Positions 1-53,537 of a DNA stretch of 53,537 bases are shown piece after piece. Below the pieces are notes generated by a model. That model was not told where the DNA came from, made no database searches, and saw only the letters and a list, made by a program, of their open reading frames with translations. A program made the position numbers and the translations under genes. Within the stretch, counting starts at the first letter, position 1, and each line of letters opens with the position of its first letter. This DNA is from a virus (lineage: Duplodnaviria > Caudoviricetes): IMG/VR virus record IMGVR_UViG_3300009467_000020, positions 1 to 53,537 of that record; one strand, 5' to 3'.

Positions 1-250
1 GGCAAGTAAGCAGAAGTTAAGCCCTAAGGCAGCAAAAGATAAGGCTGCTAGAGACTTGAAAGCTGCTAAGACTCCTGAAAGAAGGGCTAAGAAAAACGAA
101 AATCAAAAAAAACGCATAGCTGCCGGTAAGAAGTTTGGTAAGCTATGGTTATTAGGTAAGGATTACGACCATAAAGACGGGAAGTTTAAGTCAGTAAGCG
201 CAAACAGAGGTAATGACGGTAACGGAACTAAAAGAGAAGGTAAGAAATAA
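1..250 (+). CDS. 5'-truncated small basic protein with a degenerate HNH-like motif
   Basis: Frame is open from position 2 (ASKQKLSPKAAKDKAARDLKAAK...), so the true start is upstream of the window. DYDHKDG...SANRG resembles a reduced phage HNH motif. Confidence 0.55.
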   Translation, partial: ASKQKLSPKAAKDKAARDLKAAKTPERRAKKNENQKKRIAAGKKFGKLWLLGKDYDHKDGKFKSVSANRGNDGNGTKREGKK

Positions 251-258
251 CAAAAGAC

Positions 259-570
259 ATGGCATTTAGGCTATTTAATAAAAAGAAACATATCAATTCT
301 GCAAGGTCAACTAAAACTTACCTTGGTTTAGATGAAAGTGGTGAAATTACATCGTTCAATAAAGCACCGCTATACGAGGGACATAAAGAATCCACTCATT
401 ATATGGTGGACAACAATAAAAGAACTGCGTGGCCTTCTATAACAGAGGATGGCAGTGGTGGTTATAAAAAACAATCAAGAAAACAGGCTAGAAAAGCTGG
501 AGAGGTGTATAAATTTTTAACAAAAAAGAAAACCAGAGAGTTTGCTAGAGAAGGAAATTGGAAGAAATAA
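259..570 (+). CDS. small basic hypothetical protein
   Basis: 103-aa Lys/Arg-rich ORF with an A-rich leader, in line with its neighbours. Confidence 0.7.
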   Translation: MAFRLFNKKKHINSARSTKTYLGLDESGEITSFNKAPLYEGHKESTHYMVDNNKRTAWPSITEDGSGGYKKQSRKQARKAGEVYKFLTKKKTREFAREGNWKK

Positions 571-578
571 CAAAAGGC

Positions 579-752
579 ATGAAAGGAGTTGCACATTACA
601 AGAAAGACGGTACACTTTACAGGGGTACTAACACACATAAAGACGCTAAGGGTAAGCTAATGTCTGGTAAGAACCATACAGCTAGTAGTCAGTACTTATT
701 TCATGCTAAAGAGCTGTCAAAGACAGTACAAAAGAAACTAAAAACCAAATAA
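579..752 (+). CDS. small His/Lys-rich hypothetical protein (MKGVAHYKKDG...)
   Basis: ATG at 579 preferred over the overlapping TTG at 558. Resembles small basic proteins common in marine phages (recall). Confidence 0.65.
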   Translation: MKGVAHYKKDGTLYRGTNTHKDAKGKLMSGKNHTASSQYLFHAKELSKTVQKKLKTK

Positions 753-753
753 T

Positions 754-2247
754 ATGGCAATAAATTACACATATCCAGTAAAGGCACAAGCTATACCAGA
801 TGATGAGGTCTTAATCATTGACAGTACGGATAAAATTACAAGAAGAACATCGATTAAAAGTATACTTGCACTAGGAACAGGTGGCGGTAGTGGTGGTGTT
901 ACAACATTTCAAGCTACAAATGGTACTTTCATAAATTTCACGCCAAATACTGCAACATTAGGAAGTATTACATTGACAGGTGATTTATCTGCATCAGGTA
1001 CAGCAGGCACAGCTACATTCCTTAGAGGCGATAACACGTGGTCTACAGCAATTACCAATGTTATTGGTTTAGACCCAATAAGTGTTAGTGTGGCTAGTGG
1101 AGTTGCTACAGTCTCTATAGGTACATTTGTAAGTGTAGTTAACGGAGGAACAGGTTTAACTGCACTAGGAACTAGGAGTCAGGTTATGGCTGTAAATAGC
1201 ACGGCTACAGCTTTAGAGTATGTACCTCAGCAGGTGGTAGAAACTATAAAAGCGGCTGAAGCTGTAGATAAAGGTGATCCTGTATATGTAGTAGGATTTG
1301 ATTCTGGTAATTCTATAGCTACAGTAGGTAGAGCTGATGCAGATGATCCTAGTAAGATGCCTAGTATTGGTATTGTCACAAGCACATTGCCTATTAATGG
1401 TATAGGGGAAATGATGGTTGTTGGTGCTATTGAATCGGTTGATGTTAACGCAATAACTTCTGTAGGTCCAAACCCATTAGTTAACGATAAAATATACGTA
1501 AAAGGTGGCGGTGGTTTAACTTCTATAAAACCTACTGGAACCCAATTAATACAAAACGTAGGTATAGTACTAAAAGCAGGTGCTCAAGGAGCTTTGCAAA
1601 TAACAGCAATCGGGAGGTCTAATGACTTACCTAATATACCGCAGGGTAATATTTGGGTAGGAGATTCTAGCGGTGTTCCAGATGCTTTACCTATAGGTGG
1701 TGTTGGTACTGTACTAACGTCAAACGGTACTTCCGCTTCGTGGTCTACTACTGGTGTCACAAACTACTTACCACTAGCTGGTGGGGCAATGACTGGGCCT
1801 ATAACTACTAATAGTACGTTTGATGGAAGAGATGTAGCCGCTGATGGTGTTACTGCTGATGCAGCGTTACCTAAAGCTGGTGGTACGATGACTGGAAGTA
1901 TATTTGACGTTTCTTTAGTGCAATTAAAAGAGCAAGTGTTACCAGACGCTTCAGGTAATCCTACACCTACTTTTAATGCGGCAAATGGGGCATATGCTAA
2001 TATATCTGCAGATGATGCAATCACTACTTTTACTATATCTATAATGCCAAATGGTACTACTTCAAAATTATTTATTACTACGAGTCCTAATACTAGTGTA
2101 GGCCAATGGATAGACAGTAATAGCGCACAAGTTATATGGGCAGGCGGATCAGCTCCAACTTTAAATATAACTGGTGCTGTAGATGTTATAACGTTCGAGT
2201 TTAGTCAGGGAATAGTATACGCTTCTATAATTCAAGGTTACGCATAA
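754..2247 (+). CDS. tail fibre / virion appendage protein
   Basis: Gly/Thr/Ala-rich with FLRGDNTW, VVNGGTG and GTVLTSNGT fibre motifs and two LPxAGGxMTGxI repeats. Confidence 0.75.
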   Translation: MAINYTYPVKAQAIPDDEVLIIDSTDKITRRTSIKSILALGTGGGSGGVTTFQATNGTFINFTPNTATLGSITLTGDLSASGTAGTATFLRGDNTWSTAITNVIGLDPISVSVASGVATVSIGTFVSVVNGGTGLTALGTRSQVMAVNSTATALEYVPQQVVETIKAAEAVDKGDPVYVVGFDSGNSIATVGRADADDPSKMPSIGIVTSTLPINGIGEMMVVGAIESVDVNAITSVGPNPLVNDKIYVKGGGGLTSIKPTGTQLIQNVGIVLKAGAQGALQITAIGRSNDLPNIPQGNIWVGDSSGVPDALPIGGVGTVLTSNGTSASWSTTGVTNYLPLAGGAMTGPITTNSTFDGRDVAADGVTADAALPKAGGTMTGSIFDVSLVQLKEQVLPDASGNPTPTFNAANGAYANISADDAITTFTISIMPNGTTSKLFITTSPNTSVGQWIDSNSAQVIWAGGSAPTLNITGAVDVITFEFSQGIVYASIIQGYA

Positions 2248-2272
2248 AATAAAACAAACAAAATAATATAAC

Positions 2273-2575
2273 ATGTCAAACACAAGTAAAGGAATAGGTC
2301 AAGATAGATTAGCAGGAACATTTGGTAGTAAGTACTTAGCTGCAACTACTGTCCACACTAATCTTAATGCATATGCATTTATAGTACAAGAAGATGCTGT
2401 AATGGCTTTAATAGCTGGAGGCGATGGTTCTACGGCAGCAACGGGAATAGATTATCTTACTACTCAAGCACTAGGGTCTGTTACTCTAAAGCAAGGTACT
2501 TTAATAACCGCACCTCAAGGTGAGTTGTTTCAAAATATAACAATTACTTCTGGTTCTGTAATAGCTTATTCGTAA
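2273..2575 (+). CDS. small beta-rich virion protein
   Basis: 100 aa ending ITITSGSVIAYS, coupled to the next gene by TAATG. Confidence 0.65.
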   Translation: MSNTSKGIGQDRLAGTFGSKYLAATTVHTNLNAYAFIVQEDAVMALIAGGDGSTAATGIDYLTTQALGSVTLKQGTLITAPQGELFQNITITSGSVIAYS

Positions 2576-3954
2576 TGCCGTTCTTGTCTGCATCGGGAGT
2601 GAGCCCGTATAATAAGATTAGAGTTGGGAGTGGGGGTGGGGTTGAATTACCTTTCGCTTTTGATAATGCCTTAGAGTTTGACGGGGTTAATGATTATGTT
2701 GATTTAGGGTCAGGGGCCGCTGTACTTTCTACTGCTTTTGAATGGACTATATCGTTATGGATAAAACCGAGCAAAACAGGTGTAAGTTTAGGTGGTGATA
2801 ACTCTTCAGCAAACGATTTATTATACCTTATAAATTCTACATTATTTAGAGTTCAATTTGCTGGTGGAAGTGCTGCATTATCGAGGCTTAATTTTACAAT
2901 ACCTACCGTAACATTAAATCAATGGCATCATGTATGTATTACAAAAGATAGTAGTAACGATGTCAGGGTGTATTGGAATGGCGTAGAAAGCGTAACGGGA
3001 GCCCTCCCAACAAATGACACTATACGAATTTATCAACTAGGCTCTTATAGGAGAGTGGGGTTATGGTTTGAAGGAGTTATGGATGAGTTTGGTTTAGACA
3101 TAACTACCGCAGCATCTTCATCGCAGGTTAGCGATTTATATAATGGCGGTAATGGTGCTTCGTTTTTAAAAGTAATGCCTTCCGCTAGAATTAACTATCA
3201 TTTCAACGAAGTTAGCGGCTCTAGTGTAGCAGTTGACGCAACTACTAACGGTAATGACGGAACACTAAACAATTTCAATACATCTACTTGTTGGGTAGCA
3301 CACGGTTTCGGTTTTGGGAATGCTTTAGATTTTGATGGGGTTAATGATTATGTTTCATTACCTACTTGGGGAACAACGACATCTAACCTAACTATATCGG
3401 TATGGCTAAATCTTACTAGTGCTAGTGGGTTACAAGCTGTAATCAGCAGTACGGCTTCGGATTTTTGCCACTTTCAGTTAAATTCAGGTGCAGTAGGAGG
3501 TTATATATACGGGCCTAATGTTCTTTTTAGCAGTACCACAAATTTTGGAGGTTCTAATTTAGGTACTTGGTTTCATGTTGTACTAACTTACGAATTAGGC
3601 ATAACTAAATTATATGTTAATGGTGTTTTAGAAACAACGTCATTTTCAAGCGCAACACCTATAACCGCACCAACGACTTTTAATATGGGTGTTGGTATTG
3701 GAGGAGGAAGGTTTTTACATGGGGTACTTGATGAAGTTGGTGTTGATAGGACAAAAACAGCTACGCAAGTGCAAGTAACAGCCCTTTATAATAGCGGAAA
3801 TGGTGATGATTTCACAACCGTAATGGGATCAAGTAACAATTATTACAAACTCAACGAAAGCGGCACAGACACCATAGCAGTTGATTCAAGTGGAAATGGA
3901 AACGATGGAACATTAACAAATTTTCCTGCATCTGGAATGTGGGTAGCACACTAA
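2575..3954 (+). CDS. tandem LamG/concanavalin A-like lectin-domain protein (putative receptor-binding)
   Basis: Two repeats of ALxFDGVNDYV...TISxW...WxHV...VYxNG...DE...LYNxGNG...DxxxNGNDGTL...WVAH. Confidence 0.85.
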   Translation: MPFLSASGVSPYNKIRVGSGGGVELPFAFDNALEFDGVNDYVDLGSGAAVLSTAFEWTISLWIKPSKTGVSLGGDNSSANDLLYLINSTLFRVQFAGGSAALSRLNFTIPTVTLNQWHHVCITKDSSNDVRVYWNGVESVTGALPTNDTIRIYQLGSYRRVGLWFEGVMDEFGLDITTAASSSQVSDLYNGGNGASFLKVMPSARINYHFNEVSGSSVAVDATTNGNDGTLNNFNTSTCWVAHGFGFGNALDFDGVNDYVSLPTWGTTTSNLTISVWLNLTSASGLQAVISSTASDFCHFQLNSGAVGGYIYGPNVLFSSTTNFGGSNLGTWFHVVLTYELGITKLYVNGVLETTSFSSATPITAPTTFNMGVGIGGGRFLHGVLDEVGVDRTKTATQVQVTALYNSGNGDDFTTVMGSSNNYYKLNESGTDTIAVDSSGNGNDGTLTNFPASGMWVAH

Positions 3955-3964
3955 ATAAACAACT

Positions 3965-4165
3965 ATGCAATACTACGGATACACAACAGACAAAACAAAA
4001 CTGCCAATAGACAACGTTTGGCTAAGTAGGAATGAACTAACCCTAAAAGACGATTCAATAGTCTATGGCTATGAAGGAGAAGATAGTGAAGTAGATGGAG
4101 TTGTTGTTATGACACGGAAAGACTTTAATGCTTGGGCTAAAGAAAACCTAAAGCAAGGAGTGTAG
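3965..4165 (+). CDS. hypothetical protein
   Basis: 66-aa ORF immediately after the LamG gene with an A-rich leader. Confidence 0.65.
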   Translation: MQYYGYTTDKTKLPIDNVWLSRNELTLKDDSIVYGYEGEDSEVDGVVVMTRKDFNAWAKENLKQGV

Positions 4166-4307
4166 ATTTTGGGTATGAAACCGAGAAGATAAGTTACGTT
4201 ATAGACCATAAGTATTGTCCTGACTAACTGCATGGATGGTTTCCTTTTAGCCGCTGTCAGCAGTACCGACTTAAATATTAAATAACAACCAAAAACAACA
4301 ACCAAAC

Positions 4308-4577
4308 ATGAGTGGAGAGATTATAGATGCGTTAATGAATAGTGGTGCTGGACTTGGAGGTGGGGGAGTATTAGGAGCTATTCTAGCAAAATATCTCGTC
4401 AATAAAGCAGAAAGAGAAGTTCGGTATATAAAAAAAGAGTTATCTGAAAACAAAGAGCTAGACTCTGCAAGAGACACAGCAATACAACTACTCAAGCTAG
4501 ATATGGAAAACAGAAAAAGTCTTATTGATAAGCTAGAAAGACAGATGGAAAATCTATATAATAAAGTAAATAAATAA
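4308..4577 (+). CDS. membrane-anchored coiled-coil protein (holin-like candidate)
   Basis: N-terminal Gly-rich hydrophobic helix (GAGLGGGGVLGAILAKYLV) followed by a heptad-rich coil. Confidence 0.55.
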   Translation: MSGEIIDALMNSGAGLGGGGVLGAILAKYLVNKAEREVRYIKKELSENKELDSARDTAIQLLKLDMENRKSLIDKLERQMENLYNKVNK

Positions 4578-4584
4578 TAAAATA

Positions 4585-4594
4585 GGTAATAATA
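4585..4594 (+). promoter_or_regulatory. candidate late promoter motif GTAAYWATA
   Basis: GGTAATAATA in intergenic DNA; the motif recurs at 4905, 11751, 20434 and 21272. Confidence 0.45.
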
Positions 4595-4628
4595 GAATTA
4601 TACACATAAAACTTAAACAACAAAAAAA

Positions 4629-4883
4629 ATGGCAAACGAAGTAATTAACTTAGGCACGGTATTTAGTGGTTTCGATAGCGGAACAGACTTACAACCAAAG
4701 AATACAAGAACAAATAACCAAGGTGTAAAAATCGAAGACATCGCAGGATTTATTAAAATAAAAACTACTGCTGGCGCTCCTACTTCAGGTGTAATAGGAG
4801 ATATGGTGTTTAATACATCTGACTCAAAAATATATATCTGTAAAACAGCAAACACTTTTGTAGCGACAGCAGCATTAACGTAA
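4629..4883 (+). CDS. small virion-associated protein
   Basis: APTSGVIGDMVFNTSDSKIYI motif typical of fibre/decoration modules. Confidence 0.6.
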   Translation: MANEVINLGTVFSGFDSGTDLQPKNTRTNNQGVKIEDIAGFIKIKTTAGAPTSGVIGDMVFNTSDSKIYICKTANTFVATAALT

Positions 4884-4904
4884 ACCTTATCTCCAGGTAA
4901 AAGG

Positions 4905-4914
4905 AGTAACAATA
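4905..4914 (+). promoter_or_regulatory. candidate late promoter motif upstream of groEL
   Basis: AGTAACAATA about 25 nt before the groEL ATG. Confidence 0.4.
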
Positions 4915-4938
4915 TAATCTAATCTAATCTAATAAAAT

Positions 4939-6477
4939 ATGTCTGACGGAATCGTTAAGAATTTAAACTTCGGAGACGAAGGTAAAAATAAAGTGTTTGA
5001 AGGTGTATCAAAATTAACACGTGCCGTTAGCTCTACATTAGGGGCTAGTGGTAAATGTGTTATGCTTGAGGATGCATCTGGCAAACCATTAATAACAAAG
5101 GATGGTGTAACTGTAGCAGATTTAATTACGCTACTAGATCCTGTAGAAAACATGGGTGCAACGCTTCTAAAGGAAGCTGCTAGGCAAACCGTAAAAGAAG
5201 CTGGCGATGGAACAACAACGGCTACGGTACTAGCACACTCTATACTAAAGATCGCTTTCAATACAAAGGATTATAATTCTAGAGAAATAAGAGATGGTAT
5301 AAGCTCTGCTGTTGATAAGGTAGTTGGCTACCTAGAAAAGAAAGCAAAACCAGTCGAAGGATCAATGCTTAATCATGTAGCTACAATATCATCTAACAAT
5401 GATAAATACCTAGGCGATATTATAGCTAGTACGTTTGAAAAGGTTGGTGATAACGGAGTAGTTAGCATGGAACTATCAAACGATGAAAAAACAACTGCAG
5501 ATATAGTTGATGGCGCAACCTTAAACAAGGGTCTTAAAAGCATGCACTTTGTGAATAACAAAGAAAAGGGTACTTGCGAATTAAACAATCCACTAGTACT
5601 TATAGTAGAGGACAAGATACCTAACGTAAGAAAGATACAAAGCATACTTGAGCATATTATCAAGGAAAAGAAAGAATTACTTATAATCGGTGATGCAGAT
5701 GAGCAGGTAATCACTGCATTGGCAATGAACGCTATGAAAGGTAATATCAAGGCCAATATAGTTGACGCACCAGATTACGGCATAAACAGGAAGCAGATAC
5801 TAGAAGACTTTGCTGCGTTAACTGGAGCTAAGGTTATAAATGAGGAATTAGGGGACGATATGGATCTGATTGAGTCAGATTATTTAGGAACATGCTTAAA
5901 GGTAACCACAGACAATGAAGAAACTATCTTACAAACTGAAGGCATTAATAATGACGTTGATGATCTTATTAAAAAGATTAATTCACAGCTTAAAGAAACT
6001 AGTGCTCCCTTTAAAAAGATTCAACTTGAAAAAAGGCTTTCAAGGCTTGCGGGCAAAGTTGGTGTTATTAAAGTTGGTGCTAACTCGGAAGTTGAATTAA
6101 AAGAAAAGAGTGATAGAGTAGAGGATGCAATATGTGCAACTAAAGCTGCTATCAAAGAAGGTATACTTCCAGGCGGTGGAATAGCACTATTAAATGCTAG
6201 TGATAAGATTAAAGCTAAGGGCGTAGGTGAAGAGATATTGCTAAGAGCTCTTAGAGCACCATTTGATATTATAATGGAAAACGCAGGGATGCAGGACTTT
6301 GAAGCACCTAAGGTTGAAGGCAAGGGATATAATGTGGTTACAGGAAAAATGGTAAATATGATTAACGCAGGAATAGTTGATCCTTTATTGGTAACTAAAA
6401 GTGCTTTGAAGAATGCTGCCTCTGTAGCGAATACGATACTAGCTACTGATTGTGTAATTAATAACTTAAGAGCATGA
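4939..6477 (+). CDS. groEL: phage-encoded chaperonin GroEL (Cpn60)
   Basis: ITKDGVTVA, AGDGTTTATVLA, RVEDAICATKAA, GILPGGG and GIVDP motifs; no C-terminal GGM tail. Confidence 0.97.
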   Translation: MSDGIVKNLNFGDEGKNKVFEGVSKLTRAVSSTLGASGKCVMLEDASGKPLITKDGVTVADLITLLDPVENMGATLLKEAARQTVKEAGDGTTTATVLAHSILKIAFNTKDYNSREIRDGISSAVDKVVGYLEKKAKPVEGSMLNHVATISSNNDKYLGDIIASTFEKVGDNGVVSMELSNDEKTTADIVDGATLNKGLKSMHFVNNKEKGTCELNNPLVLIVEDKIPNVRKIQSILEHIIKEKKELLIIGDADEQVITALAMNAMKGNIKANIVDAPDYGINRKQILEDFAALTGAKVINEELGDDMDLIESDYLGTCLKVTTDNEETILQTEGINNDVDDLIKKINSQLKETSAPFKKIQLEKRLSRLAGKVGVIKVGANSEVELKEKSDRVEDAICATKAAIKEGILPGGGIALLNASDKIKAKGVGEEILLRALRAPFDIIMENAGMQDFEAPKVEGKGYNVVTGKMVNMINAGIVDPLLVTKSALKNAASVANTILATDCVINNLRA

Positions 6478-6734
6478 AAGCAGTAGGAAAATATATACTA
6501 ATAGAGCCAGTTAAAGAAGGCGAAGTATCTACTAAGGGAGGTTTACTGTTAGCTGAAAATCACAGAGATAATATAAGATATAGAGAAGCTAAGGTTAAAA
6601 CCATAGGCACTTTAGTCGAAGGTGTTAAAGACGGAGACACTATCTATTATGATAGACATGCTGGATTTGATATGGAAATAGACAAGACTATTTATAAGGT
6701 CATAAAAGAGTTTGATGTTGTTGTAGTTTTATGA
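6474..6734 (+). CDS. groES: co-chaperonin GroES (Cpn10)
   Basis: ILIEP...TKGGLLL mobile loop, VKDGDTIYY; ATGA overlap with groEL. Confidence 0.9.
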   Translation: MKAVGKYILIEPVKEGEVSTKGGLLLAENHRDNIRYREAKVKTIGTLVEGVKDGDTIYYDRHAGFDMEIDKTIYKVIKEFDVVVVL

Positions 6735-7177
6735 GGAAGTTAGAGGCCAACGATGTACGAGACTTACACCTGTTAAAGCATTATCGGATAATACGACAAT
6801 GGGCTTGCAAAAACAACGGGTTGAACAATGCAGATTTAGAATTATTAATATATCTAGATTGCGTTGGCCTTTTTAACAGACTTGATTTTATAGACGGATC
6901 TTATTCATACAGTTGGGATAATAGAAGATGGGCTAAGTTAAAAGAACAAGGATGGATAAGTTTGTTTTCAGCTAGAAACAGGACAACTGTTAAGTCTAAC
7001 GTATATAAAGTATCTTTTAAAGGTAAGCAACTTATACATAGGATTTATAGAATTATGTTAGGAGAGGAGGATATACCCACCAGCACTAAACGTAACTCGA
7101 TAATGAAGGGTAAAAAATACACAGACAAGGTGCTTATAAAATCAATTAAAAACGTAAACAACGATAAATCATTATAA
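6731..7177 (+). CDS. hypothetical protein, possible winged-helix DNA-binding fold
   Basis: GLNNADLELLIYL and YKVSFKGKQL resemble MarR-like elements; ATGA overlap with groES. Confidence 0.55.
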   Translation: MRKLEANDVRDLHLLKHYRIIRQWACKNNGLNNADLELLIYLDCVGLFNRLDFIDGSYSYSWDNRRWAKLKEQGWISLFSARNRTTVKSNVYKVSFKGKQLIHRIYRIMLGEEDIPTSTKRNSIMKGKKYTDKVLIKSIKNVNNDKSL

Positions 7178-7178
7178 G

Positions 7179-8246
7179 ATGGGATACAAAACAAAATCTA
7201 TGCTTCATGTGTATAGTGCTGATAAACCTAAAGAAGACAAGACAAAGACTCCAGCAGCTAAGGGTTCTTATAGTAACCCGGGTAGTAACTTATTTCCTGC
7301 GTATAAGCCTAGAGTAACAGCAGCTACTAGTGTTGGCGGAAGTGATGCAGCTCAACTTGGTAATGTAGCGGCACAACTAGCATCTAAACTTATTGGCTCG
7401 GGTGCTGGTAGGTCTACTAGCAATTTTGATCGCAAGATAGAAGCAAAAAAAGAAAAAGGAAATTTGGCGGGTTCTGCAAGAGCAGAACGTAGAGAAGCTA
7501 AGTGGGATTATCGCCAAAAGAAAAGAGCTGCTAAAACACTAGCTAAAACAGAAGGCACGTATCTATCAAAGCGAAAAGAAAAGAAAAGAGTTGAAGGTTT
7601 AGATGCTTTTGATAGAGAGACCTACGATATGGAACAATCAGTAAAACCTACAAGAAGTGAGAGCATTGCTAGTGAACTCAAGGAGAATCAATTACGTAGA
7701 TTGAATGCTGCTAAAGAAGAAACTAAACCAGAGGGAGATACTGGTAGTAGCATAACAAATATTACAAATACTGGAACAGGGGCATTTAATCCAAAGACTA
7801 GGTTTACACTTGGTGGTAGTTTAAATAATGAAAACTGGAACAAGCTTGTTCCACCAAAACCTGTTTTTGGTAAAAATATTAATGTTAAAAATCCTAACGT
7901 GAATGTTAATGACCCTGGCGAAGGAGTTCCAACACCAACTAAAGAGTTAACTGAACCAAAACCAACAAAAAAACCTTTTAGTAATCTAGACTTTACACTT
8001 GCTAATGCTAAGATTGCTACCCAAAAAGAAAATGCTGAGAAAAAGGAAAATCCTACCCAAAATGAAAAAGATATAAGTAGAAAATACCATGAACAGAAAC
8101 TAAAAAAAGCTGAAGTAAACGTTGGGGCTGGTGAACAAGACAATAGCTATGACGCAGTTAAGAAGCGGGAAGAGATAGAGAAAAAATACGATAAATTAAA
8201 TGAAGATAGATTTAACATGGGATTTCCACCTCCAACCATAAACTAA
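7179..8246 (+). CDS. Lys-rich low-complexity protein
   Basis: 355-aa ORF rich in K/E/P/N, probably disordered. Confidence 0.7.
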   Translation: MGYKTKSMLHVYSADKPKEDKTKTPAAKGSYSNPGSNLFPAYKPRVTAATSVGGSDAAQLGNVAAQLASKLIGSGAGRSTSNFDRKIEAKKEKGNLAGSARAERREAKWDYRQKKRAAKTLAKTEGTYLSKRKEKKRVEGLDAFDRETYDMEQSVKPTRSESIASELKENQLRRLNAAKEETKPEGDTGSSITNITNTGTGAFNPKTRFTLGGSLNNENWNKLVPPKPVFGKNINVKNPNVNVNDPGEGVPTPTKELTEPKPTKKPFSNLDFTLANAKIATQKENAEKKENPTQNEKDISRKYHEQKLKKAEVNVGAGEQDNSYDAVKKREEIEKKYDKLNEDRFNMGFPPPTIN

Positions 8247-8261
8247 AATATAATAATAATT

Positions 8262-8507
8262 ATGAAAAACGTACTTTATCAATTAGGCGATACTGCCGCA
8301 AACTTAGAGGGTTCTACACCTGCAGAGCAGGCCTCAGTAGGCATGGGTAAGTCAACGCCAGCAGCTACGCCTGCAGCAACACCGCCAATAGCACCTGTGG
8401 CACCAGCGCCTGTAGCACCAGCAGTAGCAACTGATTCAAATTTTTCACCAAGTACTAAGGCTAACGCAGATTATATATATGGCAGTGAAACAGCCAGAGG
8501 ACTTTAA
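8262..8507 (+). CDS. Pro/Ala-rich small protein
   Basis: TPAATPAATPPIAPVAPAPVAPA low-complexity tract. Confidence 0.65.
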   Translation: MKNVLYQLGDTAANLEGSTPAEQASVGMGKSTPAATPAATPPIAPVAPAPVAPAVATDSNFSPSTKANADYIYGSETARGL

Positions 8508-8517
8508 AACAAATATT

Positions 8518-8724
8518 ATGAAAAAAGAAAAACGAATGTATGCCCCAGCACAAGGAAGTGATGCAATATGGGATGGACCTCTAGATTTAAGCTCAATGCC
8601 AAAAGGCAAAGGTTCTAGTAGAGGAGCAAATGGTATAAAGCTATTAGCGCATAATGCACCTGCTTATATATCAGGACCTATATCTAAGATAGCAGAAGGT
8701 ACACGCGGTCTAGGCATGAACTAA
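8518..8724 (+). CDS. small hypothetical protein
   Basis: ATG at 8518 after an A-rich leader avoids overlap; contains AIWDGPLD...GKGSSRG. Confidence 0.65.
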   Translation: MKKEKRMYAPAQGSDAIWDGPLDLSSMPKGKGSSRGANGIKLLAHNAPAYISGPISKIAEGTRGLGMN

Positions 8725-8891
8725 TGGATGTAGCAGATTTGAAGATATGGCTACTTAGCAGTATCGTCATGTTCATGACATTGACAGATATAGAGGTAAT
8801 ATTAAAAATATTTTTATTAATCTTAACAATAGCATATACTTCATATAAGTGGTTTTATTTTTATAAAAAGAAGAAGTATGAGAATAAGTAA
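8724..8891 (+). CDS. putative holin (55 aa, not in ORF track)
   Basis: MDVADLKIWLLSSIVMFMTLTDIEVILKIFLLILTIAYTSYKWFYFYKKKKYENK: two hydrophobic segments and a basic tail. TAATG-coupled and overlaps the endolysin start. Confidence 0.7.
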   Translation: MDVADLKIWLLSSIVMFMTLTDIEVILKIFLLILTIAYTSYKWFYFYKKKKYENK

Positions 8892-9336
8892 ACATATATC
8901 ATATAAAGAAGGTATAAGAAGTTCTACGGCGAGCCGCATGGGCATAGATAACTACCCTAACGCCACTCAATTACTTAATATGACATTACTGTCAGAGGAA
9001 ATATTTGAGCCGCTTAGAGAGTACGTAGGAGGTCCTATACGGATCAACAGCTTCTTTAGGTCTGAAAAATTAAACAGAGCACTTGGGGGAAGCTTCACTT
9101 CTCAGCATTGTAAAGGCGAAGCTTTTGATTTAGATGATTCTTACGGCCACAAGACTAATGCCGAAATGTATGAGTTCATCAAAAACAATTTGTCTTATGA
9201 TCAGCTTATATGGGAATTTGGTTCAGATGAGAATCCAGACTGGATACATGTGTCTTATGTCTCTGAAGAAGAGAATAGAAATATGCGGCTAAAAGCTTAC
9301 AAGCACAATGGTAGAACTAAATATAAATCAATATAA
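8878..9336 (+). CDS. peptidase M15 family endolysin
   Basis: INSFFRS...LNRALGG...SQHCKGEAFD...WIHVSY zinc-binding motifs. Confidence 0.9.
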   Translation: MRISKHISYKEGIRSSTASRMGIDNYPNATQLLNMTLLSEEIFEPLREYVGGPIRINSFFRSEKLNRALGGSFTSQHCKGEAFDLDDSYGHKTNAEMYEFIKNNLSYDQLIWEFGSDENPDWIHVSYVSEEENRNMRLKAYKHNGRTKYKSI

Positions 9337-9656
9337 TGCCTTATACGCAATACGGCAGTCCTTTCTTAGCTAAAAGCAAGCCACCAGCTCCTTCAAAGAA
9401 AAAGTCTTTAGGTTATTACAATAAAGCAAATCCTACAGGTACAGGAACTGATGCCGGCGGTGGTATGACTGCTAAGGGCGTTGCTAAATACAAAAGAGAT
9501 AATCCAGGCAGTAAGTTAAAGACAGCTGTAACTAAAGACCCTTCTAAAATTAAAAAGGGCAGCAAGGAAGCTGGAAGAAGAAAATCTTTTTGTGCTAGGT
9601 CCAAAGGCTGGAAAAGTGAGAGAGGGTTAGCAGCAAGAAGAAGATGGAATTGTTAA
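9336..9656 (+). CDS. basic protein, DUF6321-like
   Basis: NPGSKLKTAVT...RRKSFCARS...ARRRWNC pattern recalled from marine phage proteins. Confidence 0.7.
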   Translation: MPYTQYGSPFLAKSKPPAPSKKKSLGYYNKANPTGTGTDAGGGMTAKGVAKYKRDNPGSKLKTAVTKDPSKIKKGSKEAGRRKSFCARSKGWKSERGLAARRRWNC

Positions 9657-9678
9657 TAGTAAATAAATAAATAATATC

Positions 9679-9966
9679 ATGGGTAAATTAAGAGCGGCTT
9701 TAAAGAAAGCTGGAAGCAAGGTTAAGGGAAAAGTTAAAGAAACTGGTAGTAAGGTTAAAGCAGGAGTTAAAAAAGCCGAGGTCAAGTCTAAAGAACGAGG
9801 AGCAAAAGTTGCAAGTAAGGCAAAAGAAATTGGAGGCAAGGTTAAAAAAGAAGTTGCTAAAGGCGGTGTAGTTGGGGCAGTAAAAAAAGCTGCTAAAGGA
9901 GGCCCTTCTATGAAGTCTAAAGTTTATATGTCAGGTGCAACAGCTAAAAAAAATAAAAGAAAATAA
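9679..9966 (+). CDS. Lys-rich histone-H1-like basic protein
   Basis: Repetitive GSKVK/KKA units, roughly one third Lys. Confidence 0.7.
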   Translation: MGKLRAALKKAGSKVKGKVKETGSKVKAGVKKAEVKSKERGAKVASKAKEIGGKVKKEVAKGGVVGAVKKAAKGGPSMKSKVYMSGATAKKNKRK

Positions 9967-9968
9967 TT

Positions 9969-10448
9969 ATGGGAAAGAAAAGAGATGCTCGTATTGCTCA
10001 GAATGAGGCGAATATGCAGGAAATGCAAGCTAAACTTGAAGATAATTATGTTAATGCTAGAGTTCAAGCAGGCGGTGAAGATCAAATGTCACCTGAAATG
10101 CAAGAAATACTTGCTACAGGCAGAATTGCAGCAGCAACATCTATGGGGAGCGGTATTAATATGAAAGGTGGTTGTCAGATTAAAAAGCACATGAAGAGTA
10201 GCGGAATAAGCATGACATCAAAGGGCGACCCAATAAAGAAAAAAAGTAAAAAGCTCGATATTTACAAAACACTTGGCCCAGTAAATGTACCTATAAACGA
10301 TGGGAATTATACGCTTACATCAAGCGGCGCAAATTTTTTTAATAAAAAATTAGAAAAAGCTAATCCAAAAGCGTATAGAGAGAATTATCTTGAGAATGAA
10401 GATAAAAAATTCTATCAGCGAATGAAAAAAATGCATACTATTAAGTAA
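9969..10448 (+). CDS. basic hypothetical protein
   Basis: 159-aa ORF in a tightly packed operon. Confidence 0.65.
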   Translation: MGKKRDARIAQNEANMQEMQAKLEDNYVNARVQAGGEDQMSPEMQEILATGRIAAATSMGSGINMKGGCQIKKHMKSSGISMTSKGDPIKKKSKKLDIYKTLGPVNVPINDGNYTLTSSGANFFNKKLEKANPKAYRENYLENEDKKFYQRMKKMHTIK

Positions 10449-10450
10449 AC

Positions 10451-10801
10451 ATGGCATTTAAACTACAATCACCTCCTTATGTAAAAGAACCTATACCTAC
10501 TTATGAGGCAGATTTAGGGGAGGGTGTACTTGGGCAAAGTAATAACAATGGCACTATAGTGGTTAACAATAAGCTAGACCCTAAGTTCCACAAGGAAGTT
10601 ATTGACCATGAGATGGTGCATATTAATCAGATGTCTAGAGGTGATTTAGATTATGATGAAAACAATATATACTGGAAGGGCAAGACTTACTCTAAGAGTG
10701 ATAGTAAGATAGCTATGGCTAGTCCAAAGAACTCTCCTTGGGAAAAGGAAGCTTACAGTAAATCAAAAACTAAATATAAAGATACAAAGTACAATGTTTA
10801 G
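10451..10801 (+). CDS. small zincin-like metallopeptidase
   Basis: VIDHEMVHINQ (HExxH) plus downstream PWEKEAY. Confidence 0.75.
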   Translation: MAFKLQSPPYVKEPIPTYEADLGEGVLGQSNNNGTIVVNNKLDPKFHKEVIDHEMVHINQMSRGDLDYDENNIYWKGKTYSKSDSKIAMASPKNSPWEKEAYSKSKTKYKDTKYNV

Positions 10802-11309
10802 ACCTAATGTAGTAACAAACGGCCTGTTGATGACAGGTAATAAGATAAAGGTAGTCAAGAAGAAAAAGAACTCAAAAGGAACTTCAGTGGAAACCGCAGA
10901 CAACACTATGTTTGCGGCACCTAAAAAGCTTGCTTATAATGACCCTGTTGCAGTACAAAGAAGAGCTGAGGAAAGATCATCTCAAAGGGTGCAAGATCAA
11001 TCGGCTGCTAATGCAAGAAAATCTAATCCAATGACTGCTAGTCAGCTTAAAGGAAAAATTAAGGAGGCAAAAAAATTCCATAAAAAAGTTGGCAAGAACC
11101 AAGCAAAATCTACAAAACAATCTCTTAACAGACAGAGCCTAGCTACTGGTGGTGTTCAAGATATGGTACAAAAAGCTGGTGATACGGCTCAACGTGATGC
11201 CTCGGCTTGTGGTCGAACATCTTCTTGTGCAAGAAAAGTTTATAATAAATTCAAGAAAGGGCAGGGTGGTAAAAAAGGAAAAGCACACGACAAACTAATG
11301 AAAAAATAA
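10794..11309 (+). CDS. basic hypothetical protein
   Basis: 171-aa Lys-rich ORF overlapping the previous gene. Confidence 0.65.
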   Translation: MFRPNVVTNGLLMTGNKIKVVKKKKNSKGTSVETADNTMFAAPKKLAYNDPVAVQRRAEERSSQRVQDQSAANARKSNPMTASQLKGKIKEAKKFHKKVGKNQAKSTKQSLNRQSLATGGVQDMVQKAGDTAQRDASACGRTSSCARKVYNKFKKGQGGKKGKAHDKLMKK

Positions 11310-11765
11310 ATGAAAAAGAAATTTAAAGATACAAAGATAGCCGCGTTTTTAAAAAACAAAGCCCCTGGAATTTTAAATATGGTGGGCGATATACTACCTA
11401 CTAACGGTGCACTTGGCGTTGTAAAGAATTTAATATCTAAAGACGATTCTATATCTGTTGAAGATAAAGAAACGGCATTAAGACTTATAGACCAGGACAC
11501 GGCAGAAATGAAAGAGGTTAGTAAGCGTTGGGCTGCTGATATGAAGTCTGATTCGTGGCTATCTAAAAATACTAGGCCAATGTCATTAATATTTTTAACC
11601 TTAATGACCGTAGCCCTAATATGGGTTGATAGCATTGAAGCCGCTAGTTTTTCCGTAGATACTGGGTGGGTTAATTTACTACAAACATTAACTACGACAG
11701 TATACGTTGCTTACTTTGGTTCAAGGGGAGCAGAAAAATGGAAAACTTTAGGTAATAATAAATAG
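11310..11765 (+). CDS. putative holin (3TM-holin-like)
   Basis: RWAADMKSDSWLSKNTRP followed by two TM helices and YFGSRG. Confidence 0.7.
   Translation: MKKKFKDTKIAAFLKNKAPGILNMVGDILPTNGALGVVKNLISKDDSISVEDKETALRLIDQDTAEMKEVSKRWAADMKSDSWLSKNTRPMSLIFLTLMTVALIWVDSIEAASFSVDTGWVNLLQTLTTTVYVAYFGSRGAEKWKTLGNNK
11751..11760 (+). promoter_or_regulatory. candidate late promoter motif
   Basis: GGTAATAATA, identical to 4585-4594, about 31 nt before the ATG at 11792. Confidence 0.45.
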
Positions 11766-11791
11766 AGTATAATCAAATTTAATTTAATATA

Positions 11792-12028
11792 ATGAATATA
11801 ACTAAAAAAGAGTTAGAGAAAGTTAGGGAACAGCAAACTAAAATTGCAGAAATTAAGCAAGATTTAGGAACGCTTGAAATGCAAAAGCACGAGATACTTC
11901 ATGTGTTGGTAGATATAAACAAAGAAGTCAATGATACCAAAAAATTACTAGAAGAGAAGTACGGGCGAGTTAATATAAATCTTGATGACGGTAGTTATAC
12001 TGATATTGAGGAAAGCCCTAGCGAATAA
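11792..12028 (+). CDS. small coiled-coil protein
   Basis: Heptad helix followed by LEEKYGRVNINLDDGSY. Confidence 0.75.
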   Translation: MNITKKELEKVREQQTKIAEIKQDLGTLEMQKHEILHVLVDINKEVNDTKKLLEEKYGRVNINLDDGSYTDIEESPSE

Positions 12029-12255
12029 TGGAAAGTGTTATAAGGAAAATTAGCATTGGCGCTGATTACAAAAATGAAGCTATGCATTACGCTGTATCAC
12101 AGCAAGTGTACGGTGGTCATGAAATATCTGATATTCTCCTAGATGAGAAAGATAACTCTTATAACATTTACATAAAGAAGAACGATGAAGTATTGCCTTG
12201 GAAGAAGTTCAATTCTAACATGGCTATCTCTGTGGAGTACGATTTACAGTATTAA
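12028..12255 (+). CDS. hypothetical protein
   Basis: IRKISIGADYKNEAMHY; TAATG-coupled on both sides. Confidence 0.75.
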   Translation: MESVIRKISIGADYKNEAMHYAVSQQVYGGHEISDILLDEKDNSYNIYIKKNDEVLPWKKFNSNMAISVEYDLQY

Positions 12256-12851
12256 TGAAAAGCGTACATGATTTTATTGTAAAGCCTATAAACGGTAGAT
12301 ACAATAATACAGTAAAAGTCGGAGATGTAGATCTTGTAGTAAACACGAAAATAGAGGAGTTTAAAAACATAAGCAAGATTGCTGAGGTAGTAGCTTTGCC
12401 ATTATCAATAAAAACAAATGTAAAGATAGGTGACAAAGTTGTTGTTCACCACAACGTCTTTAGAAGGTTTTATGATATAAGAGGCAATGAAAAAAACAGT
12501 AGAAGTTTTATAAAAGAAGATATGTACGCTTGCTCACCAGAGCAGATATATATGTACGGAGCCAATACAGCTCATTTAGACTACTGTTTTGTAAAACCTA
12601 TAGTGAACAGCGATATTTTTATTACAAGTAAAGAGAGGCCTCTTATGGGCTTATTGAAGTATGGTAATGAAGAACTAGAAAGCCTTGGCGTTTACGAGGG
12701 TGATTTAGTTTCTTTTAGACCAACGTCTGAATTTGAGTTTGTAGTAGATGGAGAATTATTATATTGTATGAAATTAATTAACGTTGTATCGAAGCATGAA
12801 CGTAAAGGAAACGAAGAAGAGTATAATCCAAGCTGGGCAAAAAGCAGTTGA
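12255..12851 (+). CDS. GroES-like protein with two tandem Cpn10-like repeats
   Basis: FIVKP...AEVVALP...VKIGDKVVV and CFVKP...GLLKY...VYEGDLVSF repeat the GroES beta-strand pattern. Confidence 0.55.
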   Translation: MKSVHDFIVKPINGRYNNTVKVGDVDLVVNTKIEEFKNISKIAEVVALPLSIKTNVKIGDKVVVHHNVFRRFYDIRGNEKNSRSFIKEDMYACSPEQIYMYGANTAHLDYCFVKPIVNSDIFITSKERPLMGLLKYGNEELESLGVYEGDLVSFRPTSEFEFVVDGELLYCMKLINVVSKHERKGNEEEYNPSWAKSS

Positions 12852-13080
12852 GGAATTGATTAAGGTAGCCAAAGAGGCTATTGTAGATTCTGATGATGAT
12901 CTGACAGCTGATAAACTAAAGAATGCGGCGGCAACTAAAAAGCTAGCTATATTCGATGCTTTCGAAATTCTTAAAAGAATACAAGAGGAAGAAGACATGC
13001 TAGATGATAAACCTAAAGACGACACAAAAAAGAAAAGCGAGTTTAAGGGTTTTGCAGAAGGTAGAGCAAAGTTCGAGTAA
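12796..13080 (+). CDS. putative terminase small subunit
   Basis: Helical 94-aa protein directly upstream of TerL, using the ATG at 12796. Call is positional. Confidence 0.45.
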   Translation: MNVKETKKSIIQAGQKAVEELIKVAKEAIVDSDDDLTADKLKNAAATKKLAIFDAFEILKRIQEEEDMLDDKPKDDTKKKSEFKGFAEGRAKFE

Positions 13081-13081
13081 T

Positions 13082-15298
13082 ATGTACGAGCAAACATTAT
13101 ATAAAGTACTGGATAACTATATAAAACCCAGTACTTTAAAAAAGAAAAATAGAGTCAAGTCCTGGAAGTATGGATATGACGAAGACCATGATATGGTCGT
13201 TATAAGTAAAACTGGTAAAATAGGTGAGATATACGAAATACAAAATCTTAAAATAGCATTACCAGCTGAGTTTAAAACTCACAACTTTAAAGAAAATAAA
13301 TGGGGTAAGTTAGATTACCCTAAAGAGTTAAGCAGAATTAAAACAATATTTGACTGGAAGGAGTACCCAGAAGAATTTAAAGAAGACTGGTACGATTATA
13401 TCGAAACAGAATTTGAAAGAAGAGATGCTGGATTTTTCTTTTCTAATAAAGGCAAGTCTACTTATATCACGGGGTCACATTATATGTATTTACAATGGTC
13501 AAAGATTGATGTTGGAAATGCAGACTTCAGAGAATCAAACAGATTGTTTTATATCTTTTGGGAAGCATGCAAAGCCGATACGAGGTGTTTCGGAATGTGT
13601 TACTTAAAGAACAGGCGTAGTGGATTTTCATTCATGTCGTCAGGAGAAACAGTTAACCTCGCTACAATGTCTACAGACTCTAGATATGGTGTGTTATCAA
13701 AGTCAGGGCCTGATGCAAAGAAAATGTTTACTGATAAGATAGTACCTATATCTATTAACTATCCTTTTTTCTTTAAACCCATACAGGATGGTATGGATAG
13801 ACCGAAGACAGAGCTAGCATATAGGGTTCCTGCTTCAAAGCTTACTAGAAGAAAGCTTGATGTTAACGAAACTGTTGAAGATATAAAGGGGTTGGACTCT
13901 ACAATTGATTGGAAGAATACAGGAGACAACTCTTATGATGGAGAAAAGCTAAAGCTTTTAGTTCATGATGAATCTGGTAAATGGGAAAGACCTAATAACA
14001 TATTAAACAATTGGAGAGTAACAAAGACTTGTCTGAGACTTGGTAGTAGGATTATTGGCAAGTGTATGATGGGATCAACAAGCAATGCCTTAGATAAAGG
14101 CGGTAGCAATTTTAAAAAATTATATTATGCCTCAGACGTTGAAAAAAGAAACAGTAACGGACAAACTGCTTCTGGATTATATTCTTTGTTCATACCTATG
14201 GAATGGAATTACGAAGGATACATTGATTCTTACGGAATGCCTGTCTTCGATACACCAGAGAAACCAGTTAGCGACCCGTATGGAATACCTATTAAACAAG
14301 GGGTAATAAGTTATTGGGAAAATGAAGTTAACGGCTTAAAGCAAGACCAAGACGGTCTAAACGAATTTTACAGACAGTTTCCTAGAACAGAACAACATGC
14401 ATTCAGAGATGAGGCAAAAGAATCATTATTTAACCTAACAAAGATTTACCAACAAATAGACCATAACGAGTCTATGGCTTCTAGTACGTTAGTTACAAAA
14501 GGTAACTTTCAATGGGAAGGTGGAATTAAAGATACCAGGGTAGTATTTATGCCTAATAAAAACGGTAGATTTTATATAAGTTGGATACCACCAGTTAGTC
14601 TACAAAATAGAGTTGTACAAAAACACGGTGTTAATTATCCTGGTAATGAGCACATGGGTGCTTTTGGATGTGATAGTTATGATATATCTGGAACAGTAGA
14701 TAATAGAGGTTCTAATGGTGCACTACATGGATTAACTAAGTTTAGTATGGAGGATGCTCCTTCAAATCATTTCTTTTTAGAATATATAGCTAGACCACAA
14801 ACTGCTGAGATATTCTTTGAAGATGTGCTTATGGCATGCGTGTTTTATGGTATGCCAATACTAGCGGAAAATAACAAACCTAGATTGTTATATCACTTTA
14901 AGAGAAGGGGTTACAGAGGGTATTCTATGAACAGACCAGATAAGTTATTAAATAAGTTATCTACAACAGAAAGAGAGATTGGAGGAATACCTAACTCTAG
15001 TGAAGATATAAAACAAGCGCATGCCGCTGCTATTGAAACATATATAGAGGAATTAGTAGGAATACTAGGTGACGATGAGATGGGAGATGTTTACTTTCAG
15101 AGAACGCTAGAAGATTGGGCTAGATTTAATATTAACAATAGAACTAGTCATGATGCTTCTATAAGCTCAGGTTTAGCTATAATGGCCTGTAACAAAAACA
15201 GATATGCACCAATAAATAAAGTGGTACGAAAAAATATAAATCTAGGACTTAAGAGATACGATAATACTGGAGAATTTTCAAAAATAATAAATAAATGA
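13082..15298 (+). CDS. terL: terminase large subunit
   Basis: LKNRRSGFS (Walker A-like), LVHDESGKW (Walker B), MMGST, GCDSYD nuclease motif and C-terminal HDASIS. ATG at 13082 directly follows the previous stop. Confidence 0.9.
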   Translation: MYEQTLYKVLDNYIKPSTLKKKNRVKSWKYGYDEDHDMVVISKTGKIGEIYEIQNLKIALPAEFKTHNFKENKWGKLDYPKELSRIKTIFDWKEYPEEFKEDWYDYIETEFERRDAGFFFSNKGKSTYITGSHYMYLQWSKIDVGNADFRESNRLFYIFWEACKADTRCFGMCYLKNRRSGFSFMSSGETVNLATMSTDSRYGVLSKSGPDAKKMFTDKIVPISINYPFFFKPIQDGMDRPKTELAYRVPASKLTRRKLDVNETVEDIKGLDSTIDWKNTGDNSYDGEKLKLLVHDESGKWERPNNILNNWRVTKTCLRLGSRIIGKCMMGSTSNALDKGGSNFKKLYYASDVEKRNSNGQTASGLYSLFIPMEWNYEGYIDSYGMPVFDTPEKPVSDPYGIPIKQGVISYWENEVNGLKQDQDGLNEFYRQFPRTEQHAFRDEAKESLFNLTKIYQQIDHNESMASSTLVTKGNFQWEGGIKDTRVVFMPNKNGRFYISWIPPVSLQNRVVQKHGVNYPGNEHMGAFGCDSYDISGTVDNRGSNGALHGLTKFSMEDAPSNHFFLEYIARPQTAEIFFEDVLMACVFYGMPILAENNKPRLLYHFKRRGYRGYSMNRPDKLLNKLSTTEREIGGIPNSSEDIKQAHAAAIETYIEELVGILGDDEMGDVYFQRTLEDWARFNINNRTSHDASISSGLAIMACNKNRYAPINKVVRKNINLGLKRYDNTGEFSKIINK

Positions 15299-17703
15299 AT
15301 ATAGGCGCAAACCCAAATAGTATATTTCCTAGCCAAGTAGTTAGTGATGCTGAAAAATCAAGCTTTGAGTATGGCGTGCAAGTTGGTAGGGCTATAGAAT
15401 CAGAATGGTTCAGGCAAGGTGGTATGGGAAATAGGTTTTCACAGAATTATAATCATTTTCACACATTAAGACTTTACGCAAGAGGAGAGCAACCAGTACA
15501 AAAATACAAAGATGAGTTAGCAATTAATGGTGACTTATCTTATTTAAACTTAGACTGGGGGATAGTTCCAGTTATATCTAAATTTGTAGATATAGTTGTT
15601 AATGGTATTACTGAGAAAGAATTTCAAATAAAAGCATATGCACAAGATCCAGAGTCTGTAAAGAAAAGGACAGATTACGCCGAAGCTATAATGCAAGACA
15701 TGGTAGCAAAGCAAGAGATTATGGCAATCGATGCTGCAATTGGTATTAACAGTTTCAATACTGATAGTCCAGAAAATCTTCCTCAAACTAAAGAGGAGCT
15801 TTCTCTACACATGCAATTAGATTACAAGCAGTCTATTGAGGTTGCTGAAGAAGAGGTTATAAATCAAGTATTAGCAAAGAATAAGTTTGATCAAATACAA
15901 AAACGATTTAACCATGATTTAGTTGTATTAGGTATAGGTGCAACTAAAACCACTTGGAATAAAGCAGAGGGTGTTGTTCTTGAGTATTGTGATCCAGCTA
16001 GAATGGTTTACTCTTATACTGATGACCCAAACTTTGAAGATATATATTATGTTGGCGAGGTTAGGGCACTTACGATACCAGAATTAAAAAAGCAGTTTCC
16101 TAATATACCAAACGAAGAGCTAGAAAGAATTGAAAAGATGCCAGGTAACAGGGAGTATGTTACTGGTTGGAATGCTTATGATCAAAATACTGTTCAGGTT
16201 TTGTTTTTTGAATACAAAACTTATAATAACCAAGTATTTAAAATTAAGCAAGGTGCTAATGGATTAGAAAAAGCAATACAAAAGACAGACGAATTTAATC
16301 CTCCTGAGAACGATACATTTAAAAAAGTATCAAGAAGCATTGAGGTGTTATACAGTGGAGCAAAAGTTTTAGGTACTAATACAATGCTAAAGTGGGAGTT
16401 AGCTGAAAATATGACTAGACCGTTCGCTGATACTACTAAAGTAGAAATGAACTATGTCATATGTGCACCTAGAATGTACCAAGGCAGAATAGAGTCTATT
16501 GTAAGCAAGACAACTAGCTTTGCAGATATGATTCAACTTACACATTTGAAGTTGCAACAGGTATTATCTAGAATGGTTCCTGACGGAGTATTCTTAGATG
16601 TTGATGGATTGGCAGAGGTTGATTTAGGTAATGGAACAAGCTACAACCCAGCCGAAGCACTTAACATGTATTTCCAAACTGGTAGTGTTCTAGGTAGGTC
16701 ACTTACGCAAGACGGTGATATGAATAGAGCAAAGGTTCCTATTCAAGAATTACAAACATCAAGCGGAAGCGCTAAGATACAGTCACTAACTCAGACTTAT
16801 CAGTATTACTTGCAAATGATAAGAGATGTTACTGGGCTTAATGAAGCAAGAGATGGTTCTGCTCCAGCTAAAGATGCTTTAGTCGGGTTGCAGAAGATGG
16901 CCGCTAATCAGTCGAATGTAGCAACTAGACACATATTACAGGCTAGTTGTTATTTGTCTCTTAGAATATGCGAGAACATATCTAGAAGAGTTGCCGATTC
17001 ACTAGAGTTTGCACTAACGGCTAATTCTCTACAAAACAGTATAACTAATTTCAATGCTGCAACTTTATCTGAGATTTCTCAATTAAACCTACATGACTTT
17101 GGTATATTCTTAGAGTTAGAACCGGACGATGAAATAAAAGCTCAATTAGAGCAAAACATACAGGTAGCATTAAAGTCTGGTGGAATAGACTTAGAGGACG
17201 CTATAGATATAAGACAAGTAAAAAATCTTCAGTTGGCAAATGAAATGCTAAAGGATAGAAGAAAGAAAAAGCAGGCAGCGGCACAACAAGCGCAGCAAGC
17301 TAACATACAGGCACAAGCACAGGCTAACTCAGAATCAGCTGAAAAAGCTGCAATGTATGAAGTACAGAAACAGCAAGCGTTAACCGCTGAGAAAGTGAGT
17401 ATAGAGCAAGCTAAGTCTCAATTTGAAATAGAAAGACTTCAAGCAGAGGCTCAGATAAAAAGAGAGTTAATGGCTACTGAGTTTGAGTATAACATGCAAT
17501 TGGCTCAACTTAGAGTAGAAGCAGAAACTTCTAAAGGAACTCAAATGGAGGATAGGAAAGATAAAAGAACTAAAATACAAGCTACTCAGCAGTCAGAGTT
17601 AATATCTCAAAGGCAAAATGATTCTTTACCTAAAAACTTTGAATCTACAGGTAATGATATCTTAAGCGGAGGGTTTGGTTTAGAGCAGTTTGACCCAAGT
17701 TAA
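15295..17703 (+). CDS. portal protein
   Basis: 802 aa after TerL; IRDVTGLNEARDG and a Q/A-rich C-terminal coiled coil typical of podoviral portals. Confidence 0.8.
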   Translation: MNIGANPNSIFPSQVVSDAEKSSFEYGVQVGRAIESEWFRQGGMGNRFSQNYNHFHTLRLYARGEQPVQKYKDELAINGDLSYLNLDWGIVPVISKFVDIVVNGITEKEFQIKAYAQDPESVKKRTDYAEAIMQDMVAKQEIMAIDAAIGINSFNTDSPENLPQTKEELSLHMQLDYKQSIEVAEEEVINQVLAKNKFDQIQKRFNHDLVVLGIGATKTTWNKAEGVVLEYCDPARMVYSYTDDPNFEDIYYVGEVRALTIPELKKQFPNIPNEELERIEKMPGNREYVTGWNAYDQNTVQVLFFEYKTYNNQVFKIKQGANGLEKAIQKTDEFNPPENDTFKKVSRSIEVLYSGAKVLGTNTMLKWELAENMTRPFADTTKVEMNYVICAPRMYQGRIESIVSKTTSFADMIQLTHLKLQQVLSRMVPDGVFLDVDGLAEVDLGNGTSYNPAEALNMYFQTGSVLGRSLTQDGDMNRAKVPIQELQTSSGSAKIQSLTQTYQYYLQMIRDVTGLNEARDGSAPAKDALVGLQKMAANQSNVATRHILQASCYLSLRICENISRRVADSLEFALTANSLQNSITNFNAATLSEISQLNLHDFGIFLELEPDDEIKAQLEQNIQVALKSGGIDLEDAIDIRQVKNLQLANEMLKDRRKKKQAAAQQAQQANIQAQAQANSESAEKAAMYEVQKQQALTAEKVSIEQAKSQFEIERLQAEAQIKRELMATEFEYNMQLAQLRVEAETSKGTQMEDRKDKRTKIQATQQSELISQRQNDSLPKNFESTGNDILSGGFGLEQFDPS

Positions 17704-17728
17704 TTTTTAATTTATATTATATTATATT

Positions 17729-18913
17729 ATGTCAGAAGAAAAAGAAGTAATAAAAGAAGGCGAATTTAAGGTAAAGAAAAGACCTTCAATGAAGAAGTTG
17801 GTTAAGGAAGATGAGGTCATAAAGGTTGACTTATCTGCTCCAAAAGCAGAAGAACCAGAAGTAACTAAAGTAGTAATACCTTCAATTGAAGAAAATAAAG
17901 ATACAGTAAATGAGCAAACCGAAACAGTTGAGCAACCTACAGCAGATGTGCCTAGCGATAGATCGGATAATGAAAAGCAAGAAGAAAAAGTAGAGGATAC
18001 GATTTCGGTAATACAAGAAGTAACTGAGGAGGAAGTAGAAGAAAAAACTCAGGAAGTTATTGAAGCTGTACAAGAGCTTAAAGAAACTGGAAAGCCACTA
18101 CCAGAAAACATAGAGAAACTTATTTCTTTTATGGAAGATACTGGTGGTAATATAGAAGACTATGTAAGATTAAATGCCGACTATAGCAATGTAGATGGCA
18201 ACACATTATTAAGAGAATATTATAGTAAAAGTAAACCTCATTTAGATGAGGCGGAAATATCCTTTTTATTAGAAGACAACTTCAAATTTGATGAAGAGTA
18301 CGACGACGAAAAAGAGGTTCGCAGGAAAAAACTTGCGTTTAAAGAAGAGGTTGCAAAAGCTAGCAGCTTTTTGGATGACTTAAAAGGTAAATATTACGAC
18401 GACATCAAGTTGAGGCCGGGCGTTACCCAAGAGCAGAAGAAAGCGTATGACTTTTTCAATCGCCATAAAGAGCAGGAGGAGCTACTAAAGGGAAAGAGGG
18501 AGAGGTTTAAAAAAGCCACATCTAATCTTTTAAACGATGATTTCAAAGGTTTTGATTTCAACATCGGAGAAAAGAAATTTAGATATGGTATTAATAACCC
18601 AACTAAAGTCGCTGAAGATCAATCCAACATCTCTGATTTCATTGGAAAGTTTCTAGATGATAAAGAGGAAATATCGGATCACAAAGGTTACCACAAAGCT
18701 ATGTATGCCGCTTCAAATGTAGATAAGATTGCGACTCATTTTTACGAGCAAGGTAAAGCTGATGCTATTAAGGAAGTTGTTGACAGTTCTAAGAACCTCA
18801 CATCTAAACCACGACAAACAGCCAGTGACAGTGTTTTTATTAATGGGTTAAAAGTCAAGTCTATAACTGGAATGGATTCTTCTAAGTTAAGAATTAAGAA
18901 AAAACAATTTTAA
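17729..18913 (+). CDS. putative scaffolding protein
   Basis: Acidic disordered N-terminus and helical body, located between portal and capsid genes. Confidence 0.6.
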   Translation: MSEEKEVIKEGEFKVKKRPSMKKLVKEDEVIKVDLSAPKAEEPEVTKVVIPSIEENKDTVNEQTETVEQPTADVPSDRSDNEKQEEKVEDTISVIQEVTEEEVEEKTQEVIEAVQELKETGKPLPENIEKLISFMEDTGGNIEDYVRLNADYSNVDGNTLLREYYSKSKPHLDEAEISFLLEDNFKFDEEYDDEKEVRRKKLAFKEEVAKASSFLDDLKGKYYDDIKLRPGVTQEQKKAYDFFNRHKEQEELLKGKRERFKKATSNLLNDDFKGFDFNIGEKKFRYGINNPTKVAEDQSNISDFIGKFLDDKEEISDHKGYHKAMYAASNVDKIATHFYEQGKADAIKEVVDSSKNLTSKPRQTASDSVFINGLKVKSITGMDSSKLRIKKKQF

Positions 18914-18932
18914 AAATTAAAAAACAAAAAAA

Positions 18933-20393
18933 ATGGGACAATTTGGAGCGGGTGATCCGCTAGGCGCATTTAGCATCACGCCAATGCCATCAAAAATGGC
19001 ACTTGAGAGTAATTACTTAAGTTTTACAGATGCAGGAGGAAACTCAAATAACTTTGCACAGCAGTACTTACCAGAGCTTTATGAAGCTGAGGTAGAGCGT
19101 TATGGAAACAGAACTTTGTCTGGATTCTTACGTATGGTTGGAGCTGAAATGCCAATGACTTCTGATCAAGTTATTTGGTCTGAACAAGAAAGATTGCACA
19201 TCGGTTATGAAAGTGTAGCTGGTGGAACAGTAACTGTTTCTGCATCTACAAGTGCTGAATCAACTATTACTTTTACAGGAACTGCATTGGATGCCAATGG
19301 AAAGCATGCGATACGCCTTGGAAACACTCTTGTAGTAACAAATCCTGCAACAAACGTTACACTTAAGTGTTATGTAACAGCTGTTACTGATGCTACAGTT
19401 AATGTTAAATCATATACTACGGCTAATTTAGCAACTATTGGAGAGTCTACTGTGAACCTATTTGTTTATGGTTCTGAATTTGCTAAAGGAACACTAGGAA
19501 TGTCTGGTTCTCTTGACGCACAATTCAAACAGTTCAATAACAAACCTATTATCATTAAGGACAACTATGAGATCAACGGATCTGATACTGCTCAAATTGG
19601 TTGGGTTGAAGTTGCTACTGAAGATGGAGCATCAGGATACCTATGGTATTTGAAGTCTGAAGGAGAAACAAGATTGCGTTTCCAAGATTACTTAGAAATG
19701 GCAGTTATTGAAGGAGAATTAAAATCTGCTACATCTACTGCTCCAGTAGGAGGTACTCAGGGTTTATTCTCTGCTATCGAAGAAAGAGGTAACGTGTATC
19801 AAAACTATGCAAGTGGAACTGTAGCTCCAAGTACTGGAAACAGAACAGCTTTGCAGGATTTTGATTTTATTCTACAGAATCTTGACAAGCAAGGTGCTAT
19901 TGAAGAAAACATGTTATTCTTAGATAGAGCTACTTCTTTGAATTTTGATGATATGTTAGCTGCTCAGAACTCTTATGGAGCTGGTGGTACTTCTTACGGG
20001 GTGTTTGAAAACTCTGAAGAAATGGCACTGAACTTAGGATTTGATGGTTTCAGACGTGGTTCTTATGATTTCTATAAGACTGATTGGAAATATCTAAATG
20101 ATGCTACAACTAGAGGCATGGTAAACAATGTCTCAGGTGTATTAGTTCCTGCTGGAACAAGTACAGTGTATGATCAAATGTTAGGTACTAACATCAGACG
20201 ACCATTTCTACACGTACGATACAGAGCTTCTGAAGCTGATGATCGTAGAATGAAGTCTTGGATCACGGGATCTGTTGGTGGAGCTGCAACTTCTAGTTTA
20301 GATGCAATGACAGTTAACTTCCTATCTGAGAGATGTTTGGTTACTCAAGCAGCTAATAATTTCGTATTATTTACTGCTACTAACCCAGCTTAG
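18933..20393 (+). CDS. major capsid protein
   Basis: 486 aa with strong codon bias, after the scaffold gene and followed by a terminator; QQYLPELYE...ERYGNR motif. Confidence 0.8.
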   Translation: MGQFGAGDPLGAFSITPMPSKMALESNYLSFTDAGGNSNNFAQQYLPELYEAEVERYGNRTLSGFLRMVGAEMPMTSDQVIWSEQERLHIGYESVAGGTVTVSASTSAESTITFTGTALDANGKHAIRLGNTLVVTNPATNVTLKCYVTAVTDATVNVKSYTTANLATIGESTVNLFVYGSEFAKGTLGMSGSLDAQFKQFNNKPIIIKDNYEINGSDTAQIGWVEVATEDGASGYLWYLKSEGETRLRFQDYLEMAVIEGELKSATSTAPVGGTQGLFSAIEERGNVYQNYASGTVAPSTGNRTALQDFDFILQNLDKQGAIEENMLFLDRATSLNFDDMLAAQNSYGAGGTSYGVFENSEEMALNLGFDGFRRGSYDFYKTDWKYLNDATTRGMVNNVSGVLVPAGTSTVYDQMLGTNIRRPFLHVRYRASEADDRRMKSWITGSVGGAATSSLDAMTVNFLSERCLVTQAANNFVLFTATNPA

Positions 20394-20411
20394 TATTAAT
20401 TATTGTGATTG

Positions 20412-20460
20412 TTACCCTCGTCTTTTAGGCGGGGGTAATTATTACTTTTACTTATTTTTT
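20412..20460 (+). terminator. Rho-independent terminator after the capsid gene
   Basis: TTACCCTCGTC-TTTTA-GGCGGGGGTAA hairpin (with G-U pairs) followed by a T-rich tract. Confidence 0.65.
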
Positions 20461-20480
20461 TTATTAAATTTTATTATATT

Positions 20481-21269
20481 ATGGCTACAAAAGCAAATAC
20501 AACAACAGCAGCAAAAGCTGCTTCACCTAAAAATACGTGGGAAATTAAAGATAGAGCATATTATCTTCTTAATGGCAAATCACCAATAACATTAATACTA
20601 GCTAGTAAACATTCAAGCCAGTTTCCTTTAATGTACTTTGACGAGAACCTTGGGTACGAAAGAGAATTGCGATATGCTACAAATCAAAAATCTCCATTTG
20701 TAGATGAACAAACTGGAACAGTTACCGTTGCGCACATAGTATTTAAGGACGGTGTGTTATTTGTACCTAAAAAAATGCAGGCATTACAGAAACTACTGTC
20801 ATTATATCATCCTCAAGCCGGTAAAACATATGCGGAACAAGATCAGGTTGCAGAAGCTATTGACGAATTAGGAGATTTACAACTTGAGATTGAAGCGCTT
20901 AATTTAGCTAATACTCTTGATGTTGATCATGCTGAGGCAATACTAAGAACTGAAGTAGGTAGTGCAGTAGCAAGTATGTCTTCTAAAGAATTAAAAAGAG
21001 ACTTAATGCTTTTAGCAAAAGACAACCCAGCTTTATTCATAAGCCTAGCGCATGATGAAAATGTAGAGCTTAGAAGTTTTGGTATTAGAGCTGTAGAATC
21101 TGGAATTATTACTTTATCTGAAGATCAAAAAGTATTCAAATGGGCTTCTAATCAGAAAAAACTTATGACAGTTCCTTTTGATGAACATCCTTACTCAGCA
21201 TTAGCTAGTTGGTTTAAAACTGACGAAGGAATGCTAGTATACAAAAGTATAGAGAAAAAAACCTCTTAA
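20481..21269 (+). CDS. conserved hypothetical protein in the head module
   Basis: 262 aa containing RELRYATNQKSPFVDEQ; follows the capsid gene. Confidence 0.7.
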   Translation: MATKANTTTAAKAASPKNTWEIKDRAYYLLNGKSPITLILASKHSSQFPLMYFDENLGYERELRYATNQKSPFVDEQTGTVTVAHIVFKDGVLFVPKKMQALQKLLSLYHPQAGKTYAEQDQVAEAIDELGDLQLEIEALNLANTLDVDHAEAILRTEVGSAVASMSSKELKRDLMLLAKDNPALFISLAHDENVELRSFGIRAVESGIITLSEDQKVFKWASNQKKLMTVPFDEHPYSALASWFKTDEGMLVYKSIEKKTS

Positions 21270-21271
21270 CA

Positions 21272-21281
21272 TGTAACTATA
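21272..21281 (+). promoter_or_regulatory. candidate late promoter motif
   Basis: TGTAACTATA in the intergenic region. Confidence 0.35.
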
Positions 21282-21290
21282 ATTTATGAT

Positions 21291-21320
21291 GGTAGGCTGA
21301 CTTAACGTTGGCCTACCTTT
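21291..21320 (+). terminator. stem-loop (terminator or mRNA 5' stabiliser)
   Basis: GGTAGGCTGAC-TTAAC-GTTGGCCTACC 11-bp stem followed by TTT. Confidence 0.55.
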
Positions 21321-21342
21321 ATAAATAAAACAAAAAAATAAT

Positions 21343-22074
21343 ATGGCAATAAATGTAAATACGGTATATAAGACTGTATTATTAATACTCAACAAAGAAG
21401 AAAGGGGATATGTAACCCCAGACGAGTTTAATAAAATTGCTACTCAAGTTCAATTAGAAATATTTGAACAGTATGGCGAGGACTTAAATCAGCAACTGCG
21501 TGTACCTCAAACGGATACAGATTATGCAGATAGAGTTGCTGCTATTGATGAACACCTTTCTATATTTAAAACATCAGGCCCTGCTACTTATGTAGCCGCT
21601 GCCTCTCCAACACCTGCTCACTTTACATTACCAACTACTGACGTTTTTAATAATACGGTAGAGCTTTACAGGCTAGGTGCTGTTAACTACAAAGAAGAAG
21701 TCGAACTCCAAAGACTTCAAAGAATGGATTTTTATAACATTCAAAAATCTCCATTAACAAAATCAACAGAAACATTCCCAACTTACCTATTAGAAAATGA
21801 AAGGCTATTCGTAAAGCCTGATACTATTACTAGTAATATTAACTGTGATTTCTTAAGAAAGCCATTAGACCCTAAATGGGGATTTACAATCGGTGCAGTT
21901 GGACAATATGTTTATGATACCACATTATCTACTCAAATAGAACTGGATGTATCGGAACAGACGAGTTTTATATTAAAAACTTTATTCTACTTCGGTGTTG
22001 TAGTAAAAGACCCTCAAATCATTCAAGTTGCTGCTTCTCAAATCCAGCAAGAAGAAAACAACTCAAAAAGCTAA
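21343..22074 (+). CDS. head-tail adaptor / tail tubular protein
   Basis: Position and size; LNKEERGYVTPDEFN N-terminus and FLRKPLDPKW. Confidence 0.6.
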   Translation: MAINVNTVYKTVLLILNKEERGYVTPDEFNKIATQVQLEIFEQYGEDLNQQLRVPQTDTDYADRVAAIDEHLSIFKTSGPATYVAAASPTPAHFTLPTTDVFNNTVELYRLGAVNYKEEVELQRLQRMDFYNIQKSPLTKSTETFPTYLLENERLFVKPDTITSNINCDFLRKPLDPKWGFTIGAVGQYVYDTTLSTQIELDVSEQTSFILKTLFYFGVVVKDPQIIQVAASQIQQEENNSKS

Positions 22075-22080
22075 TAAGAT

Positions 22081-23250
22081 ATGCCAAATCCAAATGGTGG
22101 TTTAATAACCGAAACTAATGCACAGTATTATTCAGGTCAGCAAGGCTTTATAGGTGATGGTACTACAGCATCGTTTGTCTGTAATTTTAACACGGACCTA
22201 GCTAATGCTGTTGCTGGGGCTTCTAATGCAAACTACGCGGTAACCTTGAATGGTGTTATTCAGGTAATAGGTACTAACTTCACTATGGTAAACAATACCA
22301 TAACATTTAGAACTGCCCCTCTTGCTAACGATATAATATTAGTCACACTAAGTGTTAACGCACTAAGGTCTAACTATGGTGGCTATCAGTATACTAGCCT
22401 TAATGATATAATCAATAACTTTATTGTTGCATATGTTGGTGCTGGTAAGCTTATACCTAGCGTTAAAAGAACTGACGTTATATTCCATGCTAAACGTGGA
22501 ATGCAAGAGTTTAGCTATGATACACTTAAAAGCATTAAGTCACAAGAACTTACAATGTCACCTAGCTTAACAGCAATAATACCACAGGATTACGTTAACT
22601 ATGTTAGGCTATCTTGGATAGACGTAGCGGGTGTTAAAAGAATAATATACCCAAATAACAATCTAACAATAAACCCAGCCGAACCAATAATTCAAGACGA
22701 TACAGGTCTACCAATACAAGATGCATTTGGTGAGAACATAGAATCTGATCCACCTGAAACAGTTCAGAAGTGGAGAAAAGCTGATACAAGTAGAATATCA
22801 GGAGCATTTACTACTGCTCAATTAAATAAAGGTCTTGATTTTAATAGAGATTATTGGGGAGATAGCTTTTGGGGCGGTGTAAATGGCGAAAGATACGGGG
22901 CTGAACCTCAATTAACGCAAAGAAACGGTTGGTTTGGTATTGATGAGGTTAGGGGAGTGTTTACATTCTCAAGCAACTTAAAGGACGCTCTTATAACCAT
23001 AGAGTACATCTCTGACGGTTTAGCGTATGATTTGGATACTAGAGTCCCAAAGATGATAGAAGACGCTATGTACAGCCATATAAGCCATGCTATAATAGCC
23101 AGTCGAATTAATCAACCAGAATATGTGGTTAGCAGGTTAAAACGAGAACGAAGTGCAAAGCTTAGAAATGCAAAAATAAGATTGTCTAATATAAAGCTTG
23201 GTGAAATAGTACAGGTGATGAGAGGCAAATCTAAATGGATAAAATCGTAA
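22081..23250 (+). CDS. tail ring / structural protein
   Basis: IPQDYVNYV and IEYISDG adaptor-like motifs with a GDGTT...VTLNG...TITFRTAP beta insert. Confidence 0.6.
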   Translation: MPNPNGGLITETNAQYYSGQQGFIGDGTTASFVCNFNTDLANAVAGASNANYAVTLNGVIQVIGTNFTMVNNTITFRTAPLANDIILVTLSVNALRSNYGGYQYTSLNDIINNFIVAYVGAGKLIPSVKRTDVIFHAKRGMQEFSYDTLKSIKSQELTMSPSLTAIIPQDYVNYVRLSWIDVAGVKRIIYPNNNLTINPAEPIIQDDTGLPIQDAFGENIESDPPETVQKWRKADTSRISGAFTTAQLNKGLDFNRDYWGDSFWGGVNGERYGAEPQLTQRNGWFGIDEVRGVFTFSSNLKDALITIEYISDGLAYDLDTRVPKMIEDAMYSHISHAIIASRINQPEYVVSRLKRERSAKLRNAKIRLSNIKLGEIVQVMRGKSKWIKS

Positions 23251-23253
23251 TAT

Positions 23254-26200
23254 ATGCCAGAAGTTAAAAATACTTTTATTGGGGCTAAGATGAATAAAGA
23301 TCTTAATCCCAGATTGGTTCCGAGCAAAGAATATATAGACGCTAAGAATGCTGCTGTATTAAATTCAGAGAATGGAGACTCAGGTTTACTTCAAAACGTA
23401 GATGGCAATACTCTGCTTACTAGTCTAGGTTTAACTGACGAAAACTTAGAGATAATAGGTTTTTATATAGACAGAGCACTTGATAGAATGTTTGTTTTTG
23501 TAACTAACTGGAATGATACATCATTAGGTGATTCTACTAGGTTTGCTTCTGAGCAGTCTAGTCATTATATATGCATGTATAATATTTCTTCAGGTAAATC
23601 AACTGTACTAGTAAGTGGCAGCTTTTTGAATTTCAGCAAATCAAGCCGTATGCTTGGTATTAACCTGCTAGAAGATTTATTATTCTTTACAGATAATAGA
23701 AACCAACCTAGAAAGATAAATGTAAAGCTAGCAGCTGCAAATACCTCGTACTACACAGAAGAATCTAATATTTCTGTTTTAAAATACTTTCCTTGGAAAG
23801 CACCTCAGCTATCAAAGAATAAATTATCTAGCAATCAAACTAACAAATATCCTTTACTATTAAATAGTGAGTTTATAATAAAAACTAATTTTACAGGTGC
23901 TACAGATGGAACTTACACTGTATCGCCAGCAACTGACGGTAATGGTAGTGGCACTGAATTGAAAGTAAAAGTAGTTGGTGGAAAAGCAGATACCGCTACT
24001 GTAAGTGATCGATTTTCTGGCGATAATTATGCTATTGGTGATACTTTAACTGTAACGGGAATAACTGGTCAGGTTGGCGACTTAGTTGTTACAATTGGTA
24101 GTCAAAATATAGCTCAAATACCTACTTTACAGGATGTTATATCACCTGATTTACCTGGAGCGGTTAAGTTAACTAATGTAAAAAATCTGCTTGGTAATGC
24201 AGGATCAGGGTTTGTTGGAGCATTTGTATACGGTAACCCATTAAAAATTGGTTATAACTTAAATGCATTTAAAAATCCAGCTGTAATTTACGCTGCTAAT
24301 AATATAGTAAAACCTATTATTCTTACGCAGTGGGATGGTACTGGCACGCAAGGATCAAATGAATTTGCATATAGTACAGCAGCAACTGGAGTAGCACAAT
24401 CTGGAACTGGCTTGGTATTAAGCATTACAAATTGGGCCAATGACTTTCAAATTATTGTTGTCGAACGTGGTAGTAATTACTGTGAAAATCAAACAATTAC
24501 CATTACAAGTAATCAGATGCCAGGTCTATCTCCTATTGTGATGGACCTAACATTAACACCTAGAGTGGGTGAGAACCCATTTGAGAGTTTAACTATTCAG
24601 TCTTTTAAAAATGGCATTATAACAAGTAAAAGTTCTAGTGGGGTTAATAAGCTAACATTATCAGATAATATAACTGTAACACAGAATGTTGCAACAAATC
24701 CAGGTGGAGTATCTAGCGTTCCAAACACAATAGAATTTTCTCCGTTTTTACAACCTGGACAAATTGCTGTAGGTGATGTAATGACTATCGGAGCAAACCC
24801 TGATTACGATGGCACATACGATGGTGATAATGACTTCATATCAGATAAATTTATAAGATTTAGTTATAGGTTTAAATTTGAAGATAACGAGCACTCTCTG
24901 ATAGCACCTTTTTCACAAGCGGCATTTATACCTAAACAAGATGGGTATTTCTTAGAAGACTTTGTCCCTAGAGATATTAATGATGATACCGTTAACTCTG
25001 ATGAAAACAGGGCAATAAAAAGCACTATAATAGCGTTCTTTGAGAACAAAGTAAACAAAGCTGGAATTGTTATAGATATGCCAGAAGGAGTTGATACTCC
25101 TGCAGATTTATATGATAAATTAAAAGTTGTAGAAATAGATATTCTATATAAAGATTCAGATGAAACTGGAATAAGATTAATAGATACTATAACAAAAGAT
25201 GAGCTAATTGACTTGAAAACAAATCAATACATATATAATTATAAGTCGTCTATGCCTATTCAGACATTGCGTTCTGTAGATTTTTCTAGGGTAAGTGATA
25301 AAGCCCCAATAAGAGCCAAGGCTCAAGAGGTTGCGGGTAATAGAGTTATGTATGGTAATTACCTAGCAAGAACGACTAGACCTAATAGTCTTAGCTATAA
25401 CATTAGCGTTAGTCCTAAGCAGGCATATGGTACATATAATTCGTTTGATACGGTTCAGTATCCTAATCATAATTTAAAGCAGAATAGATCATATGAGGTT
25501 GGTATAGTTTTAGCTGATAAATTTGGCAGGCAATCCGATGTTATTACTTCTGACAATTCTACTGTGTTTAGTAATTATAGACAGAGTAGAACTGGTCTTA
25601 ATTCTTGGATGGGTGATTCTTTAAAAATATCTTGGACAAACTCTATACCCACTACAATTGGTACACCTGGGTATGCTGGGTTATATAGCGAAACAAACCC
25701 GCTTGGGTGGTATAGTTACAAGGTAGTTGTTAAGCAAACAGCTCAAGACTATTACAACATATATCTACCAACTATATTAAATAACACCCCAGCATCAAAT
25801 ACTTTAATAATAAACCCAATATCCTTTATTAGCGCTGGTGGTGTTCATGTTTTATCGGTTTCTTTAAAGGATGCAATATCTTCAGAATGGCTTGGCTCTA
25901 TATTAACTGGGACTGACGCTAAGTTTACAGCAGGTGATAGTGTTGAGTTAATTCAAATATCAGGTGGCGGTACAATTTTACATTTTGATAATACAGCAGC
26001 ACCACTTACTCTTGGAGAGGGTATACTAACTATTCCTAATTTTGATCCGCCAGTATCTCCTAACTTAGCTTATGTAACATTGTTTAGTGACAATATAAAC
26101 AAAGTGCCTAGAGACTTAAAACAAGTGGCTTCTGATGATATAACATTTTCTAGCTCTGTAGAAGTATATGGTAGAGTTTGGAATAATAGATTCTATCAAT

Positions 26201-27489
26201 ACAAATCTTCTAATATTCAGTTTTTTCCTAATGATAATAAAATATCAGATAAAATAACTAGAGTAGGTACTAGAGACGCATTAGGTTTAAATGAAAATTC
26301 AAAAGGGTATATAACTAGTACCTCACCTTTTAATACAATACCATCTCCGTATGAAAAAGGCGGCAATCCTTTTATAGGAGAGGTTGCAACACAGAGAACA
26401 ATTGGTGCTACTGGCGGTAAAGCAGTTAATCCGTATGTTACTTTTGAAAACGTTAGGTTAAACGTATATGAAACTGCTCCATTTGAATCCAATCTAGACA
26501 TATACTATGAATCTAGCTCCTCTGGTCTTATATCTGAATTAAATAGTTATATAGCTCAAGACTCAAGTGTTAATCAACCAGCAGGTCTAATAGACTGGTC
26601 TTGGCAGCTAAGAGAAAGTGATACACCTGGAACATATGTTAATTTAGCGTGGTTTGACGTTTCAAATTCATTAGGAGATAGTATTACTTCTAATAATCTA
26701 ACTGGACAAATAGCAAGTATAACTAACCCATCAGGAGCAAATTTTGGAGTAAACTTATTTACATTAGAAAGAAATGAAGATGCTGGGTCACCTGATCAAT
26801 ATAAGTTTAGACTAAAAATTAGTGCAAATAATTATTTTGTATTTAATAATTTAAGTGCAACAAACGATAGATATATTTTTACATTTAGGTTTACTAATTT
26901 AGTAAGTGGGATTAGCTACATAGAAAACGTTACAACTACTGTTGTAAATGAGTTAGATAATGTTGCGCCAGGATTCATAGGTGAACAATCACCATTTACG
27001 CCTTACCCAAATTCGCCAATAGAATTACGTACTACTGATACATTTTTAAAAGGAGCACTTGACGAAAGAACGTTTAACGGTACAAACGGGACGGCTAGTA
27101 CTCTATCAAGCGATTTTAAAGAAGGTTTAGAATGGGAAATAACTAATGTAGAGTTTTATTGGGACGCGAAAAGTGAATGGAGGCCATACAAACCCTACTT
27201 TAACTTTAGCCCTATTAATAATTTTGGTGCTTATATGACAATTGATAAAGATACGTTTCTACAGCCATACAACGATATAAATGAAACACTTTCATATAAT
27301 AGCATATTTACATGTTTAAATACTGCGTCACAAAGCGAGGGCGACGGCACTGGACTATTTAATATTAGTGCAAGAAACAATACGCAGTTTAGAGTATCAT
27401 TAAGACTATTTGATGCTAGTGGTATAAACGGTTCTTTATCTACGCCATCAACAGCTCAATTTACACTCATAAAAAATACTAATAGATAG
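23254..27489 (+). CDS. tail nozzle / stabilisation protein
   Basis: KMNKDLNPRLVP..EYIDA.N, LFFTDNRNQPRKIN, RFSYRF and GNRVMYGNY motifs recalled from Bacteroidota podovirus tail proteins. Confidence 0.7.
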   Translation: MPEVKNTFIGAKMNKDLNPRLVPSKEYIDAKNAAVLNSENGDSGLLQNVDGNTLLTSLGLTDENLEIIGFYIDRALDRMFVFVTNWNDTSLGDSTRFASEQSSHYICMYNISSGKSTVLVSGSFLNFSKSSRMLGINLLEDLLFFTDNRNQPRKINVKLAAANTSYYTEESNISVLKYFPWKAPQLSKNKLSSNQTNKYPLLLNSEFIIKTNFTGATDGTYTVSPATDGNGSGTELKVKVVGGKADTATVSDRFSGDNYAIGDTLTVTGITGQVGDLVVTIGSQNIAQIPTLQDVISPDLPGAVKLTNVKNLLGNAGSGFVGAFVYGNPLKIGYNLNAFKNPAVIYAANNIVKPIILTQWDGTGTQGSNEFAYSTAATGVAQSGTGLVLSITNWANDFQIIVVERGSNYCENQTITITSNQMPGLSPIVMDLTLTPRVGENPFESLTIQSFKNGIITSKSSSGVNKLTLSDNITVTQNVATNPGGVSSVPNTIEFSPFLQPGQIAVGDVMTIGANPDYDGTYDGDNDFISDKFIRFSYRFKFEDNEHSLIAPFSQAAFIPKQDGYFLEDFVPRDINDDTVNSDENRAIKSTIIAFFENKVNKAGIVIDMPEGVDTPADLYDKLKVVEIDILYKDSDETGIRLIDTITKDELIDLKTNQYIYNYKSSMPIQTLRSVDFSRVSDKAPIRAKAQEVAGNRVMYGNYLARTTRPNSLSYNISVSPKQAYGTYNSFDTVQYPNHNLKQNRSYEVGIVLADKFGRQSDVITSDNSTVFSNYRQSRTGLNSWMGDSLKISWTNSIPTTIGTPGYAGLYSETNPLGWYSYKVVVKQTAQDYYNIYLPTILNNTPASNTLIINPISFISAGGVHVLSVSLKDAISSEWLGSILTGTDAKFTAGDSVELIQISGGGTILHFDNTAAPLTLGEGILTIPNFDPPVSPNLAYVTLFSDNINKVPRDLKQVASDDITFSSSVEVYGRVWNNRFYQYKSSNIQFFPNDNKISDKITRVGTRDALGLNENSKGYITSTSPFNTIPSPYEKGGNPFIGEVATQRTIGATGGKAVNPYVTFENVRLNVYETAPFESNLDIYYESSSSGLISELNSYIAQDSSVNQPAGLIDWSWQLRESDTPGTYVNLAWFDVSNSLGDSITSNNLTGQIASITNPSGANFGVNLFTLERNEDAGSPDQYKFRLKISANNYFVFNNLSATNDRYIFTFRFTNLVSGISYIENVTTTVVNELDNVAPGFIGEQSPFTPYPNSPIELRTTDTFLKGALDERTFNGTNGTASTLSSDFKEGLEWEITNVEFYWDAKSEWRPYKPYFNFSPINNFGAYMTIDKDTFLQPYNDINETLSYNSIFTCLNTASQSEGDGTGLFNISARNNTQFRVSLRLFDASGINGSLSTPSTAQFTLIKNTNR

Positions 27490-27491
27490 AT

Positions 27492-29510
27492 ATGGCCACA
27501 GTAAGAGAAATATCATACTTCAATTCATTTGTAGTTAAGAAATTAGTTAGAGCTCAAAATGGAGCTGGAGGAGGCTCGGCTACTTGGCCAGGATTACCTT
27601 GGAATCCAACTGGATATCCTAACTTCCCATTATTAGCAACACAAGATCCAGCGGAGCAAATATATACTTGGTATGTTGAAGAATCTAGAATACGAGGCGG
27701 TTATAATAATGACCAAGTTGATTTAGGGGTTAGAGCATACATAAGAGAAACTAATGATTCTGAGCTAATATTAGCTAATGGAATAATCTATTCTGGATTA
27801 TATAACTCTACAACAGGATTTAACGATACAAATGTATTTTCTGTTGCTGAAAAAATAGAGAAACAGGTTGATCCAAGATATGGCCCTATACAAAAACTAC
27901 ATACAACTGACACTAATTTAATCATTTTTCAAAATGATAAAGTAAGTAATACCACAGTAGATAAGGATACCATATATACAGGTGATGGTAACGCAGTACA
28001 GACTGCATCTAATTTAGTATTAGGTACTGTAAACCAATATGCTGGAGAATATGGTATAAGTACAAATCCAGAGTCATTTTCGTTTAAAGGTAACAGGTTG
28101 TATTTTTCAGATAAAAATAGAGGTGCAATAATGAGATTATCGTTAGATGGTCTTACTGAAATAAGTGCATATGGTATGCGTGATTATTTTAGAGATAAGT
28201 TAGCTGATATATCTGAAACAACAGGATTTAGTCCTTTTGTTACCGTAAATGTATATGCAGGCCAAACTACAGGTGGGGCTCCATTTCCTACAAATTCTTT
28301 AGTGGTAAGTGATTCTGCTTCTGGGCTAGTGGGTAACCTAGAACTTGGCATGCAGTGCTCTACGTCCATGTTTGGCAATAGTAGCGTTTACGTTAATGCG
28401 AAACAATCTGTTGGTACATTAACAGGGGATTTGAATATACCTTCTGGCACGTCTTCACTAACTCCTGGAACTTATACAGTAATAACTGTTACAACATCTA
28501 GATACGTAGCAACACAGGTTGCCGCAACTGTCAACGTAATTGTTTCATCTGCAGGCGCAGTAGATAGAATTATTGTTCAGTCAGGCGGTACGTTTTATTC
28601 TGCTGGTGATGTACTTACAATACCTGGAAATTTAATAGGTGGAGCAACTCCCGCTAACGATCTTAAAGTTACGATAGTCGAAGCTAATTTAACTGCAATA
28701 TCTACTACGCACAAACGCGTAACATTTGATAGGGTATTAAATTATTTAGATCCATTTGGCGTACTTGATTATCTTGATTATAGCTTTTACAGTTTAGTTA
28801 GCGATAAAATCGTAGGTGGTTATGATAACTATTACGACAACTATGTTGTCTCAATGCAAAAATCATCTGGTACTTACGATACAATATCATTTGCTGATTC
28901 AGTAAACGGATGGACTAGCTTCTGGGATTACAAACCTTCTTTCATAGATACTATTAACAATGTATACTATTCAGTAGAAGGCGCTAATATATGGAAACAT
29001 TACGATCAATCGGTGATTAATAATAGAGGATACTTTTACGGAACTTATTATCCGTCTTCAGTAGAATTAACTTTTAATACTAATCCTTCTATTTCTAAGA
29101 ATTTTAATACAATTGGATACGAAGGAACTAATGGATGGCAAGTTGATTATTTCTTGTCTGATCCAACAGGTGCTACGATGTTATCGGCTGAAACTAATAA
29201 CTACAAAGATGAAACATCTTTTGTATACAGTTATGATGAAGGCGTATATACTGAAGATGGCGTAACATACAGAGTTGGATTCAATAGAAAAGAAAATAAA
29301 TACGTAGCTAACTTAATAAATAAAGGCGTGTTGATTAGCGGTAGTAATGAAAGCGTTGAGTTTGGTCAGCCTGGACAAGTAGTACCTGGTATTAGTATGA
29401 GCGGTATAAAAGGGTTTTTTGCAACTGTTAAATTAAGTACTGATGATACTACCGATTTAGGTGGTAGCAAGAACTTATTTTGTGTATCTTCAAACTTTGT
29501 TAAATCTTAA
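27492..29510 (+). CDS. tail protein
   Basis: YGISTNPESF...YFSDKNRGAIMRLS.DGLTEIS beta-propeller-like motifs. Confidence 0.65.
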   Translation: MATVREISYFNSFVVKKLVRAQNGAGGGSATWPGLPWNPTGYPNFPLLATQDPAEQIYTWYVEESRIRGGYNNDQVDLGVRAYIRETNDSELILANGIIYSGLYNSTTGFNDTNVFSVAEKIEKQVDPRYGPIQKLHTTDTNLIIFQNDKVSNTTVDKDTIYTGDGNAVQTASNLVLGTVNQYAGEYGISTNPESFSFKGNRLYFSDKNRGAIMRLSLDGLTEISAYGMRDYFRDKLADISETTGFSPFVTVNVYAGQTTGGAPFPTNSLVVSDSASGLVGNLELGMQCSTSMFGNSSVYVNAKQSVGTLTGDLNIPSGTSSLTPGTYTVITVTTSRYVATQVAATVNVIVSSAGAVDRIIVQSGGTFYSAGDVLTIPGNLIGGATPANDLKVTIVEANLTAISTTHKRVTFDRVLNYLDPFGVLDYLDYSFYSLVSDKIVGGYDNYYDNYVVSMQKSSGTYDTISFADSVNGWTSFWDYKPSFIDTINNVYYSVEGANIWKHYDQSVINNRGYFYGTYYPSSVELTFNTNPSISKNFNTIGYEGTNGWQVDYFLSDPTGATMLSAETNNYKDETSFVYSYDEGVYTEDGVTYRVGFNRKENKYVANLINKGVLISGSNESVEFGQPGQVVPGISMSGIKGFFATVKLSTDDTTDLGGSKNLFCVSSNFVKS

Positions 29511-29530
29511 TTGTTTTTTTTTAAAAAAAC

Positions 29531-29577
29531 TGTGACATTAGGCTATATATATTAGATAGTAATAGGCTATTGTCACA
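29531..29577 (+). repeat. 47-bp inverted-repeat element, copy 1
   Basis: TGTGACATTAGGCTAT...TAGTAATAGGCTATTGTCACA; 33/47 identical, ungapped, to the reverse complement of 52373-52419. Confidence 0.85.
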
Positions 29578-29590
29578 ATAATTAAATAAC

Positions 29591-30037
29591 ATGGAATTAA
29601 AAAAAGTAAATAAAGAAATAGAAGACCTGCAGAACTTTATAATAGCAAATAACGATAATGAAGGGTTTTATGGTGACGGAATAAGTATTGCTGAATCACC
29701 TGAAGTGCCTATAAAACATAGCTTTGCCGACCAAATATATGTAAGGCAAATGAATATGAATGCTGGTCAGGTTATTGTTGGTGCAATTCACAATCATCAG
29801 CATGTATGGTTTTTATTGACTGGACATGTATCAATAAATAACAATGGTGAGGTAATAGATTATGTAGCACCTTGTTATACGGTATCTGAGCCTGGGTCAA
29901 AAAGAGTTATATACGCACATGAAGATTCTATATTTGTTAATATACACAAGAATCCTCTAAACGTAAAAGATATAAAAGAATTAGAGGAAGAAATAGTTTC
30001 TATGAACGTAGAAGAATTTAATAAAAAAAATAAGTAA
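29591..30037 (+). CDS. cupin-fold protein
   Basis: HSFADQIYVRQM.MNAG..IVGAIHNHQHVWFLLTG...RVIYAHEDSIFVNIH. Confidence 0.75.
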   Translation: MELKKVNKEIEDLQNFIIANNDNEGFYGDGISIAESPEVPIKHSFADQIYVRQMNMNAGQVIVGAIHNHQHVWFLLTGHVSINNNGEVIDYVAPCYTVSEPGSKRVIYAHEDSIFVNIHKNPLNVKDIKELEEEIVSMNVEEFNKKNK

Positions 30038-30039
30038 AT

Positions 30040-30759
30040 ATGTCATTTGTAGTAGCGGGTATTATAGTAGGAAGTGGTCTGTTGATAAAGGGCACATCTC
30101 AGATTATTAGTGGTGCGGTAAAGAATAAAAATGCGAGAAAAGATAAGAATGAAGCACAGGTTAGACTGCTTAAAAACGAAACTAAATTAGCGCAGCTAGA
30201 GGCTTCTAGGCAAGAAATAATAAACCCATACGCAGATGTTAAGAGTCTAACTGGCGATATGTCAAATCCATTTGCTAATTTATCTGTGGCTACTGGGGCA
30301 GCAGAGATACAAATGCAACAATCGGATGCTGCATTAGCAAATACACTAGATACATTGAGAGCCACTGGAGCTGGCGGTGGTGGAGCAACAGCATTAGCAC
30401 AAGCTGCACTACAAAGTAAAAAAGGTGTTGCTGCTAGTATAGAAAGTCAAGAAGTTGCTAATCAGAAGCTAAGAGCTCAAGGGGAACAAACATTGCAGCA
30501 ATCAGTTATTAGAGAAAAAGAAAGACTTCAAGATGCTGAAATAGCAGGCTCTGGATTTATGTATTCTGAAAAAGAAAAAAGAGAGATAACTCAATTAGAT
30601 AGAACACAGAATAAAATTGATATAGCTGAATCTGACAAAAGAAATGCCGAGCAAAGGAGAAGAGATGGAAATGAAAAAGCTGCAAAAGACGTTGGAGATT
30701 TTGGAATGGAGGTTGCTAAATTTGGCATTAGTACAATTGGTAAAACAGAAAATATATAA
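30040..30759 (+). CDS. internal virion / ejection protein 1
   Basis: N-terminal hydrophobic helix, Ala/Gln-rich coil and GAGGGGATALAQAA. Confidence 0.6.
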   Translation: MSFVVAGIIVGSGLLIKGTSQIISGAVKNKNARKDKNEAQVRLLKNETKLAQLEASRQEIINPYADVKSLTGDMSNPFANLSVATGAAEIQMQQSDAALANTLDTLRATGAGGGGATALAQAALQSKKGVAASIESQEVANQKLRAQGEQTLQQSVIREKERLQDAEIAGSGFMYSEKEKREITQLDRTQNKIDIAESDKRNAEQRRRDGNEKAAKDVGDFGMEVAKFGISTIGKTENI

Positions 30760-30765
30760 AAAAAT

Positions 30766-32766
30766 ATGGGTACTTATAGAAATCCTTCATTACAAAAAGG
30801 TTATACTACTTCTAATATTAATACTGGATCTAGTAGCGCTGGAAGTGGCTTAACACAAGCCATAAATGCTCAAAGACAAAGAGCTAGGGATGCTGAAATA
30901 GCAAGCAATGCAAACTGGGAAATATATGAAAGACAACAACTTGCTGCTGGAGACTTGCAAAAGCAAATTGGTGATGCTGTCGACATTCCTCAAAAAGGTG
31001 GTGGTACTAAAGGTTTTATAAATAAAGCAAGTCTTGAAGATGCTACAAGAGATTATGTTAAGGGTATTACCGAAGCAAAAATTAGACTAGAGTCTCATGA
31101 TGGTTGGTATGATATGCTAGATGAAGACATAGCTACAGTCAGAAATAGTAAGAATGATATAGCTAGGCTTCCTGAAATATTTGGAGATTTCTCACTTGTT
31201 ATGGATAAGTTGATGACTACACAGATGGGATATGCTCCAGGTGATATTAATCCAGATGGTCTTAACCCTCATCTGCATTTAGCAAAGTTAATTGGTAATA
31301 CAACTAGTGGAATAGGAGGTGAAATTTCCTATAGAAGAAGCTATTCTGAACAAGAAGGTAGTACATGGGAAATGGTAGTTTCTGGAGAGAGTGTTGAAAA
31401 ATTAAACAAAGAGCTATATGCAAAAACTGGTGACGAAAAGTATAATAGCAACGAGTATGCCTTTAGCTATAATCAAGTTAGTGACGCAGTAGGTGATAGT
31501 GATAGCGATGAGTATACATTTGGCGGAATGTTTAACACTAATCCTAACGTTCATGCAGAAACCGAAGATTTAAAAACTGCTAATATTCTTGACAACAATA
31601 ATCAAGTAAGCAAGAGATTTATAACAACCAAGCAAGTTGTAAAGGGAAACCAAGTGTTTCAACAGGAGATGGTGGATGTCGCATCAGTTGCTAGAGAATT
31701 AAAGCCATATTCAAACGCATTTGCTAGTAGAGTTATAAATAATAACCAAGTTTTACAAGCCTTTATAACAAGTCGTGCGAGTATGCCGGCAAGTGGCGCT
31801 AGTGTAGAGCAGGTGGATGGAATGCAGCAGATTTCTTATATACCATATCAAAGAGATGAGAGCGGTAATATAAAAACAGATAAGAATGGTCGCGCTATTG
31901 AAGGTGAGAAAGTAACGCTTGGTGATAACGGTTTTTATAAGAAAATATCAAATAAAGATACACAACAATTTCAAAATTATACTAAAGAAGAGCACGATCA
32001 GATACTAAACTTTGTTCAAGATCAATTTATTAGAGATAATAACATTAATGCTAAAATAAACCCCGTATTAGATAGATCAGCAACGGATGCATTGGCTAGA
32101 AAAAATGCTGCTGATTTAAAAGAGCAAAGAAGACTACGAGCACTTGCAATTAAGCAAGGTAAAGAAAATGTGAACGAAAACATAATAACAAGCTCGCTTA
32201 TTAAAAATCTTAAGCTATATGAGGCTGGAGATCAGACTGATTTTAGTGTGCTTGAGTCATTTAAAGAAGGACTAAAATTAACTCAAGATCCAGATGACTT
32301 GAATATACACAATGTGTATAGCAGAGAAGATAAAGACGGTAATAGAAAATTCTTGTTTACTGTTGATTTAGCAGAGCCAGAACAAGCACTGCAGATGTTA
32401 TTACAACAAGGTGGTGCAAAAGCGTTTATATCTATTCCTGAAGAAAAAACTGCTACCACGCAAGATGGTATAAAACTTAGTGCTATTGTTGCTAACTTAC
32501 CAAGTGAAATTACTGAAGAAACTTTTATGGAAACATTAAGTAAGTCTAATAAAGATCTTCTTACTAAGTATGGAATTACTGTATCAGAAACAGATGTTGG
32601 AAGTGATGTACTTCTAATAACAAGAAGAGATGGTAAAACTACTGAAATTGATCTTGAAGACGGCGAGTGGAAGAATAAGTGGAGAAAAATAATGAAAGAC
32701 ATGACAGCTACTAATACAACAGCAAAAGTAGATACTCCAACTAATATTAGCGAAGCATACAAATAA
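30766..32766 (+). CDS. internal virion / ejection protein 2
   Basis: 666-aa helical protein between the small and giant internal proteins. Call is positional. Confidence 0.55.
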   Translation: MGTYRNPSLQKGYTTSNINTGSSSAGSGLTQAINAQRQRARDAEIASNANWEIYERQQLAAGDLQKQIGDAVDIPQKGGGTKGFINKASLEDATRDYVKGITEAKIRLESHDGWYDMLDEDIATVRNSKNDIARLPEIFGDFSLVMDKLMTTQMGYAPGDINPDGLNPHLHLAKLIGNTTSGIGGEISYRRSYSEQEGSTWEMVVSGESVEKLNKELYAKTGDEKYNSNEYAFSYNQVSDAVGDSDSDEYTFGGMFNTNPNVHAETEDLKTANILDNNNQVSKRFITTKQVVKGNQVFQQEMVDVASVARELKPYSNAFASRVINNNQVLQAFITSRASMPASGASVEQVDGMQQISYIPYQRDESGNIKTDKNGRAIEGEKVTLGDNGFYKKISNKDTQQFQNYTKEEHDQILNFVQDQFIRDNNINAKINPVLDRSATDALARKNAADLKEQRRLRALAIKQGKENVNENIITSSLIKNLKLYEAGDQTDFSVLESFKEGLKLTQDPDDLNIHNVYSREDKDGNRKFLFTVDLAEPEQALQMLLQQGGAKAFISIPEEKTATTQDGIKLSAIVANLPSEITEETFMETLSKSNKDLLTKYGITVSETDVGSDVLLITRRDGKTTEIDLEDGEWKNKWRKIMKDMTATNTTAKVDTPTNISEAYK

Positions 32767-32783
32767 TAGTTAAAAATTAAAAC

Positions 32784-35700
32784 ATGAACGAAGAGTTACT
32801 TGAGCTAGGTTACAGCAAATTAGAAACCGAAAGGTCGTATGATCAATACAAAATTGACATGCAAGAAAGTGAAGAGTTGAGGAAGTTGGTTTTTAACAAG
32901 ATTGAAACTAACAAGACATACGATGAATTTATTACAGACTTATCATTTGAACCATTAGAGAAAGTATCTGATGAGATGGGAAAGTCAACTGCTGCTGTAA
33001 CAAAGGGTGCGACTACACCAGCAAGTACGGGTTTAGCATCAAAGGATGGTTCATCGGAGTCACAAGAAAAAAATACAGCAATTGAAGATACTTTTGGCAA
33101 AAACTGGCTTACTAACTTTTACGGAGATCATGTAAGAGCATATGAGCAAGGTATTGCTTCTTCTAGGCTAGTAGACCCTAGTGCTACTGTAATGTTTGAA
33201 GGTGCTGCGGCGTCTGACCAAGCTGTGATGAACCTGTTAAACCAGCTAAAAGAAAATGCTGGCATGGTAATGCAAAACGACGAAGGAGTAACATGGGATA
33301 AAGTATATGACGAAGAAGGCGGTGGTTTTTCGGGATTCTTAGCTGCCACAATGGAAGCTCCTACGGCTCTTACTAGCATGTTAGTTAGGTCTATGTCATC
33401 TCAGTTAGGTTCTGTTATGAACTCTGACTATGTAGCAGCCGCAGGCACGGCTGGCGTAGCGTTAGGTGCTACTGGTGGATCAGCATTTGGAGGAGTTGGA
33501 GCAATTCCAGGAGGTCTGGCTGTTGGAATGGGTGCTACTATGGGCATGATGGAAGCTTCACTTACATTTATTGAGCTACTACAAGAAGAAGTGGGTACTG
33601 AGTTAACGCCGAAAAATGTTAGAAGTGTACTCGAAGATCCAGATAAGTTACAAAACCTAAGATTAAGAGCAGGTGGTAGAGGTGCTGTAGTTGCGCTTAT
33701 AGAGACAGCTACTGCTGCATTATCAAAAGGAGCGGCTGGTAAGGTTTTCAGTAAGCTTGCAACACCAGCAAAGACAACTTTAACTAGAGGCTTAGGAGCG
33801 GCTACGGCAGCTACAGCAGGTACGGTAACTGAAATGGCTGGTGGTAGTCTTGGTGAGGCAGGAGGTATGCTTGTAGCAGGTCAAGATTTTAACTTTAAAG
33901 AAATAGCTTTAGAAGGCGTTGTTGGATCCGTAGGAGCAGCATACACCGCTTTACCTACTATAGTATCTAAAATACAAAAGCAAGCTGATCGTGTTGCAAT
34001 GACAAATACAGCTTTAAAAGCAAAATTTGGTAGTGCACGCGAAGTGTTTATGTCAAATGATAAAGTAGATAATGTAGCTGTTGAAATTGCATCGAAGAAA
34101 GGTAATGTTAATGCGTTTCAAGAACAACTAGATTATGACGTAGCAAATAAAAAAATAACTAAACAAGAAGCAGAGGTAATAAATAAAAACTTTTTAAATG
34201 TACGCGAGCAAAGCAAGAGATTAAAATCATTCAATCTTCAGTTTAATCAAGGAGAGATAGTTAACAAGCTAACTAAGATGGATGTCCTTAAGGAAGAAAT
34301 CAAAACAATAGATGATCCTACATTAAGTAAAGGTAAGTTTGCCGAATATGAAAGTTTAAGTGAAGAAATAGGAGTATTAGTAACAAAAGATCAGATTGAT
34401 ACTCAAATTGAAAAAATAAAAAAATTAAAAGGTAATGTAGATGGTTTAACTGTTGAAGCTCTTAGCGATTCAAATGCAGTTAGGGCTTATATAGATAAGG
34501 AGCACGCTGATAACAAAAAGTTAAAGCAAAAGAAGAATGACACAAAACAAGAAAGTGCTGAGTTTCAACAAGGCTTTATAATAGATAAAGCTGATGGATC
34601 AAAGGTAATAGTAATAAACAGAGATGTAGCTATAAAAGAAAAAGCAGTAAACATAGCTGGTCATGAGTTTTTACATGCTGTATTATTTAATACATTAAAA
34701 GCTGATGATACATTTCAAAAGAACCCTAACAAAGCAGTGGCTTTAGGTGGTAGCCTAAATGATATGCTACAAGATTTAGATAAAAATCAATTAGATGAAT
34801 CAGGATTTACACAGCGAATAGAACAGTACAAGTCGCCTGGAGATAATGCAGTTGCAGCAGAAGAGGTTATGACTGCACTATCTGATTTTCTAGCATCGGA
34901 TAAACTTAAATTTAAAGAAAACGCATTAACTAAAATTGGTGATTTTATAAGACGTAAACTTCAAGACTTTGGAGTCAACATTAAATTTGACACTAGCAAG
35001 GATGTTTATAATTTTGTAAGAGATTACAATAAAAGCATAGCCGGAACTAAAGGCTTGAATAGGGCACAGAAAAAATTAATAAAAGAAGGTGCTAAGGGTA
35101 AATTAATAGATGCCGCAAACGCAGCAACAAAAAATAAGACCAGCATAAGCGTAGATGGTGAAACAGTATCGTTCTCAAAGAAAGATCAGTCATTAAGCGA
35201 TTCAATTACTAAGTCAGTTCCAGAAGTAATGACTAAAGATGAGTGGGACTCTGTGCATAGTGGTACAGTGTACATGGATATAATTGATGGTAATAAGCTT
35301 CACGGATTAATCAGAAACGAAGTGACTAGAAGAAACGTTCCACCTGAATCTATATCTGAAGACTTCTATGAAGATGTTAAAGCAGCTTTATATGAAAAAA
35401 GTATGCTAAGGTTTGATCCAACTAAGAATGATAACGTTGGTGCATTCTTGCTGTCTGAGCTTGTTAGGTTTAGAATAGGCGATGTTGTAAATAAGTACAA
35501 AGAAAAAGGCTTATTTGAATCTACAGTAGCTGCAGATAATGCCGAGTTTGTGCAAGAAGATACAGCTAGTATGGTTGAGTTTGATGCCATAATAGAAGAT
35601 ACGGAGACTATACAACCAGAGTATCAAATTAAAGCCGCAGAAAGACTTCTAACTGATCCTGATATATTACAAGAGGCAAGGGAAACCATAGAAGATGAGA

Positions 35701-38700
35701 TGATGAATCCAGATTCTAAGAAGTTTTCTCTTAAGAAACTGCCAAACTGGGCTGCAACAGCATTAGCAAAGCAGATTACACTAGATCCTGAAAAGCCTTT
35801 TCCTGCAAAGAAAATTGTGAACCTTGGTATTAACCTTACTAAAGGTGAAATGAGAGAAGGTCAAGTATTCATTGTGAACAATGCTGAGGTGTTAATGAAG
35901 ATACTACCAGAAGGCGCAGTCTTAAAGGCCGCTAGTGATAAGTTACTTGAAACATCGACAGGCTTACCTAGTAATCTTCTTAATGCATTTTATGTAAAAA
36001 ATCCTAGGATAAGTAAAGGTCAAGGGTTAAAGCCATTTAAGAAAAGACGTGACATAACAAAAGAAGAATTTTTTAAATACTTTAATTTAGCACCTAGTGG
36101 CATACCTATTAGAGACGAAAAAGGTGAATTGCCAGACGGTAAGTCTGAAATTGGTCAGAATATAAAAGGCATGTTATCTGTATCTAGTAGGTTAATAACA
36201 AACCAACTAGTTAGGCAGATTGGCTTAAAACAAGATTATCCAATCAGTGAAAACCAGGCTCTAGATATAAGAGGTGGTACGGCTGAGATAATGTTTAGTA
36301 AGTCTAATGTTAACGGACCAATGTCTACATACGGTGATCATGATTTGCTTCTTGATGTTAGATTCTCGCTAAGAGACAATTATGTGTCAGAACTTAGATC
36401 AACTTATGATTTAGAGGTTGAACCTGCTAAGGAATATGTAGAAAATTTCTTCAAGTGGGTTGATCATAAAAAACGCCCATGGTCTGATAGTGAAAATGAA
36501 GACTTTAAGGATGAAGTTACAAAGCTAGGTTTATACTGGATAATTAAAAGTTCTGACAAGGAGAAGGCAGCTAAATTTAAAGGCAAACCTTTAAGAGAAG
36601 AAGATAGATACCAAATACCTTTAGCTCTTAGTACTGCTAATGCAAATAAAGTTGACCCATATGCTTTTAACAGTCCTGGAGAGCTATTAAATAAATTTAC
36701 TGCTGTAAAAAAAGAAGCTAAAAAACAATTAGCTCCAGATAGTCTTCCTTCTATTACAAAGTTTGGAAAAGAAGAACTAGGTATTCAATTATATACAGTT
36801 GAAGGTAGCAAACAGGGAATGTTGGATGTTAGAAAATTAAACGATTTTTATTATGGAAACAGTTTTAATGGATGGTGCATAACAAATAGACTAGACGCAG
36901 ATTCCAAAGATGTTAGAGAAGCCAATGAAGCTGCAATTAAAAAGTACGGTAAATATGCAGTGTTACAGTACGAAGATAATCTGAAAACGGCTTTAGGGTT
37001 TTGGGAAAATAACTATCCTGGCCCAAAAATGCTAGCGTTCAAAGACAATAAGTTCCTTGGTTTGCAATCAAGCCAGGGTGGGGACGTTCAGGAATGGAAC
37101 ACTAAAGAGAATAAACAGTCTGATAACCTTGAAGTTCCATCAGGCAAAAAAGAAAAAGCATCTTTTAAAGATGCAGATAGGAATGATACTAATGGTGATT
37201 TAACCATTATTGAGAAAATACCCACTTATAATATTCTAAATGAATTATTAGAAAGTGAAATTATTGACGACCCTATTGAAATCGGTAGCAACTGGAATAC
37301 CGAAAAAGTTATTTTTCCTGATAAAGCCTTCATATCTGGCTACGAACAAAAGATTCGCAAAGGTGGAAATCTTATTAAAAGAACTTTTGACACAGATAAA
37401 GTTTTAAAAAAAGAAGTTACTACTAAAAAAGGCATAAGAGTAAAAGATCATACTATTAGTAAAGTTACTGGTTCTAGATTCCATTTTTTTAGAATTGGAC
37501 GACAAGGTGAACTTATAAAAATGGATTCTGCGACGAATGAAAATCAAGCAGAGCTTGATTATAAGCTTGAAGCTGAAGGAATGTCTAATCAGTTTGAAAC
37601 AACAGAGTTAATTAAAGAGAGTGATAATTTAGATAAACGTGAAGATGAAAATGGTGCACCTTTAAAGGTAAAAGAAACAGAAATATCGAGAGCTTCCTCA
37701 ACCAGTAAATCAAATTTATCAGAAGTAGACATAGAGTATGTTGAATCTTATATTTCTACTGATATAATAACTATAATATATATAAACAGTCCTAACAGTC
37801 CTACGCCGGTGGAAGTAATAACGAGTAGAATAGAGGACCAAGAAGTAGGAGACGCTAGACATACTATTGTTTACAAGCAAATTAATGGAAAAAAATATCT
37901 TAGTAAAATGGAGATTTTAGGGTCTCATCTTCCTGAGCATAAAAACGCTAGAGAAGAATTAATAAGAAACTTAGGCATAGAACCGACTATTGAATATTAC
38001 GAAGAAATCGCAAAGATTGATGCAAATGGGAATTTTAAAAATGCAAAAGGTGTATTTAGTGCGTATAAGTATTATAGAGATGTGGAGATACCAAAATATA
38101 CGGGGTTTAATGTATACAAGTTTAAAGCATTTAGTCGTGAAACTTTAAAAGCATTAGAAAGTGAAATAGTACCACTAGATGATAATAATGTTCCTGATAT
38201 GAACCAGGAAGGTGCAGTATTATATAGTAAGAGCCTAGGGAACTCTATGGAAAAAGCAACAAAAAATAACAATAAAATGCTACCCAAGTCCAAAAGACTT
38301 AAAGGCAATTTTACTAATGATCAGGTATTAAATGTAATGTCTGAAGTAGATGATGATAGAAACGTATCTTACTCTAAATCTTATAATAAAATAAAACAGG
38401 CAGAAGATTTAAATGCAGATTACAATAAGTTAATATTAGAACCTTTAACCGGAATACCTGCTACTGATAAAATATCTGAAACTAGAGCAGAGCTAATAGG
38501 TAGAACGAAGTCTAAGGTTAGATTCTTTATTCCTCCTGCTGCTGAAGATTTTGTAGGTTTATTATATTCTACATTAGGTAAAGGTAAGGTTGGTGAAAAA
38601 CAAATGGCTTGGTATAAAGAACATTTACTAGATACATTTGCAGATGGTGCTAATAATGCTTCTACTGCAAGAACTACATTAATGCATCAGTTTAAAGTGC

Positions 38701-40433
38701 TTAAGGATCATTTAAAGGTAGTTCCTAAAGACTTGAAAAAGCAAGTACCTGGTTCTATTTTTACCAAAGAACAGGCCTTAAGAATACATATATGGAGATC
38801 GCAAGGAGATAAGATACCTGGTGTTGATGCTAGAGACTTAAGAGAGGTTGCTAAGTTTATGAATAGTGACCCAACATTAATGACATTTGCAGTTACATTA
38901 AAGAAACTTCAAAAGAGCCAAGGTGTTGATCAGTGGCAACCTCCAACAAATAGCTGGAGAGGTGGTTCCATAGAAACAGACTTATTAGCAGCTTTAAACA
39001 CTGGCGTTAGAAACAAGTACTTAAAGAAATGGCAAGACAATGTTGATATTATATTTTCTAAAGAAAATAAAAACAAACTAGAATCTGAATTTGGAAAAGG
39101 ATATGTAATAGCATTAGATAACATGTTAAATAGAATGAAGACTGGTAGAAATCGTATTGCTACTAAAGATCGTGCTACTTCAAAGTTTTTAAATTGGATC
39201 AATGGTTCTGTTGGTGCAATTATGTTTCTTAACATGCGATCTGCGTTACTACAAACAATATCAGCTGTTAACTTTATAAACTGGAGTGATAACAATGTTT
39301 TAGCCGCAGGCAGAGCATTTGCAGATATAAAGCAATATACCGCCGATTTTAAAACACTTTTTAATTCTGACTTCTTAGTTGAAAGACGTGGAGGTATGAA
39401 AATGGAAGTTACTGATTCTGAAATAGCTGATTTGGCTAAAGAAGGTGGTATGGCAGGTGCTGTTAGTAAGATATTGCAAGCAGGATTCTACCCTACAAAG
39501 CAAGCAGATAGTTTTGCAATTGCTTCTGGTGGTGCTGCATTCTATAGAAATAGAATAAACTCGCTAGTAGCTGGTGGTATGGACCTGAAGGAAGCAGAAA
39601 AACAAGCATTCCGTGATTTTAGAGAGACAGCAGAAGAATCACAGCAGTCTAGTAGACCAGATAAAATTAGTCAACAACAAGCTGGGCCAATGGGACGTGT
39701 TCTACTGGCTTTTGCAAATACGCCAGCACAATATGCAAGACTAATGAAAAAGGCAATTCTAGACCTTAAGAATGGCCGTGGCAACCCAAAGGAACATATT
39801 TCTAAGATAATATATTATGGTGTTGCTCAGAATTTACTATTTAATGCCTTGCAAGCCGCGATATTTAGCTTAGCATTTGGTGATACAGATGGTGATGATG
39901 AAGAGAACGCAAAAACAGTAAGAGTTCTTAATGGTATGGTAGATTCTATATTAAGAGGTACTGGTTTTGTTGGTGCTGGAGTATCTATAGGCAAGAATGT
40001 TATTTTAAAAATAATAGAGCAGTCAGAAAAGAAACGGCCTGATTACGCTGATATTGCATGGGAAGCTGTTAAGTTGTCACCACCGCTATCTAGTAAGATT
40101 CAAAAACTAAGAACTGCTGGTAACACTGTTTCTTATAACATGGATGAAATAAAAGAGAAGGGATTTTCATATGACAATCCAGCACTATTAGCTTCTGGCA
40201 GTGTAGTATCTTTTGCTACAAACGTACCTATGGATAGATTAATTAAGAAAATGGATCATGTAATGACAGCATCGACACAAGAGATCGAAATGTGGCAAAG
40301 AGTTGCATTACTTGCTGGTTGGGATAAGTGGTCATTAGGTTTGATTGAAAAGAAAGGAGACAAGGCTACGTTTAGACAAACCAAGGAAAGAGTAAGAAAG
40401 AGAAGACAGGATAAAAAAATAATTTGGAAATAA
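32784..40433 (+). CDS. giant internal virion polyvalent protein with a zincin metallopeptidase domain
   Basis: 2549 aa. Gly/Ala-rich hydrophobic N-terminal segments, AGHEFLHAV...AEE motif near 34662, and an ejection-protein-like C-terminus (ESQQSSRPD..SQQQ). Confidence 0.7.
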   Translation: MNEELLELGYSKLETERSYDQYKIDMQESEELRKLVFNKIETNKTYDEFITDLSFEPLEKVSDEMGKSTAAVTKGATTPASTGLASKDGSSESQEKNTAIEDTFGKNWLTNFYGDHVRAYEQGIASSRLVDPSATVMFEGAAASDQAVMNLLNQLKENAGMVMQNDEGVTWDKVYDEEGGGFSGFLAATMEAPTALTSMLVRSMSSQLGSVMNSDYVAAAGTAGVALGATGGSAFGGVGAIPGGLAVGMGATMGMMEASLTFIELLQEEVGTELTPKNVRSVLEDPDKLQNLRLRAGGRGAVVALIETATAALSKGAAGKVFSKLATPAKTTLTRGLGAATAATAGTVTEMAGGSLGEAGGMLVAGQDFNFKEIALEGVVGSVGAAYTALPTIVSKIQKQADRVAMTNTALKAKFGSAREVFMSNDKVDNVAVEIASKKGNVNAFQEQLDYDVANKKITKQEAEVINKNFLNVREQSKRLKSFNLQFNQGEIVNKLTKMDVLKEEIKTIDDPTLSKGKFAEYESLSEEIGVLVTKDQIDTQIEKIKKLKGNVDGLTVEALSDSNAVRAYIDKEHADNKKLKQKKNDTKQESAEFQQGFIIDKADGSKVIVINRDVAIKEKAVNIAGHEFLHAVLFNTLKADDTFQKNPNKAVALGGSLNDMLQDLDKNQLDESGFTQRIEQYKSPGDNAVAAEEVMTALSDFLASDKLKFKENALTKIGDFIRRKLQDFGVNIKFDTSKDVYNFVRDYNKSIAGTKGLNRAQKKLIKEGAKGKLIDAANAATKNKTSISVDGETVSFSKKDQSLSDSITKSVPEVMTKDEWDSVHSGTVYMDIIDGNKLHGLIRNEVTRRNVPPESISEDFYEDVKAALYEKSMLRFDPTKNDNVGAFLLSELVRFRIGDVVNKYKEKGLFESTVAADNAEFVQEDTASMVEFDAIIEDTETIQPEYQIKAAERLLTDPDILQEARETIEDEMMNPDSKKFSLKKLPNWAATALAKQITLDPEKPFPAKKIVNLGINLTKGEMREGQVFIVNNAEVLMKILPEGAVLKAASDKLLETSTGLPSNLLNAFYVKNPRISKGQGLKPFKKRRDITKEEFFKYFNLAPSGIPIRDEKGELPDGKSEIGQNIKGMLSVSSRLITNQLVRQIGLKQDYPISENQALDIRGGTAEIMFSKSNVNGPMSTYGDHDLLLDVRFSLRDNYVSELRSTYDLEVEPAKEYVENFFKWVDHKKRPWSDSENEDFKDEVTKLGLYWIIKSSDKEKAAKFKGKPLREEDRYQIPLALSTANANKVDPYAFNSPGELLNKFTAVKKEAKKQLAPDSLPSITKFGKEELGIQLYTVEGSKQGMLDVRKLNDFYYGNSFNGWCITNRLDADSKDVREANEAAIKKYGKYAVLQYEDNLKTALGFWENNYPGPKMLAFKDNKFLGLQSSQGGDVQEWNTKENKQSDNLEVPSGKKEKASFKDADRNDTNGDLTIIEKIPTYNILNELLESEIIDDPIEIGSNWNTEKVIFPDKAFISGYEQKIRKGGNLIKRTFDTDKVLKKEVTTKKGIRVKDHTISKVTGSRFHFFRIGRQGELIKMDSATNENQAELDYKLEAEGMSNQFETTELIKESDNLDKREDENGAPLKVKETEISRASSTSKSNLSEVDIEYVESYISTDIITIIYINSPNSPTPVEVITSRIEDQEVGDARHTIVYKQINGKKYLSKMEILGSHLPEHKNAREELIRNLGIEPTIEYYEEIAKIDANGNFKNAKGVFSAYKYYRDVEIPKYTGFNVYKFKAFSRETLKALESEIVPLDDNNVPDMNQEGAVLYSKSLGNSMEKATKNNNKMLPKSKRLKGNFTNDQVLNVMSEVDDDRNVSYSKSYNKIKQAEDLNADYNKLILEPLTGIPATDKISETRAELIGRTKSKVRFFIPPAAEDFVGLLYSTLGKGKVGEKQMAWYKEHLLDTFADGANNASTARTTLMHQFKVLKDHLKVVPKDLKKQVPGSIFTKEQALRIHIWRSQGDKIPGVDARDLREVAKFMNSDPTLMTFAVTLKKLQKSQGVDQWQPPTNSWRGGSIETDLLAALNTGVRNKYLKKWQDNVDIIFSKENKNKLESEFGKGYVIALDNMLNRMKTGRNRIATKDRATSKFLNWINGSVGAIMFLNMRSALLQTISAVNFINWSDNNVLAAGRAFADIKQYTADFKTLFNSDFLVERRGGMKMEVTDSEIADLAKEGGMAGAVSKILQAGFYPTKQADSFAIASGGAAFYRNRINSLVAGGMDLKEAEKQAFRDFRETAEESQQSSRPDKISQQQAGPMGRVLLAFANTPAQYARLMKKAILDLKNGRGNPKEHISKIIYYGVAQNLLFNALQAAIFSLAFGDTDGDDEENAKTVRVLNGMVDSILRGTGFVGAGVSIGKNVILKIIEQSEKKRPDYADIAWEAVKLSPPLSSKIQKLRTAGNTVSYNMDEIKEKGFSYDNPALLASGSVVSFATNVPMDRLIKKMDHVMTASTQEIEMWQRVALLAGWDKWSLGLIEKKGDKATFRQTKERVRKRRQDKKIIWK

Positions 40434-40437
40434 TACT

Positions 40438-40800
40438 ATGGGAAAAATATCACCAGCATGTAAAGCTGCAGCTAAAAGAAAATACAAGGTATGGCCTAGT
40501 GCATATGCTTCAGGGTATGGAGTTAGATGTACTAAGGCTGGAGGACCTAAGATGAAGAGTAAAACAAAAGGTGGTGGAACAACGAAGGTATGTCTACCTG
40601 CGGCTAAGGTTAAGTCGATGAGCTCTTCTGAGAAAGCAAGTGTTGTAAATGCAAAGAAAAGCGCTGGACAAAGCGGAAAGAGACAAAGGTCATCTAAGAG
40701 TAATGTTAAGGGCGCAAGAAAGAAGGGCGCAACATTAAGAGACTGGTTTCAAAAAGAGAACTGGGTTAATGTATCTACTGGTAAAGAATGTGGAAAATAA
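40438..40800 (+). CDS. basic protein, DUF5872-like
   Basis: KYKVWPSAYASG and LRDWFQKENWVNV..GKECG motifs (recall). Confidence 0.7.
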   Translation: MGKISPACKAAAKRKYKVWPSAYASGYGVRCTKAGGPKMKSKTKGGGTTKVCLPAAKVKSMSSSEKASVVNAKKSAGQSGKRQRSSKSNVKGARKKGATLRDWFQKENWVNVSTGKECGK

Positions 40801-40845
40801 GGAACACAGATAATTAGGCGTACCATACCTAAAGTTCCTGTAACC

Positions 40846-40880
40846 AAAAAAGGGGAGGCCATCATAGCTTCCCCTTTTTT
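40846..40880. terminator. bidirectional Rho-independent terminator
   Basis: AAAAAAGGGGAGGC-CATCATA-GCTTCCCCTTTTTT between convergent gene arms. Confidence 0.9.
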
Positions 40881-40900
40881 AATACAAGTGTATAGCATAG

Positions 40901-42622
40901 TTAGCCGTCACAGCTCAAGCAATCAGGGTCCATTGCATTAGCAGCAATATCACCTCTAAGCACAGACTCTGTGCGAACATAATACAATGTCTTGATACCT
41001 TTCTTCCAAGCTTCATAATGAACAGTGTTAATCCACTTAGGTGTTGCCTCTGAGGGAAACGCTAAGTTTAAACTAACAGACTGGTCAATGTACTGCTGGC
41101 GTATGCCTGCCTGATTAACTAACTCTAATTGATTAATCTCTTTAAAGGTTTTATAAACCTCCTTGATAGGCATATCCCAATCCCCTATTAGTATATCATT
41201 TAATTCATCTACACCTTGAATTGAACCGCCATCTCTAAGTATCTTGTCCCAAATAGAATCATTGTTTAGTCCTATGTCTTCTAAGGCCTGTTCTAAGCTC
41301 TTATTACGGCGTATAAACGTTCCTTTAGCAGATTGATCAGTAAATACATTTGCAGCCCAAGGTTCGATCCCTGGTGATATATCCCCAGACAATTTAGAGT
41401 TTGATACTGTTGGAGCAATTGCCCTTAGGTGCGTGTTGCGCATTCCTGTACCGACACACCATAATGGCTCACCATATATTTCTGCTAATGCCATTGAAGC
41501 TCTCTCACTTTCAATCTTAATCTGAGAGAATATCTTACGAGTCTCGAACTGTGCAAGTAAACCCTCGAACGGAATACCTTTCTCTTGCAAGTAAGTATGC
41601 CACCCTAAAACGCCTAAGCCAATAGCTCTACCTTTCTGAGCTGAACGTACTGCGTTCTCAAATCCCCTAAGACCTTTAGCCTTCTGAATAAACTCCTCCA
41701 TGACGCCATCTAAAAAGAAAGTAGCGTCATAAATTAAGTTTGTATCCTTCCACTCTTCGTATTTCGCTAGATTTAAAGAAGATAAACAACAAACAAAACT
41801 ATGATTTTCATCAGTATGTAAGGTTATCTCAGAACATATATTAGTCATATGAACCTTTAGCCCGTTATCTTTATATGCCGGTGGATTTGCTTTATTAATA
41901 TTTCCCTTGAACATAACATAAGGTTCTCCAGTAGCCTTACGCTTTCTAAGAAGGTTAGACCATTTTCTTCTAGCCTCTGGATCACCTTGCTCTAGCTTAC
42001 GCATAAACTTATCTCCAACTATAGCACATTGGTGAAGGTTAAGTGACTGTCTATTAACGTCTCCCTTTGGTTCTCTTATTTCAAGCCAGTCCTCAAAATC
42101 ACCATGCTCAATATTGATATTGACTGAAGCTGCGCCTCGTCTTACTGAGCCTTGATTCGTAGCAAGAATAGTTGAGTCATATATCTTACAGAATGGTACG
42201 ACACCATCAGACGTTCCGTTACCAGTAATCTTAGTTCCAGCAGGTCTTATCTGATTGATACCAATACCTACTCCACCTCCATGCTTTGCAAGCAGCATCA
42301 TCTCAAGATTCTTCTGACCTATGTCTTGAATTGAATCAGCAACATCAATACCAAAGCAACTAATAGGAAGACCCCTGTCAGTACCGACATTTGAAAGAAC
42401 AGGACTGGCAAGACATAACCAGCCTTTCCAAATATATTCGAAAAAAGTGTCAGCCATCTCTGGCTTGTATAATCTTCTTGCAATTGTCTTAGCCACTCTA
42501 TGGTATGCCTCCTTTGGCGTTTCCCCATCAAATAAATAACCACCTGATATGGTCTTCTTATAAACATCTGTATCTCCCCACTCAGGAAAATCCTCTCCTT
42601 TAATCCAATTTTCATTCCACAT
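40901..42622 (-). CDS. nrdA: ribonucleotide reductase class I alpha subunit, no ATP cone
   Basis: ISCF, GGGVG, TNICSEI, AIAPT, TLYY and C-terminal CLSC. Confidence 0.95.
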   Translation of the reverse strand: MWNENWIKGEDFPEWGDTDVYKKTISGGYLFDGETPKEAYHRVAKTIARRLYKPEMADTFFEYIWKGWLCLASPVLSNVGTDRGLPISCFGIDVADSIQDIGQKNLEMMLLAKHGGGVGIGINQIRPAGTKITGNGTSDGVVPFCKIYDSTILATNQGSVRRGAASVNINIEHGDFEDWLEIREPKGDVNRQSLNLHQCAIVGDKFMRKLEQGDPEARRKWSNLLRKRKATGEPYVMFKGNINKANPPAYKDNGLKVHMTNICSEITLHTDENHSFVCCLSSLNLAKYEEWKDTNLIYDATFFLDGVMEEFIQKAKGLRGFENAVRSAQKGRAIGLGVLGWHTYLQEKGIPFEGLLAQFETRKIFSQIKIESERASMALAEIYGEPLWCVGTGMRNTHLRAIAPTVSNSKLSGDISPGIEPWAANVFTDQSAKGTFIRRNKSLEQALEDIGLNNDSIWDKILRDGGSIQGVDELNDILIGDWDMPIKEVYKTFKEINQLELVNQAGIRQQYIDQSVSLNLAFPSEATPKWINTVHYEAWKKGIKTLYYVRTESVLRGDIAANAMDPDCLSCDG

Positions 42623-42900
42623 TATGATAAATATAATATTGCGTAGGCTATTGCTACGTTTAAGTTAATTAATACTAAGTTCCATTGTTTTGCTACAAAT
42701 ACTTGAGGTATACATATAACCCCAGCTATAACATAGGTAATCATCCCTATTTTATCTGGAAGTAGATGGGGACTCACCATTGCGAATGCTGTCCCCATAT
42801 ATCCCAACCTACTCGAAAGTCTTTCTACTGGAGTCAACCTCTTCGGCTTCACCAGACTCTTTAATAATCTTTTGCTTAAGCTTCTCAATTGCTTCATCAT
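42622..42900 (-). CDS. small membrane protein with about three TM helices
   Basis: Hydrophobic helices, KQWNLVLIN; start uncertain because of overlap. Confidence 0.6.
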   Translation of the reverse strand: MMKQLRSLSKRLLKSLVKPKRLTPVERLSSRLGYMGTAFAMVSPHLLPDKIGMITYVIAGVICIPQVFVAKQWNLVLINLNVAIAYAILYLS

Positions 42901-43039
42901 AATCAGGCATTAGTTTCATTGTCTCTATAGTTCCTATAGAAAAATCTTTTATACTATTAATTTCATTTATTAGACCTTGAACTACTCTAGTTAAGGAATC
43001 GATCTTCTTCTGCATTTCAATTAATGTACTCTCTTTCAT
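42809..43039 (-). CDS. hypothetical coiled-coil protein
   Basis: 76-aa ORF with ATGA overlap with the SET gene. Confidence 0.7.
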   Translation of the reverse strand: MKESTLIEMQKKIDSLTRVVQGLINEINSIKDFSIGTIETMKLMPDYDEAIEKLKQKIIKESGEAEEVDSSRKTFE

Positions 43040-43416
43040 ATTACTTTATTAACGTTTCTATAATTTACTTTTAATTCTGTATTTTTTTTTATATTTCTTT
43101 TTGCAATGCAAATTTTACTAATCATAGAATATTCTTTATTATTATAAGGCACAAATTCTACATTACCATTTCTACTGTGGTTTACCCATCTAGCTAATGT
43201 TGTTCTTTTATCATCCATTATAACTGCTCCTATAATATCAAATTTATTAAAATTTTTATTTGCAAAAATTCCTAAGCCATTAATTTTAGATTTTTTCTTA
43301 TAGTAAAAAGAACTTTCTATTTCTATTAAGTTATCAATATCTTGGTATTTCATCCAAGCCATCATTTCTTTTTCTGTAATTTTAAGTTCTTTTAAAAATA
43401 ATTTAAAGTCTTTCAT
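43036..43416 (-). CDS. SET-domain protein (putative lysine methyltransferase)
   Basis: SKINGLGIFA, RWVNHS and AKRNIKKNTELKVNY match SET signature motifs. Confidence 0.85.
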   Translation of the reverse strand: MKDFKLFLKELKITEKEMMAWMKYQDIDNLIEIESSFYYKKKSKINGLGIFANKNFNKFDIIGAVIMDDKRTTLARWVNHSRNGNVEFVPYNNKEYSMISKICIAKRNIKKNTELKVNYRNVNKVI

Positions 43417-43434
43417 AGTAATTATAATTCGATA

Positions 43435-43498
43435 TAATGAATCATTTATAGTTCATTAACAGCCAAAATGATAGCTAATGAATCATTTATAGTTCATT
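43435..43498. repeat. two exact 23-bp direct repeats with internal dyad symmetry
   Basis: TAATGAATCATTTATAGTTCATT at 43435-43457 and 43476-43498, separated by 18 bp. Confidence 0.9.
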
Positions 43499-43505
43499 GG
43501 TATTA

Positions 43506-44474
43506 CTACCAAATATCCTCAAAATCTTCTCCTTCACCCGCTTTACTATAGTCTGTCGAACGAATAGCAAAAAAATCAGTATGGGTGTGACCACCAGTAA
43601 GATGGTAAAACCAATCCAATTTCTTAGCACTTTCCTCATCAAAAGAAAAATAACTACCAAGATCTGTATAACCAATTTCATATAGCTTTTCATTTGTTCT
43701 TTTCTTTATAAAGTTTTTTAAATCAGTAGAAGACATTCCTTCAATGTCACCCATCTCGAACATTTTATCAATGTAGTTTAGTTCTAACTCAACCATAATT
43801 TTAGCTGCCTCTATAACGTCATCCTTAACTAAAACTCTTAAGTGTACATCCTCTTCACACATCTGGTTAAATAATTTACAACCCATCTTACTATGCAGTG
43901 ATTCATCGCGCACAGACCATTTCATTTGTTGTCCAATACCTTTAAGCATATTACGTAACTGGAAAGAATACAAAACAGCAAAAGCGCTGTATAAGCTAAC
44001 GCCCTCAGCAAAGGCTGAAAAGATAGCAAGTGATGTAGCAATACCAGTACGGCTATTTCCGTCATAAGCCATAAGATTATTAAACCTATTAGCCGTTGCC
44101 GGCTGATGTAAGAAAGCTTCATAATTTTCTAATTTTAATGTTTCGTTTAAATAGCTATATGCTACAGCGTGTACTGTTTCTTGAGAACCGAACATCATAG
44201 CCATCTGCTGTATCTCATGCTTTGGAAACCAGTGAGTTACCTTGTTAGTCCAGTAGTCTGAAACTGCACATTCAGTCTGAGCAAATCCTAATAGGATATT
44301 TCCTACTAGATTCTTTTCTTTATCCGTGAGGTTCTCATTCCAGTCCTTAACGTCTCCTGACATGCTAATTTCTGTATGTAGCCAGAATGCTTGTGCTTGC
44401 TTCAACCAGCCCTCCGTATAATATTCGGGGTATTCAAATGGTTTGTAAGCTAATCTAGGTGTAAATAATGACAT
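43506..44474 (-). CDS. nrdB: ribonucleotide reductase class I beta subunit
   Basis: QETVHAVAYS, FAEGVSLYSAF and RDESLH di-metal motifs; DFF tail. Confidence 0.95.
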   Translation of the reverse strand: MSLFTPRLAYKPFEYPEYYTEGWLKQAQAFWLHTEISMSGDVKDWNENLTDKEKNLVGNILLGFAQTECAVSDYWTNKVTHWFPKHEIQQMAMMFGSQETVHAVAYSYLNETLKLENYEAFLHQPATANRFNNLMAYDGNSRTGIATSLAIFSAFAEGVSLYSAFAVLYSFQLRNMLKGIGQQMKWSVRDESLHSKMGCKLFNQMCEEDVHLRVLVKDDVIEAAKIMVELELNYIDKMFEMGDIEGMSSTDLKNFIKKRTNEKLYEIGYTDLGSYFSFDEESAKKLDWFYHLTGGHTHTDFFAIRSTDYSKAGEGEDFEDIW

Positions 44475-44479
44475 AGTTT

Positions 44480-44641
44480 TTATTTATTTTTATTTTGGTG
44501 TTTTTCTATTATATAATCAAGTTCTTGTTTGTGAACCTTATATGTTTTTCCAATAACAAATGTCCATAAAGTACACCAAACAATTGTGCTTACTGCAAAT
44601 CCAACCACTATTCCTTTCCAATAATTATATTCTTTATTCAT
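44480..44641 (-). CDS. 53-aa single-TM protein (not in ORF track)
   Basis: MNKEYNYWKGIVVGFAVSTIVWCTLWTFVIGKTYKVHKQELDYIIEKHQNKNK. Confidence 0.6.
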   Translation of the reverse strand: MNKEYNYWKGIVVGFAVSTIVWCTLWTFVIGKTYKVHKQELDYIIEKHQNKNK

Positions 44642-44660
44642 ATTCCGTAAATTTTACATA

Positions 44661-44756
44661 CCTATAACAAAGTGTATAAGTAATTTTATTGTATCACTAT
44701 CGTATATTTTCGTGTCTTATCGTATCAAACTACTCTTATACACAAACCGTTATGTG
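44661..44756 (+). mobile_element. integron attC-like recombination site
   Basis: CCTATAAC-AAA-GTGTATAAG...CTTATACAC-AAACC-GTTATGTG: AAC/GTT core triplets, perfect 9-bp inner inverted repeat, asymmetric spacers. Confidence 0.7.
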
Positions 44757-44759
44757 ATA

Positions 44760-44963
44760 TTACTCAACCAAATCGTCTATATTAATATTATGTTCATTTA
44801 AAAGTTCTTGTATTTTAGTCCAAGCCTTTTCATATTCATAATCTGTGTGTTTAAATTCACGCCATCCATTATGTACAAGCTCCCATATAAAACAAGCCAT
44901 ATCATTACATTTAGAAAATCTCTTTATTTCAGTTGGATTATTACTTTCAAATATTGCTTTCAT
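44760..44963 (-). CDS. hypothetical protein carried in a cassette-like unit
   Basis: 67-aa ORF bounded by GTTATGTG (44749) and CACATAAC (44974). Confidence 0.7.
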   Translation of the reverse strand: MKAIFESNNPTEIKRFSKCNDMACFIWELVHNGWREFKHTDYEYEKAWTKIQELLNEHNINIDDLVE

Positions 44964-44973
44964 AATTTAACGC

Positions 44974-45000
44974 CACATAACAACGTATATAAAACATTGC
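44974..45000 (+). mobile_element. truncated attC-like site (left arm only)
   Basis: CACATAAC-AAC-GTATATAA mirrors the left arm at 44661; no matching right arm seen downstream. Confidence 0.55.
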
Positions 45001-45024
45001 TTTTGTGGTATTTTATTTAGTTTA

Positions 45025-45186
45025 TTAATAATTCAATTCTTTTTGTTTATCTATTAATTCCTTTAACAGTATCTTACCCCTGTTATTAAAGCTCCACTTA
45101 CACCATTTATCAAGCTGACGTTCGGCATATTTTTTACGAGCTACTGATTTTTGTGCTCGAGTATTAACTCGACTGTTATGTCGCAT
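45025..45186 (-). CDS. 53-aa basic protein (not in ORF track)
   Basis: MRHNSRVNTRAQKSVARKKYAERQLDKWCKWSFNNRGKILLKELIDKQKELNY; overlaps the endonuclease 3' end. Confidence 0.5.
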   Translation of the reverse strand: MRHNSRVNTRAQKSVARKKYAERQLDKWCKWSFNNRGKILLKELIDKQKELNY

Positions 45187-45590
45187 TCCTTTTGATTTTG
45201 TGGTTTATAAAGTACTGTATCTGGATGTGTATTTGCTATTAAATTCTTAAACAACTTATATCTCATTGGAAAGGATTCATTAGCCCTACCCTTCGTTTCT
45301 ATTATAAAGTTCTCACCTTCGAAATCTGGGGTATATTTTATACCTAAGATCTTCTTGTTGCCCCTGTTCTTGTAATCACCCTTGCCATTTGCTTGTCGCT
45401 CATAACAGTCTTGATTAAAGCTAAACGAAGGTAATAACTCAAACGACCTTAACTCATAAGTAAACTTTATCTTAGCCTTCCTTAGAGCTATGTACATATA
45501 CTTCTCAAGGCCAGACGCAAAGTCGATACCATCATATGATACCTTCTTTGATCTTACTGGACCTTTCTTTCTTTTAAATTTAGTTTTCAT
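45141..45590 (-). CDS. PD-(D/E)xK endonuclease (T7 endonuclease I-like)
   Basis: FASGLE...YTPDF...IIETKG. Confidence 0.85.
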   Translation of the reverse strand: MKTKFKRKKGPVRSKKVSYDGIDFASGLEKYMYIALRKAKIKFTYELRSFELLPSFSFNQDCYERQANGKGDYKNRGNKKILGIKYTPDFEGENFIIETKGRANESFPMRYKLFKNLIANTHPDTVLYKPQNQKECDITVELILEHKNQ

Positions 45591-45684
45591 TATTTCTTCT
45601 TTTGTATTCTTCCCATAAAAAGAATACTGATGTTATTGCAATCAACACCGCCATTCCTAACATACCACTGATTAATACTTTCAT
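45580..45684 (-). CDS. 34-aa single-TM peptide (not in ORF track)
   Basis: MKVLISGMLGMAVLIAITSVFFLWEEYKRRNNEN; overlaps both neighbours. Confidence 0.55.
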   Translation of the reverse strand: MKVLISGMLGMAVLIAITSVFFLWEEYKRRNNEN

Positions 45685-45902
45685 ACTGTATTGTTTTTTA
45701 TGCATTGTCTGGCGGCTTCAATATACAATAACGAATCCATTAATTCTTCTTGTACATCAATTAAAAATCTATCAAGATCTTTTTTTTCACCAACTATTTC
45801 TTGCATCATAGTAGCGCCATATTTTTCTTGACCAATAATACTACGATCATCCATCTTCTTAAGTACTTTAAGTACTATCTCGTCTTTTGTTTTTATTTTC
45901 AT
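45681..45902 (-). CDS. small helical protein, possible all-alpha NTP-pyrophosphatase fold
   Basis: RSIIGQEKYG...QEELMDSLLY. Confidence 0.6.
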   Translation of the reverse strand: MKIKTKDEIVLKVLKKMDDRSIIGQEKYGATMMQEIVGEKKDLDRFLIDVQEELMDSLLYIEAARQCIKNNTV

Positions 45903-45904
45903 TT

Positions 45905-46666
45905 TTAGTCTTTTTGAAATGTACCATCAACCATTTTACCAGTTCTAGATTTTATTACATCATAAGCAGAAGATATACAGTCTTCAATATTATGACCTCT
46001 TAGTTTTGCTAGGTTGGTTAAAACAACAACCATATCACCAATTGCATCAATAACCTCAGGTTCATCATTCTTAAGTATAGCTTGAGCTAATTCACCAGCC
46101 TCTTCCATAAGCTTGACATATTGAGTTTTAGCATCACCAGACTTGTATATACCTTTTTCGGTAGCCCAATCTCTAATTAAATCATAAATATTAAGCTCAT
46201 GGTATTCTGTAGTTTTATTTGCGTAAAATTCTTCGTGAAACGCTTTGTTATATATAAAACACCTATTGTTATTATACATTGAAGTATTAGTATTCTTCAT
46301 GATCCAAGGTATTTTATCTATAGTTAATTCAAACTCTCCTAAGTGTGTTTCCCATGACAACCCCATAATATCCATTAATCTTCCTTTTAACTTACTTACT
46401 GGAACATCAAATGTTGTAGTTTGTTCTGTTACATTTACTTTCATATCATTTTTATTTTTTAAGTTTTTATAAAGCTGTTGATCAACCTTATAGTTATATT
46501 TTTTTTGTAATTCTACTTCTAATCTAGACACATGATCTATATCGGTAGTTTCTAATACTATCTCATATTCACCAGGCTTATAGCCTTGTTGCTTATGTAT
46601 CCTTTTTTCTGGGTTTGACGTTACGCCTATCTTCTTGCCTTTAATGTGATATAAGTAGTATTTCAT
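45905..46666 (-). CDS. MazG-like nucleotide pyrophosphohydrolase with a GIY-YIG-like N-terminus
   Basis: C-terminal KLMEEAGELA...DAIGD; N-terminal YYLYH...KIGVT.NPEKR. Confidence 0.8.
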   Translation of the reverse strand: MKYYLYHIKGKKIGVTSNPEKRIHKQQGYKPGEYEIVLETTDIDHVSRLEVELQKKYNYKVDQQLYKNLKNKNDMKVNVTEQTTTFDVPVSKLKGRLMDIMGLSWETHLGEFELTIDKIPWIMKNTNTSMYNNNRCFIYNKAFHEEFYANKTTEYHELNIYDLIRDWATEKGIYKSGDAKTQYVKLMEEAGELAQAILKNDEPEVIDAIGDMVVVLTNLAKLRGHNIEDCISSAYDVIKSRTGKMVDGTFQKD

Positions 46667-46670
46667 ATTA

Positions 46671-47324
46671 CTATAGTTTATTGTTATACAAATGTAAGTT
46701 ATGTGCGTGATGGTAATAAGTTCCTACTGCATATCCGGTCATTTTAGATACCAAACCTTGCAATAATGAAAAACAGTATTGATCATTGCAGAAACCGTAC
46801 CAGATGTCATTAGAACGCATATAGACAGACATGTTAAGTCTATCATTTAATACTGTAAATTGAATCGCGTATGTGCAAGGAGTATCTTTAGTATACTTGC
46901 AAGCCTCTTTGCCATCGTATATACTTATAGCAGCTTTTCTAGTATTAGGATTATTTTTTAGTAGATTAACCACATGATCTAACTGTGATACATTCATACT
47001 TTTTCTTTGCCATTGGTAACCATAGTTAGAATTAACTACGCCAAATTTATCACACATGCTCTGCCATATCTTAGGTATTTTACCGTATATAAGACCTAGT
47101 GCTTTTACATTAGGTTCACCAGTTAAATACCACTGCCATTCTGCTTCCGCATACTTTTCATTCCATGCTCGATCAGCAGAGTGTATAGCATTATCCAGTG
47201 GGTCTTCTATAGTGAACCCAACATTAAATAAAGCTTTTGTATTGTCGAAATCTACACCTTCAGTTATAATCCTATCCATTAGGTAGGTATAAGCTTCATC
47301 AGCGTTTTTAAATTTATTTCTCAT
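46671..47324 (-). CDS. thymidylate synthase-fold enzyme, dCMP hydroxymethylase-like
   Basis: NSNYG, TRKA, DTPCT, MRSNDIWYGFCND and HNLHLY; Asp at the ThyA Asn177-equivalent position. Confidence 0.8.
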   Translation of the reverse strand: MRNKFKNADEAYTYLMDRIITEGVDFDNTKALFNVGFTIEDPLDNAIHSADRAWNEKYAEAEWQWYLTGEPNVKALGLIYGKIPKIWQSMCDKFGVVNSNYGYQWQRKSMNVSQLDHVVNLLKNNPNTRKAAISIYDGKEACKYTKDTPCTYAIQFTVLNDRLNMSVYMRSNDIWYGFCNDQYCFSLLQGLVSKMTGYAVGTYYHHAHNLHLYNNKL

Positions 47325-47328
47325 ATTA

Positions 47329-47607
47329 TTAATTTACAAATATAGTTGACTTTTTATACTTATCGTAGTAGTATGCGTAATATTCGTGTAACTGTTTCCA
47401 AATAATATCTTTACCGTATAAATTAGGTGATTTGTTTTTTTTACCACTTATATTTATTTCTATATACCACTTGCCACTAATATCTGCAACTGGATATATA
47501 GTTATATTATTATTCATGCACCATTTACTAGCGGCATACTCGTGATTAGTAGGCATATAAGTACCCATTTTCCATTGCTTACTACTAGTTTTCATTATGC
47601 TTCCCAA
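47329..47607 (-). CDS. hypothetical protein
   Basis: 92-aa ORF with WCMNNNITIYPV, in the replication operon. Confidence 0.7.
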   Translation of the reverse strand: MGSIMKTSSKQWKMGTYMPTNHEYAASKWCMNNNITIYPVADISGKWYIEINISGKKNKSPNLYGKDIIWKQLHEYYAYYYDKYKKSTIFVN

Positions 47608-49316
47608 GGCATAATCTCATTTACTATTGAATCAGACACGTGAGGTATAAAGCATCCTGATTTAGGTTCCCATGTAAAATTAGCTTCAGCACCGTTCTCT
47701 CCTAAGTTTTGAAACTTAACCTTAAGAACCTTAGCCTTGACAGTCTTAGCATCGTAGTCTCTGTGAACTAGTATACCGTGGTAGCTTGCATCATACCATT
47801 CACCGCCACCTTTAATATTATACATAGTAGGCTCTTCAATTTTTCCGTCTTTGTCTTTATACATTTTAGTAGGGTGAGCAACTATGAATACTAGTACATC
47901 ATACTTCTTTGCAAAAGATTCTATCTTAGTTAAATACTCCATAGTATATCGATTTACATCTTCAGTCTTGCAATCAACATCTCTTACCTTATTAAATGGA
48001 TCAATTACAAGGCATTTAATACCTTTACGCTTGACCAGCTCAGCGCCTTTACGTAGTACAGACTCTAAGGTATATCGTTCCATGTCTATATGAAAGTAAC
48101 TACTATTGCAATGATCAGCTATAGTATTCCATTGGTCTCCATCTATATCTTCTTTAGTAGGCATACCCTGCCATGTCTTACGCATTAGCTTATGTGCATG
48201 TAGATATGTTGGTGCGTTCTCTGGAGATGCAAAGGCAGTCTTCCAGCCATAATTCTTATTATAACCAACAACCATTTGGTCTACGAAGTCTGATTTACCA
48301 GATGAAGGTATACCAGTAACAGTTATAAACTGACCTGTATACGTAGAGAATATATTATCAAAGTTTTCTAATCCAATTTGAAACCCTTTTTTAAATCCAT
48401 TCCTAACGAAGTCAGTAACTTCATCTTCTATATCTCTAAATGTTGTAACGTTTTCTAGTGGAACTGGCTTTGATCCATTTATTCTACTGCTAAGTTTTTC
48501 TTTACCATATTTAATTAAGTATTCGTTTGCATCTTTACAGTCGTCAAACGTAGCAATGTAGCATACCTCAGCACCTAGCCTTCTAACTAGTTCTCTTTGA
48601 AGTGCTTGGCCAGCAGGATCAGAGTCAACTGCTAATATAATTTTCTCTTTATCCTCAAGATAATCAATACAATTATCTAAGTAGTCTAAGTTATTAGTGT
48701 TTAATGTTGCTCCATTTGGAACTGAAATCGCATTTTTAATTCCGGCCTCATGAAGTGCAAGCACATCCATTTCACCTTCAACAATAATACAGTTATTATA
48801 TCCTACAACACTATTAATATTATAGAATATCTTCTCAGCACCTTTATATAATTTAAAGTTTTTGCGACCGTCACGATACTTTATATTGATCAATTGATCA
48901 CCCATAAAGTAGTTGAACTGTATTGCATTTTCGTTCTTACCTGTTTGAGGCATAAACTCTTGACCTTCACTTACGTGTAGGTCTTTGAGTGTCTTACTAG
49001 ATATACCTCTGTCTGAGAACCATTCTTCAACTTTGGTTGTGTGTATTTTATTAGAAGCTATAGTTTGAGGTCTAGTATATACTTTTTCAGAAGCACCCTT
49101 ACGTTGGTAAGTATGTAGTTGAAAACTAGTATTACAGTTGTGACAAGTACCAAGACCGCGTTCCCAATCGTAGGAAGCGCATTTAGCTTTTTGATTTTTA
49201 TCTTTCCTATCGGAAGAACACAAGGGACAAGTCCCCTGTGTTTTACCTTCTTCTAAGGAATATATATTAAATTTATCTATTTGGAAACCATTTATTTCCG
49301 TAGTCTCTATCTGCAT
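47595..49316 (-). CDS. primase-helicase (T7 gp4/Twinkle-like)
   Basis: CPLC...CHNC zinc finger, TOPRIM EGEMD and DSDPAG, KDANE, Walker A GIPSSGKS, VIDP and VAHP. Confidence 0.93.
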   Translation of the reverse strand: MQIETTEINGFQIDKFNIYSLEEGKTQGTCPLCSSDRKDKNQKAKCASYDWERGLGTCHNCNTSFQLHTYQRKGASEKVYTRPQTIASNKIHTTKVEEWFSDRGISSKTLKDLHVSEGQEFMPQTGKNENAIQFNYFMGDQLINIKYRDGRKNFKLYKGAEKIFYNINSVVGYNNCIIVEGEMDVLALHEAGIKNAISVPNGATLNTNNLDYLDNCIDYLEDKEKIILAVDSDPAGQALQRELVRRLGAEVCYIATFDDCKDANEYLIKYGKEKLSSRINGSKPVPLENVTTFRDIEDEVTDFVRNGFKKGFQIGLENFDNIFSTYTGQFITVTGIPSSGKSDFVDQMVVGYNKNYGWKTAFASPENAPTYLHAHKLMRKTWQGMPTKEDIDGDQWNTIADHCNSSYFHIDMERYTLESVLRKGAELVKRKGIKCLVIDPFNKVRDVDCKTEDVNRYTMEYLTKIESFAKKYDVLVFIVAHPTKMYKDKDGKIEEPTMYNIKGGGEWYDASYHGILVHRDYDAKTVKAKVLKVKFQNLGENGAEANFTWEPKSGCFIPHVSDSIVNEIMPWEA

Positions 49317-49343
49317 AGGTATGTGTATTTAATTTAAGTTATT

Positions 49344-49661
49344 TTAAAACGGTAGATCATCGCTAGCTGCTGGTGCCGCTGCTGCAGTTGCTCGAGGAGC
49401 ATTGCTGTCTTCTCTAGGTGCTGCTGACACGTTATTACCATTTGTCCATACAACTTTAACGTTGCCTAAATAAACCTTACTAGCTTTAGCATCGCGCTCA
49501 TCTTTAGATTGCTCAACTATAACTGGTCCTTGATTACCATAGTTATCTAAATCATCATTCAATGTAATAACGATAGGTAGGTACGAACCTTTTTTTCCCT
49601 TATAGATCTTTTCTTTAGGGATGTCATTCAAATTAATGTTTGCCTTAATAATACTAGCCAT
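49344..49661 (-). CDS. putative single-stranded DNA-binding protein
   Basis: Short beta-rich core, Ala-rich linker and C-terminal DDLPF. Confidence 0.7.
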   Translation of the reverse strand: MASIIKANINLNDIPKEKIYKGKKGSYLPIVITLNDDLDNYGNQGPVIVEQSKDERDAKASKVYLGNVKVVWTNGNNVSAAPREDSNAPRATAAAAPAASDDLPF

Positions 49662-49681
49662 AATGTAATTGTGTTTGTGTA

Positions 49682-50416
49682 CTATAGAGTACGGTTAATA
49701 AAAAATTGTTTAGGATCAAAGTCCTTTGTTTTAAAAAATAATTGGTACTGAGCAACTGCTCTTTTAACCTTATCTGCTCCGCGAGCATAAAATTCAGGTG
49801 AACAGTCAAACAGACCTATTTGATTTGTGCTTTTGTCTATAACTATGAATATTAAGTCATAGCCAAACAACTTTCTGTATACATATGCCTGACTGTCATA
49901 GTTATACTTTGTCGCTGAGTATTTAAACTTAGCAATATCAGCTGTAGTTTTTAGATCAATAATTAACTTTTCATCGTGATTAATTATATCTGCCTTACCT
50001 TTCCATAGCTCACCCTCTATTTCTTTTATTCCTGGTACTTCGTATTCTACGTTAGCACCTCTTATTAGGTTTTTGCATACATCGTTAGACATAACAGTGT
50101 CAATCATTACTTCAAGCTTATCTACTTCACTTTTTAATAAGCACATCTCACCTCCAGATATTTCTTTATATATCTTTGTATTTCTAGTGCTTGCTTCAAT
50201 AATCTTAAACTTCTTAAGTTTATCAGGCTCTAAGATCGCTGTATGAAAATAACCACCAACTAAAAATGCTGGTATACTTTCTTGTGGCTCACGTAGTGAT
50301 AACGGATTTGTTAGTAATTTTGATATATCTGAATTGCTAAGATACTGTTTTCCAAACGAACCGTAATAATCTTCATCATTTTTTAACCTCTCAAGTTCTT
50401 TTTTATACTTAGTCAT
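49682..50416 (-). CDS. PD-(D/E)xK exonuclease (RecE/DUF3799-like)
   Basis: LSNS, G..FHTAILEP, KGKADI, IIDLKTT and YDSQAYVY. Confidence 0.85.
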   Translation of the reverse strand: MTKYKKELERLKNDEDYYGSFGKQYLSNSDISKLLTNPLSLREPQESIPAFLVGGYFHTAILEPDKLKKFKIIEASTRNTKIYKEISGGEMCLLKSEVDKLEVMIDTVMSNDVCKNLIRGANVEYEVPGIKEIEGELWKGKADIINHDEKLIIDLKTTADIAKFKYSATKYNYDSQAYVYRKLFGYDLIFIVIDKSTNQIGLFDCSPEFYARGADKVKRAVAQYQLFFKTKDFDPKQFFINRTL

Positions 50417-50417
50417 A

Positions 50418-50957
50418 TTACAATGTATTAAGTTCTGTTTCTATATCTTTAGAAAGCTTATACTTAGATTTTATAGCTGAAACCTTACCACCTGATTTTA
50501 TGTAATCAACTGCTTTATGATACGCAGGATCAGTTTTAGACGTCAGTGTAGTCTTTGCTGATGCTCCGTGATCATTACTAGCATCACTATCAGCTGTATC
50601 ATCTATTAAAAATAGATTACCAAGAGCATATTTCTTAGCATAAGATGATGCACTTCCAAATTGCTGAGGAGTTTGCATACCCTTTTGATTAAGATCAATA
50701 CCAACTACAGCTGTCGCATGTATAGCATCTACGCCATCACTTATTGTTGCTGTTGTTTCTAGTATAGGTATAGGCTCATAACTAACTAACTTTTCATTAA
50801 TAGTTACTGATACACCTAATTCTAATAAGAAGGGTTTTGTAGCTTCTAAAATATCTTCAGCACTTCTGAAGTAATACTTACCGAATGAGTTAAATCTACT
50901 TTTTTTTGATTTAAACTTTGTTTGAACTGTTGCCAGCTTTTCATTAATTTTACTCAT
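50418..50957 (-). CDS. ERF-family single-strand annealing protein
   Basis: NSFGKYYFRSAEDIL and GSASSYAKKYALGNLFLIDD..DSD. Confidence 0.9.
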   Translation of the reverse strand: MSKINEKLATVQTKFKSKKSRFNSFGKYYFRSAEDILEATKPFLLELGVSVTINEKLVSYEPIPILETTATISDGVDAIHATAVVGIDLNQKGMQTPQQFGSASSYAKKYALGNLFLIDDTADSDASNDHGASAKTTLTSKTDPAYHKAVDYIKSGGKVSAIKSKYKLSKDIETELNTL

Positions 50958-50976
50958 ATATATATAATTTAATTAT

Positions 50977-51732
50977 TTACAAATAATCGATCACTTGCGA
51001 ATGATCTACCTTTTCTATTAAAGATTCAACAGCTTGCTTTTTTAATTCAGAGACTCTTATATGATTACTAGTACCATTTAAGCCTAATATGCTAGCTATT
51101 TCTTTAGCAGAATGCTTTTCACAATCTAAGCCATAAGATAATCTTAATACCTCATACTCATTACCAGATAGATGTTTATTCATTATTCCAGTTAAATAAG
51201 AATTAAGTATTGCAATATTATATGGCTCAGAGTCGTCTATAATATTATGGTATAATGTTTCACCATTACCATCGGTAGTAACACTGTCAATGCTAAGGAA
51301 TATAGAATTAAAGAACATTTCAACCATTTTTTTATCATTAGGATTCTTACGCATTTCATTTCGTTTATGTTCGGGTATTTTTATATCCCCCCTATTGATG
51401 TCTATACGTCGTCTAATGGCCCCTTTTATTCGTTTTGATAAGAAGGACTTTAATGTCTTTTCGATGTCATCTGAATCATTTAAACGCCTATAGTCTATTT
51501 TGTCTACGGCTCTTACTAGAGCTTCTGCTCCTATTTGGATCAAGTCATTAATACTTAATACTCCAATAGATTGCTGTGACGTAGGAAACTTACGTGCTAA
51601 ATTTTCTACTAAAGGTAGAAACTTTACTATTAATTCATCTCTTTCATATTCCATCCATAACTTTGGATCTGGCATAGACTCTACTAAGTCTTTTTTATAC
51701 CGAATGTAATTTTGTACATTATAATTTTTCAT
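50977..51732 (-). CDS. phage sigma-70-family sigma factor
   Basis: Region 2 LPLVENLARKF...DLIQIG..ALVRAVDK; region 4 LSGNEYEVLRLSYGL...KEIASILG...RVSELKKQA. Confidence 0.85.
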   Translation of the reverse strand: MKNYNVQNYIRYKKDLVESMPDPKLWMEYERDELIVKFLPLVENLARKFPTSQQSIGVLSINDLIQIGAEALVRAVDKIDYRRLNDSDDIEKTLKSFLSKRIKGAIRRRIDINRGDIKIPEHKRNEMRKNPNDKKMVEMFFNSIFLSIDSVTTDGNGETLYHNIIDDSEPYNIAILNSYLTGIMNKHLSGNEYEVLRLSYGLDCEKHSAKEIASILGLNGTSNHIRVSELKKQAVESLIEKVDHSQVIDYL

Positions 51733-51744
51733 TTAGTAACATAA

Positions 51745-52380
51745 TTAAGTTTTGTCTGACCATAATTCTTGGTTCAACAATTCTTTTTCTTTTTTCAGTT
51801 CATTGCCTATGTTTCTATGAATGGTTCTGCTACTGCAACTAAGTAATCGTGCTAAAGCACTTATAGTTATTTTTTTACCATTGTCATTTATTTCTAACAT
51901 GCACTGATATATATCATCCTGATGAATACTTTTACTCCTACCTATCATCTTACCTACTATTTGTAGTTTTTGTTCTTTAGTAAGACCGCAGAAAGGTTTA
52001 AAAATTATCTTACGAAGTTTATTTTTAGGCTGTACTTCTAAATCGTACATGCTAACTTCGTATATCATATCTCTAAGAACTTGTTCAGATATTGTAAATG
52101 TAACAAATCCATTCATTTTATCAGAAATAAATTTTGATATACTCTCGAATACATCTTGATTAAGATCAGAGTTTAAATACCATATAACTAACATGTGCCA
52201 TTTCAATGATCTAAAAGTATTTATTTTAGCTTCATTCTTGAACAAGTCATAGCATTGGTATGTACCAAACTCATAATAATAACCCCAGTCAAAGACTTTT
52301 GTAGGTATATCAGTAGTAGGTAATCTTCTATAGATTATTCTATTATTGTTTAAGTATTCTATGTTTCTATTGTATGACAT
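51745..52380 (-). CDS. DNA-binding protein with C-terminal HTH (possible replication initiator or regulator)
   Basis: KITISALARLLSCSSRTIHRN HTH; start codon lies inside IR element copy 2. Confidence 0.7.
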   Translation of the reverse strand: MSYNRNIEYLNNNRIIYRRLPTTDIPTKVFDWGYYYEFGTYQCYDLFKNEAKINTFRSLKWHMLVIWYLNSDLNQDVFESISKFISDKMNGFVTFTISEQVLRDMIYEVSMYDLEVQPKNKLRKIIFKPFCGLTKEQKLQIVGKMIGRSKSIHQDDIYQCMLEINDNGKKITISALARLLSCSSRTIHRNIGNELKKEKELLNQELWSDKT

Positions 52381-52419
52381 AAGCCTGTTACTAGTCTATC
52401 TTAATATGCTATTGTCACA
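52373..52419 (-). repeat. 47-bp inverted-repeat element, copy 2
   Basis: Minus strand reads TGTGACAATAGCATATTAAGATAGACTAGTAACAGGCTTATGTCATA. Confidence 0.85.
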
Positions 52420-52576
52420 GTTTTAATAATTTTAGTCTCCTATTATATTTTTTAAATAAAAATATCTTATTAGAATCAACTTTTAATTCCAATGCGTCAT
52501 TTAGTATATTATACTTCAAGTCGTATACACGACACATCATATATCTAATGTGACTTCTAACTCTTTTATTTTTCAT
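52415..52576 (-). CDS. 53-aa basic protein (not in ORF track)
   Basis: MKNKRVRSHIRYMMCRVYDLKYNILNDALELKVDSNKIFLFKKYNRRLKLLKL; its TGA lies within TGTGACA. Confidence 0.6.
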   Translation of the reverse strand: MKNKRVRSHIRYMMCRVYDLKYNILNDALELKVDSNKIFLFKKYNRRLKLLKL

Positions 52577-52880
52577 TTTTTATTCTAATTTTTAATTCAG
52601 CAATGGTTTTTTGTATATCAGCAGCTAATTCATATTTTTCTGCATCAACTAGCTTTTGTTTTACATCATACAATGCTTGTACCCTGTCTTCTAGTTCTTG
52701 TATATTAGAATAATTATCTTCTACTTTTTCAGTATCTACTGAATCAAATCTTACTTCAAAATCACTATCTTTTTGTTTTTCTATTACAGTTTCTATAAAT
52801 TGATCATCAATCTCTTTTTGCATATCAACTAATGCATCTACAATCATTTTTGTCAACTTAACCATTTCTTTTTCAGTCAT
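52566..52880 (-). CDS. UVR (UvrB/UvrC motif) domain protein
   Basis: KQKLVDAEKYELAADIQKTIAEL. Confidence 0.7.
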   Translation of the reverse strand: MTEKEMVKLTKMIVDALVDMQKEIDDQFIETVIEKQKDSDFEVRFDSVDTEKVEDNYSNIQELEDRVQALYDVKQKLVDAEKYELAADIQKTIAELKIRIKNEK

Positions 52881-52881
52881 A

Positions 52882-53076
52882 TTACGATTTTATTAATTTT
52901 TTTAACTCTAAATTTAATTGTTCTGCTGCATAATTTATATGCTTTTGTGTAGTACGTGACCAATCACCTAATTGTTTTAAGTACTTGCCATCTATTATAG
53001 CCACACACGTATTGTAACTGTATATTTTATCATCATGTAGAACTAAATTAGTTCTGTATTTATCAAATCTTCTCAT
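52882..53076 (-). CDS. hypothetical protein
   Basis: IYSYNTCVA...WSRTTQKHINY, a small phage protein pattern. Confidence 0.7.
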   Translation of the reverse strand: MRRFDKYRTNLVLHDDKIYSYNTCVAIIDGKYLKQLGDWSRTTQKHINYAAEQLNLELKKLIKS

Positions 53077-53486
53077 ATTACATCTATTATTACATTACAT
53101 TCTTTTAATAACGTTAAACCATCAGTATTTTTATATACATCACTATATACTACTCTGATTATACCTGCTTGAATAATAAGCTTTGCACATTCCATACACG
53201 GTGACAACGTAGTGTATAGCACAGCACCACTACTAGATTGAGTAGACTGAGCTACTTTGGCTATTGCATTTGATTCTGCGTGTAGAACATGTGGCAATGT
53301 TAAGCCAGTAATTGTGTTTTCACATTTATTATCCATACCAGACGGAGTACCATTAAAACCAAAAGATAATATGTTGTTATTCTTAACAATAACGGATCCT
53401 ACAGCACGTCTGTGACTAACACTTAATAGGCTAATGTCATATGCGATAGCCATATAAGTCTTGTCTAATTTTTTTTGTCTAGCCAT
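53073..53486 (-). CDS. dCMP deaminase
   Basis: VGSVIV, GFNGTP, LHAESNAI and SPCMEC zinc motifs. Confidence 0.93.
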   Translation of the reverse strand: MARQKKLDKTYMAIAYDISLLSVSHRRAVGSVIVKNNNILSFGFNGTPSGMDNKCENTITGLTLPHVLHAESNAIAKVAQSTQSSSGAVLYTTLSPCMECAKLIIQAGIIRVVYSDVYKNTDGLTLLKECNVIIDVI

Positions 53487-53537
53487 TATTTATTAATTTC
53501 AAAATTAATATCGTTTTGAAGACGTATTTTGTTTGTA
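53486..53537 (-). CDS. 3' end of a gene truncated by the window edge
   Basis: Open frame TNKIRLQNDINFEINK with TAA overlapping the deaminase ATG. Confidence 0.45.
   Translation of the reverse strand, partial: TNKIRLQNDINFEINK

What the first reader, a model, noticed from the sequence alone, without database searches (positions are those of the whole stretch)
29531..52419. Paired 47-bp TGTGACA..TGTCACA elements, one on the start codon of an HTH gene, near-symmetric about the arm junction
Seen: copy 1 (29531-29577, +) and copy 2 (52373-52419, -) have the same length, match at 33/47 positions without gaps, and share dyad ends plus an asymmetric TAGTAAYAGGCT core. Copy 2 fills the gap between two genes, containing the upstream TGA and the ATG of the HTH gene 51745-52380. 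The copies are inverted relative to each other and lie about 11.3 and 11.5 kb either side of the bidirectional terminator. Inference: the HTH protein binds these sites, autoregulating itself and acting at the ejection-gene block. They could be operators, twin replication origins or genome-entry checkpoints, or recombination sites that flip the 22.8-kb segment between them.
Basis: partly seen in the sequence, partly recalled or inferred. Interest (0 to 1): 0.8.

Follow-up and report, generated by a model that had tools for sequence, protein, structure and literature searches.

The report
Conserved palindromic phage control sites
The two 47-base palindromes are real members of a conserved family of control sites that sit at the heads of gene blocks in a group of uncultured aquatic phages, one always lying on the start codon of a DNA-binding regulator gene that probably uses it to control itself.

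Summary
There are two 47-bp TGTGACA..TGTCAYA elements, inverted, 33/47 identical, and the only two in the window. The motif is strongly conserved. All 80 related IMG/VR loci encoding the HTH protein carry such a site at the gene's head, and in 70 the start codon is embedded in it. Relatives hold 2-5 sites, all intergenic and directional, at the head of the structural arm and inside the early region.

The arms do not co-vary, so this is a sequence-specific protein-binding dyad, not a hairpin. The HTH gene is always followed by a sigma-factor gene.

Best reading: a phage-specific promoter-operator element. Copy 2 would autoregulate the HTH-sigma operon.

Copy 1 is not conserved. It sits in a roughly 76-bp insertion absent from 34/34 relatives carrying the downstream gene and from five whole relatives. 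The symmetry about the terminator is therefore coincidental. Twin origins and inversion are not supported.

Binding and transcription starts were not tested. The available RNA data were contigs only.

The parts
52373..52419 (-). Copy 2: a 47-bp imperfect palindrome at the head of the HTH-sigma operon. Its better-conserved 'alpha' arm holds the ATG of the HTH gene (52378-52380).
   Evidence: A homologous site is present at the gene head in 80/80 relatives, and the start codon is embedded in 70/80.
29531..29577 (+). Copy 1: a 47-bp palindrome. Its alpha arm lies 14 nt upstream of the ATG of gene 29591-30037.
   Evidence: It has the same polarity as the structural-arm sites of relatives. It most resembles the sites that precede the KQKLSP gene in L140 and L182 (55 and 60 of 81 aligned positions, against 54 for copy 2).
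29511..29590 (+). An 80-nt intergenic stretch, of which about 76 bp is a lineage-specific insertion: a T9A7 run, copy 1, and 13 nt. Relatives have only 4 nt between the stop codon and the ATG here.
   Evidence: 0 of 34 loci with the downstream gene have a site, and the closest, at 90% and 81% protein identity, have a 4-nt spacer.
51745..52380 (-). Gene for a 211-aa protein with a novel N-terminal domain and a C-terminal three-helix HTH. It is the candidate binder of the palindromes.
   Evidence: Pfam HTH_11 is sub-threshold. The AlphaFold model has pLDDT 90. Residues 149-211 resemble TetR-type DNA-binding domains at Z 5-6. The family is virus-only in the ESM Atlas.
50977..51732 (-). Gene for a 251-aa sigma-70-family factor, immediately downstream of the HTH gene.
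   Evidence: phrog_351 at 1.7e-20. TIGR02937 scores 46.1 bits against a cut-off of 42.9. It is adjacent to the HTH gene in 5/5 whole relatives.
53422..53441 (-). An orphan single arm (half-site) inside the dCMP-deaminase ORF. No partner arm lies at the normal spacing.
   Evidence: 24.1 bits, the second-best arm score in the window. Its function is unknown.
29591..30037 (+). First gene downstream of copy 1 (148 aa), resembling a short tail fibre.
   Evidence: phrog_12032 at 7.9e-25.
2..250 (+). The 5'-truncated first ORF of the contig (..KQKLSPKAAK..). In 12 related contigs its homologue is the first gene, 36-75 nt after a palindrome. A third full site is therefore predicted just upstream of window position 1.
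40801..40900 (.). Convergence point of the two arms, with a hairpin flanked by an A-run and a T-run (bidirectional terminator-like).
   Evidence: The sequence is shown, and GC skew changes sign here. The simple scan did not call it.
52415..52576 (-). A 53-aa ORF whose TGA stop lies inside the distal arm of copy 2. Whether it is coding is unknown.

Best explanation
The two elements belong to a conserved family of 45-48-bp imperfect palindromes. Each arm has invariant GAC, TAG and TA positions, and the centre is AT-rich. In this clade of uncultured podophages, whose structural genes relate to phages of Flavobacteriia, the palindromes mark the 5' heads of transcription units.

I read them as phage-specific promoter-operator elements. 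A dimeric (or higher-order) phage-encoded DNA-binding protein recognises the dyad. The most probable binder is the 206-217-aa HTH protein whose gene always begins inside one of the sites. Transcription would leave the element on its better-conserved 'alpha' side. It would probably be carried out by host RNA polymerase directed by the phage sigma factor encoded by the next gene.

Copy 2 is then the autoregulatory site of the HTH-sigma operon. Its messenger would start at or within a few bases of the ATG, so it would be leaderless or nearly so. Copy 1 is a recently inserted extra copy of the type that heads the structural arm. It gives the tail-fibre-like gene and the block behind it their own regulated start.

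**Shown:** the conservation, the positions, the directionality, the lack of hairpin covariation, the insertion, and the sigma-family membership of the neighbouring gene.

**Inferred:** which protein binds, that transcription starts there, and the sign of regulation.
For: 1. **Conservation with the HTH gene.** 80/80 HTH loci carry a site at the gene head. In 70/80 the embedded ATG or TTG opens the 205-217-aa ORF. In L081, L083 and L085 the real ATG is 25 nt further downstream. In L036, L038 and L041 two ORFs, one of them HNH-like, are inserted between the site and the gene, yet the site stays at the head of the unit. The DNA element is therefore conserved independently of coding.
2. **Genome-wide specificity.** 27/30 whole related records match a strict pattern. 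A backwards-read control gives 0 in all 30.
3. **Position.** All 43 non-HTH sites are intergenic.
4. **Directionality.** The alpha arm lies 0-86 nt before the first gene of a unit. In one case, L107, it lies 40 nt before a tRNA-Met gene. 42 of 43 non-HTH sites point along structural-arm transcription, with 1 tie. The HTH site points into its own operon. 36/43 sites have an A-tract outside the distal arm, against 26/43 with a T-tract outside the alpha arm.
5. **Protein dyad, not hairpin.** Arm-to-arm agreement at variable positions equals the shuffled expectation, and fold energies are weak at -3 to -22 kcal/mol.
6. **Candidate factors.** The HTH domain is predicted. A true sigma-70-family gene lies adjacent in 5/5 whole relatives.
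7. **Co-occurrence.** Three more distant phages, with portal proteins 40-51% identical, have 0/3 sites. Two of the three have no HTH homologue.
8. **Portability.** Copy 1 arrived as a compact insert in front of a gene, as a portable start signal would.
9. **Parallel case.** In Cellulophaga phage phi14:2, middle promoters sit at the arm junction and before the block holding the virion polymerase. I read passages of bioRxiv 10.1101/2020.03.07.982082 and the upstream sequences.
Against: - There are no binding data and no transcript 5' ends. The RNA runs found are assembled contigs of relatives and cannot show starts.
- A 47-bp span with about 20-bp arms is unusually long for one HTH dimer.
- The second early-region site of relatives lies directly after a stop codon, and no gene follows its alpha side. 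A simple promoter model does not explain this.
- Many sites are flanked by an A-run on one side and a T-run on the other, as a bidirectional terminator would be.
- Another phage or host protein could be the binder. The recognition helix and the invariant arm bases are both nearly constant, so no protein-DNA co-variation could be sought.
- The sites do not contain the host-type -7 box TAnnTTTG (a motif I recall, not one returned by any search). That box is seen elsewhere in the window.
Confidence: 0.55

Rival explanations
1. Pure phage-sigma promoter. The element is simply the promoter recognised by host core polymerase with the phage sigma factor. The distal TGTGAC with its A-tract serves as the upstream element. 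The AGTAAnnGGCTA box serves as the downstream element, and the start lies near the embedded ATG. In this reading the HTH protein does not bind the element.
For: - The sites are directional, have an A-tract upstream of the distal arm (36/43), and sit at the heads of both long arms.
- The sigma gene is conserved next door.
- There is no room for another promoter between the site and the first structural-arm gene, which starts 18-75 nt away.
- The giant ORF shows no polymerase motif, so the phage may depend on its own sigma.
Against: - The outer alpha arm would lie downstream of the start. It is still conserved where it is non-coding (L081, L083, L085 and all non-HTH sites).
- Full dyad symmetry is not expected of a sigma promoter.
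- The second early-region site has no gene on its alpha side.
Confidence: 0.2
2. Structure-forming element. The inverted repeat acts as a hairpin or cruciform. It could be a bidirectional intrinsic terminator or insulator between gene blocks, or an N4-style hairpin promoter for an injected polymerase.
For: - A-run and T-run flanks are present.
- The second early-region site of relatives sits 4-17 nt after the last stop codon of a gene block.
- Some copies fold better than their shuffles, with z down to -7.
Against: - No compensatory change is seen. Arm agreement at variable positions equals the shuffled expectation in 42 non-HTH and 60 HTH sites.
- Most fold energies are weak, at -3 to -10 kcal/mol.
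- The phage uses an ordinary GC-rich hairpin at the arm convergence.
- The HTH site is followed at once by coding sequence.
- No polymerase motif was found in the giant ORF.
Confidence: 0.07
3. Replication origin or initiator sites. The HTH protein is an origin-binding protein that also represses its own gene, as plasmid Rep proteins do. The palindromes would mark origins.
For: - In relatives the junction site is followed by a T/A run and 2-3 direct repeats of about 22-35 bp, an iteron-like arrangement.
- The HTH gene heads the module holding ERF, an exonuclease and a primase-helicase.
Against: - GC skew has no inflection at 29.5 or 52.4 kb.
- Copy 1 is a recent insert in the middle of the structural arm.
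- The sites number 2-5 per genome and are tied to gene starts.
- Among the listed fold-search hits, none resembles an initiator protein.
Confidence: 0.08
4. Selfish miniature palindromic element. A MITE-like unit spreads through intergenic DNA with no regulatory role.
For: - Copy 1 is a compact insert with terminal inverted repeats. TAATT occurs on both sides of it, which could be a short duplication (this is an inference).
- Copy number varies from 2 to 5 among relatives.
Against: - Position and orientation are strictly constrained: 42/43 sites share the same polarity.
- One copy is fixed on the HTH start codon in 80/80 loci at 56-70% protein identity.
- The copies within a genome are diverged (33/47 here), not near-identical.
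Confidence: 0.05
5. Recombination sites. A site-specific recombinase flips the 22.8-kb segment between the two copies.
For: The two copies are inverted relative to each other.
Against: - Relatives lack copy 1.
- Arm order and orientation are the same in 5/5 whole relatives.
- No recombinase family appears among the ORFs scanned.
- The HTH protein has no serine-recombinase-like hit among the listed fold matches.
Confidence: 0.02

Closest known systems
Autoregulated phage regulators whose operator overlaps the start of their own, often leaderless, message. The lambda cI/PRM-OR arrangement is the textbook case (recalled, not tested here).
   Same: A dyad-symmetric site lies at the 5' end of the regulator's own gene, and further copies of the operator control neighbouring divergent units.
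   Different: The site here is 45-48 bp with about 20-bp arms rather than about 17 bp. The start codon lies inside the operator arm. The protein has no detectable relation to cI/Cro, with no Pfam, PHROG or NCBIfam family above threshold. The regulator is co-transcribed with a sigma factor.
Middle promoters of the crAss-like Cellulophaga phage phi14:2 (bioRxiv 10.1101/2020.03.07.982082; passages read).
   Same: A conserved extended motif with an A-tract sits at the arm junction and in front of the block leading to the giant virion protein. It is sometimes found in front of tRNA genes.
   Different: The phi14:2 motif is of host type, an A-tract followed by TTGAC-like and TAnnTTTG-like boxes, and is read by host polymerase. 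The motif here is a palindrome without that -7 box, in phages that carry their own sigma factor.
The phi29 p4 early-to-late switch and portable promoter cassettes of T4-type phages (both recalled, not tested here).
   Same: In phi29, dimer-binding inverted repeats with A-tracts lie between divergent early and late units. In T4-type phages, compact regulatory cassettes can be gained in front of genes.
   Different: There is no sequence or fold relation to p4. Mobility here rests on a single inferred insertion event.
N4 hairpin promoters for the virion RNA polymerase (recalled).
   Same: Several inverted-repeat elements lie in the early region of a podophage that encodes a giant virion protein.
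   Different: There is no arm covariation. The arms are about 20 bp rather than 5-7 bp. No polymerase motif was found in the giant ORF.

Membership tests
Dyad operator of an autoregulated HTH regulator | Inverted-repeat symmetry conserved at the sequence level, not as base pairing | tested here: met
   The half-site consensus has invariant GAC, TAG and TA in both arms. There is no covariation between arms.
Dyad operator of an autoregulated HTH regulator | The site overlaps the promoter or start of the regulator's own gene across relatives | tested here: met
   80/80 loci carry a site at the gene head, and 70/80 have the start codon embedded in it.
Dyad operator of an autoregulated HTH regulator | The regulator binds the site | not testable with these tools
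   This needs EMSA or footprinting.
Pfam HTH_11 (PF08279) | Score at or above the curated cut-off | tested here: not met
   20.7 bits against a cut-off of 25. The HTH assignment rests instead on the model (pLDDT 90) and on Z 5-6 matches of residues 149-211 to TetR-type DNA-binding domains.
Sigma-70 family (the neighbouring gene) | Score at or above the curated cut-off of a sigma-70 family model | tested here: met
   TIGR02937 scores 46.1 against 42.9, and phrog_351 scores 1.7e-20. Pfam regions 2 and 4 are both sub-threshold.
Host (Bacteroidota-type) promoter | A -7 box TAnnTTTG about 20 nt downstream of a TTG (motif recalled) | tested here: not met
   No TAnnTTTG lies inside either copy. The list of all such boxes in the window has none at 29531-29577 or 52373-52419.
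Hairpin promoter or intrinsic terminator | A stem maintained by compensatory changes, and a stable GC-rich stem | tested here: not met
   Observed arm agreement equals the shuffled expectation at all variable positions, and most energies are -3 to -10 kcal/mol.
Hairpin promoter or intrinsic terminator | A T-run directly after the stem | tested here: inconclusive
   A T-rich flank lies outside the alpha arm in 26/43 sites, and an A-rich flank lies outside the distal arm in 36/43.
Invertible segment (Hin/Gin-type) | A serine recombinase encoded nearby | tested here: inconclusive
   No recombinase family appears among the ORFs scanned, and none is among the fold matches of the HTH protein. Small ORFs and the missing roughly 10 kb were not scanned.
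Invertible segment (Hin/Gin-type) | A pair of inverted sites conserved around the segment | tested here: not met
   Copy 1 is absent from 5/5 whole relatives and from 34/34 loci with the downstream gene.
Iteron-type replication origin | Tandem direct repeats and a skew inflection at the site | tested here: not met
   There are no direct repeats at either window copy and no skew change there. Iteron-like repeats do exist beside the junction site of relatives, a region missing from this contig.
Crassvirales-like virion module | Muzzle protein C-terminal domain | tested here: met
   PF25729 scores 37.4 bits against a cut-off of 27 in 27492-29510.
Crassvirales-like virion module | A giant virion RNA polymerase with the DFDxD catalytic motif | tested here: not met
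   A regular expression for D[FYW]DxD finds nothing in the 2549-aa ORF, and the ORF has no Pfam hit.

The most novel reading that the evidence does not exclude
A large, virus-only clade of aquatic podophages runs its temporal programme with a self-contained two-gene switch, made of a novel HTH protein and its own sigma factor, together with one long directional palindrome. That palindrome serves as promoter and operator at once. It heads every major gene block, places the master regulator's start codon inside the operator (giving a leaderless message), and can be copied to new places in the genome to rewire expression, as it was at 29.5 kb in this phage.
Probability: 0.3. Interest if true: 0.65.

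Novelty: new variant of a known kind. Interest (0 to 1): 0.45.

Why it matters
Transcription control in phages of Bacteroidota is known for very few cases. For phi14:2, only a host-type middle promoter was found, and no motif was found for its early genes.

Here a sharply defined cis-element, a candidate binder and a phage sigma factor co-occur across at least 100 environmental genomes. The HTH family forms dozens of virus-only clusters, each with hundreds of members. Together these give a testable regulatory circuit for an abundant uncultured phage group.

They also give a practical marker for operon heads and for annotating the true start of the regulator gene. The copy-1 insertion is a clean natural example of regulatory rewiring by gain of a whole site.

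The finding is not a new principle. Operators on a regulator's own gene and phage-specific promoters are both classical.

Tried and rejected
**RNA evidence.** The run search found only small shares (0.05-0.10) in RNA libraries, all kept as assembled contigs. Laying four of them showed pieces mostly under 95% alike, which are relatives, and no table of molecule starts. Nothing can be said about transcript ends or about parts without cover.

**Dimer prediction.** Two jobs with alignment A1 and two copies failed. A run without an alignment returned 'no answer', with a score of 0.00. This is no evidence either way.

**Fold searches.** Foldseek against PDB gave nothing at E <= 0.001. The wide VIA search matched only the C-terminal 60 residues. 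The N-terminal domain remains unassigned, and I did not fold it alone.

**Sequence searches of the HTH protein.**
- The PDB profile search gave only E 0.36 to SlmA.
- There was no PHROG or NCBIfam family.
- There was no tblastn match in 50,697 GenBank phage records, for either the HTH or the sigma protein.

**RNA families.** Rfam on the window and 14 loci found only tRNAs.

**Literature.** Four full-text searches found no description of this motif or of the HTH-sigma pair. Supplementary files, such as the promoter lists of the phi14:2 paper, are closed and might bear on this.

**Ideas rejected**
- Hairpin or cruciform.
- Twin origins.
- Inversion.
- Conserved symmetry about the terminator.
- A link between contig ends and sites: only 1 of 9 whole-contig loci has a site within 100 nt of an end.

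**Inversion in the DNA runs.** I could not test this.

Full report
**What the window is.** The window is a linear IMG/VR virus record of 53,537 bp, estimated 83% complete, with 35% G+C.
- Genes run rightward from 1 to 40,800. They include GroEL, lectin-like and virion proteins, a protein with the crAss muzzle C-terminal domain, and a 2549-aa giant ORF.
- Genes run leftward from 53,486 to 40,901. In order of transcription they encode dCMP deaminase, the HTH protein, a sigma factor, ERF, a PD-(D/E)XK nuclease, primase-helicase, thymidylate synthase, MazG and ribonucleotide reductase.
- The portal protein is 40-51% identical to those of phages of Flavobacterium, Cellulophaga, Tenacibaculum and Maribacter (87 records). 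A host in the Flavobacteriia is therefore an inference.
- The giant ORF has no Pfam hit and no D[FYW]DxD motif, so I do not call it a virion polymerase.

**The observation.** It is correct.
- The pattern occurs only at 29531-29577 and 52373-52419, against 0.01 expected.
- The copies are 33/47 identical without gaps when copy 2 is read on the minus strand.
- The ATG of the 211-aa ORF lies inside copy 2.
- The 'upstream TGA' closes only a 53-aa ORF.
- An arm model built from relatives alone finds the four arms plus one orphan arm at 53422-53441, inside the deaminase gene. It scores 24.1 bits, against a randomised maximum of 23.4 in 60 trials.

**Conservation.** A search of IMG/VR with the HTH protein found 103 relatives, of which 80 loci were kept, at 56-70% identity.
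- Every one of the 80 has a palindrome of the same design at the head of the gene.
- In 70 of them the embedded ATG or TTG opens the 205-217-aa ORF.
- In three loci the real ATG lies 25 nt further downstream.
- In three others a small HTH-like ORF and an HNH-like ORF are inserted between the site and the gene. The site nevertheless stays at the head of the unit.
- The element is therefore conserved as DNA, not merely as codons.
- In 30 whole related records, a strict two-arm pattern hits 27, with 1 to 6 matches each counting both strands. The same pattern read backwards hits none.

**Anatomy.**
- Sites are 45-48 bp, mostly 46-47.
- Each arm, read inward, has invariant GAC (positions 4-6), TAG (9-11) and TA (17-18).
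- The arms are not equal. One, the 'alpha' arm, is well conserved through position 20 and is the arm that holds the ATG at the HTH gene. The other is more variable.
- 36 of 43 non-HTH sites have an A-tract just outside the variable arm. 26 of 43 have a T-tract outside the alpha arm.
- At the variable positions, the two arms of a site agree no more often than arms of different sites do. Predicted hairpins are weak.
- This points to sequence-specific recognition of double-stranded DNA by a symmetric protein assembly, and argues against a hairpin, cruciform or terminator.

**Positions in relatives.** I fetched five relatives whole and the relevant regions of 18 more.
- All 43 non-HTH sites are intergenic.
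- One class sits between the first gene of the structural arm and the divergent early genes. Its alpha arm lies 18-75 nt before the first structural-arm gene, and in one genome 40 nt before a tRNA-Met gene.
- A second class lies 1.2-3 kb inside the early arm, directly after a stop codon, and is followed by 150-500 nt of conserved non-coding DNA.
- Polarity is uniform. 42 of 43 non-HTH sites, with one tie, point along structural-arm transcription, and the HTH site points into its own operon.
- The window's truncated first ORF is the homologue of the first gene after such a site in 12 related contigs. A third full site is therefore predicted just outside the contig.

**Copy 1 is new.**
- None of the five whole relatives has a site anywhere in the structural arm.
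- None of 34 loci encoding a homologue of gene 29591-30037 has one upstream.
- In the closest of these, at 90% and 81% protein identity, 4 nt separate the preceding stop from the ATG. The window has 80 nt there.
- The extra roughly 76 bp is a T9A7 run, the palindrome, and 13 nt.
- With its T/A-run flank, copy 1 looks like the structural-arm-head sites of relatives.
- It follows that the equal distances of the two copies from the terminator are a coincidence of this lineage.

**Who reads the sites.**
- The HTH protein models confidently, with pLDDT 90.2. Residues 149-211 form a three-helix bundle like TetR-type DNA-binding domains, at Z 5-6.
- Residues 1-148 match nothing clearly.
- The family is virus-only and is absent from GenBank phage records.
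- The next gene is a genuine sigma-70-family factor and is adjacent in 5/5 whole relatives.
- Three more distant phages lack the sites (0/3). Two of them lack the HTH gene.

**Interpretation.** The data fit a directional promoter-operator. A dyad bound by a phage protein, most simply the HTH protein, is superimposed on a start signal read toward the alpha side, plausibly with the phage sigma. I cannot separate the roles of the two proteins, and I hold the pure sigma-promoter reading at 0.2. Origins, inversion, hairpins and selfish elements each fail at least one test, as listed under the rivals.

**Comparison with known systems.** The closest functional parallels are autoregulated phage regulators with operators on their own leaderless genes, and the middle promoters of phi14:2. 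The phi14:2 promoters occupy the same genomic positions but are of host type. This is a new variant of a known kind, not a new principle. Four literature searches found no description of this motif.

**Limits.**
- No binding or transcript-start evidence could be obtained.
- The complex prediction gave no verdict.
- The RNA runs were contigs of relatives.

Noticed in passing
window 53212-53221, 47181-47190, 40888-40897, 32314-32323 (all minus strand); many loci: The 10-mer TGCTATACAC occurs 4 times exactly in the window, always on the minus strand, where about 0.1 is expected from base composition (my estimate). It is very frequent and strand-biased in the early and replication arms of relatives, both inside genes and between them. 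No wider conserved context surrounds it.
   Followed up: partly
window 20447-20470 and 30015-30038: A perfect 24-nt inverted repeat, AT-rich with a T8/A8 run. One arm lies just upstream of gene 20481. The other forms the last codons of gene 29591-30037, just before gene 30040. I estimate roughly a 1% chance of such a match, and its meaning is unknown.
   Followed up: no
G001 about 40735-40860 (L088); L106, L107, L110, L112, L114, L115 beside their junction sites: In relatives the junction palindrome is followed, on the early-gene side, by a T/A run and 2-3 direct repeats of about 22-35 bp, which look like iterons or tandem promoters. This region is missing from the window's contig.
   Followed up: partly
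L106-L122, the 150-500 nt after the second early-region site: Conserved non-coding blocks are shared among genomes and are followed by the first gene of the next early block. There is no Rfam match. They could be a leader, a non-coding RNA or an early promoter region.
   Followed up: partly
L036, L038, L041 positions 2061-3019: A 143-aa ORF with an HTH-like C-terminus and a 174-aa HNH-endonuclease-like ORF are inserted exactly between the palindrome and the HTH gene. The HTH gene has acquired a new N-terminus there. This looks like a homing-type insertion at the conserved site.
   Followed up: partly
L107 1577-1648 (minus strand): A tRNA-Met gene is the first gene after the alpha arm of the junction palindrome in one relative.
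   Followed up: yes
window 53500-53507 (minus strand): A host-type -7 box (TAATTTTG) lies about 14 nt upstream of the dCMP-deaminase ATG, at the very end of the contig. Another (TATATTTG) lies before the thymidylate-synthase gene near 47337. Some leftward genes therefore appear to have ordinary host promoters.
   Followed up: no
window 32784-40433: The 2549-aa ORF has no Pfam family, only a PHROG of unknown function over residues 94-511, and no DFDxD-like motif. It may not be a virion RNA polymerase, despite the crAss-like muzzle domain in the gene two ORFs upstream.
   Followed up: partly
NC_055854 19187-20053 (L128 5188-6054): Flavobacterium phage elemoE gp54 (288 aa, annotated hypothetical) matches the middle of the HTH-family profile, positions 52-180, at E 8e-7. 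It sits just after that phage's arm divergence, and the phage has no palindromes. It is a possible distant relative of the N-terminal domain.
   Followed up: no
window 45905-46666: One ORF combines a T5orf172/GIY-YIG-like N-terminal part with a MazG pyrophosphohydrolase C-terminal part.
   Followed up: no
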